NCBI GenBank assembly: GCA_964036045.1
Contig: OZ038378.1
Coordinates: 180,730,001 to 180,794,000 of the forward strand
Length of the DNA stretch: 64,000 bases
Reading direction: 5' to 3'
Source of the DNA: Eutreptiella sp. 'Long Island Sound 2002'
Lineage: Eukaryota; Protista; Euglenida
Every line of letters begins with the position of its first letter. Position 1 is the stretch's first letter. The translations under genes and the position numbers were made by a program. Positions 1 to 64,000 of this stretch are shown here, one piece after another. The notes beneath the pieces are model-generated. The model did not search any database. It had not been told where the DNA came from and was given only the letters and a program-made list of their open reading frames with translations.

Positions 1-1371
1 ATGGCGCTCTAACCTCCTAGCAATAGTCCTACCAGGATGTGCACGGGTGGTACATGGCAAGGATTCAGCAACCTTTTGCTCATTGATGGTGTTGGCGTTT
101 GATTTGAAACAACTGGTGTCGCACCTGAATGCGTTGCATCAGTCCATGCACAAATTAATTGCACAAAATTTTGCATTCGCAGGCATGTCTGTCACCACCC
201 TTGCGAACTATGGGAACAGGTGTTTCGAATGCAACCAACGCGGCTCCCGAGCATGATATTGGTGGTGATGAGGTTGATATCGTCCTTTGTGTTGTCAACA
301 GCACACCACCACATTGTGTGATGAATGCAAGGAAAGCTATTGTGCTAGATGTATTGACCCACACTCTTCTGGGGACAAAATTGTCCATGAGGCATGATAA
401 ACGTCACATTTCTTGTGCAATTTGAATTGGCATATTAGGTGTTAGGTGTTGTGTTGGTCGCTCAAGAGGTTTGGATTTGGGGTTTGGGGTTGACTTAGTT
501 GGTAAGGTGGCAAATTTTGGGGCTTTGCGGCTTCTCTAGGGGATGGCAAATCTAGGAATAAGCTTACCAAAAAGTAGCGCGCCAAGCATGCATCAGGCAA
601 GTGTACCCCCCTTATACTTCCACACCCGTGGATTCAGGTACCGTATGCAAATGGGAACTGTTGTGCTGGTGCATGCAGAGGGTCAGGATGATGCCCAGGG
701 GCCCTCCAATGAACATTTGTGGGCACCATGGGGCAAACAAGAGAAACCCAAATGTCCCTCAGCCCACAAGCGTGACATTTGATTCCTAAACCCTTGTCTT
801 ATGTGGTTGCAGCAAAATTGGTACCAAATAAAATCAGGTCCCAAATTAATACAATCGCTATGCACTGTAGCTTGGACAAGACCGTAGCTTGCCCATAAAG
901 CGATGGAGGTCGTCACCCTCCGGAATCACTCCAGGAAACTCACACAGATCATTGTCATGAATACAGCGACGGAGGCGCCGCCAAAAATAGTCCAGACCGT
1001 AGCTTGCGCCTAAATCAGCGATGGTTGCTACCCTCCAGAATCACTCTGGCATCTCACACAGTACTTCAGCTCAATGTCAGCAAAGCCCTGTCAGGCGGGG
1101 CCACACATCTTTCAAACTGTTCAGCAGTGCGCCATCAAGCGCCGCCACCAATGGTGCTTGCTGCCCAGCAAGGCACTGTTAGGCACCCCCACCAGTTGAG
1201 TTCCAGGTCAGGTACCAGCCTTTAGGCCCGTCAGGATGTTCCCGCCGCCTCTTCCTCCTGCGTAGCTTGGCCCTTGATCAGCGATGGTAGCTACCCTTCA
1301 GAATCACTCTGGCAACTCATTCAATCCATGAAAGACAAACTAGACCGCATGCATCAATCAGAGTGACGTAA

Positions 1372-1973
1372 CCCCCCCCCCCCCCCTTGCGCAAGCACTG
1401 CCTTGTCTAAGCACATGAGCCCGTGTTACCGTCGTTTTGATGGAATTTTCTGACCACGGTTTTTATGGTCAGAAATGTAACATTATGCGATTGTGCTTCG
1501 CTTGTAGAGGGAAAGGGGGGCTTGATCATGCTTGTGGTATTTCCTCCTGCTCATACCAACATTCTGCTTGCAATTGCAACCCAATGATGTCCCTGTTGAT
1601 GTGATTTTCAGCCATGGCTCATGTTGCTACACCTGGTATGGGTGTTACCCAAAGGCTGCCCCAAAGGGCAAGCATGTGCAATTGTTCAAGATGAGGCGCA
1701 AGGTGGGAAAGGGCTTCTATTCCACAGCTCCTGATGGCCCTGATGGGCAGTGAGAACCTCCAGAACTCGCTGAAATTTGCCTGCACATTGTGTTGTAGTG
1801 CCCTGTTGCGAAAATTGTGCTTAGGGTGAGGTATGGGCAGATTTCCAGTGACATACGTTCTTTTGGTACCGCGCGTCGCGCGCAAGCATGGCCTTGTCTA
1901 AGCACATGAGCCCGTGTTACCGCCGTTTTGCTGACTTTCAGCGTGCTTGCGCAAGAGGGGGGGGGGGGGGGGG
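1372..1973. mobile_element. MITE with C-run/G-run termini and TIR TTGCGCAAGCAC; internal direct repeat of about 35 bp
   Basis: C(n)ttgcgcaagcac ... gtgcttgcgcaagaG(n); gccttgtctaagcacatgagcccgtgttaccg at about 1400 and about 1891. Confidence 0.65.
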
Positions 1974-2607
1974 TAGCGATCATCTTGAAGTATGATAAGC
2001 TGGGAACCCCTTTTTTCGGTGGGTGGGTCACAGTGTCATGGTCAAATGCTGGTTTGGGGGTTTGGGGGGGGGGGGGTTGGAAGGTCCAGGTCGTGCGAAG
2101 CGCTCTCACCCTTGAAAACACAGAATGTCTCCAAAAGCAGCCACGGTGTTGGTGTGTCATGCTGCTTGTCACACTGCGTCTAGTAGGCATAAACGATGTC
2201 AACGGTGGAGTCGGGGATGATGGCGAGCGGGGGGAGGGGGGGGTGAGCAACGGATACTCAGCTCGCATATACCCCCGTGACACAGGCATATGGTCATAGC
2301 CACAACTCACAGTACATTGTTTCGCCTTGCTGCACTGCAGCGCAAACCAGATCAGTGCCGAATGTTGCCTTGAGGTTGCCTTGAGGTTGCCTTGAGGTCG
2401 AGCGGGAGGGGGGGGGGGGGGGGATGCCACTTGGTCCTGTGGATTTCTTGCGTGCTAAATGTACCAAGGAAAATAGGCCGATGACAGAGAGTAGTGGATT
2501 GTTGGCCATGCAGGGCTGCGGCTAGATGTACAAGGGGGGGGGGGGGGATTTCAGGAGGGGATAAATTCACGGGCAAGCACCAACGGTCCCCAAGAAAATT
2601 TTGGCTC

Positions 2608-3052
2608 GCTGCGGCATGTTGCGGCACGCTGCGGCATGCTGCGGCATGCTGCGGCATGCTTCAAGCTGTTGGTTAAGGGTACCATCATTTTCCAAAAGCA
2701 GCACAGGTTTGTGATGCCTATCCGCAGGACTTGACATGTCAAAACAACACCAAAAAAGCGAAGATCTGTGCAACAATAGAGACAGGCAAAAATTCGCCCT
2801 TTCCGGGAATGGAATCTGGGACCCTCCAAACAGGGGCCTGGTACATAGACCACTGAGCTACCATCCAGTTCTGAGACATCTGTGCAACAAAGGGTTCACA
2901 GGTTTGACATGTTATGAAAAAAAAAGTCCGCCATGGGAAAATTTTGGCTTGCTGCGGCATGCCGCGGCATGCTGCGGCATGCTTCAAAACCCCCACCAAC
3001 AGCTCCCAGAACCTGGCGCTGCGGCATGCTGCGGCATGCTGCGGCATGCTGC
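2608..3052 (+). repeat. Three short arrays of the decamer GCTGCGGCAT
   Basis: At about 2608-2662, 2951-2984 and 3019-3052; the first two share the flank gaaaattttggct. Confidence 0.85.
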
Positions 3053-5427
3053 TGCCGTTGGTGCTTGTTCACGGGGAAAATTTCGCGGTGAAGAAAAGTG
3101 GCGAAGTTTTCCCCCCGGCAAAATTTTCGCGGCGTGTGACCAACAACTTCACTGCGAATTCAGATGCACGTGAGTACTGTGAATTCATACATGTGCAGCG
3201 GTGGTACCAGGCGGAGGGAAGGAACAAAGATGTGCTTATTTCAAACATGAAGTGACAAAACCCATCCATGCCTTGCAGACCATCGTCCATTGCCACAAGT
3301 TTGCAAAGAGGTGCTCCAACCTTGCTCGATAGAAGCCGTGCACATTATTAAATTCTTGTTGGGCTTCACCAGTGTACTTAGGATTGAAATCAAACAAAGA
3401 TCCACCAACCAAGTATATGGGCATGCTATGAGTGTTAGTGGGTTACAAAATAGGAGAATAAGGCAACAATCTTTCAGACCACTAACTCCAAAGCGGAGAG
3501 AAATGAATGCGCTCGTCATCACATGATTCCCCATGATCATAGTCCATAGTCCAATCTCCACCCACAAAAGAGCAGAAAGGGTGAAGAAGCAATGTGCACA
3601 TTGCTTGAGCCGAACCCCAATCCTTGACCAAACACCCTTTCTACAACCCTTTTCACACAAATTCCAATGCAATGCATGTCATGAGACACTTACTCTTTCC
3701 GTTCAATCAGGATTCTTCTTTGCATTTACAGTCCAACCCTATCCCTCTCACTTTACGACTGTCCAAGGGAGTGCCGTTGCCGCAGTGCGAGTGTAGTGAA
3801 GTTTTTTATGTTGGCAACTAGTCAACCCTGGTTTTGACCCTTTCCTACAAGTCACATGGGTTTTTAGGGCGCAAAATGAGTTTGTTTCCATTGAACAAAA
3901 TCGCAAACTACGCAATCTATGTACATGATACAGAGTATAAGCCATCCCCTTCCTGGGTGGTCTGACCTGTATATACTACTTACATTCCATGCTCAAAGAA
4001 TGCCACCCCTCCGCGGCCAAACGCTAGAATTCCAAAAATTCTAGCGTACTTGCTGTGGTTCAGGATTCACGTCGAAGTAGGTACTGGGTAACGGAGTGTA
4101 TTGAATGATGGGTGGTGAGTGAGGTCAATAGGCACCAGGGGGTAGGGCAGACACTCCTGAGATGGGAGAATGCCTCGGCTACAAATCAAACTGCCCACCT
4201 CTTGTTCCTGCAGTCTGAAGATTGATCGTTGCACGTTGACCCATCGTGATGCAGCTTCCACGCCCTTTACACCATCATTTACGGAATGGAGGTCATTGAT
4301 TTGCAATTTGCATTTCACTTCACAGGGTGATGCATTGCTTCACTGGTGCTACGAGGAGGGCCGAACCAGGCCCTGTCATACTGCAATGGTGACAATCAAT
4401 GGGGCGGGCAGGGGGGGGATAAAAACTGGGTTGCACAGAGGAGGGAGGAGGTTGCAAAGAGATGTGTGTCAATATTATCAAAGCAATCGACCATGAATGC
4501 CACGCTACCACGCAATAGCAAACACATGTTTGTATAAGGATTGTCCGGACCACCCTACATACGCGTCACCGTGTTCACTTCAAAATGTGCGGTGACGGTA
4601 CGCCTATCAAAGGCAAGTCTCAGAGCGTCTGCAGATTGTTGGCGAAGGGGAGGGGGAGCAAATCGGGAGCTTGTGCACTCGGTCCTTGAGTTCGTTACGA
4701 CATTGCAGGCCGAATCAATTCACCAAAATGGTCAACAGATTGTGCCATAGGCTGCCTCTTTTGGACCTCTCCCTTCGAGGGACCTCCGACGGCTGGACTC
4801 AGAGCCTCAGGTTTGAACCCCAGCCCCGAAACATTCGTTGAGACAAGCCACACACCTCTTCTGATTCGTCAGACTGCAATGCCCCCCTCTGAGCCAGGGT
4901 TCGAGCCCTGCCAAGCCCCATAAACCGCAGTCCGCAAGCTGGCCAAGTGGTCAGTATGCTTGCTGCATGTCTTGGATTTCTGACTTCGATTCCCAGGGAG
5001 GGAGCAGTTGTACCACGGCGCATCTTTCACAAAGGCCGGGAAGTCCCACGGATGCCCTGGCTGAGGGTAAGAATCATCGCATGGTTATGCAGAGCCTGAA
5101 TACCCCCAGGCCCACCACCACTCCCACCAATACCCGATACCCCCCAGTTAGAATTGCCGGTGGCCCAGCAACCCGAGTACGTGCGCCGTGCGCACCTTTT
5201 GAGGATCCCAGGAACACCCACATCATTTCCCAGTACTATTTTACACCATTTCACACCTCCCGATATGCCCCAGTTGCCCCCAGTTGCCCTACCAGTTGCA
5301 CCCGCATCAAGTGCTCCCCCCATGACTGCAGGCAACCGGCCCATTTGCTGCTACGGCGCAGCAGGCCGCCTTGCTCCCGCTGTGCTGCTGACCCCCCATC
5401 ACAAGCCCAGCCCCAATGCCGCAGCCC

Positions 5428-6270
5428 TCACCATTCGTCCTCAGCGCTCTGGGCAGCGCTGCGCTTCGTCATCAGATCCATTTTCAGCTCCTCAAACTCC
5501 TCCATCGCGCGCGCCCGCATCGATTTCGCCCCAAAGCGCGTCCCGAACTGCCGCTTCAGCGTCACGATCTCGTCGAACTCGATGTCCGCCCTCCGTGCCT
5601 CCAAAGCCTCGCGATGGGTCTGCGCCCACCCCTGGACTCGGGCCCAGCACGCATCCCACTCTTGCCATTGCTCGTCCACTTTCTTCACCCAAAACTGCTT
5701 CTCGTCCTCGTCGCAAAGGAACAGCAGATCAGTTTGCCCGACCAGAGCCAGCGCCACCGCCCGTTCAAAGAGGCTCAACACAGCCCATTTGTGCAGCACC
5801 TGCTCGAACATCTGCGCATCGTCAGTGGTGCGGAACGTGGCGGATAAGACCCACCACTCTTGAATCTGCAGGTATTGCACGCGCTCGGCCTCCCGACGGT
5901 CCGGGACCTCGTGCCCCTCCGGGGCCTTTGTCTGGGAACTCCAGCTGGACTGCGACCTTGCGGCACCCCAAGCCCCTTCCGGTGTGAAAGGTTTGGCGTC
6001 AGTGTTGAGGTTCTTGCACGCCTGAAGGTATGCCGCCTGCACCTGCTTGAACACCGTTTCATCCCCGCCATTGATATCCGGGTGGTACATTTTTGCCAGG
6101 CGGTAATACTGCTCCTTGATCTGGTCAGGGTTGCTGCCAGCAGACAAGCCCAAGACCCTCAGTGGGTCCTTGGAAGTAAAATCAGGAATACCTGCTGTGC
6201 TGGCCAGTCTGCAGGCCGATGACCACAACGTCAGGCGTGAGGGAGTGATGGTGCGGCATCTCCACAACAT
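5428..6270 (-). CDS. Intronless DnaJ (J-domain) protein, 280 aa, with a probable mitochondrial presequence
   Basis: DPLRVLGL...IKEQYYRLAKMYHPD (HPD motif); R/S/L-rich N-terminus lacking acidic residues; helical, coiled-coil-like C-terminus. Confidence 0.9.
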   Translation of the reverse strand: MLWRCRTITPSRLTLWSSACRLASTAGIPDFTSKDPLRVLGLSAGSNPDQIKEQYYRLAKMYHPDINGGDETVFKQVQAAYLQACKNLNTDAKPFTPEGAWGAARSQSSWSSQTKAPEGHEVPDRREAERVQYLQIQEWWVLSATFRTTDDAQMFEQVLHKWAVLSLFERAVALALVGQTDLLFLCDEDEKQFWVKKVDEQWQEWDACWARVQGWAQTHREALEARRADIEFDEIVTLKRQFGTRFGAKSMRARAMEEFEELKMDLMTKRSAAQSAEDEW

Positions 6271-6280
6271 TACAGAGGGT

Positions 6281-6312
6281 CTATGAAAGACATAAACAGG
6301 CAGAAAGAGCTA
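6281..6312 (-). promoter_or_regulatory. Pyrimidine tract plus AG 10 nt upstream of the DnaJ ATG (candidate trans-/cis-splice acceptor)
   Basis: Minus strand reads ctctttctgcctgtttatgtctttcatag|accctctgtaATG. Confidence 0.45.
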
Positions 6313-6539
6313 TCCATTCCAGGGATCCGTGTGACAATTGCATCAAGGAGTCAAACACAGGCGCCCTGTTCGAATCTGTGACCCCCAGCACCCCACCCTA
6401 ACTTCTGTGGGCTGATGGGGTGCCATCATTATTCACTCTGCGACAGTTTGTTGGTGCTTGATCGATTGTGCACAGACAGCTTTCTGCTGGCACCGCACCA
6501 TGGTCCTCCGTCTCTGCTACAGCACTGTTACTGGATATT

Positions 6540-7231
6540 GGGGGAACGTTAGCGCGCTGGGCGCGCGCCGGGCGCGCGCCGGGCATCTTTTTGGACCCGT
6601 GCCCCACCGGTGACCTTTTAGGGGGTGCGCTATGGGGGCGCACTTAGGGGGCGCCTCAAGCGCAGTGCGCGCGCAGTGCAACTATTTGGGCGTCTGGCAG
6701 TACTAGAGACCCATACTTTGAGATACTAGGGGCCCCTAGGGGCATCATGGTGACCCCTAGCGGAGGTTTTGAGTTCTGATTTTGTCCCCCTTTGTTTTTG
6801 CATCCGGAGGCAAGTCCGTCACCCCCCCTACAGACCATGGGAGCATGTCCCGCCTCACGTTTGGACTGACCAAAGCAACTCGGCCGCCACGCAAGATGAG
6901 GCAGAGGATGAGGCGGAAGTGTGTGTTTTGTGTTGCCAAAGGCGCTCCACCGTCGCAGTTTGTGATGAGTGTAAGGAGCACTATTGTAATGAATGTATTG
7001 ACACCCACACTTGTGGGACCAATGTTGTTTGTTAATTACACTACAAATGACAGTTGGAGTGGTTGAAGTCACAGATATTGCTTTATTTTGCCACGTGCTT
7101 TGTAGGGAAGGTGTGCAGTGCAATGTGGTCTACTTGGGGGGCTTCTCCATGGGAGGGTAAATCTGGGGCTGAAGTCGGGATAGTTAATACAAAAGTAGCG
7201 CACCGGGCGCACGCCGGGCAAACATTCCCCC
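6540..7231 (+). mobile_element. MITE (about 690 bp), TIR GGGGGAA(C/T)GTT, 3-bp TSD ATT
   Basis: att|gggggaacgtt ... aacattccccc|att; subterminal gcgcgccgggc repeats. Confidence 0.75.
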
Positions 7232-9157
7232 ATTGGTCAAGTAGTTTCCAACCAAATCAGGTCCATCAGATCTATTGTAACGAGTGTGAGCTCTGAGATT
7301 TTTGTACGAGAATCAACTATTTCCGTGTTTGATCTGGTGCATTGTGGCTGCGAACATTGATTCCGTTTGCTGCCATTTTGTGGCCGTTAATTGGGATACC
7401 TGAGTAAATTGATTGATGCGACGCATTACCGATAAGGATGCTTCATTTCATTTGCTATTGTTTTGGCAGCTGCCCGATGTGTAGTAATGAAAACATGGTG
7501 GCTAATTGCAAGATACGCTACTGATGGATCGCCACTGATCAGCAGGACTTTGCTACATGTATGGATCATACTCCTCTTCCTCCAGATCAATGCGCGTGAG
7601 CTTCACCATGACCTCCAGCAGTACCTTCATCACCCGAAGGAAAACCACCCCCTTCCGACGCTCAATTCAGGGTGAGCAGTACCCAAGCCCACAACAACCT
7701 AGCAGTCCTCTGTTGTGCAAACCGGCCTTTGTGGAGAGGCGCACACAAGTCATTGCCTACGTGTGGGGCTGTGTCATCGAACCCTGTTTATGGCAGTATC
7801 TTATTTGATACCAAGCGAAGTTTGTCCTGTGGGTAGGGTGTTTCCCCTGATGGGTTGTGGTCTCTCTTTGCAGTTGCGAACAGTTTCTTCTTTGCTCCAC
7901 TTGTGGTTTTTCTTTCCCCATCCTTGTCCACCTTGAAGACTGCAACAACTGTTCCTTCATCAGTTTTGGCGCAATCATCATTCAAACTGCAACTGTTCGT
8001 GTGTTCGAAAGGATATGCTATCAGTTTTGGGGAGGGGGGGGGGGGGAGGCAGGGGCGGGAAGGGGTAGACATCCCTGGAGGCCCTGCTTCCGAGAACTCA
8101 TCTGTCCGTCTGTTGCATGGGGTGGAGGGTTCACACGCCATGGCTGTCCCACTTCCCCCCGGAACAGCTCCCTGCCACTCAGTGGCCGTCTCTCGCTCCC
8201 CTTCCACGGCCTTTGCAGCTGCCTGTTCAATTGCAGCGGGTCTGGCTGATCCAGCATGACACTATCCTCACCCCCAAACGAGGACTCAGAGGATGGGTCC
8301 ATGGAGGTGTCAGCGACTATGGGAGGGGGGGGTGGGGGGATGTAATGTCCCTTCTATGGTCTGTTTTTGGGCTTTGTGGGTCCAGCCCGTCGTCTCCACG
8401 CATCTGCCGGCCACAGTTCCTTGGTGTTGATAGGTACCTCTTCGTGGTCGGCATCCAGTGATCCTGTAAATCCACGGGTAGGGGCAGGGCCCGATATAAG
8501 TTCATCTTGCCGGAGGTGGACCCCTGAGCCCTCTTTCCAGACCATCCCCCCTCTTATTGGGCTTGCAGGTCTGGGGGTCACACAAGACCACGGGGGGCTT
8601 GCCGGGCTAGGGCCTAGGGTAAAAACGTATTTTCACACCATTTGTCTATACTCAAGATACTCACAATTTCATGAAGAATCTAATAATGGATGAAAATCAT
8701 GAAAAAAACATTGTCCCCCCTCCCCCTACCCATCCTGTAGCCCCAGCCCGTCGACTGGGACCCCCATCTGGGTGACTAACTGCTGCTGCTGCTGCTGCAA
8801 TTGGCACCAGAGCCATTATTGGCTGCAATATCAACAATGGATGGGACAACACACATGACACAACACACGTGCACTGTGGCACACCCATCCCCAGCAAAAA
8901 GGCACAACACAGACACACCTTTCCAAGGGGGGGGGGGGGGTTCTGCTTCTCAGTGATTCTGTCCTCTGTGTCCTATTCTGTGCTTTGCCCCTACCAACTC
9001 CTTTAGAAAGCCAAAGCAGGTGGGACCGCCGGCGAGGGAGGGAACGAGAGGCTCGTAGGGGGGCCTAATTTTTAGTTAGGATAATGTACCCCTCAGCCCC
9101 GCTCTCCTTGACTCTTTGGTGCACGAGCGTCCGCCCACGCCCCCCACACCCGGCAAA

Positions 9158-9799
9158 AGGGGAATGTTTGCCCGGCGCGTGCCCGGCGCGCTACCTTTCT
9201 ATTAACTATCCCGACTTCAGCCCGAGATTTACCCTTTGATGGAGAAGGCCCCCCAAATAGACCATGATGGATTGCGCACCTTCCCTACAAAGCACGTTGC
9301 ATAATTAGGCAATAGCTGTGAATTCGACAACTCCAAATGTCATTTGTATTGTACTTAACAAACGGTACTTTGCCTTTACCTTTCCCATAGATTTCGCTAT
9401 GGTAATGAGTCCCCAAGCTACAAGCGGTTTGGACGGCGTTTCTGCCTCACGTCACAAGAACGAAGCGCAAACTCAGTATTCACTATATCACCCCTGCCTT
9501 CTCGGGGTCCCCATGGTGGGGAGAAATCAACCTAGTAAGGAGTGGATGTGGTGGCAACGAGCAAAAAATGGAAGAAAATTGGTGAAACTGGGTGAGAATA
9601 CAAATATACCATATTCCGAATGTGAAGAAAGCATCAAAATACCCGTTGTCAAACAACAATAATGCCGATAGTATGACAAAGTATGGGGTTCTAGGACGGC
9701 TAGACGTCCAAATAGTTGCAGTGCACCCCTAAAAGGTCACTGGTGGGGCACGGGTCAAAAAAGATGCCCGGCGCGCGCCCAGCGCGCTAACGCTCCCCC
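9158..9799 (-). mobile_element. Second, inverted copy of the same MITE family, TSD AAA
   Basis: Its reverse complement matches 6540-6730 and 7040-7231. Confidence 0.75.
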
Positions 9800-12700
9800 A
9801 AAGAACCTTGCTCCCCACCCAGGCACTAGCCCTGCACACAATGTCGTTTAACCAACAGAACAAAAATGCTAGGTGGAAAATAGCAGGAGCACCTGCAAAA
9901 AATTGTTTTCTGGCAAAAGGGACACTGCTGCGGGACCTCATTTCATTGAAAAAAAAGAGGGGAAGAGTAAAGAGCAGGGGCAGGGGGGTAGACAGTGGGC
10001 GGTAAACACTAGACAAACTGGTAGACACTAGACACAACGGGTTCCCCACACTGAAGGGAGGGACCCAAATTGAAATATGCAGCAAGTGCACATGCACATA
10101 TGCACACATGTTATTGAGACTAGGAAGCTTGCTTCCTCCATCAACAGATCATTGCCCAAATTCCATGACAAGACTCGGCCTGGTACGCCAAAATCAGCTC
10201 GCGTTCTTTAGAGCTTTATCATTCTACCGTCAGTAGCAACGATGGGCCGTGTGTATAACTGCAGGGACATAATCGGTGCAACCTAATGATGTGCACGGAC
10301 CAGGCATTCTTTGTTCATGATGGATAGTTGCAAGCATTGATCCCAAACACGCATGGGGAGCTGCAAATGCGTCACAGGTCACACAAAAGGGGCTATGGAC
10401 TTTCGAGCCCCTTTCCCGAAGCCCCCCCCCCTCCTAATTTTTGGGGCCTCAAAGGGTCCCCCCCCCCCCCCAACGCCCACTTCAATTTACACCCAGCCCA
10501 GGGAGATGGAGGTCTGGAAGGTCCATTTTGGCGGTTGCTTGGCATAGTGGCGTGCTTGCTTGCTTCTTGTCTAGCTTCAGGCCAGCTCGTGCAACGAAAG
10601 TCGGGACTGCCCCATCAGGCACCTCCTCCGCTGACATGCCTTCCAACAGCTCGATTGTTCACTGCTGAACTTGGTACACCTTGTCGTTCTTCATGTATGC
10701 CACAAATGCGACAGTTGTGTTTTTTTTGTTGTTTAGGTGCTACTAAACAACAGTAAATTTGGGGCTTTCAGGGGCCATGGCACGGGCTACATGGGCCTAG
10801 CAGCCACTATGTCAGTCCCCATGGGTGCTAGAGTACCCGTATTGTCACCAAATGATCATCCAAACCCATCCCAGAGGCAACAGAAAGGTTTCGGAAAAAA
10901 TCTAAAATTCGAAAATTTTAAAGTGCCACTGAACATAAACAACAGCAATTTCGGGGCTTTCGGGAGGCCCATGGCCCGGGCTACATGGGCCTCGCGGCCA
11001 CTTCATGGGTTGACAGGTTGTCAGAATATGTGGACTATCAACCTTTTCAAACAGCACCGGAGTAAATTTCTATGACCACAGCCCCAAAGATAGACCAACA
11101 GATAACATGTACAATGCAGCCGCCATGGCGATTAGGGTGAAATGGGGTAACAGCTCACCAACAAAGCACCTGAGGGGGCAACAACCAAGCAAAAAAAAAA
11201 AAGGAAACTATCTAAATAACAAAACATGCACGGTGCATCCTGCTCCCCCTTATGGCTTGTTGCCAACAACACTGACAAAGTTGGTCACCAGGCATGAAAG
11301 CAAAGATCACTTCAATGCTGCTTTGATTCACCCAGGGGCTATGGAATGTTGCATGGGTATGGATTGAGGTTCAGAAATGCTTAGCTCCATTCCAATTTAG
11401 ATCCTGTAGGGAGGGGTAGGGGATCTATGGTACCTCAACATGTAGGACCCAAAACCCCAAAAAAAATCCCAAGGACCCATCCCATTCCCATGTCATCATT
11501 AAAGCCAGGTTCCCATCTAAGCAAATCTAAAACTGATGACGATGGAGGATGTTGCAAATATGAAATGACAGGCCCCACCCCCTGCCACCAGATATTGCAT
11601 TGCAAAACTGCACCACCATGTCAATCACCACAAATGCAAGAAATGCACCTGGTCAATGGCAAACTCACTGTGCATCTGCCAATGTCCACGGGCATAGCAC
11701 TTCTTGTGGAACTACACCACTGTACGTTGTTGAACATGCTCCGTGGGCATTACCAGTGCAGTTTGAGGGTTAGATGGAGGGGACGTATAAAGAAGCTTGT
11801 GCATGCTGTTTTGCGGTCTTGATGGGGATAGTACTGTCAGACTGCAAAATTTGGTACACATCAGATTCGCATAATTGAGGAAGAAAATGCGACCATCGAT
11901 GCCCATTGTGACCACGTGCTATCACTGTGCCCGTCGCCGGCACACAGGGCAAACACTCCCTCAGAGGCACACAAACAAGATGGTGCAGTAGTACCGGTGT
12001 GCAAGTCTCCAAAATACTAGTGTCTCTCTGTCCCTGTTCTGCGCACAGAAGCAGGCGATAGTTGTGCTGTAATCAACCCTTCCCCTTAAATTACCCCCCC
12101 ACACACACATGTGACGGTGCCCGTTTTTTGCCTTCAAACCTCTTGCCTGAGGCTGTAGGGCCCGACCCCCACCTCCCCACTTCCAAAATGCTGGCCTGCG
12201 GGATACTTCACATAGATATGCCACATATGGGTCAGTGCTCAAAGGTTAGTGTGACCCGCTCCTGCCAACGTTGCACTGCATGCGCTTGGCGCCCCTGCCT
12301 TTTGGGGCTTGCGTATGGGGCTGCTTTATGGGCTGCAGGTGCAGGGACAGTCTTAGAGATTGACGTTGGAGCCAAAACTGCAGTCAAAATGAGCAATGTC
12401 CCTTGTGAGATGAAGCTTGCCACTGACCACCTGCTCGCCACTTGTGAAGAGCATTTCAGTGGCAGCCATCTCGGGAGTGAAAAGACGTTGGGTCATGACA
12501 GAACAGTGAAGACCGGCCATCGGAAATGGGATCGCTTGGGGAAGGCAACACGGAAAAAGCGACAAAGAACATGGCCAGACGTGCACCAACCACGACAGCC
12601 ACTGAGAACATTGACCACTCCTTCGGCCTGCAGCTCACAAATACACCGCACCTTCTGATCACTCCGACCGCAGAGCCATGGCCAGCAAGAACGGAGGCCT

Positions 12701-15034
12701 GAGGCCACAGGGCCTGGACAACGGCCGGTTTGGACAAAGGTATGGACTTAAAAGGGAGACAGGGTTCCCGAAACCGCTTTTGCAACCGCTTTTGAAGCCC
12801 AGCCTGTCTCAAGTACCCTGAAAATGGAAGGGCTTCCAGGAAGCAGTATGACCATTCGTTGCCCACCATTCAGGTTCTGATGCCGCTGAAGGGGGGCATT
12901 TGAAAGGTCTGACTGGGGATTTCAACAATGTCGCCTTCTCGTTGCTGCCGATGGACCCCTTGGGTAATGACAGAGAGTTACTGCTACCCCTACTTTCCGG
13001 ATTACCAGCCCCCCCTTGCGAGAACAATGGTAAAAGCACTGAAAATGATGGAAACAACGCGTCCTGTTGTTCTGACGAGGGCGTTGTTTATAAGAAGACG
13101 TCAGCACATCAGCAGTGATAGCAAAGCAGAGCATTATCGAGGTCCACACAGCCATGTCTGTGGAGGCGGAGGGAAGGGGCATTCTCCACTAAACAACATA
13201 CATAGTGCACGCAGTCCGAGTGTGTTGAATTGTTGTTGTTGTTTTGTTGTATTGGCGCGTGCACACACACACCAACCCTTTTTCAACACGTGGACTTTCG
13301 AACTCGTCAAATGATACAAAACCACACGAACCACACACCATGAATACTGTTGCCCGTTTTTGCTTTTTGACGATACTCAGTGACATTTTACCAGGAGAGG
13401 CAGAATTGCACTTGCCGCGTGCCCACAAATCAAAATTGAGGCAAGCATGTAGGCCAAGAGTTAGGTATATACGCAAAAATCAGCACATCTAGCACAATGA
13501 TGGTGCACGCACACGACATGCACGATGCAAACTAACCGTGGACACTACACATGCCACACACAACATGCAAACCACACTAAGCATGCACAGCATGCACACC
13601 GTACAACCATACTAACCATGCCCCAGCCCCCCTTCTCCAAGATACGGCCAAGTCCAAATTAATAGAGGACATACAGCGACCCTTGTATCGGAGAAAAGGC
13701 ATTTCTTCTGTGCAGGAGTCAAAACTGTACTGTAAAACAACACCGATGCCCTGCGACTTATGGGTCTCTATTATGGCGCAAAATGAAAAATGATCACAGC
13801 ACGCCGTGCCGTGTGCGCCCTGTGTGGAACTGTCAGCCATTCAGGAGGATGTTGCACGACACACTGTTCAACCATAGTCCATGCAGCGAGGGGGGAAAAG
13901 CCCGTGCATACAACAACAAACACACATTACGGATGTGAACACTGCATTTTCACCGGAAACCCAATAAAGCAGGGCGCAACATCGGGGGAATCGAGCCCCA
14001 GTGCAAGCACTACGCCTTCGGGTCTAGACATTCATTAAAATATGCCATGGGACGTGTGCCCTCTGCAGAACGCAGTGAGCTGAAGACCGGCTCCAGACCG
14101 GTGCGGCAAAAGGATCTGGGGCCCAAGCATGAGGGTGACATGAGGCACATGAACATGCAGCCAGTGGTCATAATGCTGCAAACGGCAGCTCCGATGCAAT
14201 GTGGTCCAGGGCATTGGGATGCATGGGATGCAGGGCGAATCCTCAGACCTGTCTGAGCGAACCCCCTCCGGCCCCTCAGGCCCCTTAAATAGTCCCCCTT
14301 AGGGGGGGGGGCAGCATCACTATCACATTTTTCCAAAAAAGCGTTGCCTTCAATTTCGAGAGTGTCTTCAGTACTTCGAGGAATTCTGATGGAGTCATTT
14401 TCTACGTTTGCGTTCCCTTGTGCAGACAACATGTATTCTGAAGGTAACGCTGTTTGGTACATCTGGAGCCTGGGCGCCACCTGGTTCTGTGTTGGTCAAG
14501 CCTGCAGGAGCCTCTGGGAATTATGCAGAAGCCTACGAGAAATAACGGCAACCATCCAGAAGCCTCCTGAAATAATCCGCACGCATCAACAAGCCTCCAC
14601 GAATTACCACCAAGCATCCGGAAGCACGGTGCAGCTACTCACGCATAGTCCCTCTAAGGGAAAGTGGGGGGGGGGGGGGGGGGACACCCGTTCCTCGCAT
14701 ACCGATGGGAGAAGCAAATATATCCCGGGGCTTCTACGAGCAAAATGTCGTAACACGTCTGATGGGGAAGGCTGAAGTGTGGCGGTGGGACGGATGCGCA
14801 TTACATTAGAGTGCGGGTCAGAGTGCCCTGCGCCACGTCGGCGTGATGGCTAGGCCCTCTGAGCGACGGTTGGATGCGGTGTGCCGCGCGACAGTGATGG
14901 TTAGGACGCGGCGCGCCGCGTGGGAGTGACGGCTAAAATGAGGGGCTCCGACATACAACAGAAGAAATCAACAGAGCGCATGCTGCGGGGCTCTTTGATG
15001 AAAGGCAGCCGATGTGGGTGCAGGGGAAGGGCTA

Positions 15035-15228
15035 CCGACCAAACTTTTGAATTTCGCGGAACTCTGATTTTTGCACAGGCCGATGTGAAATTTTGTTATG
15101 CAGAGATTTTGCGCATACATCCAGAAGTCGGAAAAATTAATTAATTTTTTGATTATTATTTTTTTTGCGTATAAACACACTTTGCCCACAGAATTAAATA
15201 TTTCCGCGGATCTATAAAGTTTGGTCAG
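15035..15228. mobile_element. Tc1/mariner-type MITE (TA TSD, 13-bp TIR)
   Basis: TA|ccgaccaaacttt ... aaagtttggtcag|TA. Confidence 0.65.
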
Positions 15229-16071
15229 TATAGGCAAGGCGTCTGGCACCCGCTGGCCACCAGTGCCCTTTGCACTGCGCTGTGTCCTTCAGCCCTCATG
15301 TTGAGGTACGCTCTTTGGGAGGTGTCCATTGTGCGCTCTCCGCATGTGAGTGGCGACGCCAATGGGGGATGCTCTGCGAACGGCGCAGAGCTGGACCGTG
15401 TGTACGGTGGCGGCGCTGGTGGTTGTACGTCTCAGGCACATTTGTGCCCATCAGAGCGTCTGTAAGGGACAAGATCTGTGTTATGCTTCTCCCCCTCAGA
15501 ACATGGCGCTGTCCCCCTGCAAGCGGTAGCAGTCAACGGAGGGCAGATACCGACCACCCACCTGCAGTTATCCGCACACAACCAACATCCTGCTGCGCAT
15601 CAGCGCACCTTTCGTTCCGCCCGTCTGACACCGCTCAGTCAACAGAAAGAGTCGCACTGTCTGCCACATATCGCGCGGGTGACTGCGGCACTTCCGTGCA
15701 CAGGCAGGGGCAGGGCTGCGCTTGTGGGTGCAGGAGGCTGAAGGAGGGGTAAAGAGGTTGACAGCGGTTAGAAAACGGATTGTGAGACAATATGGGCCGT
15801 TTAGGGCGGACAAGACCGAGTGAAAGTGCAGGCCTGGGGAGGGGGTTACGGTACCATTTGGCCCGAAGAGCCCACAACATGCGTTGCACAGTTTGGACAC
15901 GAGACAAATTCGCGAGGGCAGCGGCACGACGCAGCCGCCGATTTGCCACAGGCGTTGCAGTGGCGTGCACGAGCGCTCGGGGCTTCAGGTGCCCCGAGCC
16001 CCTGTACAGCGCGGTACCAGGCCTCCGCGCTAGCCGCAGCCGAACTAGCCGACTAGCCGCAGGGCCATGGA

Positions 16072-16190
16072 AAAATGGGAATTATGGGGAAAATGAGGGG
16101 AAATGGAGAAAAGTGGGGGAAATGGGGGAAAATGGGGGGAAGTGGAGAAAAATGGAGGAAAATGGAGAAAAATGGGGGGGGAATGGGCAA
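16072..16190 (+). repeat. Purine-rich, roughly 10-mer array (AAAATGGGGG-like)
   Basis: Seen directly; a reverse-orientation relative lies at about 17925-17990. Confidence 0.75.
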
Positions 16191-16804
16191 AGATGTTTAC
16201 ATGAGACATTATTGAGCCCTCCATAATCCTTAATCCATAATCCTTGCACGGTGCATCTTGAGGAGGCAACAATTCTCAGAATGCGCATTCAGGTGCCGGG
16301 ACTGTGCCAATGAAACAAAAGGACACGTAAGCTTTTTGTGTGTCCTCTTTCAAGGAGTGCTGCTTATTAGAGCCACCCTGTGTATGCAAGCCCTCAACGA
16401 TGGAAGAACAAATAGCTTGGATTTGCGGCGTGCAAATGGCCCGCAGCTTACTCAAATCCAGGGCGGCTTTTTGCCAAACAACCCTTGGTGTAGACAATGG
16501 GATACTTCCGATGGAGCTTGCAAGAGCCGCTCAATGTCATCGCCCAGTCCCTGTGGCACAAAATGCGGTGCCAAAAATCAAAAAACAAGCCAAAAATGGT
16601 GCACATAAGAAGTGTATGGAATGGAAAACAGACCTGTATGACTGAAATTCTATTGCCTTCGGCAGTGCACCTCGAAGAGAAGTTGACAGTCAGCCAATCG
16701 GTCAGTTAGACAAGCTAGCAGTCAGTCAGACAGAAACACACACTTTGGGTTTTTTGTCAGTGGCAGACACAGGTCCAAGCAGTGGGGAGAACAATTGGCC
16801 TGTA

Positions 16805-17014
16805 AATAGGCAGTGGCCGAATGGTAATGCAGGCGGCAACGAACTTTTCGATCGGTGGTTCGAACCCCGGTGCAGGCAGCAACGAACTTTTTGATCGGCG
16901 TTTGAACCCCGGTGTGGCCAGTACGGCAGCGGCGCCACCGCCGGTGCCCATCGACCAGGAATCGAACCGCCGACCTAAAACTCTGCGGCCATCTGCGTTA
17001 CCATCCGACCAGGG
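16805..17014. pseudogene. Two convergent tRNA-derived heads, one with an internal tandem duplication of about 44 nt
   Basis: Plus strand tggccgaatggtaatgcag...ggttcgaacc; minus strand tggtcggatggtaacgcag...ggttcgattcc. Confidence 0.55.
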
Positions 17015-18168
17015 GTGGTTGTGACACAATGGTGTCTCCCATTGCTTGGCGCCTTCTCAGCGAAAACTTTTGCCCCCCCTCCATCCAGTTTTAGGGGATA
17101 CAGGCCTCAGAATCAAAAAATCCATTGGGGGATGGTCTTATTGGGCAAAATAATGATTTTTACAAGGGGTTGGACATCAAATATCATGCCTTGGGGTATG
17201 CTACGCGAATGACCCCAAAAAAGGGGGGTATACGACGCCCGCGCCTACGCTTGATCTAACAACCTCTCTTCGAGGTGATTTCTTTATCATCCTTTACAAG
17301 CCGCACATTTTCATGGTTTTCAGATGCGGCATTTTTCTTTTCAGGTTCAGGTTCTGGTTCAGCAAGCAGCAACAATCAGGCAGCAACAATCAGCGCTGCT
17401 CAGCAAAAACAGCAGCAGCCTCCTCCCTTTTGTCAAGAACAATGATGGGCAGCACATCCTCCTCTTTCAAATACTTAGGGGCGCGACCTCCCAAACGTGC
17501 TGAAAAACATAAAAGATATTGGAAAAACTGCAAAACCGTCAAAAACAGCGACGGCTTGTAGACTATTTAATACACAAACTTGCAGTTAATACAACTCCAA
17601 TGTCCGCCGCATCATACACCTTGCTTTCCTTTTTCGTCTTTCTTCCCCAACTTCTTTGAAGACTGACAAGCAGACACCCATTTCAAATGATCGCAGTGAT
17701 TCTTCTTGACAAAAATGCTCCCATTGTGTGCTTTAAAAGGGGGGACATCCATTGCTCTGCCAACAATGGAACAACACCAGGGCGTACCCAACACCACATG
17801 GAAAAATGGAGAATACAAAAATGGAACTACAGGTAATACTGCAAGTACATATCTTTGCAAAAGATGTGTGCACCTGATAGGAAATGGGACAAAAATGCGA
17901 AAAAATTGCATCAATGTGGGAGAAATTTCCCATTTTTCCCATCTTTCCACACCATTTTCCCCATCTTTCCACAGCCTCACCATCTTTCCCTCTATTGCCT
18001 TTGAAAAATTCTACTAGCCAAACTAGCCAACTGGAAAAATGGAAAATTTCTGACTAGCTGACACTAGCCTATTTTTCGGCTAGCGCGGACGGTTGCAGTA
18101 CACCGCCCCAGCGCACAGCACCGCAAAGCGGTATCGCCGCCCTTCCCATCACCAAATCGGCCCCATGC

Positions 18169-18393
18169 CTACGGACTGACTGGGATGGGCTCCGGGACTG
18201 GCTCTGGACTGAATACGGTGCCCCCCTGGGGCGTGGAGCTGGGGCCCGGATCCGGGTCCTCCATGCGGCACGTCAAGACCACGCGGCTGGAGAAGGAGCT
18301 ATCATGGGTGTCCAGATACTCGATGGACTGCACGTTGGTGTTGGGCATTCGCGAGAGGTGGCACAGGGCCGGATACGCGAGCGCATTGGGCAC
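18169..18393 (-). CDS. Probable terminal exon (VPNALAYPALCHL...PIPVSP*)
   Basis: ttggcag|GTG in phase 0; GC3-rich; in-frame TAG. A further 3' exon cannot be excluded. Confidence 0.65.
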   Translation of the reverse strand: MPNALAYPALCHLSRMPNTNVQSIEYLDTHDSSFSSRVVLTCRMEDPDPGPSSTPQGGTVFSPEPVPEPIPVSP

Positions 18394-21300
18394 CTGCCAA
18401 AGCGGAGATGTGACGCGACCCCGACCCCTGGACCCGGTGTTCTATGAGAAGAGGGTTGGGCAGGGTTGGGATACAGCCGCCCCTGTGAGTCCGGCGGCCT
18501 CGGAGGTGACCCGGACCAAACCCGGCAAAAAATGAAAGTGGGATTTTTGGAATCAGCGCATCGAGGGGGTTCAGAAAAGTCATCATTTGCCATGTATTTG
18601 GTGAAACAAAATTTTGACCAATTTTCAATGCTCAAAAAAATTTTCGGCGCCAGATGTCATAATGCCTGATTAATCCTGTCCTATCAATTGAGCCCTTTTC
18701 ACGACCCCCCCGCAATTTTTGGGGGGCTCTATGGACCCCCTGTGTGACATTCCGTCTGGTTGTTGTTCCTTTACGGGGCCCTGGACAGTCACCCGTTCTT
18801 CCCTATGGACCCCCTTCCCCCCATTTAAGAACCCTACTTCCCCCGACTGCCCGGTCACCAGACATGAGGGGGGAGGGGGGTCAGGGGTCGAAGGGGGCAG
18901 AGTGGGTGCAAACGCAAATTGGTTGGGCAAGAGGTTGGAGGCCATTGCGACGGGTGCAAACCGGCTGGAGGGCCATTCGGGTCGGATAGCGGCGGGTGGC
19001 ACGGCGGGTCCTAACCTCCGATGGAGGTATCCCCCTCAAATCCCGGAAAAGGTGCGCACACCCGAGGCTGGCAACAGGCACACTGCCGGGGCCTTTATGG
19101 CGAACCCCCCCTGGCGATGACATTGCGGAGCACGCAGCCGAACAGCCTGTGGACACCCCCCCTCTACCCCTTCGCACCCTCATCTCTGTGCACCCGTTGA
19201 GCCTGACAACCAACTCGTTTCTGTCGTCGCATGGACTGGCAATGCCCGGGCACATTGTCGGCCACAACAATCCGGGGGTTGTGGCCGAACACAGGGCCGC
19301 CCATCCCTAGGCCACGAGGGTGTTGCGTGCCGCGCTTGCTCCGTCTTATCCGCAGGGCTCCTTTAAAGCCCCCCCCCCCCCCCCCGGCCCCCGCCCCCCA
19401 GTGGTGCTGAGTGCGTAGAGTAGATGGACACAGGGCCACATGCGCGGATGGATGGGCAACAGCACACCTGAAGCAGGATATTGGAGGAGTCGAGGTGGCG
19501 TGACGGCATCAGCAGCAGCGAAGTGGAGGTTGCGCAGTTGGGCATCTGCAGAGACACCGGCGCACTCTCCTCCATGGCCACATTGTCTATGTGCTCGTTG
19601 CTGTAGAACTTCCCGATGTCCGTGTGGCCGTACAGCGTGGAGGTGATCTGGAACAGGGTGCTGGGCCTGAACAGCACCTCTCCCTCCTGCGATGGGGACA
19701 GAAACAGGGTGGCAACATCCTTCCGCAGGGGGGGGGGGGGGGCTCTGGCACCCAGCAACGGGGCTGACGAAGACGGCAGCAGACGTTCCTCCCTCCCCCG
19801 CTCCCTCCCCCGCCGTCACGCCTTCAGAGCAGTCATCCGCAATCACCGGGGGACCTCAGCCCCCTCCCCCCCTCTCCCCCCCTTGCGGAGAGCAACACCA
19901 AAAGGGCAGGCGGACTTTCAATTGGAGGGCGGGGGGGGGGGGGGGGGGTGATAGAGCCCTCCGGCCGGACCCCCCCCCAAAAGGGGCTCAATTGACAGGA
20001 CCCCCAAAATCCTCCCGGGACTGACCCCCGGCCCTCGGAGGTGACCCAGACCCAAAAAACGGCAAAAAATGAAAATGGGATTTTTGGAATCAGCTCATCA
20101 AGGGGGATCACAAAAGTCATCATTTGCCACATGTTTGGCGAAAAAAACACTAGAAAACATTTGACCAGTTTTAATGCGCAAAAAAATTTTCGGCACCTTC
20201 AGAGCCAGAGTTCATAATACCTGATTAATGGTCCTGTCAATTGAGCCCTTTTCACAGACCCCCCCCCCCCAGTTTTGGGGGGCTCTATTGAGCCCCCCCC
20301 CCCCCCCCCCCCCCCCGCAGTTGAAAGCCCTACTTCCCAAATCCCAAAATTTGATGGAAACAACACCTACCATTGCTCTGACAAGGGCGTTGCTCTCGCA
20401 GGGCGGTGGGGGGGGGGGGGGACTGGCAGGTGGACTCGCACTGGCAAAGGCTCCCCACGGCTCCTTTTTGGGGGGGGGGGGTCCGTGGGGGGGACTCCCC
20501 CAGAGCGTTGCTTGAGCGGAGGTGGGAGGGGGGGCGGGGGTCCAGGGGAGGGAGGGAGGGGGTCTAGGGGGGAGGCCCCCCCCCTGCCGAAATGAACCAT
20601 ATCCACCAGGAATTGCAAAAATGCACCACATTGACCCATTCAGCATATACATTTGTCATAATGTCTGAACACAGGTAATCAAATCATCTTTTTGGGTCCA
20701 TACATTGTGCCCTCACCTAAACACGTCCAGGCAACACAAACACGAAACACAGTGGAATGCTCATTGTTATCAAATTGTTTGCTGAAGATCAATCAGAGTT
20801 CAACTCACCTGAGCTGGACTCACCAATGTCATCCTCTTCTAAACTGCAGTCTTGTCGTGCCATTATGGCTGCTTGTCTTATAAACTCGGACAGAGTTGCC
20901 CTTGGAGTGTTCAGAAAAAGGGTGGAACATGCTTTCTGTGCAACATTGTACGCCTCTTGCCTTCTATTCCCAGTCCATCTATCGTGGAAGCGAAAATAGA
21001 GGGTGGCGTTTATAACGTCGTCGCATTTTGCGTGGGGACTCGGCTGTACCGGGGTGTTAAAGAACGTACTTATGGGACGCTGGGAAATGGTGTCTGCAAC
21101 AGGGGGGAAGAAATGATACAAATGGAGTGACCAAAGAACCCTACTATAGGTGCACCGAAGGCGCGGGAGGAAAAATTTGGCCCAAACGAAAAAAGGTTCC
21201 CAGGACCCTGATTCTCAGGTGAATTAGAGCGGAGGGGGGAGGGGGGGAGGGGGTCCAGGGGAGGGAGGGAGGGAGGCCAGGGGAGAGAGCCCAGCCCCTC

Positions 21301-24300
21301 CCATGCCGGAATGAAAATTAAAGCAACGCCATGGACCCCCCCCCCTCGTGGACCCCTGGGCCCAGCAGATTACGAGCGTGCGCTGGAAGGCCCCCAACAT
21401 GAACCAACGCGCCGACGCGGCACCCCACAGCCACGGCGGAGCAGGCACGCCCCGTTCGCCAGGCCCAGGCGCCACATGGGGCGCCACATCAGGGCAGAGG
21501 GCCGCTTGCTGCAACGGGGAGGGCCCCATGCCTCAACGCACTGGGCTCGCTCCCCCCACACACACCGGCTGGTCACTCGGGAACGCCCACACTGACCGGC
21601 CGCACTCCGGGAATCCGGACGCGGGTGGGAAGCCCGCGCACACACCCCATCCGGCCCCCAAAGCCTGCAGCGCCTCCGCCGCGTCCCCAAACACGGGGCC
21701 ATTGGGGGGCCTGGCCGCACTACCGATCCAGCGCCCGGCAAATCTCTCACATGGGGCGCCTTGCGGCCAGAGGGCCCCGACGGGCAAGTGGGCTTGGGGC
21801 ACAATGCAGTGTGGGATGGCCGCAAATGGGGTCCGCGGGCATTCTTCAGCAACCCAACCCCCGAGATGCCGCTGGCCGACACCGGCGTCCACGAGAGACC
21901 GAACAGCGTACGCGGGAGAGACCGATTCTCTTAATGGAGGCCCTTTGCGTACCAAGCGCAGAAAAGCGGTCAGCGCCCTCGCCTTGTGGTGGCTGACATT
22001 TTGCCCAACTGAGGGATATTTGGGGGGGGCGGGGGGTGCCTCCCCCACACTACACCCTGAACGCCCTCTGTGCAGAGGCATGAAGCCCTTTAGCTCGCGT
22101 CAGGCGGCCCTCCGTAAGGCCTGCTCGACGCTGGATTTGGAGTGCGGCCGGGACCATCGGGGACGGTGCAGCGCTTTGGTCCACGGGGCATTCGTGGGGG
22201 GAAGGGGCGGGCACCCCACTGTGACACGGCGTCAACACTGCAGATGTCATCCGTGAGGCAGAGCCTGCACACAGGGAGTGGGTCCCTTCTGTTCGCCTGC
22301 GGATGCCACCACCGGAGGGGGGCACCGACGGAGGGGGAAAGGGCGAGGGACGGAGGAGGGACGTGAGGGGGGACGGGGGGCACACAGTCAGAGTAGGAGT
22401 AGGAGTAGTGTTGGGAATACTTCATTGGTCCCTGGCCCCCCTTTCCCATCCTCCGTCACTTCTACTCTTTACTTTGAGGTCACATGCGTTGTTTCGGGTC
22501 ATGCCTCGACGGACTGTGCGATAAGGGCATTCGGCGGTGTCGGATGAGGCGCAGCATCAGTGGACTCTCCGGTTCATACCTCCGGAAAGCGGGAACACAT
22601 GCTTATGGACCGGGCGGTGTTGCTCTGCAGGAAGAAGAGGGTGCCTTGGTCCCCTCGGGTAAACTCCTCGGCAACGTCACGGTTGGTAGAGGCACTACGG
22701 AACAAGCAGAAGGGTGCACCCGTGGACAAGGAAGAACACACAGAATAAGAAGCCATCGCCATTCGACATGTCAAGAACTGGGTGTTTCGGGGGCAGAGCA
22801 ACGCGTCAGCGCGTTACACGGGATCGAAGGCACCAACTTCCCTGTTCCCTCGTCGTGCCAGATGCGGGCGGGCTCGGATGGTGCGGCTTCCGCCCACCTT
22901 CTGAAGAATGGCGCCTGGGCGTATCAAGTTTAATGCCACAATATTTGAGTGAGAAAGGGGACCGTGGCGACCAGTTATCCGGCAAGATGGGGGGGCGGGA
23001 TCTAGAAACTGTCGAAAATGGCAAGAATTTGCCATTTTGCGACCATTCTGGGGGGTTTCGGGTGTCTGTCGTTTGCACACACTGTGCGTTCACAGCACGG
23101 CAATCGATGAACTTCCGCTCCTGCTGCTGCTCCTGCTGCTGCTGTTCCTGGCGCTTGTGGTGCTGGTGGTGCTGGTAGTCCTGCTGCTGGTGCTTCCCCG
23201 ACCGCCCTCGTCTCGCAACCGCCTAATTCCGTCCACAGCCCCTTTGTTCGATCGCCAGTAACCGGGTTTACCACCGCGCCCGGCAGCCACGTCCTGTCCC
23301 CCTGCACAGGCCTAAGCTCACGCACACAGGGGTGTCCGCGAACGCCCTGGATCCGCACTACTGAAGGAAGCTCTGGGGCAAACCTGGAGAAAGAAGGCCA
23401 GCACACAGTCTCGCCCGCTTTGTAGCTGCTCTCATCGAACCGGCAATTAATGCCGCGGTACAGTTTCCCCTCGAACTTGGGCAGGGCGAGCAGGGCAACG
23501 TCTGTGTGCCAGATCAAAGGCCGCCAGAAATCGATGCCTACGAAGCAGATCCGGAGAGGCATGCAATTCCCCTGTCCCAATACACACACAGATACACTGC
23601 TGTCTCCCACTCGCCTGCATTCCAGCAAAAGGAGTCGAACATTGCTGGCTCCGAAGTAGCCGAAGGTGAAAGAAGCGTATGCACAAACTGTTCATCGTCC
23701 GGTCGACGTTGTGCCCCGTGCTGCCACAGGGGAGCGCGTGCAGCGCTTGGAAGCAGGGCAGTCTGTCCGGGCCGCCTTTTCAGAGAGCCTTGTTCAATGA
23801 AAGGAAAAAGAAACTGGGGCCGTCCGGTACTCAGCCCCATATTCAGGACTCCCTGACCATTGACAAGCGGTTCCTCGACGGTTGAGTGACTGGAAACCTG
23901 CCCTTGTTGTTGGGCAGGCAGGCAGAACGCGCGTCATCTTCACCCTCCGTCACTTTGGGGTGGGGGGGTGGGATGGTGGGCAACAAAAGGGGCGTTGAGG
24001 GTCTGTGAAGAGTGGCGCACATTTGGTGAGCTCGGTGGCCCTACGTGGATTGGCACCTCCCGTGCACCACCGCGCGCAAACGGAATAGGGGATGCGGGCG
24101 GGACCTTGGGCGTTGTTGTTGCGCATGGCCGCGTTCATGGCCCCGTAGATCTGGTCCCCCCCATCTTCTTCCGGGAGTTCGTATGTGTACACGTACAGCG
24201 CTGCGACGTGCAGTGGGTGCAGGTTGGAGCCCTGCCGCAGCATCTCCTGCCACTTGAGCATCGTGTCCGCCGCCAAAGTGTTGATGGAGTCGCGAAGGAA

Positions 24301-25065
24301 CAAATACCCCTGCAGAAGCGTAGGGCAGGATGGTAACCCCCCCCTTAAAACCCCCCAGGGGTACTATCGATCTGGATTCTTCCAGAAGCCCAGAGCTTCT
24401 GCCAGCTCCACCTCTAGCTCCTCCTCCTCCTGCGGGGGCTGACTTTCATATGACTGCGTGTCAGATGGTTGTGAAATCTCAATCAGCCGCAGTGTTTGTT
24501 CTGTGTGTTCAGTTCCAAGGCACTGGAGGGGGGGGGGGGGGGGGGTCCCGAGGGGGGGGTTAATGGGGAGGGGGGGTTACCACCGACAAGAGCACAGCCC
24601 GTCCCCAAATTGCTCAGCACGACAGGTCACGCCGTTTGCCCAACATGTTGCGTACGTGTGCTGCCGCCTTCAGTCCCAGCTGGCGAGGCACACTTTTGAG
24701 AACAACACGACGGATGCACATGCCCCCGTATCCCCTTGTGGCAGGCGGCACACTTTGTCGCACTGGGAGACGCGCGGGGCTTTGCGGACTACGGACAGAG
24801 AGCCCCACAGCAGATGTGGCCCTTTCTGGCCCCGATGCCCCCCTGATGCCCTCAACCAGCCGCGGGTCCGGACCCCCAAGCCGTTCGACTGCGTCAGGGG
24901 TAAAGCCGCGGCACCCTCGTACACAGCCCGTGGACGGCGCGGAAGAGGATTCAAACCCGAAGTATGACGCCAATGACTGGCAACACATCACAGTTGTGCG
25001 TGACTGCATCGTAAAAGGGGGTCTCACAAATCGGGACTCAAGCCGAACGGCTCTAATGGACAGAT

Positions 25066-25120
<55 letters not shown>

Positions 25121-25128
25121 GTGGGTGT

Positions 25129-25202
<74 letters not shown>

Positions 25203-25501
25203 CGCCCAATTATTGAAACCAAACACAGCATTCGCTATCATACACCACGTCTACAGCTCTGTTTGCACTGCAGCAATGTTCTGATTCTCTGGCTCTAATG
25301 GACAGAGATTCATTGTGTGTGTGTGCAAGGCATCAATTCCAATCATGCTCAAACTGCGAGGTTCAACATTCCTACTCTCCCACCACTACTGCAAACCATG
25401 AGTCCGGTCATAGGGCTAGGAGCCATGGTCCGTTGGCGGCACTTGTACATATGGAGCCTCGTGCCCAACAGGGCAGCCCCCCTGCAGGACCGAACACATG
25501 G

Positions 25502-25552
<51 letters not shown>

Positions 25553-25706
25553 TGTGTGTGTGTGTGTGTGTGCGTGGGTTTGGGTTTGGGTTTGGGTTTG
25601 GGTTTGGGTTTGGGTTTGGGTTTGGGTTTGGGTTTGGGTTTGGGTTTGGGTTTGGGTGTGTGCGTGTGTGTGCGAGCGTGCGCGTGCGCGTGTGCGTGTG
25701 CGTGTG

Positions 25707-25752
<46 letters not shown>

Positions 25753-25825
25753 CGTGTGTGTGTGTGTGTGTGTGCGTGGGTTTGGGTTTGGGTTTGGGTT
25801 TGGGTTTGGGTTTGGGTTTGGGTTT

Positions 25826-25877
<52 letters not shown>

Positions 25878-27038
25878 ATGTGCATGTGTGTGTGTGTGTG
25901 TGTGTGTGTGCGTGCGTGTGTGTGTGTGTGTGTGCGTGTGGGTGTGTGTGGGTGTGTGTGTGTGCGTGTATGTGTGTGTGTGTGTGTGCGCGCGCGCGCG
26001 TGTGTGTGCGTGTGCGTGTGCATGTGCATGTGCATGTGCATGTGCATGTGCATGTGCATGTGCATGTGCATGTGCGTGTGTGTGTGTGTGTGTGTGTGAC
26101 TGTATATATATGCGCATACTCTCTTGCAGGCTACCACGGGGCCCTGAGAGCGCCGCCGTCGTGCCCACCGCCACACTACAGGGTATACAGAGAACACCGA
26201 GTCCAGCCACCGTGCGGTGTGCCCCAGAGGCGCGCGACTGGGCTACATCTTGGCGCCGTGGAGTCGCTCCGGCGCCCGCCGTGTCCACACACAACCACAC
26301 AATGTCTGTACAATGTCTGAGGGGCTAGGTCCACGGCTACGGACACAGTTCCACCATTGATGGGTTGCCAGGTATGGTGTTGCTGGTTCGGATAGACGGG
26401 ATACGGCAGCTTGACTCGCTCGCCTCTTCCCCCTCCCCCCGAACGCCCCAGACACCGCAGCCGGGGATGGAGCCAGAGCCCACCGCTACGGTGCTCACTG
26501 CGCTGCGGCAATGGCGCCTACCTCGTGCTGCCCAGCAGGAAAACCCCCCAACCAGGGGTGAGCGGGTCGGACAATGTTTGCCTGTATGGGTCGGTCGCAG
26601 TACATGGCGGGAGGTGCCTCCTACGACCCGGTCTACCCCTGCACATGGCAGTACTACATGTTGTTCGTTTATGTTTCGTTTCAGTTTGGCATGCGCAAGT
26701 TAGGCGCTGTGACCCTAAGCTTGCACTAATTCCTAAGCCCTAATTAAAGGCACCTGCTACATGAGCGCTTGAGGTAAACAAAACGAAAGGTGGGGCTGTA
26801 GGTTAACGGCAGCAACTTGCGCGTATGGCGTGGACGTTCTAGACACCTGTGGTTCGTGGGGTTCACCAGTATACTTTCCACCAGGCTACTTGAGCTGTGC
26901 TTAATGTCGTGTCCTGCAGACCTCTAGCTGTTGAGAAGTTTTGTTTTTTGCTTTGCCCGCATTGTTCTACCGGCCTTGCTCCCCTCATTGCGACCTTGCG
27001 TGTGTGTGTGCATGTGTGTGTGTGTGTGTGTGTGTGTG

Positions 27039-27077
<39 letters not shown>

Positions 27078-27133
27078 GTGTGCGTGTGCGTGTGCATGTG
27101 CATGTGCGTGTGTGTGTGTGTGTGTGTGTGCGT

Positions 27134-27164
<31 letters not shown>

Positions 27165-27354
27165 CGTGTGTGTGTGTGTGTACATGTGCATGTGCATGTG
27201 CATGTGCATGTGCATGTGCATGTGCATGTGCATGTGCATGTGCCCGTGCGCGCGCGTGTGTGTGTGTATGCATGTGTGTGTGCGTGTGTGCATGTGTGTG
27301 TGTGTGTGTGTGCATGTGTGTGTGTGTGCATGTGTGTGTGTGTGTGTGTGTGCA

Positions 27355-27423
<69 letters not shown>

Positions 27424-27446
27424 ATGTGCATGTGCATGTGCATGTG

Positions 27447-27536
<90 letters not shown>

Positions 27537-30500
27537 GTCAGAGCCTGTCCTAAGTCTATCTTGGACAGATGTCCCCCAGTTTCCCAATGGACCTGAATGT
27601 GTCCCGTGCCTCCGACTGCACTTCTCCCCCTGTCCCTTGCAGGCCTCGGTACCGCGCTGCTGTGCACACACGATCGTATGGAAAGCCCCCCGCACGCCAT
27701 CACATCCCCTGAGGCCGGGCCCCATCCCGGGGGTTTCTGTCCCCCCCCCCCCCAGAGCGTTGCTTGAGCAGGGGGGGGAGGGGGGGCGGGGGTCCAGGGG
27801 AGGGAGGGAGGGAGGGGGTCCAGGGGGGAGCCCCCCCCCCACCCTGCCGAAATGAACCATATCCACCAGGAATTGCAAAAATGCACCACATTGACCCATT
27901 CAGCATATACATTTGTCTTAATGTCTGAACACAGGTAATCAAATCATCTTTTTGGGTCCATACATTGTGCCCTCACCTAAACACGTCCAGGCAACACAAA
28001 CAAAAAACACAGTGGAATGCTCATTGTTATCAAATTGTTTGCCGAAGATCAATCAGAGTTGGACTCACCTGAGCTGGACTCACCAACACCAATGTCATCC
28101 TCCTCTGAACTGGAAGAGGAACCAGAAGAATCTGAGTCGGGTGACGAGTCACCACCTTTTTGACACTGTCTAGCAATTTGTCCCAGGGGACTTCCAGCAC
28201 AGTGATTGGTGTTGTGGGAGTCGCTGGCTGCACAACTACTCGTTCCCTCCCTTCGTTTTTTGGGTTTCTCTGGGACCTCAGGTGCAGGACAGTGCAGATT
28301 TGTGGGGGCTGTGAAAGACAAAAAATACGCATGTTGCAACAGAGCCTGTGTTCATGGCATCTGTGCTGCCCAGCGTGCGCACATGACAGATTGCATGAGC
28401 AAAAACTCATGCGGCAGGCAGCGCACCTCGCAGTCTTGGCGTGCCATTACGGCTGCTTGTGTTATAAACTCATGCAGAGTTGCCATTGAAGTGTTCAAAA
28501 ACAGTGTGGAACATGCTTTCTGTGCCACATTATACGCCTCTTGCCTTTTCTTCCCAGTCCATCTATCTTGGAAACGAAAATAGAGGATCGTGTTTACAAC
28601 GTCGTCGCGTTTTACGCGGGGACACGGTTGGACCGAGGTGCTGAAGAACGCACTTATGGGACGCTGGGACATGGTGTCTGCAACAGAGGGAAGAGAGGTT
28701 GCAGTGGAGTGACCAAAGAACCCTACTATAAGTGCGCCAAAGGCGCGGGAGGAAAAAATTGGCCCAAACGAAAAAACATTCCCAAAACCCTGATCCTCAG
28801 GTGAATTAGAGTGAAGGGGGGAGGGGGGGAGGGGGTCCAGGGGAGGGAGGGAGGGGGTCCAAGGGGGAGCCCCCCCCCCCCCCCTGCCAGAATGAAAATT
28901 AAAGCAACGCCCTTACCACCCCCTCCCTGGTCCCCGTGCCGGTGCGTACAAGCGTGTCCACATACACAACGCGCGGTGGAGGCATCGGCCCCTTTGGGAC
29001 ACAGACCCGTAATGCAGGAAACGGCCCTGTCATGCACGGCCCCCGAATGGGGGACAGCCAATTTGCGGATCGGCCGACGTCAACGACTGAGCGGAGCCCC
29101 CTCGCCCGGGGGATTGTGTGTCGCGGAGGACACAGGCCTATTCAGGTCCTGGATGCTAATGCCAAGGGGAAGGGAGAGGGTTTGCAGGTTAGAGCCTGCC
29201 TGCAGCCGGCACTAGCCCACCCCACCCCCGCCCCACGCGGTATAGCGCGGCGCGACGGAAGGACCGAGGCCGCCGCCTCACACGGGATCTTCGGAGGAGC
29301 GCCCATGCCCAGATTGCGGGCTGCGGGCCTCTGCGCCGTCACCGGAAGGCACAGCTGCTGCCGAGGCGCCCCCTTGTGGCTGCACCCGCAGAGTGGAGCC
29401 CCGCTCCAAGAGGCCACCACCCCGGGCCGGCTGTGCAGCCGCACCCGGCGCCGCGGGCCGTGCCGCGTGCGCCCCATGCCGCCGTGCTGTGCCCCGCACA
29501 GGCAGAGCAGGCTGGTGCGTCGTGTAGTCCGCACCTGCGCAGCGTGGGGCACCGCTGCCAGGCTGTACCCCTCGGTGTTTGTGGCGCAGAGGACACAAGT
29601 GCCCCGTCTGGGAGCCGGCCTCCGCACATCCCTCCCCGAACCCGCAAACGCCTGCCCCAACAATCCTCCTGACCAGGCACATGCCATTGGGATCGAGACA
29701 TACCGCCCGGTTCTCTGGCAAATCCATCACAAACTCCATCGTGCTCTGGCCGGGGACGTACTGCGCGTCGTAGAACTGTACCGTGAGGGTATCAGTGGGC
29801 GCCTGAAGGCCATCGACCATGCGGCTGCCCAAGCCAGTGCTGCCCGCCGGCCGCGCATTTGCCTGGTGACTGGAGGGGCACCTGCGGAGGCCGCGAGAAG
29901 GGCCCGCAGGCACACCCTTCGCGCCGAGGCCCAGGCACAGGTAATGCTGCAGGCCCGGCAGGAGCGGATCCGCGTTCTCTTGGAGCGGGTGTAAGAGTTG
30001 CAGTCGCTGTGGCTGGGAGCAAGGGGGGGCCCAGCGGGAAGGGTCCACCAGGTACGCACTGATCAGGCCCTGCAGTGGCAAGTGTGAACGGGCGGGCGCG
30101 TGGGGGGGGGGGGGGGTGCATGGGGGTGTGCTTGCAAGGCTTCTCCCAGGGAAGTATTAGAACAGGGGGCAGGGGTGGGTCTGGGACCCAAAAGTCTGTG
30201 TATGAAAAATGGACCGACAAGATTTTCCACACGGCAAATTTCGTTTTCTCCCGCTGGTCAGAAGGAGAGGCCAGGGAAGTAGTACAATGGCCGTACACCG
30301 TGGGAGGAGGGGGGGTACCCCTCCGGACCCCTGCCACCCCTCCAGCCATGCCGGCCATGCAATGCGTGGTTCCTTTATCCGACATTGATTGCTGACGTCT
30401 GACTGACAGCTAGTGACTGTGATTGTCTGACTAACTGTAGTCAGACATGATGTTCTGCTTTCTGTTTCAGACACAGTGTGTGTTTTGAGGTTTAACCAGG

Positions 30501-33500
30501 TTTGGCACAGAGAATACAGATGCAGTTATGCCTGACTGTGGAGTGCATTGCCTCTGGTTTGCATTTGTCTGTTTTTTAATTACGTCCCCCCCTCCCCCCT
30601 CCAGACCAAAGTCCTTCTCATGAAGGATCGCGCCCCCAGCACGGGCGCCCAGCGCGGACGGTGTGAATCGTCGGGTTGAAATTCAGCGATGGCTGGCACT
30701 GGCCTGGCCGAGGGCTGGGGCTCGGGGGGCGTTCAACCCACTGCACCAGCGCGCACGGAGGGGGGCGGCTCCGGCGAGGGGGGCACTAGTCCGCCCCTTC
30801 CCCCGCGCCGTGCACCACACCGTGACCACACAGGGAACGAGAATGAGCCAGGATGGGATGCCCTCCCTGCGGACGCTCCTGAAACGGCCCAGGGCAAAGC
30901 TCCGGTAGTTGCCCTGCGTTGTCGGAGATATCTACCTTTTGGGAGGGGGGGGTGCAATAATTTTCCTGCCCCTGTGCGACCAGCCCAGAGGGTGGATGAC
31001 TTCATGGGATGGCGGTTCCGTCCTTCTGTCAGGAGTCGTCCGAGGAATGCAGGGATATGGCACGGGTTCTGCTGCTCTGGGGGCCCCAGTATGGCAGAGA
31101 TTATGGAGCCAAAAGTCTCCTCTCCAGTTTGGTGACCGACATCCCCGAACGGCAGGGGGTTGTGGAGGCCGCTTGATGCTTTATATTTCAGTTGAGATAT
31201 GACACCCCACCACAGGAGAGTGGTGAAGATTGCTTGAGTCAAGGTGGGTGCCAATCTTGGCTGACTCCATAAGTCAGATCTCAGGTCCAAGATTTCAAAT
31301 TTTCAATTTGCCTACTCAAAACTTCAGTATCCAGACTTCAGTCTTTAACAGAAACAACAGTCCGCCCAAATTGTTCATTATTGATTGTGGGTTTCTGTGC
31401 AGCCCCCATGGGCTTCTGTCTGCTGTTGTCTGCACAGGCCAGACCCCACATGGGGTGGCAGTGGCAGCAGCAGCGACAGTGAACCCCTCCGGAAGGGGTG
31501 CAGTTCCATCGGTGAAGGTGAGTTCTCAGCGGGACTGATCACTGCTGCCACATCTCAGCCACGAGTGGCATCCACTCCCCTGCCCGCACCGGCAGAGTTC
31601 ACATTCAGTCTGACCGAGACCGGGATGTTCGGGTTGGATTTGGTCGGTTGGGGGGGGCGCGGGGGGGGCAGGGGTGCAGCGGTCAGCTCATGGGCCCAGG
31701 CACAAGTGGTGGGCTGCCCAGCCGCCGAGACTCCGCAGAATACCTGCAAGTCTTTGGTGGTCTGGGCACCGACAGCCATGTGCCCGGAGGAGGCGACGAT
31801 GACGGCCTCCTGGATCTCGGGCAGGTGCTGGGGGTCGGACGTCACGTCCCACTGTCCGGATCGATTCCTGCAAAACGTGTGTCGGGCTTCGTTCGGAGCA
31901 CTTGACTGCGATCCCCCTGCGCAACCCACCGTCGATGGACGGGCGCCTGCTGGTCCCATGCCGACCATTGACAAGGGTTGTGCCCCCCTGTGTGACATTC
32001 CGTCTCTTTACGGGGCCCTGGACAGTCACCTGTTCTTCCCTTCGCACGTTGCGTCGGGTCGCTGCTTTCGGTCGGCCGCTGCGGCCGGTGCTCTTGCTGG
32101 TGTCGTTTCCGCGTTCGCGGAGCCCAGTGGTTGGTGTGCTGGGGCTGTGCTGGATGTGGCATGGTGTGCCGTTTGCGCGTTAGCGGCGCCCAATAGTTGG
32201 CGTACTGGGGTTGTGCTGGTTGTTGCGGGGGTCGTTTGACTATTTTTGCTGTCCACACACCTCGGTCCACAGGCCGTCCACAACCTGCCTCGCTGTGTTT
32301 CCGTGTGCGTGAGGCCCAGGTGCCCTGCTCCTCCACGCGTTGTCCCGGCCGTCCACCACATACGCTCTCCCACTCCGTGGGTCGCGCGTGCGCAGGGCGC
32401 GTTCCTTGTTGGTTGCGGGTAGCATGCGCTTCATGGTTGACGCGGGTGGCGTGCGCGCCTGCATCGTGTCCCAGGTGCTCTACAGTACACTGTGACCGCG
32501 CCGTCGTCCTTGGTTCTGCCCATCCCGGTTTTGTCGGGGGTACTTTCCCTTGCCTGGCCCACCACTACCCCCCTCTTGCGAGAGCAACACTAAAATCTCA
32601 CAATTTGAGGGAAACAACACTGACCGTTGCTCTGACAAGGGGGCGTATTTATAAAAGACGCAGTAGGACATGATTCCCAACGTTGCGGAAACAACACTTA
32701 CTGTCACCCTAACAAGAGCGTTGCTCTCGCAAGGGGCGGGGGGGGGGGGCTCAGCGGACAGCTAAGTTGTCGACAAAAGTCGTGGGATCGGCCTACTACT
32801 GCAGACCGGGCAGGTTGTGCGTTGATTCATTGACTTGCAACAACGCACACTGGGCCCCATGCGCGGTCTGGGCCAGGCACACAACAGCAGAGAGGGGCCA
32901 TATGCTACACACCCAAGCCCTGTACATTTACACACACTGCGCGCCTAATCGATGGGCGCACACGTTGACGCCTCGTTTACGCGTAACCGAGTGTAAACGT
33001 AAATCTCGGACCTCTCCGGAGGGAAGGGGCGGAGGCCTCTATCGGGGAGAGGCCAGGGATGCCACTGGCGGAATGCAGGAGGCTTCTGAGCAGGCATGTA
33101 AACCCGGGCAACCAGAGCGTACCGGTAGTGGGACGGACTTGGAGTACCCTCGGGAGAGGGCAGGCGGTAGTGGTGCCCCCCCCCCCCCCCCCCCCCCCTG
33201 TGTGACATTCCGTCTGGTTGCGGTTTCTTTACGGGGCCCTGGACAGTCACCGCCCCCTACACCACCATCACCACCACCACCCCTCGACATGATGTACGCG
33301 TACGTAATGTATCGCAAGCGCTCACACAACCTCTGCCGCATCCGGATCTCTGGACCGCAGAGACCATTGGCCATAGAGCCCCGGCTATGAGGGTCCCGGG
33401 GCCCCAGAGAAGGCATTGCAAAGCAACAAGTGCCCTGCGAAGGATACGGTCGTACCCACCTGCTCCACGCAGTCCAGCGCCACGGCGGTGCAACCCCCCC

Positions 33501-36500
33501 AGGCTGACCCCCCACACCCAACTTCCCACCCTGAAACGGCCCCAGCCCCGGGTATTGCGTGGGCAGTCTGTCCCAAATTCACTCTACACGGCCTGCCACA
33601 GGCAAATGCCCCGACGGCCAGCGCTTGGCAATCATCAGCAGCCACAGCACTGCGCCCAACAAGTGGAACAACAACGGTCAGGGTCTATCTTGCAGCCCCA
33701 CACCCCCCCAATACGGGACATACCGGTAACGAAATATGGGCCGGAGGCAGCAGCGCAGGCCCTTGACGCCGAAGCGGGAAGTGTGAGTCTTGGCGTGCAG
33801 GTCCAGACGCCACGCCTGGTCCTTGACCTGGAGGCTGTCACTGCCCCGTCGGACAGCGTTCTGGATCTGACGGCAGGAAATCGGGTGACAAACGATGCAA
33901 CAAATACCAGTCGTTGCTTCGGCGGATTTGGGGGAGGAAGGTATAGTTATATCCGGCCGTTTTCGTGGGGGACGGGGGCCGGGGGGGGGGGGGGCTAATC
34001 CATCCACAACCCGGGTTTACCATTTTTTTGGGACTGGGGCGGGAAAATATCGTCCCGGAGGCAGGGGTATGTTACACTAGTCTGACATTGGCATGAAAGG
34101 GGCTTTCTCATGCAATTTGAGTCAGGGTCCGTGTCACCGATATGTTGAATTCTCGGTTGCCACACGGTCCGGTCGGCCGTGGCCTCGGCTGATGACCACA
34201 CCCTTGACCTTGTGGTAGTTGGAACACCTGCTGCTGCATGGGCTTCCGTTGGGTGATATTTGGGGAGTAGCATCAAACATGTACAAAGGGGCAGATGTGG
34301 GCGTCGGCCGTAGCCTGACGCCGCCTGATAAGATGGTGCCAGCAGCAGATTGTCGTTGCGACAGGTGCAACGGAGGCTGCCATGCAGTCAGGCAACAATG
34401 CCAATGAAGCTGCCACACACTCATACACCACTGCCACGCAGGCTCCGTTGCGGTCCGTCGCTGCCAAGGCGCCTTTCGAGGCGATCGGGGAGTCACTTGC
34501 CACCAACACGCCCCTCCCCCCCACTTTCAGGGGGGGGAATCCATGTTTCAAGGTTTCAGAACCCACCTTGGCCTCCTTTCCTATAAATCTTGAAAACGAG
34601 GGCCAGAAGCGGCCGAAAAACAGGTTCCGGCGCACTGCCCAAGTTGCTGCCTAGAGGGGCAGGTTTTCACCTTGTCGCTCATGCCCCAACATGTCGTCAC
34701 TTCAGCCAAAGTGAAAACAGTCAGCATTGTGCATTTTGACGTGGAGAATCGAAATCTACAAGTGCTAACCCTCAATGAAACGATATACTTGAGACATCGC
34801 CCAACAAGTGTCCTGGTCTTCAAACCATCTCCCAAACAAAGCCAGATGCAGCCCATGGACGAACCACCCCAGGGGGGCGTTGACGCGCCACCCAGCCCTT
34901 GACAAGCTGAAGCTGAGCCCCAGTCCCAACATGGGCACTGTTGACCCTGTTTGACGCACAGAAGGTCCTTGAACAGGGGGTCTAGTGATTGTGTAAGAGA
35001 CCACCGAAGCCGAAACCAGGCAACAGCAGCGCAGCGGAATGTCCGTCCACACGCATCTGTCAGAACATGACTCGAGGAAAAGCAATGCGCGGACACACGG
35101 CGCATTGCTCGTGGCCTGTAGCCTGATCAGGGGAGCTCGCCCGTAGGTCTGTGAACACGCATGCACAGGCATGACCAATGCACCCGCGTGTGATCTCCGA
35201 GCGCCTCTGTACTCACGGCGGGTGAATGGGGACGGCCGTTGCTGACGACCAGGAGGAGGAGGAGGAGGAGGAGGACCTGCGACCCAGCCCTTGCTGGCCG
35301 CACGACTAGCACCGCGAGAAACACGCCAATGCTAGCTGGTTCCCGTTAGCTCCGCCTCGCTGAGATGCAGTGGGTCTTTCGCGGTGCATGCAGGAATGTG
35401 CCCTAGGACCTTTCGGCTCACATTCCCCCGCTCACCCTATCCGTGGGTACCCCAACCGAAGCCTGACAGGTGGTAGCCAAGTGGGACAATATGCTCAGCA
35501 CATACGGTCCTAGCATCAGCATGATCACCCCGGAATCCAGTTGGCAGTGTGTCCCACAGATTGCTTTCATTGCTTAGCTTGCGTAAGGTGATGCTAGTTA
35601 CAATGGTCTAGTGGTTTCTCTCTTGGAGTCTGACAATAGCACAGTTCTTGCCAAGGGCACGCGAGCAAACAAAGGCATTCATGACAAATTCACCAAGGCT
35701 CTTCAACCCACTTGTCCATACTGGGTTGAAACTTCAGTCTATAATCTTGTGTGCTCATCTTGTGAGGTAATCCTAGTAAAGCGAACAGCTGTTGAAATGC
35801 CGCCAATAGGGCACGCAATCGTTTGACGGAATATACTTGTTCTTGTACCACTAAACAAGTGATCATGCGCTGATTCTCTGGATATCCAAACGTCATGCTC
35901 CAAAATATGGTACCCTGAAGGTTCGTGCCTATAACAGGCTTTTCAACCGAATCAATAAGCCATACAGTGGGAACATTGTGTTGTAGCTTGCGCATGTCCC
36001 GCATATCTGTGACAAACCAGTATGTGACTGGTGTGAGCGAGTGCGCCATCAAGCGCATCTTGGGCAAATACACATGAAAATGCATGCGATTTCTTAAGAG
36101 GAACAGCAAAGGCGCATGTGGCCACACTACCCACACTTCAGGGTATGATGCCCATGAGTGCTTTGGTACTCTGTGCTGGTGCGCGAGTACGAAATGTGTC
36201 ATGGGTGCCCCATTGAGGGCTGCAAAATCTTGGGTTTGTAACATGAGAGGCAAGGACGTTGCCTCTCGTAATAACTGCAGAGTGGTAAGTATAAAACCCA
36301 ACAAACGTTGCTGTTTGGATTCGTTCACTCCCAGCTTTTCCATAGCATGTGTAGTGTCTGTTGTTGCTCCACCGTCTGGATTGATGCACAAAGAGATGTG
36401 ATCGACCTGTGCTCCTGGATAATACACACAATGCAACAAAATGGTTGCTGCTCCCCTTTGTACCCAAACTCCCCAAGGGGTAGGAATGCAATGTTTCCAG

Positions 36501-39500
36501 GATGGGATGACATCGGGTATCATGACTGCCAATTTGGAATAAACCAAATACAGTATTACATCTCTGTATGGGCATTCCTCACATATGTGCATGGAGGTAT
36601 TCTGCATTCCACACCAGATGCATTGTGCAGGAGTTGGTTGCCAGATGCCCTGTCTGCATGCCACAGTATGTAGATGTGTGTTCCATTGAATGTGCCCATT
36701 CATGAGGGCATTAGCATACAAATCATACGCTGGCTGTGGGGTACAGTACTCTACATCATGAGACTTACAATACAGCTCGGTCAGCTTGGTGTGCACATAC
36801 TTGTCCCAATTATGAAACTGCTGACCTTTACAAGAAAACGTGATCTGTGGTTCTTGTAATTCGGAAATCCATCCTATGCTTGGCACTTGTGACAGCGCCG
36901 TTTCTTTGGCACAGCTATCTACACTGTCTAGAATGATATCCAACAGTGTACCCTTTCGATGGGAGTAAATATGCACTGGAACTTGATAGTCTTGAGACAG
37001 TTGTTTACATGCCTGAAGTAAATCTCTCAAAATGGGTACAGTTTGCTCTGTATCTGACTGTAGGGCTGTAACATATGACTTAGAATCTGTATATGTATCC
37101 GATTTGGTATACCACACTCCATCTTGAGTTCCCAGCTTCTTTCTCACCAGGAGTGTTACCCAGGCCACATACATCTCTATGGCAAAAGAGTGGTCTAGGC
37201 TGATAGGACAATGTATCGGGTATACTGTGTATTCCATCGTGTCATAATCACAAATGGCAAGAGCACCTCCTACCCTGCCATCTGATAATCTGGAACCGTC
37301 TGTGACAAAGAATGGGCGTTTGGGCAAAAACTTGATGTCTGGCAAAATGGCTGGACACGGAACTGAGGGCAACAGATCCACATTCGGTAAACAGAACATC
37401 CAATCCGGGATGGGCCAGCCAGCTTTTCTAGCCGCTGGCAAATTTTTATATCCAGCCGTCATCCATTCATGCATATGCACAGCTTGCCAATCATGTGTGC
37501 ATTTATACATGTTGATTTGTTCATCGATCTGCTTGACATATGCTGGGACATGAATGCGAATGTTCATGTGATGGGTGTATTTGAGAAATCTGTCATAATC
37601 TGTGCTGTGTGAGGGACACATCTTTCCAAAGATATCTGGAACACATGGCATGCCTGGATGAAAATTCTGAGAGGCTCTCCATATACCATGAGTAACTGAT
37701 TTCCGGACCAAAGGGTTCAGATGTCCTGCCTGCCTCATGATGGTGATGACAAATGTGTGTAACATGGTGACTGTGGCTGGATATATACCAGTCCATCCAG
37801 ACTGTAATGATTGCATGAAGGAGGCTGAAGGAATTTGACCCCAATTCGCTACACTCCTAATGGCAGAAGCAGCTGCAAAATCACATAATCTCATGGTGGC
37901 ATGTGCTGGAGGCCTCACTCCTGCTATCCATCGTTGGGTACCTCCTGCACTTGCTGAGTACATAATCAAAGGGTAATTTGCTGGTAGCCTCTCATATCGA
38001 AGAGCAATACTTGCTCTTCTGCATGCTGATAACAACTTGATACAATCTTGTCGGTGGAAGATATGTGGCAAAACATGTCTTCCCAACAACCTGGCATATT
38101 CATTACCGTCTAATAACTGCAGAGTGCTCCCTCCTGCTCGAAAATCGTGGCTGTGGTATTGTACCTTTCCACCTATCATAGACGCTACTATACCCGTCAG
38201 TTTGATTACTGAAGTGTGCAAGTGTGTGTATAGCCCTGCTGTCATCTGTCTGTCTAACAATTGCTGCATATCTTTTGCGCATTCCAAAACAAAGGTTGTA
38301 TCATCCATATATGTGACTCTGAGAAATCTCCCTCCTGGACTGATAGGTATTGGAATCTGATGAGTGATAATGGCGATGCGCAATTCCAGGAGTAAACAGA
38401 AAATCAAAGCTGAAACAGGGCATCCCTGTGCAATACCTGCCCGAAATGTGGTGATGGCTAATTTCACTCCCTTTTTTCCGCCCATAAAAATTTTTGATTT
38501 GGTTGCTGCACCCATAATGATAGTGATCCATCGTTCATGAAACCCTGCGAGTCGTAAGATTTGTTCCAATGTGGGGTGCTGAACAGAACCAAAAGCATGA
38601 CGAATGTCATCTAACACAAGAAAAACTGTGAGATTTCTGTACCACCTGTCATTAACATGATCATGTATGACCCTCAATACATCATTGGCTGAAGATTTAC
38701 CCCATAAGGCAAATTGCGTTATGGTATATTACTGGTATGACTGGTATGCGTTATGGTATACCATGGGCGCCGTAGGCGCCGCCGGTGTAGGATCAGGAAC
38801 GGGCGGAGGCGCCGATGGCGGGGGTAGGACCACCGTAACAGGTTCCGCAGGCGTGGAGTACCAGTGGTCCCATGCATCGATCCTAGATGCAACGGCGGCG
38901 TAACGTGTAGCGAGCGACTCCACTGCGCTAAAGCACTTAGCCGTGTTGCCGTTGGACATCTTAAGATGATCTGCCACCCTAGCCTCCACCACCTTCGAAT
39001 CCCGGCGGTAGCCCTGAACCGCCACGTCAAATTTAGCCAATGTAGACAAGATTTGGGTCATCCGGTCCCCGTAGGACTGACTGATGCCCACGGTAGAGGC
39101 TACTGCCTGAAAAAGTTCTTGATGGGATCGCTGCAACTCTAGATTCTGAGTTCGCAGGTCCTTCACCTGTGCCATCAGAGATTGGATGCACGTTTCGTAG
39201 TGCAACACACATCGGGGACAGCCACAGGTGTGCTGTAGGTCTTCCTCCGCCCGTGTAGGAGTGGGGCCCCCAGAATGTCGAAAGGATGGACCCCCCCCTC
39301 CACGAGGAGGAGATGACCCACCACCGCCCCCCCCAGCAGCCCCCCCTGCCACGGAGGGACCAGAGGGCCCCCCCGCAGGGCGGGTGTGGGGTGCGCAGCA
39401 ACAGGTGCTGGCGCCCCCCCACTAGAGGGATGTCCCCCCCCCGAACCCCCACCACTGGATGGCCGAACCAGGTGCGGGATTCCTTGCACGTGCTCGATGT

Positions 39501-42500
39501 AAGCCGCCTGGCGGTGGCGGGGTGACGGCGGAGGGGGAACATGACCAACAGTATTCGGTCGCGGCGGTGGGGGTGGGGAATCGTCCACCACAATATACCG
39601 TATTACTGGTATGACCTGAGACTGACACAGAAGATGAGTAACGTGTTTTTTTATACTGGCCGAAAAGATTTTCCACAAAGTGTGGAAATTGAGAAGAGGT
39701 CGGGCATTTGCGATGGGACCATGAGGTAATTTATTGGGGAGAGCGTAAAAGTATCCCCAATATATACCGTCCATGTCCCCTCCTGCCAACCATGTGTTGT
39801 AAAGCTGTACCAAGTGTAATAACTGCGAATCTGACAAGAAATTCACCATTCGGGCCTCTAACAGGTTTCGAAATGGAGTGGATCGTGGAAACTTTTTGAG
39901 CACTTTGCGTAGAAAACTTACCGTAAGTGTGAGAGGGGGAAATTGAGGGGGATCCCACTGGACCCATTGCAGAATATCATTGCGGTTCATATATAAAGGG
40001 GGTGAAAGATGTCGTTGACGAAATTGATCCAATGCAACCAAACCAATCATGTCTGCATGTGCATTGTGCTGTGATACATATGTAGGCTCAAGTGATGCAT
40101 TGTATGGTTGTCGAAATATTTTTCGGTAAAGGGGTTTTCTAGGTGCTTGCGCACCTGCTGACCCCCCCAAATTGTTGAGGGAAACCCGAATCTTGTTCTC
40201 CAAATGTATCATATCCCATGCTCGCCATATCTGTGATCTATGCTTCTGTAACTGCTGTGCCTGTGTTATATGTAACCACCACTGTGGGTGCTCTGTGATG
40301 TATGCTTGCATTCTTTGCATAGCCTTTTGCACTAACATGGGGGTTGAATATGCATCACATGGCTGCCCAAATACCTGCGTGGCTGCCTGTAAAATTGCAT
40401 GTGTAAAACTTTGCACCGTGATATCCAATGTGTCTGATGCATGCTGTGTGTATTCTTTATCGAAAACTCTCTGGAAATGAGCCAACTGAGTGGCTGTAAT
40501 TTCCACAGGTATGACATACCTATTGGTAGCATGGGTGCATTCTGGAGGGGGTAATGGGGTCACATCATATATACTCAGAATTAATGGGAAGTGATCAGAA
40601 GGGAACGAACAACGATGAATCACCTGTGTTATAGGAGGTGTGGTGTGTGTGACGGAAACCATGAAGTGATCCAATGCGCCAACATGCCCCTGTGCTGATA
40701 CCCATGTGGGTCCTTGTGATTGTTTCTTTACTGGATGTATGTTGGTATCTAGAAATGCATCGAGTATGGCTTCTGTGCGGGCGGGGCTGGATATGGGACA
40801 ATCATTATCCCAACCCGGATTCTGATTGAAGTCACCACCTACTATAGTGTACCAGTAGGCAGAAATCAAGAATGGTGCAACCCAGTTCAAGGTTGCTCTT
40901 ATTTCGTGTGCCTCTGCTTTAGATTTGAGGTACAAATTGACTACCTGAAAGGGTTTGTCATTGTACAAAAAGCGAACCACAATGGCTCGATGATCTGGGG
41001 AGAAATGTTGCTCTTGCATCTGTATTCCCAACACTCTGCGTAGCAAAATTGCTACTCCCAATGAATTCCGATCTGTATGCGTGTGAAATGCCATATATAG
41101 AGGATGGAACATGAAATCTGAGGGGAGTTTTCCTATCTCCTGCAACATGACAATGTCTGGGAATTCCATCTCTTTAATCCATACATGTAACTGTTTTGTC
41201 TTGTCTCGGATACTGATCTGAACATTGAATGATATGCATCGGACCGGCGACGTCTCATGAGGATTTTTTTCTTGGGCAGTGCAGTGAGGGACTGATACAA
41301 TGTCCATTGTGTGTAACAGGGACTGTCTCAATCTCTGTGGCAATTTTCCGGGTATTTTTAAAATCCTGCGTATGATGCGTGGTTTGAATATTGCCACCAT
41401 GAGAGTACTGGCTGCACCTGTGAGCATTGTATGTGTGATGGAATACTGTGTGAACCAGTACATAGGCAATATGAGCGAGTGTCCGGTGGGTACACGAATT
41501 GCAAATTGTGTACTTGTTTTTGTGCATCCTGAGATCTGCATAGCACCTTTCAGCTGAATGTAATAAAGCACATCAGCCCATTGAGTTAACAATGGAGCTG
41601 GCTGGTGTGTGTGCTTGAAATAATGGATGTGTATCAATCCAGCAGGGACTGGCAAAAGAGACAGAAGTTCTGCAGGAACTTCTCGGAAACTTACACACCG
41701 GTTGTTCTGAAACTGAAAACCCCACTGACTGTCAATGGCATTCCCAGTCAGAGGAGACACATACAATATTACTTGCTGTATCGGAAATTCTGACGGAAAG
41801 GGAACTGAATCTGGGGGGCTTTTAAGGTTGCCAGGGGTTTGGCCATCCTTGCTGTTCAGGTGTAGATGGCCAGGCATGGTTATGTACCGGTGCTTGTTGT
41901 GGTGCCCAATGATGCTGTGCATGCTGATGGGGTTGCCAGCCACTTGTGGTGGGAAGGCGAAAATGCTGTGGATTGGTATCTTTTACCCTCCTGTCTGGTG
42001 ATGGGGACCTGGATCTAGAACGAGAGTAATGTTTCTTTCCGTTTTTCTTTCGTTTTGGAGATCGTGATTTCGATCTGGATCGGCTCCGCTTCTTCTTGTG
42101 TGAGTTCTCCTTCTTTTTTGTACTGCTCTCTCTCCGATTTTTGTGGTCATCGGATTGATCCGATTCACTTGAATCATCATTCCCTTTTTTTTGTTTCTTT
42201 TTTCCAGATGAATGGCTGGCTTCTGGCGTAAAATATGAGGCTTGATGAAATCCCCTGGGAACCCATGGGGACCAGGGTTGTTTGGTGGCTTTTTTCCAAT
42301 TGATTCGCCACCCTGAAACGACTGTCATACCTGGTGTATTGGCTTGATCTTTTCCGTCCTCTGAGACTCCTAACATACAGAAAGACCGTGTGCCTTTCAC
42401 TGAGTCATCTGTGATGGAGCACAGGTTTTTTCCGAATACTGGTCTTAATGCAGTGCCCAAAATCCGGGCAGATATATCATGCTCTGGGGGGTCCATCACT

Positions 42501-45500
42501 GCATTCCATGCCACAAGGATACATATAGGAAATTTTGCAGGGTCTGATGACCTGGATTGAGATGTCTGTGCTGCTTGCTGATTTCTGTGTTCTGCCTGCT
42601 TGACAATGGTATGACCCGTCGAGATCGGGTCTTGGGGGGTTTCGTGCTCTGCCTGTGTGAAGAAATCTTTGATAACATGATCCAATTTGGGATGTGTAGT
42701 ATGCATGTTGAGAGTGTTCCACTGCTCATGTAGATCCGTAGGTGAGAGGTTACGAATCTCTGGCATGTTCAGGCTGACCGTCATGTGGAGCTTTTTGGCA
42801 AAGCCACTGATTTTCTCTGTAGGCTGGTGATTGATCCATTTCAATAGTTTGTGCATAGGCGGTGAACCTGGAATCTGTGTTTTTACTGTAGGAACTGGTG
42901 TTTTATCTTGAGCTGACTGAGGTGTGTTGTGTGTGGGTGACTCTCCTACTGGATCAGTATCATTCAAATACTTCAGTAAGTTTACTGTAGTGGGCCTGTG
43001 CTCTGGTATGAGTGCTGTGATAATGGGAAGCAAGTCCTGCCTGATACCTGTGACTGCTAAAAAAGTTGAGACAAGAGGAACAGAAGCCATATATTTGGCA
43101 TGGAGTGGAGGGAGACACGTGAAATTTTCGGGAGAAGACTCTTTCAAGAGGTCCACCAGACTTGGGGACGGTGGGCCTTCCCACTCACTTGCTTTCTGTC
43201 TGATTCTGACCAACATGGCGAATGCATTTGCGAAGTTCTCTGTGAGCTGTGGAAGCGTTAGTTCAGCTGTTTCGGATCTGTCTCTCATTTCTTGAAGCTC
43301 TGCTTGTAGAATCTTGATAGTGCCCTGCAATTCTTCGATCTGTTTGCTTTGCAATTTTATCGTGTTCTCTGCCTGCCGATGTTGCGTCTTGATATGATCC
43401 AGGTCCGCCTTGGTTGTTTCCAATCTTTGAGCATTCATACGCTGTGTGAGATGCTCCGGAATGAGAGGTTCTTCCTCTTTCTGCGAAAAACCATCATCCA
43501 ATGCCTGCAATAGGTCTGCACTCGTTCTGCTTGTTTTCTTCATGTCCAGCAAATTGGGGCTGTTTAGCAAGTCGATATAGTTGTCCTTTGGCTTGAGCAA
43601 TGCTGCAGTAGGAGCAGTAATCCATGAAGGTTTTTCCCCAGGCCAGGCTTCTTCAAAAACCGCTTCTGTTGCCACTTCCAAGATGGATTGGCGAATGATA
43701 TCTTGAGCTTTGTTCTGGTTCATCGCTTGTACGATTCCCTTGTTTCTGAGTGCATTTTGCTTGTGCGGAGGAGCCAATTTATCACTTGCCCATGCCAACA
43801 GATGATGATAAATTTGCAGATAATCCGATCGTGTGACAGTGGCAGTGCCTGTGAATGGTACAGTGTCTGGTAATCGGAACAGTTGTTCCTGAATACACTG
43901 TAGCCCAGACTTTTGTAATTCTCCCCATATTGTCTTGAGATGTACAGGAAGAGACTGTTCCATTGGTGTCAGCACAATGTTCTTGAAGAGTGTAGTATTC
44001 ACCTTCTTGTATTCTTGTCCCTTAATCTGCAGGAGCTTGCCAAATGTATCCTTGATCTCACTGTTCTCGATCTTTCGATACGTTTGATCCCACATCTTGA
44101 CAATATTTTTAATTGATGGTAGCTGCACTTGTATGTGTGCCAAAAGAGCTGGAGAGCGGGCTAGAGCGATTGGTATGTGTTCCACTTGCTGCTTCTTCTT
44201 TTCTTGCATGACTTCAGCTGTCACAGTGAGCAGGTATCCTTGTGGGGCCAATAGTACATTTATGCTGGAGACATAACTGATCTTGCCGACTATGGTAGTC
44301 CATCTGAGAGCATCACAGAGAGCTTGTACTTGTATTCCAGGCGCGAATGCAGCTGGTAAAGCACTTTCAGCTTCCTTGTACACATGAGCAGGAGTGAGAT
44401 CAATGTACTCTGTGAGAAGTCTCTGTAACTCTGGGTCTGATGAGTGTGCAAGCAGCTGCAACAAAGAAGCTTGATAGGGGACATGTTCCATGTCTGTACA
44501 CGGGACATGTAGGAAGTGATGTACTGAGGGAAATTTGTTCACTGATGAACCTGATTGACACATGACAATATATGTGTATCATATATTGTATAGCTTGTTG
44601 AAGAGTAAGGAAAGGGAAGCACTGGCCGCATGGGGTATGTTCTGATGAACACAGAGCCACTCTGGCTATTCTATGATAGTGAAACTGACCGCACGGGTTG
44701 CACTGTGTGCCTTTCCGCTCTGGTCTGTGATACTAATAACTAATGATTGTGCATGCCAGGTTTCAGGAAACACAGCAACATTAGTTAAAAATACCCTATT
44801 TTTTCCTGTAGCCTGATTGTGTCGTTTATCCCCGGGAGGCCTGGTACATGTCTCACGTGGAGTACTACAACGGGACTCGAACTGGCGTCGCTGGTGGTTA
44901 AAGACGACGAATATAACCACTCTACTATTGGACGAGTTCAGTGCTACTAGCTGTCTGACTTCTGATCTGGCTCTAAGTCTGGTATCTCCAATCGTCTACA
45001 TTATTACTCACTGCACTGTCGGTTGCCACGTGCTTCAGCGGGAAAACGCTGGAGCTCCACTCGCGGGATCCTGATTTCGATTCCCGGCCACCACGAGCAG
45101 TTTCCGCCGTTCGTGGTGGCTCACGGACGGGTGGTGTGGCAACCTCCCGCCACCTGTGGGCGGTGGCGGGGCGCACTGCTGCAGGCAGTGGGCAGGCATT
45201 TTTTTCTCCTGATCATGACCAAAAAAGGGGGTTTGTCAAAAGAGAAGCTAAAAGAGAAGCTAAAAGAGAAGCAACATCCCAAAGTGGCTCCGGTCACTCA
45301 TGTCTGTACCAAAACGGGAGACGTCGCGGCCTTCTGTCAGTTGTGGGCGGTGGCTGGGCGCACTGCAGTCAGTGGGAGTCGAACCGACGATCTTTCTGTT
45401 GACGAGTCTATGTTGTACTACTAGGCCGCTCCGTCTCCATGCCGTAGTCACGCATACCGGTTGCACTCGGATCTTGCAGAAAAAGAAAACTAAGCTATCA

Positions 45501-48500
45501 AGTTGCACCCAGGGCTCAGTGCCGCAGAGCATCCACAGGCACCGGCGCCAGCTTTACTTTGGGGGTAGTGTACACTCCCCAGGGATCATGCACACGGGCT
45601 TGGCGGTTCCACTGTACACAATATTATCAATATCTCTAAGGGGTCTTGTGTGTTTAGAATCTGCTGGTCCCCCCTTATTGACATTGGTAATAGTGGACCC
45701 GTGCTCCCTGCTTCGTACTGCCATCTGTTGAGTGTCTTGTCGCTCCCCTTTTCCGGTCTGTTGGCGCAGTTCTGAGCACTGTCGGGCCCTCACACCACGT
45801 CAAGGTCACCGGCCCTAGGGTCTGAGTAGGGCGTGAGGGTCGACCAGGGGGGGGGGGGGGGCGGTGATACATTGCGGCGTGTAGGCCAACCGAGCGCCCG
45901 CCTCATCCTTGCAGCACTCTGTCGACCCCTGCGCTTTATGGCCGCGGAGGTGGCCACGTTGGTACCTGCACTTCCGCCGCCGGAGGGTAGTCCTGCCACA
46001 AGCCATGCCCCTCATGGTACTGCCAGGAGAAGCAGTGCGGGTACCGCGCCTGGTAGTTCGCGAGGACGTGTGCGAGGACCTCCGGGTGCCCTGAGGTCGC
46101 CGCCGCTTCCACGAGGCCCTTGGCATGCGGAATGGAGTGCAGGAGGAAGTCGTCCGGGGCCGTGAGCCTTTGGACCTGCAATGACAGCGCAAGTGGAACG
46201 GAAACGCATCGCCCGACAGCGCTGGTTGTGACGGGGAGACGGGTCCCCCGCAGGCTTTGTTTATAAGAGGGGGGGGGGGTCCTTTGGCTCTGAGATCCAC
46301 CCATCCAAAAAAAAAATCTTGACCCAAAATTTGGCTGAGGGAAAATCAAGTTTGAATAAGCGGTCGTTTGTAGGACCCACCCAGACCCCCCACCCCTTAC
46401 GCATTAATTCCTTATAAACAAAACCTGGTGCCCCGGGTTGCAGGTTCGCACGCCGGGCGGACCGGAGCAGACACGCCACAGGCGCAGTTCTCTTTCAAAC
46501 CCCCCCAAAAGACCATGAACCCTCCGCAAGGCCCAACAAATACGCAGCATGTGCACCGGACAAGTGCAACGCGTAGCGACGGCACAAGAGCGTCCTGAAG
46601 CAGCGATAACCCGAAAAAGTAAAAGCGACGCATTTGCACATCCGGACCACCAGCAGCAGAATGCAGCTGCAGCGGGAACGCCAACGGCACCGCAAACACC
46701 GGCATTGACCAGAGAGTCTGGGCAGGAACCTGGGCTCTGAGGACGGGGGCGATGGTACGCACGAATACAACCGCAGATACCCGCATCTAGAGCGGTCTGA
46801 GACCCGGGAAAATCCAACGAGAAAATTGACGGGGCTGAATCTTGAGGGGGCAGCACCAGCCCACGACTGCGTTCATTTCACCGCCAACTGCATCAGCTGC
46901 TTCCCTACTCTGCCGGATCATCGCCGTCGGCTCCCTGGCAATGTGTCCCTGGACCACCGGCCTCCGTCCGCCGAGGCTGGGCGCCCTCGCTAAACCATTA
47001 TCCTGCCGCGTCAGGCTGTCCTTCGCATGGCAGTCAGAAAATTCCTTCCACACAGCCCTGACGCAGAGCTGTCAACGGACGGGGCCCGCACACCTTCTTC
47101 CGAGTGTTGGCGCCGGGGTCCGATTTCTTGGCGGTGGACGTCTTCGTGGCGAAGGCTCCGATGGGGGTCGGTGCGACGACCGCGTCGTGCGCCGAGTCCT
47201 CGCTGTCGTCCTCCATGTGCAGCGCAAAGCTGACCTTCGGGCAGTGGGCCGTAGCTTGGCACTTGGAGCCCACCGGAGACCCATACGGCGATCTGGCGCG
47301 GTCCAAGTCGCACTCGCTGGACACCGAAGCCGGTGACTTCTTCCGCAGATGCGCCTTCAGCCACTTGTGCAGCAACTGGGGGAGTGAGAGAGGCACAGAG
47401 CCAATGCTGTCTAGAGCACGCACACCTTCAGCAGGCGACACCAAGATCCATGAAGGAGCCAGAACATTGGCAATATTATGCGAAGAAAATTGATGCAATG
47501 TCGGATATTCGGAAACATAACCGATGACACTGAAAAATGGGAACAAAAACGAAAGGATGATGACTTTTTTTTTTGCACTGGCCTGCGGCTGTGAGCCCCC
47601 CAGAGCCCAACAGAACCACCCACCGTCACGCACCGCCACGCACAGTCACGCACCGCCACACACAGTCACAGACCGCCACACACAGTCACGCACCGCCACG
47701 CACAGTCACGCACCGCCACGCACAGCCAGGCCGCATCTCGGCTCAGAATCCCGTTCCGAGGGCACCCAGTCCACCGGCAAAGCCCCTATCTTTCGTCTGC
47801 CCCGCACAGAATGACCCAAACAGACACACAGAACCCCCAAAAGGCCATCACTTGGCCCAGGGGAGCGAGCGCTGTGGCCACCAGCAGCGCCCGACAACGC
47901 ACGGGTGCCCCTCTGGTCGCCCAGAAGGGCTCCAACTCCTCCTCCCCTGTCCCTCTGCGGGGCTGTGGGTGGCCCTGTGTGGCTCTGTGTAGCGGTTTCC
48001 TTTGCGGCGATGTGCCAATGCTGCAGAAGCGTCCACTCTACCTCCTCAGGTTGGGGTGCCAGTGGCACATGGTTGTGGCCATGGCATGTCATCTCCCAGC
48101 GGTTGCAGCCCTGTGTCGGGGACGCGCACTATCGGTTGACTATTTGATCCACACCTTGCCGCTAGAGAGTTGTTGCTAGAAGATGCTCCAGATCCATCCA
48201 AAGTCATGTGTCTCAGAGCGTTCTGTGTCCCTTTACAGCGTCATGTCTACCCTGAGCCCTTTGTGAAGGTCCCTGTCCAGGCCTATCAACATGAGAAACG
48301 CGAGCACCAGGCACCAGTGGGGCGGCCCATTACCCCCCACCCCCCGTTGAGCGAGCATGGCCGAAATTCCAAGAAATACGGTCGCCTGAGGCCATAATGC
48401 TTCGACAATGCCGTGGTTATCACAGCCTGAGCATACGGGAGGGGGGGGCAACCCTGCACGGCACAGAGAGCACCACATCACTGCCTCTGCCTCCCCTGCC

Positions 48501-51500
48501 CAAAGTGTCACCAACGCTGCACCCCTCTCCCCTAATTTGTGCGCAGCGGGAGGCAAAATGCAACAGCCCTTCGGATGCGCCTTTCTACATCGCACTCACA
48601 ACTGCGAGTGTGTCGCGGGGGGCAGAGTCCAGCAACCCCTGAAGGGGCACGCCCCTTGTCTCGGGGGCCCTGGAGGAGCCTGCCCCTCCCAACAGCCCCC
48701 TCCCCCCCTGTCGTGTGCCATGGGGACAGGATACAACTCCACAGGCGTATGCCCCACTTGCCCAAGTTGGTTGTCAACCCATCCGGATGCAGAGGGAGTT
48801 GCTTGGTCAACGGTGAGTGGGACCGTGGGGGAATGGAAGGCATTCTGCAGTGTCAGCCAGGATCGTGCTGCGCACACCCTTCCCCCTGCACCCCATTACC
48901 TTTTGATCATCTGAAGAGTCCTGCTTTGGAGTGCTTGACTTGCTTTCAATTTTGAATGGGTAGAAAGAGGGCTCTGCTGCCCAAAACAAACCCGCAGTAG
49001 GGGGGCACGCCGGCTGGCCCAAAAGCGTCGCCCCTCCCCTCCTACAGGTGGCTGAAAGTGCCCACATGGTCTTTGGCGGTACGTGGGATCTGGTGGTTAA
49101 CCCCCAAGAGAGGCCCGGGTGGTATTACTGTGCCTGTGACACCACGATAGGATGCGTGGAGGCCCTGTTTGCGGCCTCTAGCGAGCCCTGGCGAGGGTGG
49201 GCTGTGAAGGGCAGAGGTCAGCAGCCCTGCACGAGTATGCCACCCCCCACAGCACACTTCCCCGGGTCTGCGTACCCCCCTGTGTGACATTCCGTCTGGT
49301 TGTGTTTCTTTCTGTGTAGCCCCCACACACACAGCCGCCACAGCACAGCCAAGAGCGCACACCTGCGGACCAAGGGATTGACGAGACCCGGCGGAGGAGT
49401 TTTTGCTGCGTAAACGGGACGCGCCTCGGCTCACTGTGGCAGACGAGAAGCCCTGGTCCAACAATCGCATCAGCGGGCCCTCGTCCAGCTCCAGTCGGAA
49501 CGCGGGTCGTCCGTCGCCCAAGTGTGCGGAGATGCACCAGCCGGACGGGTACTGCTGCTCGTCAGAGGGCACGAAGTAGTACAGGTACAGCCCATGCACT
49601 AGCCCAATGTACACAGAGTAGAGGTTGTAGGACAGAAAGGGCTCAGATATGTACACATCGTCAAGCGCTGGATCGAGTCCCGTGATTGCCAAACTGCACT
49701 CGGCGTCGTCGATGAGGCTGGGCTTCTCTACCTCCGTGTAGCACGCCAGCAGCAGCTTGACGGCCCCGAGATTACCCACAGAGGCGGCGATGCAGACGAG
49801 GGACTGATGGTCGTGGCCCTGCGGCGGGAGGACGTAGCATTGGGGCCGGACCATGAGGAGGAACTCTACGACGTAGTTCGCGAAGTGCTGGACGGCCTGC
49901 ACGAGCAGCTCAGCGAGCTCCACATTGGTCACAGCCTCCATGTGCTGGGCCCACCAGCCCTGCACAAGACGTGGCACGTGGATGGCATCAGGGAGCAGGG
50001 CTGTACCTCACACGAAAAGTAATCCAATATGCCTCAGTAGACAATGTATAACCGATGTCAGTTAAATCGATCCTGTAGACTGATGGCGGGCAGGGGCTAA
50101 CTGATAGTGGTTGGTGACGAACCGTAAAACTGGCCTGCAATGGCCAGCGGCAGGCGGCTGGCCAAGGGCGGTTGGCCGGCAACCGCCGCCAGTTTGCCGG
50201 TGCCCGAATCTACGGGGATTGTGGCAGTTGAGTACTGGTCCCCGGCATCCGCAGCAGGGGAGTCATTTTTGGCATTGTTGAATGCCCCATTTCATTCTGA
50301 GCATTGCGAATGCACACAAGTGGGGGGTGGGGGTAACAAATCGTTCCTCGTGCACCATGACCCAAATGAACCTGCGAAAGCACAACAAGCGGCACAAAAT
50401 ATAGGCCTACTGATTTCCAGGAGAAAATCCATCGGCTCGCTCTTTCTGCCGCCGCAACCAGTATGACCAGTACGTTCCGCAGAGCCGCACAGCCTCTGCG
50501 TCCCCCTAACGACGAACTGCGACAAAGGAGGAGGAGGAGGAGGAGATGTGGTCCCTCAGTAGGGCGCACCCGCGGCACATCCCCACGGTGCCCGCCGGCC
50601 CTCACCGGTCTGACCGCGACCGAGAGGGGGGTCTCTGTCCCGACCCGTCCGGCTAAGCATCATGGCGGCGGCTCTCCTCTTCGTCTCCTCCTCTTGTCCC
50701 CTGGCCCACACAACGCGCACGCACTGCCGCCTTACACGGTGCTAGAACCCCCCAGGGGCACGGATTCGGGGGCGAGGCGGAGCGCCGGCTCCACTTCCGG
50801 CACGGTCCACCACCCCCCCTCAGGGAGGGGGACGCAGTCTCACGGGTGTGGGCCCTTAGCCCGCCAGGTACTACCAACTGGGCAGCGTTTGGCCGGCAGG
50901 TCTCGGGGGCTTGGTCCATAGCCTGACCCCCCCCCCCCCTACCGCACAGCACTCCTGCTGGAGGTGTCCGTGCGGGGACCAAGACACACTCTCCCCAGGC
51001 GCCTGTCCCACCGGGAACGCACCTGAGCTCGAGCTCGACGCGTTCCGCAGAGCTGCACAGCCTCTGCGTCCCCCTAACGACGAACTGCGACAAAATGCGC
51101 CCAACTGCGCTGCGCAGTTGGGCGCCGAACTGCGCATGCGACCAAAATTGGCGCAGTTCGGCGCACTTTTGCTCAGCTGGGCGCACTTTGGCACAATTCA
51201 GCGCATGAGACCAAAATAGGCGCAGTTCGGCGACACCAGATCACACCAAACCGCATAGCTGTGCCACCGTCGTGACAAACGCCACGCCGCCCAACGCCAC
51301 GCCACGCCACGCCACACTACAGCTGGGGAATGCTGGTGCCCAACATGCCAGTCATACCACGATGGCGGTGTCAGAGGCCAGCAGCTGCTCGCACTGCTGT
51401 CGCCAGCATTTGCTGTGGTACAGGCGCTGCTCGGTGCACGCATCCCAGCGGTCCTCCACAACCTTCTGCTTGCAGTGCACGCACAGCGCATGCCGCATGT

Positions 51501-54500
51501 GATACTTTACCATCGCCCCCTGCTCCAGCTCCACGTTCTCGGGCTGGTGGTGGTCCGGGTTCAGCGGCACCGTCACATCGCACGTGTCCGCGCCATCCAC
51601 GCTCTTGCGCTGGAATGCGAGCGCGGCCGCGGACCGGCGGCGCCAATCCACGTCGCCGTCGGGGTCGGCCTCGCGTTTGGAGCGGGCGTACACGCCGACG
51701 AAGCGCCAGCGGGAGACGGGCTTCGCGCACGCGGGGCACACGAAGGTGACGGGATCGCGCATCTGCATCACCGCGTTGGCGAGCAGCCCCAGCGTCCCGA
51801 GGCCCAGCAGCACGAGGCCGCAGATCATGAGCACGGGCATGGCCCCCACCCCGTTCCAGAGCAGGAAGGTCACGAGGATCCAGGACGCGCCCAGGAGCAC
51901 CGCTGCGGTGGAGAGGCCGAGCAGCACCTGAAGACACACGATGTGCAAACCAACTCCTCGTCGGCCACTCGCCAGTGCGCTGTCGAAGGCCTCGGGTCCG
52001 GACCTTGGCCGCTGGAGTCGTGTACCACACCTCCTACGGTCCCCCTATCATCCCCCCCCCCCTGTGTGACATTCCGTCTGGTTGTTGCTCCTTTACGGGG
52101 CCCTGGACGGTCACCCGTTCTTCCCTTCGCATGTTGCGTCGGGTTGCTACGTTCTGTCGGCCGATGTGGCCGGTGCTCTTGCTGGTGTCGTTTCCGCGTT
52201 CGCGGAGCCCAGTAGTTGGCGTGTTGGGACTGTGCTGGATGCGGCATGGTGTGCCGTTTGCGTGTCAGCGGCGCCCAATAGTTGGCGTATTGAGGATGTG
52301 CTGGTTGTTGCCGGGGTCGTTTGACTGTTTTGGCTGTCCACGTGCCTCTGTCCACAGGCCGTCCATCGCCTGCCTCGCTGTGTTTCTGTGCGGCCCAGGT
52401 GCCTTCCTCCACGCGCTGTCCGGGCCGTCCACCATATGCCCCTGTCCCCCTCACGGCTGGTCTGCCCCCAATGGGCTCCCACTCCTGTTGCGCAAACAGC
52501 CCATCTGGGCTGCGGGAGACGGCACCCACCTGATGCTGGTTGAGCAGGGGTTGCCCTGGCACCCAGTAGCGACGGGGTTGGCTGGCCAAGCCATCCCCTT
52601 TATTGTCGCTGCCTCCCATGCGCACGCTCTGCCATCCGCTCCATTCTGGTTCTCTGTTCCCGCTGTTCCAGTTGCCTCTCCTGCCTTGCTGTGCCCCTCC
52701 TCCTTGTCTGTTGTGCCCGCCCTTGTCCCTCCTGGTGTGGCTCCCGCGTTCTGTGTGTCTGTGTTGCTCCTCCCCCTTTCTGGTGGCACTCCTGGGTGCC
52801 CATGTCGCGCACCCCCTCCTGTCCCACCCGCCTGCCCCCCCATACGAGGATTTCACATCTCCATACAACGTGGACTGCCCCGTGCGCGGTTGGCTGGTCA
52901 TGGCCCTGTTGCCACCCCCGTGGCGGGCACCTCCCAGAGCGCGGGGCGCAGCCCCCGCCCTTGTGGAGTACGTGGGCACCTTGTAGAGGGAGGGGGGGTG
53001 TTTGCTGATGGCTCGCTCGGCGTGCGCTGCATTTGGTGGTTGCTGCAGTGCTCGCACCTCATGGTTCCCTTGTGTCTTGTTGTGTGTCCTGTTGGGGCTC
53101 ATCTCCCTGCCGTGTGTAGGGCGGCCTTGTGCCCAGCTGTTTGGCTGCATGCGTTCCTCCCAGTTTCGGGCTCTTTCTTTTTCTGCTGGCCTGCTCACTG
53201 CTGCTGGTCTGCGGCGCCAGGGGGGTAGCATGTCGCTCCCTGCATCCCATTGTGGCTGTTGGGTTGTCCCACTCGCAGTTGGGTGGTGCAAGGGGCACCA
53301 GGCACTTTTGCACATGTCTCCAAATCTACAAACTGACCTGTCACTGGTGTTTGTTGGGTTTGTTCTGGGGTGAATGTGTTGCGTTGTTGCTCTTTTGCTT
53401 TCTGGGCTGCTGAGGGGCTCCCCGTTTGAGGACTTCACTCCGGGCTGTCCACGCCTCGGAGCTAGGGACTCGTGTGAGTCCACCCCCTGGTTGGTCGTGT
53501 GCAGTGACCACCAATGGTTTGGACGCTGTGTCTCATAAGCGTGCCCAAGGCCCCTGCACTAGGCCTTGGTGACAGAACTTAGCTACTCGCGGGCAGTACA
53601 TGTTTTAGGTCGCTGCCCAATGGACAACCGCGTAGCCGGCTGCCAACCCCCCGCAGGGGCGACCCCCTTACTTAGGTTTGGGTTGCCTTCCCCTCCCGGT
53701 GTGGTCGGGATGGTGATGGCTCCCGGGAGTGCATCAGGGAAGCATCCCTTCTATGTTGTGTGTAAGTGTGGCCTTGGTTGTTGCGTGTGTGGTGGGCGCC
53801 GTGTTGGCGTTGGGGTGTGGGGTCTTGGGCTCTTGGTGGTGCTCCATGTGTGTGCCTTGTTTGTGGGCGGCGGTGGCTGGGTGTGGGTGAAATGCCCGTG
53901 TGGTGGGTTTGGTTCCCACCCTGGGTGTTGGGTGTTTGGCTGGTGTTGGTGTTCGCGGCGGGTGGTGTGGCTGTCCGCCACTGTTGTTGTGGTATACTGC
54001 TTTGCTTTGCTCTTCTGTAGTTGTGTGCTGCTGCGTGCTGTTGTGTGCTGGCGAGTTTCATTGTGTGCCTCTGCCGGCTTTGGCCTGCAGTGCTGCGTTA
54101 TGTGCTATGCTGCCTCCGCGTTGTGCGCTACGCTGCCTCCATGAGGCGCGGCGGCCGCGGCTACCCGGGCAGGGCCGCTCCTCCCGTGGGGGCCGAGTTC
54201 GGGTAACCTCCGAAGAGCTTGGACAGGGCCGCCCACCCATTGGCGGGGCCGAGTCCGAGCCCCCGGGGCTTGCCTGTGATTCTTGCGCGCGCGCCCCGTT
54301 TGTGGGCGGCGGTGGCTGTGCGTGGGTGCAGTGCCCGTGTGGTGGGTCTGCCCCCCACACTGGGCGTTGGGTGTTGGGCTGGTGCTGGTGCTTGCGGCGG
54401 GTGGTGTGGCTGTCCGCCGCCATCATTGTGGTACACTGCTTTGCTTTGTTTTGCTGTACTGTGTGCTGCGTGCTTTCGTGTGCTGGCAAATTTCGCTATG

Positions 54501-55611
54501 TGTCTCTGCCTGCTCTTCGGTGCTGCGCTGCCTTGTGCGCTGCGTTAACTCCATGAGGTGTGGCGGCCGCGGCTACCCGGGTAGGGCCACTCTTCCCGTC
54601 GGGGCCGAGCCCAGGTAACCTCCGAAGTGCTTGGACAGGGCCGCCCACCCATTGGCGGGGCCGAATCCGAGCCTCCGGGGCCTGCCTACGAGGTTTGTGC
54701 ACTGCTCTCCTTTGTGCGCCTCCGTCCGCTCCATGTGCTTGGGCGTCGCGTTGCCCTATGTTATTCTCATTTGCGTTGCGCTGCACTGTGCTGCATTCTG
54801 TTGGATCTGCATGCCTGGGCGTTGTGCTGAACTCCTTACCGCCTCCGGGAGGCCGCCGCGATTAATTGCGCTAGGCGATCCGTGGGCAGCAATCTGCCCG
54901 GTTGTGAGACCAGGACGTGCTCTCCTGGTAGGTCCCCGTCTATGTGCACAACCGGTTGCCACTCTCCATGTGTGTAGCACACCCCATGTGGGTGGCAGCT
55001 ACACTGCGGGGTATACACACCCACGGCCACGATGCGTACCCGGACCACCGGCATCATGAGTCCTGGGCATATGAGGTGCCACACCTCACCCCTGGTCATG
55101 TTGGGCACCCCCCAGCTCGCGGTGTGTTCGGGCGGGTGGTGTGTTCGAATCCCGAGGTGGCCGGTAGGGGGCTTACTGTTCCGCGGACACAGCGATCAGG
55201 GGGCAATGGTGAGGGCATAGTGTTCCATACCCATCGTGACGCTGCCAGGAAATATACGCGGTTTCACACCGCAGACACGACTCTTATGTTTCTCCAAAAT
55301 GGGAACCTGCCCCCATATCCGCTGTGCAGGGCCCCACAAGCCTCCTTCATGCTTGATTATTGGCAGTCGGGGCATGACATTTTACGATATTTTCTCAGGT
55401 TCATACTGACATTCAGTGCAATTTATTCGTGTGTTTTTGTCAATTCTTGTTCCACATTGCGTCACATTTCTCGATACATCAAGTGCACTGATAATGGTAC
55501 AGTCTTCGGCCTTGCAACAATGCAACACCGACAGTGTTGGATACCACTACAATGGAGCAGAAGCCCCTGTCCGGTTCTCCTGTTCCCCAGACACACGCGG
55601 GGGGGGGGGAT

Positions 55612-55682
<71 letters not shown>

Positions 55683-58600
55683 AATGGTCGGCAGTGATTG
55701 ACTGAAGGCCCCCGCCATAAGCACTTTCAGCCTTTAGTGCAATCAGTTGTGGATGCGTCATTAAAAGCTGTAATCCACCAAATACAGTGGGCACTTCCAT
55801 GAGGACATCTACACGGCATGACAAACCAAGGGCGGCCCATGCCAAGACTGGACGAACGTCAGGTCGAACCTGAAACGCACAAGTAACTCGTACCTCCGGT
55901 GTCGGCATTCCTTTGGCCTGTGAGACTGGCTGTTTGAGTCGGCTGGCTGTGCGGAAAAGAGCAACTGTTTGTGGGAGCAGAGTGATCCTGCACCCCTGCA
56001 GAAGCAGCCAAAACCCTGAGAACACCTCATGAGCATCGTTGCGTCCCCCACAAGCCGACCCCCTTTCTTGGTTCTCAAGTTGGGGATCTCTGGCTGCCGG
56101 GGGGGAGCCCCCCTGACGGGGGCCAAATGGGGCAGCGCTGTCCCCCCCCCCAACACTCCGGACGCCAACCCGTTGTAAATGACTGCCTGGCACACCCGCT
56201 TTTTTGTTGTCCGGGTCTCGCATTGCAGGTTTTCGCCCCCCCCCCAGATTTCTGTCACTGGGACATGGTGTTGCAGAGGCATAGTGCTGCAGGGGCACAG
56301 CGTCCAGCGCGGGGGCTTCTCTTCCCACGCAGCGGATGCCCCAAAACAATGCCACAGCAACATCATCGCTTTGCTCCGAAGCCGCTGCCCTGCGAGACGC
56401 CACCCGAGACCTGGACACGCTGGACGGCACTGAACTGGGCACGGACGCGCATAGTGACGCGGACCTGCATGCGACGGCTGTCCTGCAGCCGCGACGGCTC
56501 GGAACGGCGCCACTTGATGCGCGCCCAGCGCCAGGCCCACAGGACCAGCCCCACGGCGACGAGGGTGAGGCCCACGATGAGCAGGCACACCTGCCATGAC
56601 GGCGTGCGCTCCACTTCGAGGGCGACCTCGAAGGAGCCCTCCGTCAGGCGGCGGTGGTGGGCGGCGACGGCCGTGCCGGTGGACTGGGCAATGAGAGAGG
56701 GCGAGTGAGAAGGGCGTCAGAGGCCGTGGCAGAGGGAAGGGGCGCGGCCATCGCGGGGGCGTGGCGTGCAGTTGTACAGTGGCAGTACCGTCGCGGCGAC
56801 CCCGAGACAATCGTTCCGGACCCTCGCCCCCGCAGCGTGGGCAGGGGGTTCCAGAGGGGAAGGGGGGGGGGGTCGGGTTTTGGGGGCATTGTTGAATTCC
56901 CCTTTTCTTTCGGATAGGGGGGAAATGGGGGAAGTAGGGAGGAAATCTGTGCCCCGGTCCACAGAGGCCCAAAACCTTTTCGGGCGCCGCTGGGGCCCAA
57001 GTCGGTGGGGGGAGGGGAGGAGCGCGCGACTGTTCCACCTTCCGGACCGAGGCAATCGTAGACCAGACGACAGAGGGTGCCTCGGTCGCACCGCGCGCTG
57101 AGGTAGACGTGTCACTTACCGGTGCACTACACAAGCTTTTCAGGCAGGGTCGCGGTGGCCGAAGGGGTTGGCATACAACAACGGTCCACTCCACTCCAAG
57201 GCCCTCATCGCCATTTCCACCCAGACACAACAATTGGCCATTCATTTGTGATGCTCAGGCCCCTATGACCGCTTTTGGGCAACACTCATTGGTACCAGCG
57301 TTCTACGCCACCCGGGCCTCAGTCGCACCGCGCTACCGCACTGCTTGTACCGCGCGTGAGGCACCCTCACACGCCGAATGGGACACAAACGGATCGATGT
57401 GGTTTCCTTCGTCAAGCAACCGCCGAACGTGGTGTGCTATCAGCGCAGACCTTCGTGCACCTTCTGGGCCCCTGGCGTTCCTGAAGGGACGGGGTGTCTC
57501 CTGCCGGCAATTCACCGCTTTTCACCTTTCGACTGCCGGAGGTCACCCCCCAACAGCCAATGGGTACCCGCCAGTAGTTGATGGCACAGGCAGGGGGGGG
57601 GGGGGGAGGTGCACGGCATTGTGCAGGGGACGTCCTGAGCAGAGCCAAGGTGCAGTGTTGGAGGTGCACGGCGCTGAATTTCCACTGGACCACCGTCAAT
57701 CAACGGCAGGGCAGTCACCGCCAGCCGTTGACGAGGGCCGCAGGCCCAGCACCAGGAGATGCCTAATGCCTGCCCCTCAGGGCCCGTCTGGACCATTCCG
57801 CTGCAACCCCCTCAACTATCGGTCCAAAGGGCTGGAGGGCTGGGGGGATAGGGGGGAACAAAGGCTCGGTCAGAGTGCCAGTGCTTCCGGGCGTACGCAT
57901 TTTTCAGGGAGGGCAGTCCTTAGGGGGCAGAAAAAAGTGTTCCAAAACTGCAGTTTTGCAAAAAGAGACGTGTAGCTCATATATTCAACCATGGTAGGTG
58001 GCGATGGGCGGTTGGCGGATGGCAGTTGGTGGTTGGTGGTTGGTGGAGGTTGGTGGTTGACGGTTGGTGGTTGGCGGTTGGCGGTTGGTGGTTGGCGGTT
58101 GGCGGTTGGTGGTCCCTGGGGGCGGTCCTTAAGGGCGGTCCTTCGAAAAAAAAAAGAAATTTGGTTCCTTAAGGACCGCCCTGTCTTCAGGCCATTGTCT
58201 GCATTGCTTGTCCACAGACGGTGGGGAAACGTAGTTTCCGGAGACGCGACTCGTCCCCCTGCTTCTGTCCCTCAGCGCCCCTCCCATGCCGACACCTCAC
58301 ACGATCGGGACGGGGGGGTGGGGGGGGCTGGTAGTGGGTTCACAGCAGTCTCAATGTCGTGCCTTTGGGGACCACCCCGGGCTGCCCACCAACTTCCCTG
58401 ACCATGCTCCTCATTCCCTGACCGCGCCCCTCCCCTGCGTCCCCAGCCACCACCTGCTCCCCAATAAGGCAGGTGTGCGAACGAATGTGATGTATCATTG
58501 CAGGGTGTTGAGAGCCAGTGAGACTCGGTGACGTGGTGAGGGGCTATTCGCCAGCAACCACCAGCGGTTGAATGCTAACCGGCCGCCGGGGGGCGGCCGG

Positions 58601-60378
58601 TGGGCAATGTGCTGGCTCCGGCGCGGCTGCCCGGATGAGGGGGCACTGGCGGGATACAGCGTGAACGCGAGCCAACAATGTGGCCACAGAACGCGATGGC
58701 TCTCGTGTTTGTGTCCAATATGAGTAGCCGAGGACCATTTTGGGCGAGCTTCAGCACCAAGAACATCAAGCAGCAGGGGGAAATAATGGTGCGCGTGCCA
58801 GCAGTCTTGTCTGTGTCTGTGTTTGTGTTTGTGTGTGTGTATTTTTTTGTTTTTGGGGGGGGCTCCTTTTAAGGGGGGGGGGGGGTCAAGGGGGGGGGTC
58901 CAGCCCCCCCATCCCCCCCCTCCAGTATTGCTGAGTTTTTAGAGGCGCCAAAAGCGTCAGATAAAATTTGTGATTGGCCGAAAGCCCGGAGAAGAATTTG
59001 GCCCAATCACTTGGGGGGGGGGGGGTCCATGGGGGGGGGGGGTGCTGAGTTGTTAAAAGAGCCTTGGGAGTGGCGGGGGGGGGGGGGCTGCATAGTTTTT
59101 TGGAGAGCAAATCCTGTTCTTAAATACCGTCCTGGCACCTACAAAGCCATTACTTGGTACTGCAGCGTGACTTGAAGGCTCGACGCAACGTCAATGACAT
59201 CGGTAGCGCCCACGTCCCTCGGCAGATACGTGCGGATGCACTGGGCGCAGTCCGGGCAGCCGGGGCCGGTGCTGGTGCACGCAGTGCCCAGCATGAGCAC
59301 GAGCATCCCCGTGGACAGCGCGATCACCTTGACCCACAGCCGGACGACTTGCATGGTTGACGTGCCGCCCCCTGTGAGCGCGACGTCCTGATTGCACGTG
59401 CCGGCCGCGGTGGCGGAGATCTGCGCACTGCTCCCGGTCTGCATCGGCGCGCACAGCGGCATCACCATCGTCACCGTGGCCGAGGGCGTTGTCGTCGGCA
59501 CCGGCGTCGAGGACTCGGAGGGAGATTCTGTGGCCCGGCCGGTGCCGGTGGAAGAGCGAGTGCGCGTGCGCGTCGGGGTCCGCGTGTCGGATCCGGTGGG
59601 AATGCTGCTCGGCGTGCGGCTCTCCGTGGAGGTGCGCGTGCGCGTGGACGTGGACGAGGCGGTGGAGGTCGGGGTGGCGGACGGGGTCAGAGGCGGCGTC
59701 TGGGTGGGGGTCGGGGTGCCTTTGATGCTGCAGCGGTACAGCGGGTCCCGGTTGCCACGCCGCGGCGGCCAGAAGGAGGGGTACGCCACTTTGGAAACCC
59801 CCGTCACCTCAGGGAGCTGCCCGAACCAGCGGCAGGACTTGTCGCTGGGCCGGTAGTCCACAGCTGTGCAGCTGGCGATCTGTGGAGTGCAGTGGGCATG
59901 ATGCATCATGTGGCTGCTGTCGGGCATGGCAGTGCGTGTGACAAACTGAAAGGCTGGTAACCACCGCGTACATCGGTCCATAGGGGGGGGGGTCAAGTGG
60001 GGCGTGGGATCCGCAGCAGCCGATTCTGGGGCGACAATCTCTGCACCCATTCTCGGGGGAGACGCGAGTGGACTATGCAGCAACAGCCGTATTGGATGTG
60101 GCGGATAACTTTGAACTCCGCCAAGAACGAATGCCCAAGTTGTTGTTCCACCCATGACTGCTTTGGCGCTGGGAACAGCCAATTAGCCCCTGCCTACAGA
60201 CTGCAAGCCATCACTTGGCCGATCCCCTTGCTGATGGGGGCACCCCCTTTTCCTGAAACAAAAAGGGTTGGGCACGTGTGTGTGTGTGCGTGCGTGCGTG
60301 GGTGGGTGCCAAGGTGTCAATTCCATTCATGCTCAAATTCCGAGGTTCGACAAAACCATGAGTTCTGTGTTTGTGTGC

Positions 60379-60426
<48 letters not shown>

Positions 60427-63400
60427 TGTGTCTGTGTGTGTGATGTGTATGCGTGCATTGCTGCGTTTCCCATCCGCATGGTGACACAAAAAATAAAACA
60501 AATCTGTTTGCAATGCAACTTCACCAGCCCTTCCGGCCCAAGAAGATCATCTCGCTGCGCGCATGGCACACACGTCGTCGCAAACGTCGAAACACGCCGA
60601 ACGGTTGTGGTTGGAGTGGGACAAATAGTGGTGAGGCGTCTCAATGGCCGTGGACGTGGGGTTGGACATCGTTGTGCAGTATCCAGGCATTGTGCGACGC
60701 TTGCGTGCGTCCATTAGCATGATGCCTCCAGGAGACATTTCCAACACATAGCCATGACCACCGAACACGAAGTCACTGCCGTACAGCTTGCCATAATGCG
60801 TGATGCGGGACCCGTCGAACACAAGAGCGTAGGTCCTGCCGACTTGCAGTAGAACCTCGGCCACCGGTCCAGCTTTGAAGAAATAGAGGTGTGCGGTGTC
60901 CATATTATCAAGATCCTGAGGACCGCAAACGGGGTAAAGACTGAGGAAATGCACCAAGAAACCAAACACAGGAAACGGAAACGTTGTGTTGTGCAGTTCA
61001 TGCCATACCACGTCACAGCATCGCACCCCAGCCCATCCCTGGAGAACAACACTTTCGGCATAGAGACCCACTGCAACTGCCTCCTGCACCAGTTCCATTT
61101 GTTTGCAATCACATGCCACACCTCTAAAATGGAGCCTGCTGAGGTGGTAGCCACAGAATACCCGCCGGTCTTCATTTTGCGGTTCGACCCGTCCCGCGCC
61201 CATGACAAGTTGTACATTCCCAGGCTCCACAAAGGCTCATAACTGCTCTCGAGCGTCGCACAAACCCAGCTGCAGTCGGGGGCCACCGCAATGGCCTTCA
61301 CCTTCCATGAAACATCCAGAATCACCTGAACCATCAAAGAGGGTGTCCAACAGCACTGTGATGACCACACACCCATACGTACACGCGCACCCCACACTGC
61401 ACAACACCACACAAAAACACACCACACCGCCCCACCCGACTCCACCCCACCCGACCACACCACACCACATATCATAGTGGTAGAGGGTAGGGAGGTAGGG
61501 AGGGGTGGGGAGGGGTGGGGTACAGTGGGTGTGCTGGGTCCACCACCTGGCCAGGCTGTGACAGCTGCAGCAAATGACCTTTCTGGGGTCCTGGCGGGTC
61601 TCGGTTTGGGGATGCATGAAATGTGAAATGCAACTTCAATCGCCCCCTTGTTGCGTGCGTGTGTGGATGTGAGTGTCCCTACTTCCTGACCGTCTGGCAA
61701 GCGAACAGCTTAAACCAAGGGCCCGGCAAACAGCGGTAAGCACTGGGGGTTGTTGGATCGTCTGCGTCAGTCCTGTTGCGGTGCGGTCGCAATGTTTAAC
61801 CATCCTTTGAAACTGCTAGCAGTCAAGAACCCCAGTTCCAGTTAACTCGCCCATCGGCACCAGCGCCGTCGCTTAAAGAGATGCTTGTGGCGTTCGTATC
61901 CGTCACGTTACGATTCACCCCAAGCGTTTCCAGTGCGTTAACTGAACAAATGATTCCAAGCAACCAGCAAGTAGCATGCGGCAATCCAATGATCCTCAGG
62001 GTGGTGGATAGATGGTTGTATGAGCCACATGTCCCATTCAGCTCCTTTGGTGCAGGGTACTTGAGCAAGACTGCTTCATCGGCGAAGTACTGGGGCCTGA
62101 TGTTGTGTTGCGTGCACCTGTGGGCCACCCCTGTGTAGGCCCGATGCATGTCGGTGGCATTTCGTGGGCCCATGCCCGTTGTGCGGGTGGCGTGCACCCT
62201 GAGGTTCTGGAGCGTGCTGGCCTGTGCGGCACCGGGACCCAGGGTCGCCAGGCCGTGCCAACGTATGTTGCGTGGCGTGGTTAGTGTGCGCGTGTGTGTG
62301 CGCGTTGTGTGTTGTGTGTGTTGAAAAGGGGCGCGCCAATGTATGCGCCCGTGCGTGCAGGGACACCAAGCCAGAACACCGACACGCGGTCAATGACGTT
62401 ACGGCCCCAAACCTGGAACTCCCACGATGTTGTGTTATACAATCGCAGTGGTTTGCCGGGCTCGGGCACCACGGCCCATGGACAGTTTGGGTCGGCCCCG
62501 ACGATCGTCGCAGGGGACGCCCACCACACCCATGGGGAGCTGGGTTCGCCCCGCGGTCGTGCCAAGCGATAATCGTAGAGGAAAGACCCCAGCTGCGAGA
62601 CGCAAACCAAAAACCCGTTGAACACCCGAAAACGATCCCCGCAATCGAATCTGAAAACGAAGGTCCCGTCGTTTGTATACTGCTCCCAGTGGGTTTCGGT
62701 GGTGTGGAGGAACAAGTACTGGGAATCTGGGGAGAACTGGTGGACCACGTTCGAGAAATCGCCCACGGTACCAACACGAGTGTGGACCTGTGAGGGTTCG
62801 GGTGCAGGGGGGTGAGAACATTAGGGTAGGGTTGTTCGCGTGCCGATGTGGGACGGAGCGCCATAACAATGAACAAAAAATGCAAACTGCAGGGATCACT
62901 CCGATGGGGGAGCCTTCACTCCGTTCTCTCACAACCCTTTGCCTGTCTCAAATATGCGGAGAGAAGTACGCCCCAGACTGGGATCGAACCAGCGACCTTG
63001 CGGTTAACAGCCGCACGCTCTGCCGATTGAGCTACCAGGGCTTCTGTGCCCAGAGCGTTGGGCACTGAAACATTGCCTGTAACACAAAAATTCAACTGTC
63101 ACGCTACACCACACATCTCCCAAAACACACATTCTCCATGCCATGCCGAAAGCTACACAATTTGTCTCACGTCCAAACGTCCATGCCACCATCGTTGTAA
63201 ACGTCGACTACAGCTTCGACGTTGTTTCACCTATTCTATGCCTGAGCAACAAGAGCAAGGGGGAAAGCTACGGGGAGAGCTGCACTCACTGCCCTGTGTC
63301 TGTAATGGAATGAGAATATGGCAACTTTACAGTCACGCTCGTGGTCACATGATAGCTCGTTTCAGCCTCTGTTTTTTTGGTGTTATTGTGATTTGGAGCG

Positions 63401-64000
63401 CACTTGGCACAAATGCCTGCCAAAGCAGGCGCCCAGGGTCAGGTGCACACCATTGGAAGGGCCTTCTTCTCTTTGTGTCGCAACCGGTTCCCATTCAAGG
63501 TCAGGTTGACGTTGCCCAAAAACGCAATAAAAAGCCCTGCAGGTGTACTGCAGATTGCTGTATGGGTGCGGAAAGGCATATTATCATTGGGCACTGTAGC
63601 TATTCTGCCCGCTGTATTCCGCTTTTCTCTGATAGTAGGCGTGGCCCAGTGTGCCCATAAAACTGGATGTGTTACAGAGCAATAAGCTCGCCAAGATTCT
63701 TTTTGTACCCCTCCGATTGTACCAGGTATAAAGTGCATCAGGTGGGTGACGTGCGTTAGGCTGTGGGTTGTGTTCAGCTCCCAGGGCCCTCCCGTCCATT
63801 GAGGGTACATCCGGTGGGAAATGCGACCCCTCCCCTGGCAGGCGAGGACCTCCGTGTTGCGGAAGATGCTGTTGGTCCAGGGCAGAATGGTCAAGTTGCC
63901 AACGATTCGTTGGGCCGCGACATCGAAGAGGAAGGCACGGTGCACCCCGACCTCCACCATCGCCGTGACAACGCTCAGATACTGTCCATTGGCGCTGAAC
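18169..64000 (-). CDS. Multi-exon gene, 5'-incomplete: receptor-like 3-TM protein with beta-propeller/PAN/mucin ectodomain and cytosolic LIM-like, ankyrin, 2xWWE and R-S-E ADP-ribosyltransferase domains (over 1,800 aa, about 20 exons)
   Basis: Manual exon stitching. The junctions from 60915 downstream are GT-AG with matching phases, and motifs are restored across them: CFDVCDD|IASCTAVDY, AAEVQ|IQNAVRRG, FRYR|NRSGQW, NNNAQG|IDFWRP, PSFS|SAST, RFPE|EGEVLF. Confidence 0.85.
18490..18740. repeat. Dispersed repeat; a second direct copy lies at about 20030-20295
   Basis: Shared ctcggaggtgaccc...gggatttttggaatcagc...aaagtcatcatttgcca...aaaaaattttcggc. Confidence 0.7.
18740..18802 (-). mobile_element. 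63-bp truncated copy of the same family with an 11-bp TSD
   Basis: CTATGGACCCC at 18729-18739 and again at 18803-18813. Confidence 0.8.
19468..19686 (-). CDS. Exon: ART E-x-E motif (EGEVLFRPSTLFQI) and start of the C-terminal extension
   Basis: cgcag|GAG ... CAG|gtgtgc; 219 nt. Confidence 0.85.
20500..21330. mobile_element. Intronic repeat copy A (internally deleted) with G-rich direct terminal repeats
   Basis: High identity to 27750-28910 but lacks several hundred internal bp. Confidence 0.75.
22580..22694 (-). CDS. Exon: ART S-x-S motif and central strands (SASTNRDVAEEF...GTLFFLQ...SRFPE)
   Basis: ccgtag|T ... GAG|gtatga; 115 nt. Confidence 0.9.
23384..23537 (-). CDS. Exon: ART catalytic R motif (LPKFEGKLYRG...WPSFS)
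   Basis: cgtag|GC ... AG|gtttgc; phases 1 and 2 match the neighbouring exons. Confidence 0.9.
24105..24309 (-). CDS. Exon: helical N-terminal part of the ART domain (ALYVYT...IYGAMNAAMR)
   Basis: ctgcag|GGG ... G|gtcccg; matches the AIxxYT...YxxLNxxLR pattern of ARTC/VIP2-like ARTs. Confidence 0.9.
25073..25200 (+). repeat. (GT)n microsatellite
   Basis: Seen directly in the sequence. Confidence 0.98.
25502..26098 (+). repeat. Compound (GT)n/(GTGCAT)n microsatellite with two (GGGTTT)n arrays (about 25576-25656 and 25778-25828)
   Basis: Seen directly in the sequence. Confidence 0.98.
27000..27532 (+). repeat. Compound (GT)n/(GTGCAT)n microsatellite
   Basis: Seen directly in the sequence. 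Confidence 0.98.
27750..28910. mobile_element. Intronic repeat copy B with a relic ORF (28352-28672, minus strand)
   Basis: Direct homology to copy A; conserved peptide YFRFxDRWTGxxRQEAYNVAQKACSTLF. Confidence 0.75.
29704..29802 (-). CDS. Exon: pre-ART region (APTDTLTVQFYDAQY...DLPENRA)
   Basis: cttcag|GCG ... GCG|gtatgt; 99 nt, phase 0-0. Confidence 0.7.
29914..30012 (-). CDS. Exon: linker (PQRLQLLHPLQENADPLLPGLQHYLCLGLGAKG)
   Basis: ctcccag|CCA ... GGT|gtgcct; 99 nt; GC-rich third codon positions. The following short intron also reads through in frame. Confidence 0.6.
31744..31867 (-). CDS. Exon: WWE-like domain 2
   Basis: ttttgcag|G (phase 2, matches the previous exon) ... CAG|gtattc; YR|NRSGQWDVTSDPQHLPEIQEAV. 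Confidence 0.8.
31989..32350 (-). mobile_element. Truncated copy of the TGTGTGACATTCC family
   Basis: Aligns by eye to 52063-52420 over about 350 bp. Confidence 0.8.
32568..32749. mobile_element. Related short MITE with TIR TTGCGAGAGCAAC and C/G-run termini
   Basis: cccccctcttgcgagagcaac ... gttgctctcgcaaggggcG(n); partial relatives at about 19878-19950 and 20290-20425. Confidence 0.6.
33199..33250 (-). mobile_element. Short truncated copy of the same family, following a long C run
   Basis: tgtgtgacattccgtctggttg...ggacagtcacc. Confidence 0.75.
33724..33866 (-). CDS. Exon: C-terminal half of WWE domain 1
   Basis: gtcag|ATC ... CG|gtatgt; IQNAVRRGSDSLQVKDQAWRLDLHAKTH; ends in phase 2. Confidence 0.85.
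35690..38718 (-). CDS. Retrotransposon ORF2, 3' part: RT core, RNase H, Zn finger and unknown C-terminal extension
   Basis: LDDIRHAFGSV, GIAQGCPVSALIF, YMDD; FVTDGS / IEMY / YTDS (RNase H); CxxC...H...C. Confidence 0.93.
38722..39602 (-). mobile_element. 881-bp insertion interrupting the RT, flanked by a TAA direct repeat, carrying a 207-aa coiled-coil ORF (38729-39352)
   Basis: Removing it joins GTC ATA CCA GTA ACG CAA TTT (VIPVTQF) and fuses the two ORF2 halves in frame; the insert is GC-rich while the element is AT-rich. Confidence 0.85.
39603..41943 (-). CDS. Retrotransposon ORF2, 5' part: N-terminal extra domain, APE endonuclease and start of RT
   Basis: SFNVQ, DIVMLQE, GVAIL, VVNLY, IVGGDFN, LDHF, SDHFP (APE); RPLLNFHTLWKIF (RT). 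Confidence 0.92.
41822..44563 (-). CDS. Retrotransposon ORF1 (913 aa) with a central coiled coil and a C-terminal RS/K-rich tract
   Basis: Long ORF upstream of and overlapping ORF2 by 122 nt; heptad region LDHIKTQHRQAENTIKLQSKQIEELQG; KKRSRSRSKSRSP...SRSRSRSPSP. Confidence 0.85.
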   Translation of the reverse strand: MCQSGSSVNKFPSVHHFLHVPCTDMEHVPYQASLLQLLAHSSDPELQRLLTEYIDLTPAHVYKEAESALPAAFAPGIQVQALCDALRWTTIVGKISYVSSINVLLAPQGYLLTVTAEVMQEKKKQQVEHIPIALARSPALLAHIQVQLPSIKNIVKMWDQTYRKIENSEIKDTFGKLLQIKGQEYKKVNTTLFKNIVLTPMEQSLPVHLKTIWGELQKSGLQCIQEQLFRLPDTVPFTGTATVTRSDYLQIYHHLLAWASDKLAPPHKQNALRNKGIVQAMNQNKAQDIIRQSILEVATEAVFEEAWPGEKPSWITAPTAALLKPKDNYIDLLNSPNLLDMKKTSRTSADLLQALDDGFSQKEEEPLIPEHLTQRMNAQRLETTKADLDHIKTQHRQAENTIKLQSKQIEELQGTIKILQAELQEMRDRSETAELTLPQLTENFANAFAMLVRIRQKASEWEGPPSPSLVDLLKESSPENFTCLPPLHAKYMASVPLVSTFLAVTGIRQDLLPIITALIPEHRPTTVNLLKYLNDTDPVGESPTHNTPQSAQDKTPVPTVKTQIPGSPPMHKLLKWINHQPTEKISGFAKKLHMTVSLNMPEIRNLSPTDLHEQWNTLNMHTTHPKLDHVIKDFFTQAEHETPQDPISTGHTIVKQAEHRNQQAAQTSQSRSSDPAKFPICILVAWNAVMDPPEHDISARILGTALRPVFGKNLCSITDDSVKGTRSFCMLGVSEDGKDQANTPGMTVVSGWRINWKKATKQPWSPWVPRGFHQASYFTPEASHSSGKKKQKKGNDDSSESDQSDDHKNRRESSTKKKENSHKKKRSRSRSKSRSPKRKKNGKKHYSRSRSRSPSPDRRVKDTNPQHFRLPTTSGWQPHQHAQHHWAPQQAPVHNHAWPSTPEQQGWPNPWQP
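44862..44934 (-). pseudogene. Degenerate tRNA (Glu-like) or SINE head in the LINE 5' region
   Basis: A box TAGTAGAGTGG and B box AGTTCGAGTCC at tRNA spacing; stems disrupted. Confidence 0.55.
45365..45440 (-). pseudogene. tRNA-derived SINE-like head
   Basis: ggagcggcctagtagta...ggttcgactcccac; its downstream GC-rich body is also found at about 45158-45195. Confidence 0.45.
45966..46175 (-). CDS. Exon: ankyrin-like repeat and N-terminal half of WWE domain 1
   Basis: tgcag|GTC ... CAG|gtacca; 210 nt; LVEAAATSGHPEVL; FSWQYHEGHGLWQDYPPAAEVQ. Confidence 0.85.
47094..47375 (-). CDS. Exon: low-complexity S/D/K-rich linker
   Basis: cccag|TTG ... AAG|gtgtgc; 282 nt, phase 0-0. Confidence 0.75.
47625..47725 (+). 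repeat. 20-mer minisatellite (CACCGCCACGCACAGTCACG), about 5 copies
   Basis: Seen directly in the sequence. Confidence 0.85.
49281..49311 (-). mobile_element. 31-bp copy of the same family with an imperfect 12-bp TSD
   Basis: Left flank ctgcgtaccccc, right flank ctgtgtagcccc. Confidence 0.65.
49363..49959 (-). CDS. Exon: ankyrin repeat and an aromatic beta-rich domain
   Basis: gtgcag|GGC ... CAG|gtgtgc; 597 nt; SLVCIAASVGNLGAVKLLL; YLYYF...GWCISAHLG. Confidence 0.85.
51358..51927 (-). CDS. Exon: TM helices 2-3 and a split LIM-like zinc finger
   Basis: ttcag|GTG ... GTG|gtatga; 570 nt; CPAC...HMRHALCVHC...YHSKC. Confidence 0.85.
52063..55050 (-). mobile_element. Longest copy of the TGTGTGACATTCC repeat family; holds a CCCH Zn-finger ORF (about 52050-53483) and a tandem duplication of about 435 bp; far end uncertain
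   Basis: Shares its terminus with the copies at 18741, 31989, 33199 and 49281; CRFGDMCKSAWCPLHH. Confidence 0.6.
55612..55678 (+). repeat. (AG)n microsatellite preceded by a G run
   Basis: Seen directly in the sequence. Confidence 0.95.
56465..56683 (-). CDS. Exon: TM helix 1 (WQVCLLIVGLTLVAVGLVLWAWRW) and a basic loop
   Basis: cccag|TCC ... CAG|gtccgc; 219 nt, phase 0-0. Confidence 0.8.
58005..58182 (+). repeat. (GGYGGTT)n heptamer array followed by the inverted repeat GGCGGTCCTTAAG/CTTAAGGACCGCC
   Basis: Seen directly in the sequence. Confidence 0.8.
59154..59879 (-). CDS. Exon: PAN second half, S/T/P-rich mucin-like stalk and Cys-containing domain
   Basis: cacag|ATC ... CAA|gtaatg; 726 nt, phase 0-0; IASCTAVDYRPSDKSC followed by TPTPTQTPP... 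Confidence 0.8.
60375..60442 (+). repeat. (GC)n/(GT)n microsatellite
   Basis: Seen directly in the sequence. Confidence 0.9.
60574..60915 (-). CDS. Exon: end of the beta-rich region and first half of a PAN/apple-like domain
   Basis: ctcag|GAT ... GAC|gtgtgt; 342 nt, phase 0-0; ends in SACFDVCDD. Confidence 0.75.
61050..61325 (-). CDS. Probable propeller exon (VILDVSWKVKAIAVAPDCSWVCATLES...)
   Basis: Acceptor ttcag|GTG in phase 0; AIAVAPD blade-like motif; donor uncertain. Confidence 0.5.
61850..62117 (-). CDS. Probable ectodomain exon (CTQHNIRPQYFADEAVLLKYPAPKELNGT...)
   Basis: Open frame with NxT sequons (NGT, NVT, NAT); both boundaries uncertain. Confidence 0.4.
62530..62787 (-). CDS. 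Exon: beta-propeller-like (VHTRVGTVGDFSNVVHQFSPDSQYLFLH...)
   Basis: Acceptor cacag|GTC; FSPDSQYL blade motif; the donor position is ambiguous by 2 nt. Confidence 0.65.
62969..63041 (-). tRNA. tRNA-Asn(GUU)
   Basis: 73-nt cloverleaf: GCCCTGG/CTGGGGC acceptor stem (two G-U pairs), GCTC/GAGC D stem, TGCGG-CTGTTAA-CCGCA anticodon arm, GCTGG-TTCGATC-CCAGT T arm. Confidence 0.9.
63451..64000 (-). CDS. Exon running off the window: beta-propeller-like segment (FSANGQYLSVV...KALPM)
   Basis: Open frame to the window end; FSxNGQYL blade motif; donor ATG|gtgtgc in phase 0. An internal intron cannot be excluded. Confidence 0.6.

What the first reader, a model, noticed from the sequence alone, without database searches (positions are those of the whole stretch)
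18169..64000. Hidden receptor ADP-ribosyltransferase: a 3-TM protein linking a propeller/PAN/mucin ectodomain to a cytosolic R-S-E ART
Seen: about 20 exons join into one frame with all three ART motifs (LYRG, FSSAS, EEGEVL), each completed or positioned by splicing, and three hydrophobic helices. Established: vertebrate R-S-E ARTs (ARTC) are ecto-enzymes and bacterial ones are mostly secreted toxins. Inference: with an extracellular N-terminus, an odd number of TM helices puts the ART in the cytosol, giving a receptor-enzyme analogous to receptor kinases or cyclases but with ADP-ribosylation as output. I do not know of a characterised protein with this architecture.
Basis: partly seen in the sequence, partly recalled or inferred. 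Interest (0 to 1): 0.93.

Follow-up and report, generated by a model that had tools for sequence, protein, structure and literature searches.

The report
Euglena membrane receptor with ADP-ribosyltransferase tail
This Euglena gene encodes a very large cell-surface protein whose inner end is an enzyme that tags proteins with ADP-ribose; it belongs to a large family that no paper found here describes and that may be a new kind of receptor enzyme.

Summary
On the minus strand, 18 exons with GT-AG introns (window 64000 to 18169) join into one 1,776-codon frame. Splicing completes all three ART motifs: LYRG, FS|SAS and FPE|EGEVL.

The strongest evidence is the closest paralogue (C11 of the same 2.28-Gb genome). 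It carries the same parts, in the same order, in one intronless 3,524-codon frame. That frame also shows the window holds only the C-terminal half. The gene spans about 85 kb and starts about 39.6 kb beyond the window end, at a signal peptide.

At least 23 further loci hold the membrane module and the ART in one open frame. Euglena gracilis and E. longa transcriptome proteins (e.g. EG_transcript_47) show ectodomain, 3 TM, zinc finger, WWE and ART in single mRNAs.

Three lines of evidence place the ART in the cytosol:
- an AlphaFold model with three helices;
- charge bias across 21 family members;
- the WWE and zinc-finger domains in the tail.

Fold and Pfam searches place the enzyme domain in the R-S-E clade, and R, S-x-S and E-x-E are conserved.

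Not shown: RNA for this copy (no RNA run found), enzyme activity, or a ligand. Pfam does not confirm the PAN, Ank, LIM or propeller labels. The scan had already noted this family at another locus (s1-222726). No paper describing it was found.

The parts
63850..64000 (-). Exon (cut by the window end; continues to about 64158 outside). Start of the in-window propeller-like ectodomain.
   Evidence: tblastn to paralogue residues 1776-1877; donor GGAG|gt.
62413..62787 (-). Exon, propeller-like ectodomain.
   Evidence: cag|GTCC...CCAG|gt; 52% identity to paralogue 1875-2005.
61122..61325 (-). Exon, propeller-like ectodomain.
60574..60915 (-). Exon: end of the propeller-like region and start of the PAN-like Cys motif (ACFDVC at 60597-60580).
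   Evidence: No Pfam hit.
59154..59879 (-). Exon: rest of the PAN-like motif; mucin-like S/T/P linker (59717-59469); first half of the juxtamembrane beta-sandwich.
   Evidence: The sandwich is seen in the paralogue model.
56447..56683 (-). Exon: end of the beta-sandwich, TM1 (56596-56531) and the basic cytosolic loop.
51358..51927 (-). Exon: TM2 (51927-51856), short outer loop, TM3 (51840-51760), then a conserved 8-ligand Cys/His zinc finger with LIM-like spacing (51738-51403).
   Evidence: 64% identity to the paralogue; at least 95 hits in the genome. Alignment A1. LIM not met in Pfam.
49435..49959 (-). Exon: helical, Ank-like region of unknown fold. The donor is ambiguous (49435 or 49363, both phase 0).
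   Evidence: 62% identity to paralogue 2654-2822; donors listed; no Pfam hit.
47094..47375 (-). Exon: low-complexity linker.
   Evidence: Phase-0 acceptor and donor; motif LLHKWLKAHLRKK matches the paralogue's PKWLKGFHLRK.
45966..46175 (-). Exon: first half of the WWE domain.
   Evidence: 66% identity to paralogue 2940-3013. WWE in Pfam on the paralogue and on 23 of 37 relatives.
33724..33866 (-). Exon: second half of the WWE domain. It follows the 12.1-kb intron that holds a LINE.
31744..31867 (-). Exon: linker after the WWE domain.
29704..30069 (-). Exon: conserved pre-ART region (…TDGL.AP…FYDAQY…).
   Evidence: 62% identity to paralogue 3095-3225. Several of these columns are invariant in A2.
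24105..24309 (-). ART exon A (N-terminal helices: YVYTYE…IYGAMNAAMR).
   Evidence: 77% identity; junctions.
23384..23537 (-). ART exon B: catalytic Arg in LYRG (23463-23452). Ends WPSFS + AG, the first part of the S-x-S motif.
   Evidence: (86% identity to the paralogue).
22580..22694 (-). ART exon C: completes S-A-S (FSSAS spans 23391..22688). Ends RFPE, the start of the E-x-E motif.
   Evidence: Pfam ART 17.6 bits for this exon alone; junctions.
19468..19686 (-). ART exon D: EGEVLF completes E-x-E (EEGEVL spans 22582..19672). End of the ART fold.
18169..18393 (-). Last exon: C-terminal tail and stop codon TAG (18171-18169).
   Evidence: 58% identity to paralogue 3454-3506.

Best explanation
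The window holds the 3' half of one intact, roughly 85-kb, roughly 30-exon Euglena gene for a protein of about 3,400 aa.

**Layout (shown, except where marked).**
- A signal peptide and a very large ectodomain. Its in-window part is a propeller-like region, a PAN-like Cys motif, a mucin-like linker and a CUB-like/jelly-roll beta-sandwich.
- Three TM helices, N-terminus outside and C-terminus inside.
- A cytosolic tail with a conserved Cys/His zinc finger, a helical region, a WWE domain and a C-terminal R-S-E mono-ADP-ribosyltransferase with intact R, S-x-S and E-x-E.
- The domain identities for the ART and WWE, the conservation of the catalytic residues and the existence of a large family sharing the '3TM - Zn finger - WWE - ART' chassis under varied ectodomains are all shown.
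- The topology is predicted, not measured.

**Mechanism (inferred).** Binding at the ectodomain changes the state of the membrane module or its clustering. This switches on the ART, which transfers ADP-ribose from cytosolic NAD+ to Arg side chains of cytosolic targets or of itself. Arg specificity is inferred from E-x-E. The neighbouring WWE domain may read an ADP-ribose-containing mark. The protein would then be a receptor enzyme whose output is ADP-ribosylation.
For: **One gene.**
- 17 in-window HSPs (29 with the flank) are colinear with one intronless 3,524-codon frame.
- The 18-exon model is all GT-AG and has no internal stop.
- dN/dS against the paralogue is 0.44 overall and 0.18 in the ART.

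**Family.**
- The ART exon has at least 138 hits in the genome and the TM/Zn exon at least 95.
- At 23 loci both lie in the same open frame.

**Transcripts of relatives.**
- EG_transcript_47/49/79/162/168/218/529 and E. longa GGOE01047417.
- EG_transcript_47 reads EGF/TSP1/RCC1, then 3 TM, LIM-like finger, WWE and ART.

**ART domain.**
- PF01129 at 51-53.5 bits on the paralogue, against a cutoff of 22.3.
- Sequence matches in the PDB to Vis, Tre1 and ART2.2, with YRG, S-x-S and E-x-E aligned.
- AlphaFold pLDDT 81.7 and pTM 0.84. Foldseek best matches are XopAI, Vis, HopU1, Tre1, ART2.2, ExoS and C3, all at probability 1.0.
- R, S, S, E and E are at least 90% conserved across 37 members.

**Topology.**
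- Signal-peptide-like N-termini.
- Three helices in the model, with the fourth hydrophobic stretch as a beta hairpin.
- Charge bias of -17 / +123 / -4 / +42.
- N-x-S/T sequons are 3.5-6 times denser in the ectodomain.
- WWE matches in 23 of 37 members.
Against: - No RNA evidence exists for this copy. The run search found only DNA holders, and the reads laid were genomic contigs.
- No public protein matching this gene is transcript-derived. The three 99-100% matches are ORF calls on genomic contigs that read an exon on into its intron.
- dN/dS is only moderately below 1 outside the ART: 0.73 for TM + Zn finger and 0.66 for mucin + sandwich.
- Enzyme activity, ligand, substrate and cellular location are all untested.
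- Topology rests on prediction. No dedicated TM or signal-peptide predictor was available.
- The window's own ART could not be scored as a whole domain. Only separate exons could be submitted, and the best reached 17.6 bits, below the cutoff.
Confidence: 0.65

Rival explanations
1. Same protein, different logic. The family is a surface recognition or defence repertoire, for non-self, prey, pathogen or kin. The ART acts as an effector rather than a signal relay, for example by consuming NAD+ or by shutting down a cell process on engagement. This would resemble the way TIR/SARM1-type NADases and bacterial ART toxins are used.
For: - The family is very large, with tandem arrays and highly varied ectodomains on a constant chassis.
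- The nearest solved relatives are toxins and effectors: Vis, Tre1, HopU1, XopAI, ExoS.
- Constraint on the ectodomain and the membrane module is relaxed relative to the ART.
Against: Nothing here separates signalling from effector use. A WWE reader beside the writer fits a regulated modification system as well as a kill switch. Positive selection was not tested site by site.
Confidence: 0.25
2. The window copy is a silent or decaying paralogue. The architecture is real in the family, but this locus makes no protein.
For: No RNA run or transcript-derived protein was found for it. The introns are long and loaded with repeats and a LINE. dN/dS is 0.66-0.73 in some segments.
Against: The 1,776-codon frame stays open through 18 exons, with canonical splice sites at all 17 introns. 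ART dN/dS is 0.18 and all catalytic residues are kept. The upstream half is also colinear with the paralogue.
Confidence: 0.12
3. The locus yields two or more mRNAs. One would be an ectodomain/TM message and the other a separate soluble WWE-ART message, made by internal spliced-leader trans-splicing. The membrane link would then not hold for all products.
For: Euglena trans-splices a leader onto mRNAs, and its sequence occurs 5,458 times in this genome. Soluble WWE-Ank-ART proteins exist in another euglenid, Entosiphon. The 12.1-kb intron could host an internal acceptor.
Against: The frame and intron phases are continuous from the TM exons to the ART. The paralogue and at least 23 loci encode both parts in one frame. 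Relatives' transcripts span both parts.
Confidence: 0.08
4. The ART faces outward, as an ecto-enzyme like vertebrate ARTC. This would follow if the fourth hydrophobic stretch is a real TM helix or if the topology is inverted.
For: The stretch 59333-59280 reaches Kyte-Doolittle 2.07 in the paralogue. PF01129 members in vertebrates are ecto-enzymes (established knowledge).
Against: That stretch is a beta hairpin at pLDDT 80-92, and in 20 relatives it carries polar or charged residues. The charge bias is strongly positive on loop 1 and after TM3. WWE and zinc-finger domains are intracellular modules, and sequons are depleted in the tail.
Confidence: 0.04

Closest known systems
Vertebrate ecto-ARTs (ARTC: ART1, ART2.2; Pfam PF01129)
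   Same: The same Pfam family and R-S-E catalytic triad. The FPxExEVLxP motif is very similar. ART2.2 is a sequence and fold match.
   Different: ARTC enzymes are small, GPI-anchored or secreted, and act outside the cell. Here the domain ends a protein of about 3,400 aa with 3 TM helices, and it is predicted to face the cytosol, next to a WWE domain.
Bacterial R-S-E toxins and effectors (Vis, Tre1, HopU1, XopAI, ExoS/T, C3, SpvB)
   Same: These are the best structural and sequence matches to the catalytic domain. Like this ART, they act in a cytosol.
   Different: They are delivered into another cell as toxins or effectors. This one is an endogenous eukaryotic membrane protein with introns and a large paralogue family.
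WWE-containing PARPs (PARP7, 11, 12, 13, 14) and PARP16 (tail-anchored ER membrane ART)
   Same: A WWE reader sits next to an ADP-ribose writer. PARP16 shows that an ART can be membrane-anchored with a cytosolic catalytic domain (PMC10389827 for PARP16; the WWE-PARP pairing is from established knowledge).
   Different: Those writers belong to the H-Y-E/PARP clade, not R-S-E. None has a ligand-binding ectodomain.
Receptor enzymes: receptor kinases, receptor guanylyl cyclases, and the receptor-type nucleotidyl cyclases of Euglena and trypanosomatids (PMC6366073)
   Same: The logic of the architecture: a variable ectodomain, a membrane span and a cytosolic catalytic output domain. Also the lineage-specific expansion.
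   Different: The output chemistry would be ADP-ribosylation. The membrane module has three helices plus a zinc finger and has no detectable homologue in Pfam or the PDB. This is an analogy only; no homology was found.
Uncharacterised Euglena family members (EukProt EG_transcript_47, 49, 79, 162, 168, 218, 529; E. longa GGOE01047417) and the scan's earlier locus s1-222726
   Same: The same 3TM - Zn finger - WWE - ART chassis, at 35-43% identity over the cytosolic part.
   Different: Different ectodomains (EGF/TSP1/RCC1, MAM, C2, PAN). This gene and its C11 paralogue carry a different, mostly unassigned ectodomain of about 2,250 aa.

Membership tests
R-S-E mono-ADP-ribosyltransferase (Pfam PF01129 ART / ARTC-C2-C3 clade) | Profile match above the curated threshold | tested here: met
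   The paralogue, 81% identical over the domain, scores 51-53.5 bits against a cutoff of 22.3, and 36 of 37 family members match. The window's domain could only be scored exon by exon; the best was 17.6 bits.
R-S-E mono-ADP-ribosyltransferase (Pfam PF01129 ART / ARTC-C2-C3 clade) | Catalytic Arg, S-x-S and E-x-E present in the right order | tested here: met
   LYRG, FSSAS and EEGEVL are in the spliced window model. They align to YRG, STS and EAE of Vis and are at least 90% conserved in 37 members.
R-S-E mono-ADP-ribosyltransferase (Pfam PF01129 ART / ARTC-C2-C3 clade) | ART fold | tested here: met
   The AlphaFold model of the paralogue has pLDDT 81.7. The Foldseek best matches are all R-S-E ARTs at probability 1.0.
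R-S-E mono-ADP-ribosyltransferase (Pfam PF01129 ART / ARTC-C2-C3 clade) | NAD+-dependent transferase activity | not testable with these tools
   Needs a biochemical assay.
WWE domain (PF02825) | Profile match above threshold | tested here: met
   The match is marginal for the paralogue: 21.2 bits against a cutoff of 21.1, and 19.6 bits in the longer query. 23 of 37 relatives match, the best at E = 3.8e-8. In the window the domain is split by the 12.1-kb intron.
LIM domain (PF00412) | Profile match; C-x2-C…H-x2-C-x2-C-x2-C…C/H-x2-C/H/D ligand spacing | tested here: inconclusive
   The ligand spacing fits and is conserved. Pfam LIM gives only E = 0.35 on the window exon and no hit in 21 members. 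A PDB profile search found nothing. It is best called a LIM-like zinc finger.
Ankyrin repeats | Profile match | tested here: not met
   No Pfam hit on exon 49959-49435 or on the paralogue. Only a motif-level resemblance remains.
PAN/apple domain | Profile match | tested here: inconclusive
   The in-window Cys motif gets no Pfam hit. The paralogue's upstream half gives weak PAN_4 and PAN_1 hits below threshold (E = 4e-4 and 3e-3).
WD40/PD40-type beta-propeller | Profile or fold match | tested here: inconclusive
   No Pfam hit. The ESM-Atlas feature search gives WD40/PD40 clusters at 0.79, below the level that counts as more than a lead. The region was not folded.
Type I-like multi-pass receptor topology (N-out, 3 TM, C-in) | Signal peptide, odd number of TM helices, positive-inside charge bias | tested here: met
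   This is prediction only, with no experimental topology.

The most novel reading that the evidence does not exclude
The Euglena '3TM - zinc finger - WWE - ART' family is a new class of receptor enzyme. These would be ligand-controlled transmembrane mono-ADP-ribosyltransferases, so that ADP-ribosylation serves as the primary output of a cell-surface receptor. The roughly one hundred paralogues with varied ectodomains would form a sensing repertoire for the environment or for other organisms. A VWA / Dicty-repeat / TM? / ART protein in Mastigamoeba hints that the idea arose more than once.
Probability: 0.35. Interest if true: 0.85.

Novelty: new variant of a known kind. Interest (0 to 1): 0.72.

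Why it matters
Known transmembrane receptor enzymes signal through phosphorylation, dephosphorylation or cyclic nucleotides. Known R-S-E ARTs of eukaryotes work outside the cell, and bacterial ones are injected weapons. A large, conserved family that joins a surface ectodomain to a cytosolic R-S-E ART with a WWE reader would add ADP-ribosylation to the list of direct receptor outputs. It would also give a tractable system, since Euglena is culturable and the ART domain is small. With it one could ask how mono-ADP-ribosylation can be ligand-gated, what its substrates are, and why euglenids expanded the family to about a hundred copies. The membrane module (3 TM plus a zinc finger) has no recognisable relative and is itself of interest.

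Tried and rejected
**RNA evidence**
- The look-up of sequencing runs returned only DNA holders and three tiny runs with none of the words.
- Read laying on 18312-24311 showed genomic contigs that run through the introns, plus repeat-driven joints. It gave no spliced joints, so it says nothing about expression.

**Organism**
- The dinoflagellate spliced leader is absent from both window and genome.

**Searches outside the genome**
- The TM-to-mid region found no protein of 950-3,024 aa.
- The profile of the TM/Zn module against the PDB gave only chance-level hits.

**Pfam on window exons**
- Nothing for Ank, PAN, WD40 or LIM.

**Is the paralogue a processed retrocopy?**
- I found no leader remnant and no poly(A) tract at the paralogue's flanks. 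The question stays open.

**Public proteins 99-100% identical to window exons**
- P0103, P0085 and P0069 are ORF calls on genomic contigs that run an exon into its intron. They are not transcripts.

**Literature**
- The Aravind 2015 ART review (PMC6126934) is not held, so its catalogue of eukaryotic ART architectures could not be checked.
- 'ribosyl' does not occur in the E. gracilis transcriptome paper.

**Not run**
- Complex prediction, because no binding claim is made.

Full report
**1. What is in the sequence**

The window comes from a 2.28-Gb eukaryotic assembly (C1:180730001-180794000). The genome holds 5,458 exact copies of the Euglena gracilis spliced-leader sequence and none of the dinoflagellate one. 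The best protein matches are EukProt Euglena gracilis transcripts.

- LYRG at 23463-23452.
- FSSAS, made by joining WPSFS+AG|gt to tag|T-GCC.
- EEGEVL, made by joining RFPE-GAG|gt to cag|GAG-GGA.

**2. One gene or several**

A search of the genome with ART exon B gave at least 138 hits. Many lie inside very long open frames.

The closest hit is at C11:55181356-55181508, 86% identical. It sits in an uninterrupted 3,524-codon frame. tblastn of that frame against the window gives 17 HSPs in strict order, from 63999 down to 18244. They cover paralogue residues 1827-3506.

With 80 kb of upstream flank fetched, there are 29 colinear HSPs. They run back to paralogue residue 140, at about 39.6 kb beyond the window end.

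Using the paralogue as a guide, I placed every junction:
- 18 in-window exons, all bounded by AG|…|GT.
- 5,331 nt, or 1,776 codons.
- No internal stop; the stop is TAG at 18171-18169.
- 60% identity to the paralogue over 1,707 columns.
- One donor is ambiguous: 49435 or 49363, both phase 0.

dN/dS against the paralogue is 0.44 overall and 0.18 in the ART.

**3. The family**

The exon holding TM2, TM3 and the zinc finger has at least 95 hits in the genome. At 23 loci, a TM-module hit and an ART hit lie 2.0-2.7 kb apart in the same open frame and in the right order.

Public predicted proteins align to the window model over more than 1,000 residues at about 30-40% identity. Several come from transcriptomes: EG_transcript_47, 49, 79, 162, 168, 218 and 529, and E. 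longa GGOE01047417.

EG_transcript_47 reads, in order:
- EGF, TSP1 and an RCC1 propeller
- three hydrophobic helices
- a LIM-like Cys/His motif
- WWE
- ART

The chassis is therefore made as a single mRNA in relatives. For this gene itself I found no RNA. The run search returned only DNA holders, and the contigs laid run through the introns. The three public proteins 99-100% identical to its exons are ORF calls on genomic contigs.

**4. Domains**

*ART*
- PF01129 at 51-53.5 bits on the paralogue, cutoff 22.3.
- PDB sequence matches to Vis toxin (E = 4e-6), Tre1 and rat ART2.2, with YRG, S-x-S and E-x-E aligned.
- The AlphaFold model of WWE-to-ART has pLDDT 81.7 and pTM 0.84. Its Foldseek best matches are all R-S-E ARTs: XopAI, Vis, HopU1, Tre1, ART2.2, Certhrax, ExoS/T, C3 and SpvB.
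- R, both S and both E are at least 90% conserved across 37 members.

*WWE*
- 21.2 bits on the paralogue against a cutoff of 21.1, and 23 of 37 members match, the best at 3.8e-8.
- In the window it is split by the 12.1-kb intron 45965-33867.
- That intron holds a same-strand LINE with endonuclease and reverse-transcriptase ORFs.

*Zinc finger*
- A conserved C-x2-C … H-x2-C-x2-C-x2-C … H-x2-C pattern sits directly after TM3.
- Its spacing is LIM-like, but Pfam LIM is not met. The PDB profile search found nothing.

*Ectodomain, in-window part*
- A mucin-like stretch of 83 aa, 71% S/T/P.
- A juxtamembrane beta-sandwich, weakly similar to CUB and other jelly-roll domains.
- A PAN-like Cys motif and a propeller-like region, neither confirmed.

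*Ank*
- Not confirmed.

**5. Topology**

- Both the window gene (start at L007:9621, MARGWALHARVMAGAVLLLS…) and the paralogue begin with signal-peptide-like segments.
- Hydropathy finds TM1, TM2 and TM3 plus a fourth hydrophobic stretch.
- In the AlphaFold model (pLDDT 77.6), the fourth stretch is a beta hairpin inside the sandwich. Three long helices follow it.
- In 20 relatives that stretch carries 2-7 polar or charged residues where aligned.
- Net K+R minus D+E, summed over 21 members, is -17 before TM1, +123 in loop 1, -4 in the 7-8-residue loop 2 and +42 after TM3.
- Sequons are 3.5-6 times denser in the ectodomain than in the tail.

With the WWE domain and zinc finger in the tail, all lines agree: N-terminus outside, C-terminus and ART in the cytosol.

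**6. How it most likely works**

Shown: the architecture, the conserved catalytic residues and a predicted cytosolic ART.

Inferred:
- Ectodomain engagement controls the ART.
- The ART transfers ADP-ribose from NAD+ to Arg residues. E-x-E specifying Arg is established knowledge for this clade.
- The WWE domain may read an ADP-ribose-containing mark.

The main rival is that the family is a recognition or defence repertoire with the ART as an effector. The large copy number, tandem arrays, varied ectodomains and toxin-like nearest relatives fit that equally well. Silence of this copy, separate mRNAs and an outward-facing ART are less likely, for the reasons given under the rival explanations.

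**7. Comparison and novelty**

The catalytic domain is an ordinary member of PF01129. What is unusual:
- its place at the cytosolic end of a giant 3-TM surface protein;
- its pairing with WWE, which is otherwise known beside PARP-clade writers and E3 ligases;
- a membrane/zinc-finger module without recognisable relatives.

Full-text searches found no description of such proteins. The E. gracilis transcriptome paper never mentions ribosylation.

The scan had already flagged this family at another locus of this genome (s1-222726). An ART hit near that position appears. Soluble RWD-WWE-Ank-ART proteins in Entosiphon, and a VWA / Dicty-repeat / TM? / ART protein in Mastigamoeba, show that the ART subfamily reaches beyond Euglena.

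**8. Verdict**

Expression of this copy, activity and ligand control are untested. I file it as a new variant of a known kind, with interest 0.72.

Noticed in passing
window 35690-44563 (-): A LINE lies on the same strand as the host gene, inside the 12.1-kb intron that splits the WWE domain. It has three long ORFs: 913 aa of unknown function, 922 aa with an APE-type endonuclease, and 995 aa with a reverse transcriptase.
   Followed up: partly
window 25000-27600: Long (CA/TG)n and related microsatellites sit inside the 5.4-kb intron 29703-24310. They produce spurious 'HTHTHT' open frames of 200-340 aa on both strands.
   Followed up: no
window 18512-18911, 19312-19511, 19912-21311: Short dispersed repeats in the last introns reach summed contig depths of 10^4 to 6x10^5 in the DNA runs. 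They cause hundreds of false 'joints'. A Pro/Gly-rich pseudo-ORF motif (…PPSLPWTPSPPPP…) recurs at about 20.6, 21.3, 27.9, 28.9 and 58.9 kb.
   Followed up: no
G000:C20:17.80-19.08 Mb; C12:23.96-24.23 Mb; C20:1.19-1.29 Mb: Tandem arrays of near-identical family members. On C20 there are at least 20 TM-module hits with the same score, mostly about 30-120 kb apart. The other two arrays have 4 copies each.
   Followed up: no
P0079 (EukProt Mastigamoeba balamuthi, 1,231 aa): VWA, Dictyostelium-type Cys repeats, an Ala/Gly/Val-rich hydrophobic stretch and a C-terminal PF01129 ART. This may be an independent membrane-linked ART in an amoebozoan.
   Followed up: partly
P0095 (EukProt Entosiphon sulcatum, 1,074 aa): A soluble RWD - WWE - ankyrin - ART protein in a phagotrophic euglenid. 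The WWE + R-S-E ART pairing therefore also exists without the membrane module in another euglenid.
   Followed up: partly
L005 (G000:C1:180809743-180809942): A 200-N assembly gap lies inside the upstream half of the gene. It is next to the stretch where paralogue residues 1290-1427 find no match.
   Followed up: no
L001/L002 (G000:C11:55180816-55191387, -): The closest paralogue is a 10.6-kb intronless frame, while this copy has about 30 exons. No leader remnant or poly(A) tract was seen at the paralogue's flanks, so whether it is a retrocopy is open.
   Followed up: partly

What the first reader, a model, noticed from the sequence alone, without database searches (positions are those of the whole stretch)
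19468..46175. Tandem WWE reader domains fused to an R-S-E (not PARP-type) transferase
Seen: two WWE-like units (SWQYHEGHGLWQDYPPAAEVQIQNAV...LDL and FRYRNRSGQWDVTSDPQHLPEIQEAV...DLQ) lie before the ART. Established: WWE domains usually accompany H-Y-E PARPs and E3 ligases (Deltex, RNF146) and can bind iso-ADP-ribose. Inference: this is a reader-writer coupling across ART clades, possibly feedback or activation by poly(ADP-ribose).
Basis: partly seen in the sequence, partly recalled or inferred. Interest (0 to 1): 0.75.

Follow-up and report, generated by a model that had tools for sequence, protein, structure and literature searches.

The report
Euglena receptor-like WWE plus ART gene
This is the tail of a very large, intron-rich Euglena gene whose protein ends in one real WWE domain (not two) followed by an intact arginine-type ADP-ribosyltransferase; the pairing is real and unstudied, but it recurs about 60 times in this genome and also occurs in rotifers.

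Summary
Partly confirmed. The quoted peptides lie on the minus strand in nine GT-AG exons (46175-18169) with consistent phases and no stops. These exons are only the C-terminal part of a gene that runs off the window's high end. The genome is Euglena, not human.

- **ART:** a genuine R-S-E transferase. Arg, S-x-S and E-x-E are intact, and the fold matches Vis, Tre1, HopU1 and ART2.2.
- **First WWE unit:** a genuine WWE domain. Profile hits in the PDB are almost all WWE domains. On the closest paralog the AlphaFold model has pLDDT 93 and aligns to DTX1 and HUWE1 WWE at Z 9.8, rmsd 1.5 Å.
- **Second "WWE" unit:** not a WWE. hhalign gives 1.2% probability and no structural match. It is a family-specific extension that packs against the single WWE.
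- **How common:** the WWE-extension-linker-ART cassette follows 59 of the 61 best module matches in this genome, mostly at the end of giant receptor-like open frames. One member matches a transcript-derived protein. An atlas lead shows rotifer clusters carrying both WWE and ART.
- **Ligand binding:** iso-ADP-ribose contact residues are only partly conserved, so poly(ADP-ribose) binding is open.

Other windows of this genome were already flagged for the same family. The verdict is a new variant of a known kind, of moderate interest.

The parts
47097..64000 (-). Upstream exons of the same gene. The gene runs off the window's high end. They encode unassigned ectodomain sequence (the paralog has a PAN domain that maps here, but Pfam found no PAN in the window's own exons), a Thr/Ser/Pro-rich stalk, three strongly hydrophobic segments, a CxxC...CxxC zinc-finger-like piece, an ankyrin-like piece and a divergent linker exon at 47375-47097.
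   Evidence: tblastn of the intronless paralog (residues 1827-2939) against the window; hydropathy of the paralog; Pfam PAN_1 on the paralog. Exon ends here are approximate (alignment bounds).
45966..46175 (-). Exon with two capping helices and the N-terminal half of the WWE domain. The two invariant Trp codons are at 46025-46023 and 45998-45996.
   Evidence: AG/GT sites and phase 0; profile A3 match E 4e-19 at this place; 66% identity to the paralog.
33867..45965 (-). 12.1-kb intron that splits the WWE domain inside its helix. It holds same-strand LINE-like ORFs of 913, 922 and 995 aa at 35690-44563.
   Evidence: Donor GT at 45965 and acceptor AG before 33866; ORF list.
33724..33866 (-). Exon with the C-terminal half of the WWE domain (LDL strand, conserved Arg) and the first residues of the extension.
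   Evidence: 55% identity to the paralog; splice sites.
31744..31867 (-). It is a family-specific extension of the WWE module, not a WWE.
   Evidence: hhalign of extension profile A6 against WWE profile A5: probability 1.2%; no WWE hit in the PDB; structural alignments to WWE domains centre on model residues 33-97.
29704..30069 (-). Exon with the end of the extension (VDPSRWAPPC), a variable low-complexity linker and the start of the ART N-terminal helical region.
24105..24309 (-). Exon with the ART N-terminal helices.
   Evidence: 77% identity to the paralog; family search.
23384..23537 (-). ART exon with the catalytic Arg (LYRG; Arg codon 23457-23455) and the first Ser of the FSSAS motif.
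22580..22694 (-). ART exon that completes S-x-S. One Ser codon is split over the intron (23385-23384 plus 22694). The exon ends in ...FPE.
   Evidence: Pfam ART E 0.0026 on this exon's reading frame alone.
19468..19686 (-). ART exon that begins with E-G-E (19686-19678), the E-x-E catalytic motif, and carries the last ART strands.
   Evidence: 77% identity to the paralog; invariant Glu in the family alignment.
18169..18393 (-). Last coding exon (C-terminal tail and stop codon). It lies outside the finding's range.

Best explanation
**Shown.** The region holds the C-terminal exons of one very large, intron-rich Euglena gene. Its protein ends in a conserved cassette of about 500 residues:
- two capping helices and a single WWE domain;
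- a family-specific extension of about 65 residues (three strands and two helices) that packs on the WWE;
- a variable, probably disordered linker;
- an R-S-ExE mono-ADP-ribosyltransferase domain with all catalytic residues intact.

The same cassette closes about 60 other, mostly intronless, giant open frames in this genome. One member matches a transcript-derived protein.

**Inferred.**
- The protein is a multi-pass membrane receptor. A large ectodomain lies outside the cell and the zinc-finger, ankyrin-like, WWE and ART parts lie in the cytosol.
- The ART modifies arginine on cytosolic targets.
- The WWE module tethers the enzyme, through the flexible linker, either to an ADP-ribose-type nucleotide ligand or ADP-ribosylated protein, or to a protein partner. 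This would localise or reinforce the modification.
For: **Gene model**
- Nine AG/GT exons with consistent phases and no stops.
- Collinear with a 3524-codon intronless paralog at 50-86% identity.

**ART**
- Pfam ART scores 50 bits on the paralog.
- Foldseek E 7e-10 to 1e-7 to Vis, Tre1, HopU1, ExoS and ART2.2.
- R391, S415, S417 and E456 are invariant and E454 nearly so in 18 members. The window has LYRG, S-A-S and E-G-E.

**WWE**
- Family profiles hit WWE chains almost exclusively: DTX1 2.9e-6, TRIP12 5.9e-6, Deltex 1.8e-6 to 6.2e-6, then HUWE1 and RNF146. The few non-WWE chains score E 0.1 or worse.
- The module model has pLDDT 93.2 and pTM 0.85.
- VIA Z 9.8, rmsd 1.5 Å over 65 residues to DTX1. 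The top 19 rows are all WWE; the next best row has Z 2.7.
- 41 of 53 members match Pfam WWE.

**Cassette and expression**
- 59 of the 61 best module matches have an ART match just downstream on the same strand (my comparison).
- The protein EG_transcript_49 carries the module (hhalign E 1e-34) and ART.

**Membrane layout**
- Three strongly hydrophobic segments and a signal-peptide-like start in the paralog.
Against: - There is no transcript evidence for this particular copy, and its N-terminal part lies outside the window.
- The topology rests on a crude hydropathy scan. A fourth, weaker hydrophobic segment would put the cassette outside the cell.
- The WWE pocket is only partly conserved. The Q153 equivalent is His 22, Gln 10, Glu 9; the R110 equivalent is Gly; the Y144 equivalent is not aromatic.
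- Structure and Pfam tests were run on the paralog and the family, not on the window's own joined protein.
- No enzymatic or binding data exist.
Confidence: 0.65

Rival explanations
1. One reading: two tandem WWE readers (as in Deltex or ZAP) bind poly(ADP-ribose) or iso-ADP-ribose and activate the ART.
For: The second unit starts with a WWE-like hairpin. hhalign aligns 11 columns, F-R-Y-R..G-Q-W to W-Q..G-L-W. The genome has PARP-type enzymes, so poly(ADP-ribose) may exist: 47 PF00644 matches, best E 6e-61.
Against: - hhalign probability is 1.2% for unit 2 against unit 1.
- The unit-2 profile hits no WWE chain.
- In a pLDDT-93 model, unit 2 has three strands and two helices. Tandem-WWE structures align only to model residues 33-97 (DTX1) or 29-97 (Deltex).
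- The window's E-I-Q-E-A-V stretch is not conserved in paralogs.
- Key iso-ADP-ribose contacts are missing.
Confidence: 0.07
2. The WWE module is a protein-protein or intramolecular scaffold with no nucleotide ligand, as Drosophila Deltex WWE binds Notch ankyrin repeats. It holds the ART next to the receptor's ankyrin-like or zinc-finger region or next to a substrate.
For: Three of the six RNF146 contact positions are not conserved. The eponymous Glu is replaced, and a family-specific Gln (52 of 53) sits in the helix. The WWE is capped by two helices and an extension in one compact domain with pTM 0.85.
Against: The W114 equivalent is invariant (53 of 53). The R163 equivalent is kept in 50 of 53. 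The Y107 equivalent is Tyr, His, Phe or Trp in 43 of 53. WWE domains that diverge in these residues still bind ADP, ATP or ADP-ribose in solved structures listed (DTX1, TRIP12, HUWE1, ZAP).
Confidence: 0.25
3. This copy is a decaying or unexpressed family member, and the apparent gene is not functional.
For: It is unusually intron-rich for the family and has a LINE in a 12-kb intron inside the WWE domain. There is no transcript for this copy.
Against: All examined exons are open with canonical splice sites and correct phases. All catalytic residues are kept. Coverage of the paralog is collinear from residue 1827 to the end.
Confidence: 0.1

Closest known systems
Vertebrate ecto-ARTs (ARTC; ART1, ART2.2; Pfam PF01129)
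   Same: Same Pfam family (50 bits on the paralog). Same R / S-x-S / E-x-E motifs. Fold match to ART2.2 at E 1e-7.
   Different: Vertebrate enzymes are small, GPI-anchored or secreted ecto-enzymes without a WWE domain. Here the domain ends a protein of about 3500 residues, probably on the cytosolic side, behind a WWE module.
Bacterial R-S-E toxins and effectors (Vis, Tre1, HopU1, XopAI, ExoS/T, C3)
   Same: They are the best structural matches for the ART domain.
   Different: Those are secreted or injected toxins. This is an endogenous protist gene fused to receptor-like and reader domains.
WWE-containing PARPs (PARP7, 11, 12, 13/ZAP, 14)
   Same: A WWE domain lies N-terminal to an ADP-ribosyltransferase fold in one polypeptide.
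   Different: Their catalytic domain is H-Y-[EDQ] diphtheria-toxin-like (PF00644). Here it is R-S-E cholera-toxin-like (PF01129). Canonical WWE-PARP genes also exist in this genome.
RNF146 and Deltex/DTX WWE-E3 ligases
   Same: The WWE fold is closest to DTX1, HUWE1, TRIP12 and RNF146 (Z 8.8-9.8). In RNF146, iso-ADP-ribose binding switches on the neighbouring enzyme (my knowledge of Wang et al. 2012, cited in PMC4245714).
   Different: The output domain here is an ART, not a RING or HECT. Several RNF146 contact residues are not kept. A long flexible linker separates reader and writer.
Rotifer WWE plus ART proteins (ESM Atlas clusters named 'WWE domain-containing protein' and 'NAD(P)(+)--arginine ADP-ribosyltransferase')
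   Same: Same two Pfam families in one protein. WWE is in 94-96% and ART in 86-90% of members. The three listed clusters hold 217, 57 and 101 members, and 8 of the 30 nearest clusters share this set.
   Different: They are short (320-440 aa) and apparently lack the receptor part. The relation rests on language-model features only, with no alignment made, so common origin or independent fusion is unknown.

Membership tests
R-S-E (cholera-toxin-like, ARTC) ADP-ribosyltransferases | ART fold | tested here: met
   AlphaFold model of the paralog cassette (ART part pLDDT 70-90). Foldseek E 7e-10 to Vis and 1e-7 to ART2.2. Tested on the paralog, which is 62-86% identical to the window's ART exons.
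R-S-E (cholera-toxin-like, ARTC) ADP-ribosyltransferases | Catalytic Arg, S-x-S and [Q/E]-x-E motifs | tested here: met
   The window has LYRG, S-A-S and E-G-E in exons 23537-23384, 22694-22580 and 19686-19468. These residues are invariant or nearly so in 18 family members.
R-S-E (cholera-toxin-like, ARTC) ADP-ribosyltransferases | Pfam PF01129 above the curated cut-off | tested here: met
   The paralog scores 50.1 bits against a cut-off of 22.3. In the window only single exons could be scanned: 17.6 bits, E 0.0026.
R-S-E (cholera-toxin-like, ARTC) ADP-ribosyltransferases | NAD-dependent transfer of ADP-ribose to arginine | not testable with these tools
   Needs an enzyme assay.
WWE domain (PF02825) | Sequence-profile membership | tested here: met
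   The paralog's unit scanned alone scores 25.8 bits against a cut-off of 21.1. 41 of 53 members match at E <= 0.01. Family profiles hit WWE chains of the PDB almost exclusively. In whole proteins the score is 17-19 bits, below the cut-off.
WWE domain (PF02825) | WWE fold (half-barrel of strands with one helix) | tested here: met
   Model pLDDT 93. Z 9.8, rmsd 1.5 Å over 65 residues to DTX1, and Z 9.8 to HUWE1. The top 19 rows are all WWE.
WWE domain (PF02825) | Conserved Trp, Trp, Glu | tested here: inconclusive
   Both Trp are invariant in 53 of 53 members. The Glu position is Ala, Arg or Cys. A Gln four residues earlier is kept in 52 of 53.
WWE domain (PF02825) | iso-ADP-ribose contact residues of RNF146 (Y107, R110, W114, Y144, Q153, R163) | tested here: inconclusive
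   W114 equivalent 53/53. R163 equivalent 50/53. Y107 equivalent Tyr/His/Phe/Trp in 43/53. Q153 equivalent His 22, Gln 10, Glu 9. R110 equivalent Gly 41. Y144 equivalent not aromatic. RNF146 residue numbers are from my memory of the 2012 structure paper.
Tandem WWE (Deltex, DTX1, ZAP type) | A second WWE domain directly after the first | tested here: not met
   hhalign of unit 2 against unit 1 gives probability 1.2%. The unit-2 profile hits no WWE chain. Tandem-WWE structures align only to model residues 33-97 (DTX1) or 29-97 (Deltex).

The most novel reading that the evidence does not exclude
Euglena has a large class of transmembrane receptors whose cytosolic output is arginine ADP-ribosylation. 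The built-in WWE module reads ADP-ribose-type marks, so the signal is self-reinforcing or gated. This would be a receptor-ART signalling mode with no described counterpart.
Probability: 0.2. Interest if true: 0.75.

Novelty: new variant of a known kind. Interest (0 to 1): 0.5.

Why it matters
WWE domains are treated in the literature as partners of PARP-type enzymes and ubiquitin ligases. Here one is hard-wired to the other great ART clade, in a cassette that Euglena has attached to dozens of giant receptor-like proteins. If the module binds an ADP-ribose-type ligand, reader-writer coupling arose independently in cholera-toxin-like ARTs. That would also give a tractable protist system for receptor-driven mono-ADP-ribosylation. 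In whole proteins the WWE scores below Pfam's cut-off, and public precomputed annotation lists only ART. The architecture is therefore hidden from routine domain searches.

Tried and rejected
- **Pfam on single window exons:** nothing for WWE, because the domain is split by an intron.
- **Second WWE:** rejected.
- **Atlas search with the WWE module alone:** no usable hit.
- **Word-based protein searches:** they returned only proteins of the same species' ENA assembly, one transcript-derived paralog, and one WWE-less ART-TPR protein. No rotifer sequences came back, so the rotifer lead could not be aligned.
- **Literature searches:** no description of WWE plus ARTC or of a Euglena ART family. 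The Aravind 2015 ART review is not held.
- **Spliced-leader copy upstream of the intronless paralog:** none in the fetched DNA, so no support for a retrocopy origin.
- **Search of the genome with EG_transcript_49:** it failed three times for technical reasons and I stopped.
Full report
**Source.** The window is G000:C1:180730001-180794000 of a 2.28-Gb assembly whose chromosome 1 is 201 Mb long. It is not human. Family members match proteins named EG_transcript_* in EukProt. Earlier notes of the scan also call this genome a euglenid. I take it as Euglena gracilis or a very close relative. A direct test failed for technical reasons.

**Gene model.**
- From 46175 down to 18169 there are nine exons: 46175-45966, 33866-33724, 31867-31744, 30069-29704, 24309-24105, 23537-23384, 22694-22580, 19686-19468 and 18393-18169.
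- Every exon has an AG acceptor and every internal exon a GT donor. The codon phases fit from exon to exon and there is no in-frame stop.
- The finding's limits (19468 and 46175) are exon ends, not gene ends. A last coding exon with the stop codon follows at 18393-18169.
- Upstream exons continue to the window's edge at 63999, including a divergent linker exon at 47375-47097.
- I did not build, search or fold the joined coding sequence.

**A proxy for the joined protein.** The closest relative in the genome is a single uninterrupted open frame of 3524 codons on chromosome 11 (loci L009 and L010). It is collinear with the window's exons from its residue 1827 to its end, at 50-86% identity per exon. 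The window copy has at least 17 introns where this paralog has none. I used the paralog and other intronless members for tests that need a contiguous protein.

**The transferase.**
- Pfam ART (PF01129) scores 50 bits on the paralog.
- An AlphaFold model of the cassette gives the ART part pLDDT 70-90. Foldseek matches it to Vis toxin, Tre1, HopU1, XopAI, ExoS/T, C3 and rat ART2.2, at E 7e-10 to about 1e-6.
- In 18 members the Arg, two Ser and one Glu of R / S-x-S / E-x-E are invariant, and the first Glu nearly so.
- The window has LYRG, S-A-S (one Ser codon split by an intron) and E-G-E.
- The R-S-E, not PARP-type, call is correct, and the enzyme looks active.

**The first WWE unit is real.**
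- Profiles of the region from 15 and 53 family members hit WWE chains of the PDB almost exclusively. The best are DTX1 at 2.9e-6, TRIP12 at 5.9e-6 and Deltex at 1.8e-6 to 6.2e-6, followed by HUWE1 and RNF146. The few non-WWE chains score E 0.1 or worse.
- With 53 sequences the 161-residue module folds at pLDDT 93.2 and pTM 0.85.
- Foldseek's top 20 hits are all WWE domains.
- VIA-align gives Z 9.8, rmsd 1.5 Å over 65 residues to DTX1, Z 9.8 to HUWE1, 9.3 to TRIP12 and 8.8 to RNF146. The best unrelated row has Z 2.7.
- Scanned alone, 41 of 53 units match Pfam WWE.
- In the window, a 12.1-kb intron that carries a LINE cuts this domain inside its helix.

**The second unit is not a WWE.**
- Its profile compared with the first unit's profile gives hhalign probability 1.2%. 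Only the opening hairpin aligns, over 11 columns.
- Its profile finds no WWE chain in the PDB.
- In the confident model it forms three strands and two helices that pack against the WWE in one globule.
- Tandem-WWE structures align only to model residues 33-97 (DTX1) or 29-97 (Deltex).
- The window's E-I-Q-E-A-V stretch, which suggested a WWE helix, is not conserved in paralogs.

**Family.**
- The module profile has 176 matches in the genome, about 60 of them full length.
- I compared by hand. 59 of the 61 best matches have an ART match downstream on the same strand, usually 0.5-1 kb away and in the same open frame. These frames reach 7554 codons.
- Module and ART are joined by a variable stretch of about 90 residues with pLDDT below 50.
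- The N-terminal parts differ between members. Precomputed Pfam lists show RCC1 repeats, EGF, MAM and cadherin-like domains; this gene's paralog has PAN.
- EG_transcript_49 (2673 aa) carries the whole module (hhalign E 1e-34) and ART, so the family is expressed.
- The paralog has a signal-peptide-like start, about 2200 residues of presumed ectodomain, three strong hydrophobic segments and then a CxxC...CxxC piece. From this I infer a receptor-like protein with a cytosolic cassette. That topology is an inference from a crude scan.

**Does the WWE read ADP-ribose?** I mapped the RNF146 contact residues through the HMMER alignment onto 53 members.
- The W114 equivalent is invariant.
- The R163 equivalent is kept in 50.
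- The Y107 equivalent is Tyr, His, Phe or Trp in 43. The window has Tyr.
- The Q153 equivalent is His in 22, Gln in 10 and Glu in 9. The window has His.
- The R110 equivalent is Gly, and the Y144 equivalent is not aromatic in the family. The window has Trp there.

The genome has PARP-type enzymes and ordinary WWE-PARP genes, so ADP-ribose polymers may exist. Binding is therefore possible but unproven. A protein-scaffold role is a serious rival. The long flexible linker argues for tethering rather than rigid allosteric control.

**Comparison and novelty.**
- I found no paper that describes WWE joined to an R-S-E ART, or a Euglena ART family. One key review is not held.
- The architecture is not unique. 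The ESM Atlas holds eukaryotic, mostly rotifer, clusters in which 94-96% of members carry WWE and 86-90% carry ART. The three listed clusters have 217, 57 and 101 members, and 8 of the 30 nearest clusters share this set. This is a feature-based lead without alignment.
- Public precomputed annotation of the Euglena proteins lists only ART, because the WWE scores 17-19 bits in whole proteins, below the cut-off.
- Other windows of this genome were already noted for the same family (s1-222726, s1-228246).
- I rate it a new variant of a known kind. The cross-clade reader-writer cassette is real, unstudied and highly amplified. The tandem-WWE and poly(ADP-ribose) claims do not hold as stated.

Noticed in passing
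window 35690-44563, minus strand: Three long same-strand ORFs (913, 922 and 995 aa) of a LINE-like element lie inside the 12.1-kb intron that splits the WWE domain.
   Followed up: no
G000:C11:55180816-55191387 (L009 and L010) compared with window 18169-64000: The closest paralog is one uninterrupted frame of 3524 codons, while the window copy has at least 17 GT-AG introns. This means either massive intron gain or loss, or retroposition. No spliced-leader copy was found in the DNA fetched upstream of the paralog.
   Followed up: partly
whole genome G000 (for example C1:29492-29515): The 24-base Euglena spliced-leader sequence occurs 5,458 times, dispersed on both strands of the chromosomes. 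That number could reflect scattered leader-RNA genes, retroposed copies, or both.
   Followed up: no
window 28355-28912 and 20792-21369, minus strand: Two copies of a repeat sit in two different introns of the gene. Both carry a similar open frame (...RFQDRWTGKKRQEAYNVAQKACSTLFLNT... and its variant) preceded by a Pro/Gly-rich stretch. It is probably a dispersed element.
   Followed up: no
window 24900-27600: Long (CA)n/(TG)n-type microsatellite tracts inside an intron, with strong GC and AT skew. They produce long spurious His-Thr open frames on both strands.
   Followed up: no
G000:C2:6077500-6079877, C19:31346447-31347739, C14:42940765-42941820: Canonical WWE (single or double) followed by a PARP catalytic domain is also present in this genome. 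Euglena therefore couples WWE to both ART clades.
   Followed up: partly
G000:C20:17797067-19079090: About 20 near-identical partial matches to the first 51 positions of the module profile lie 26-200 kb apart (most about 60 kb), each in a frame of about 311 aa. This is a tandemly amplified segment that carries a fragment or short relative of the family.
   Followed up: no
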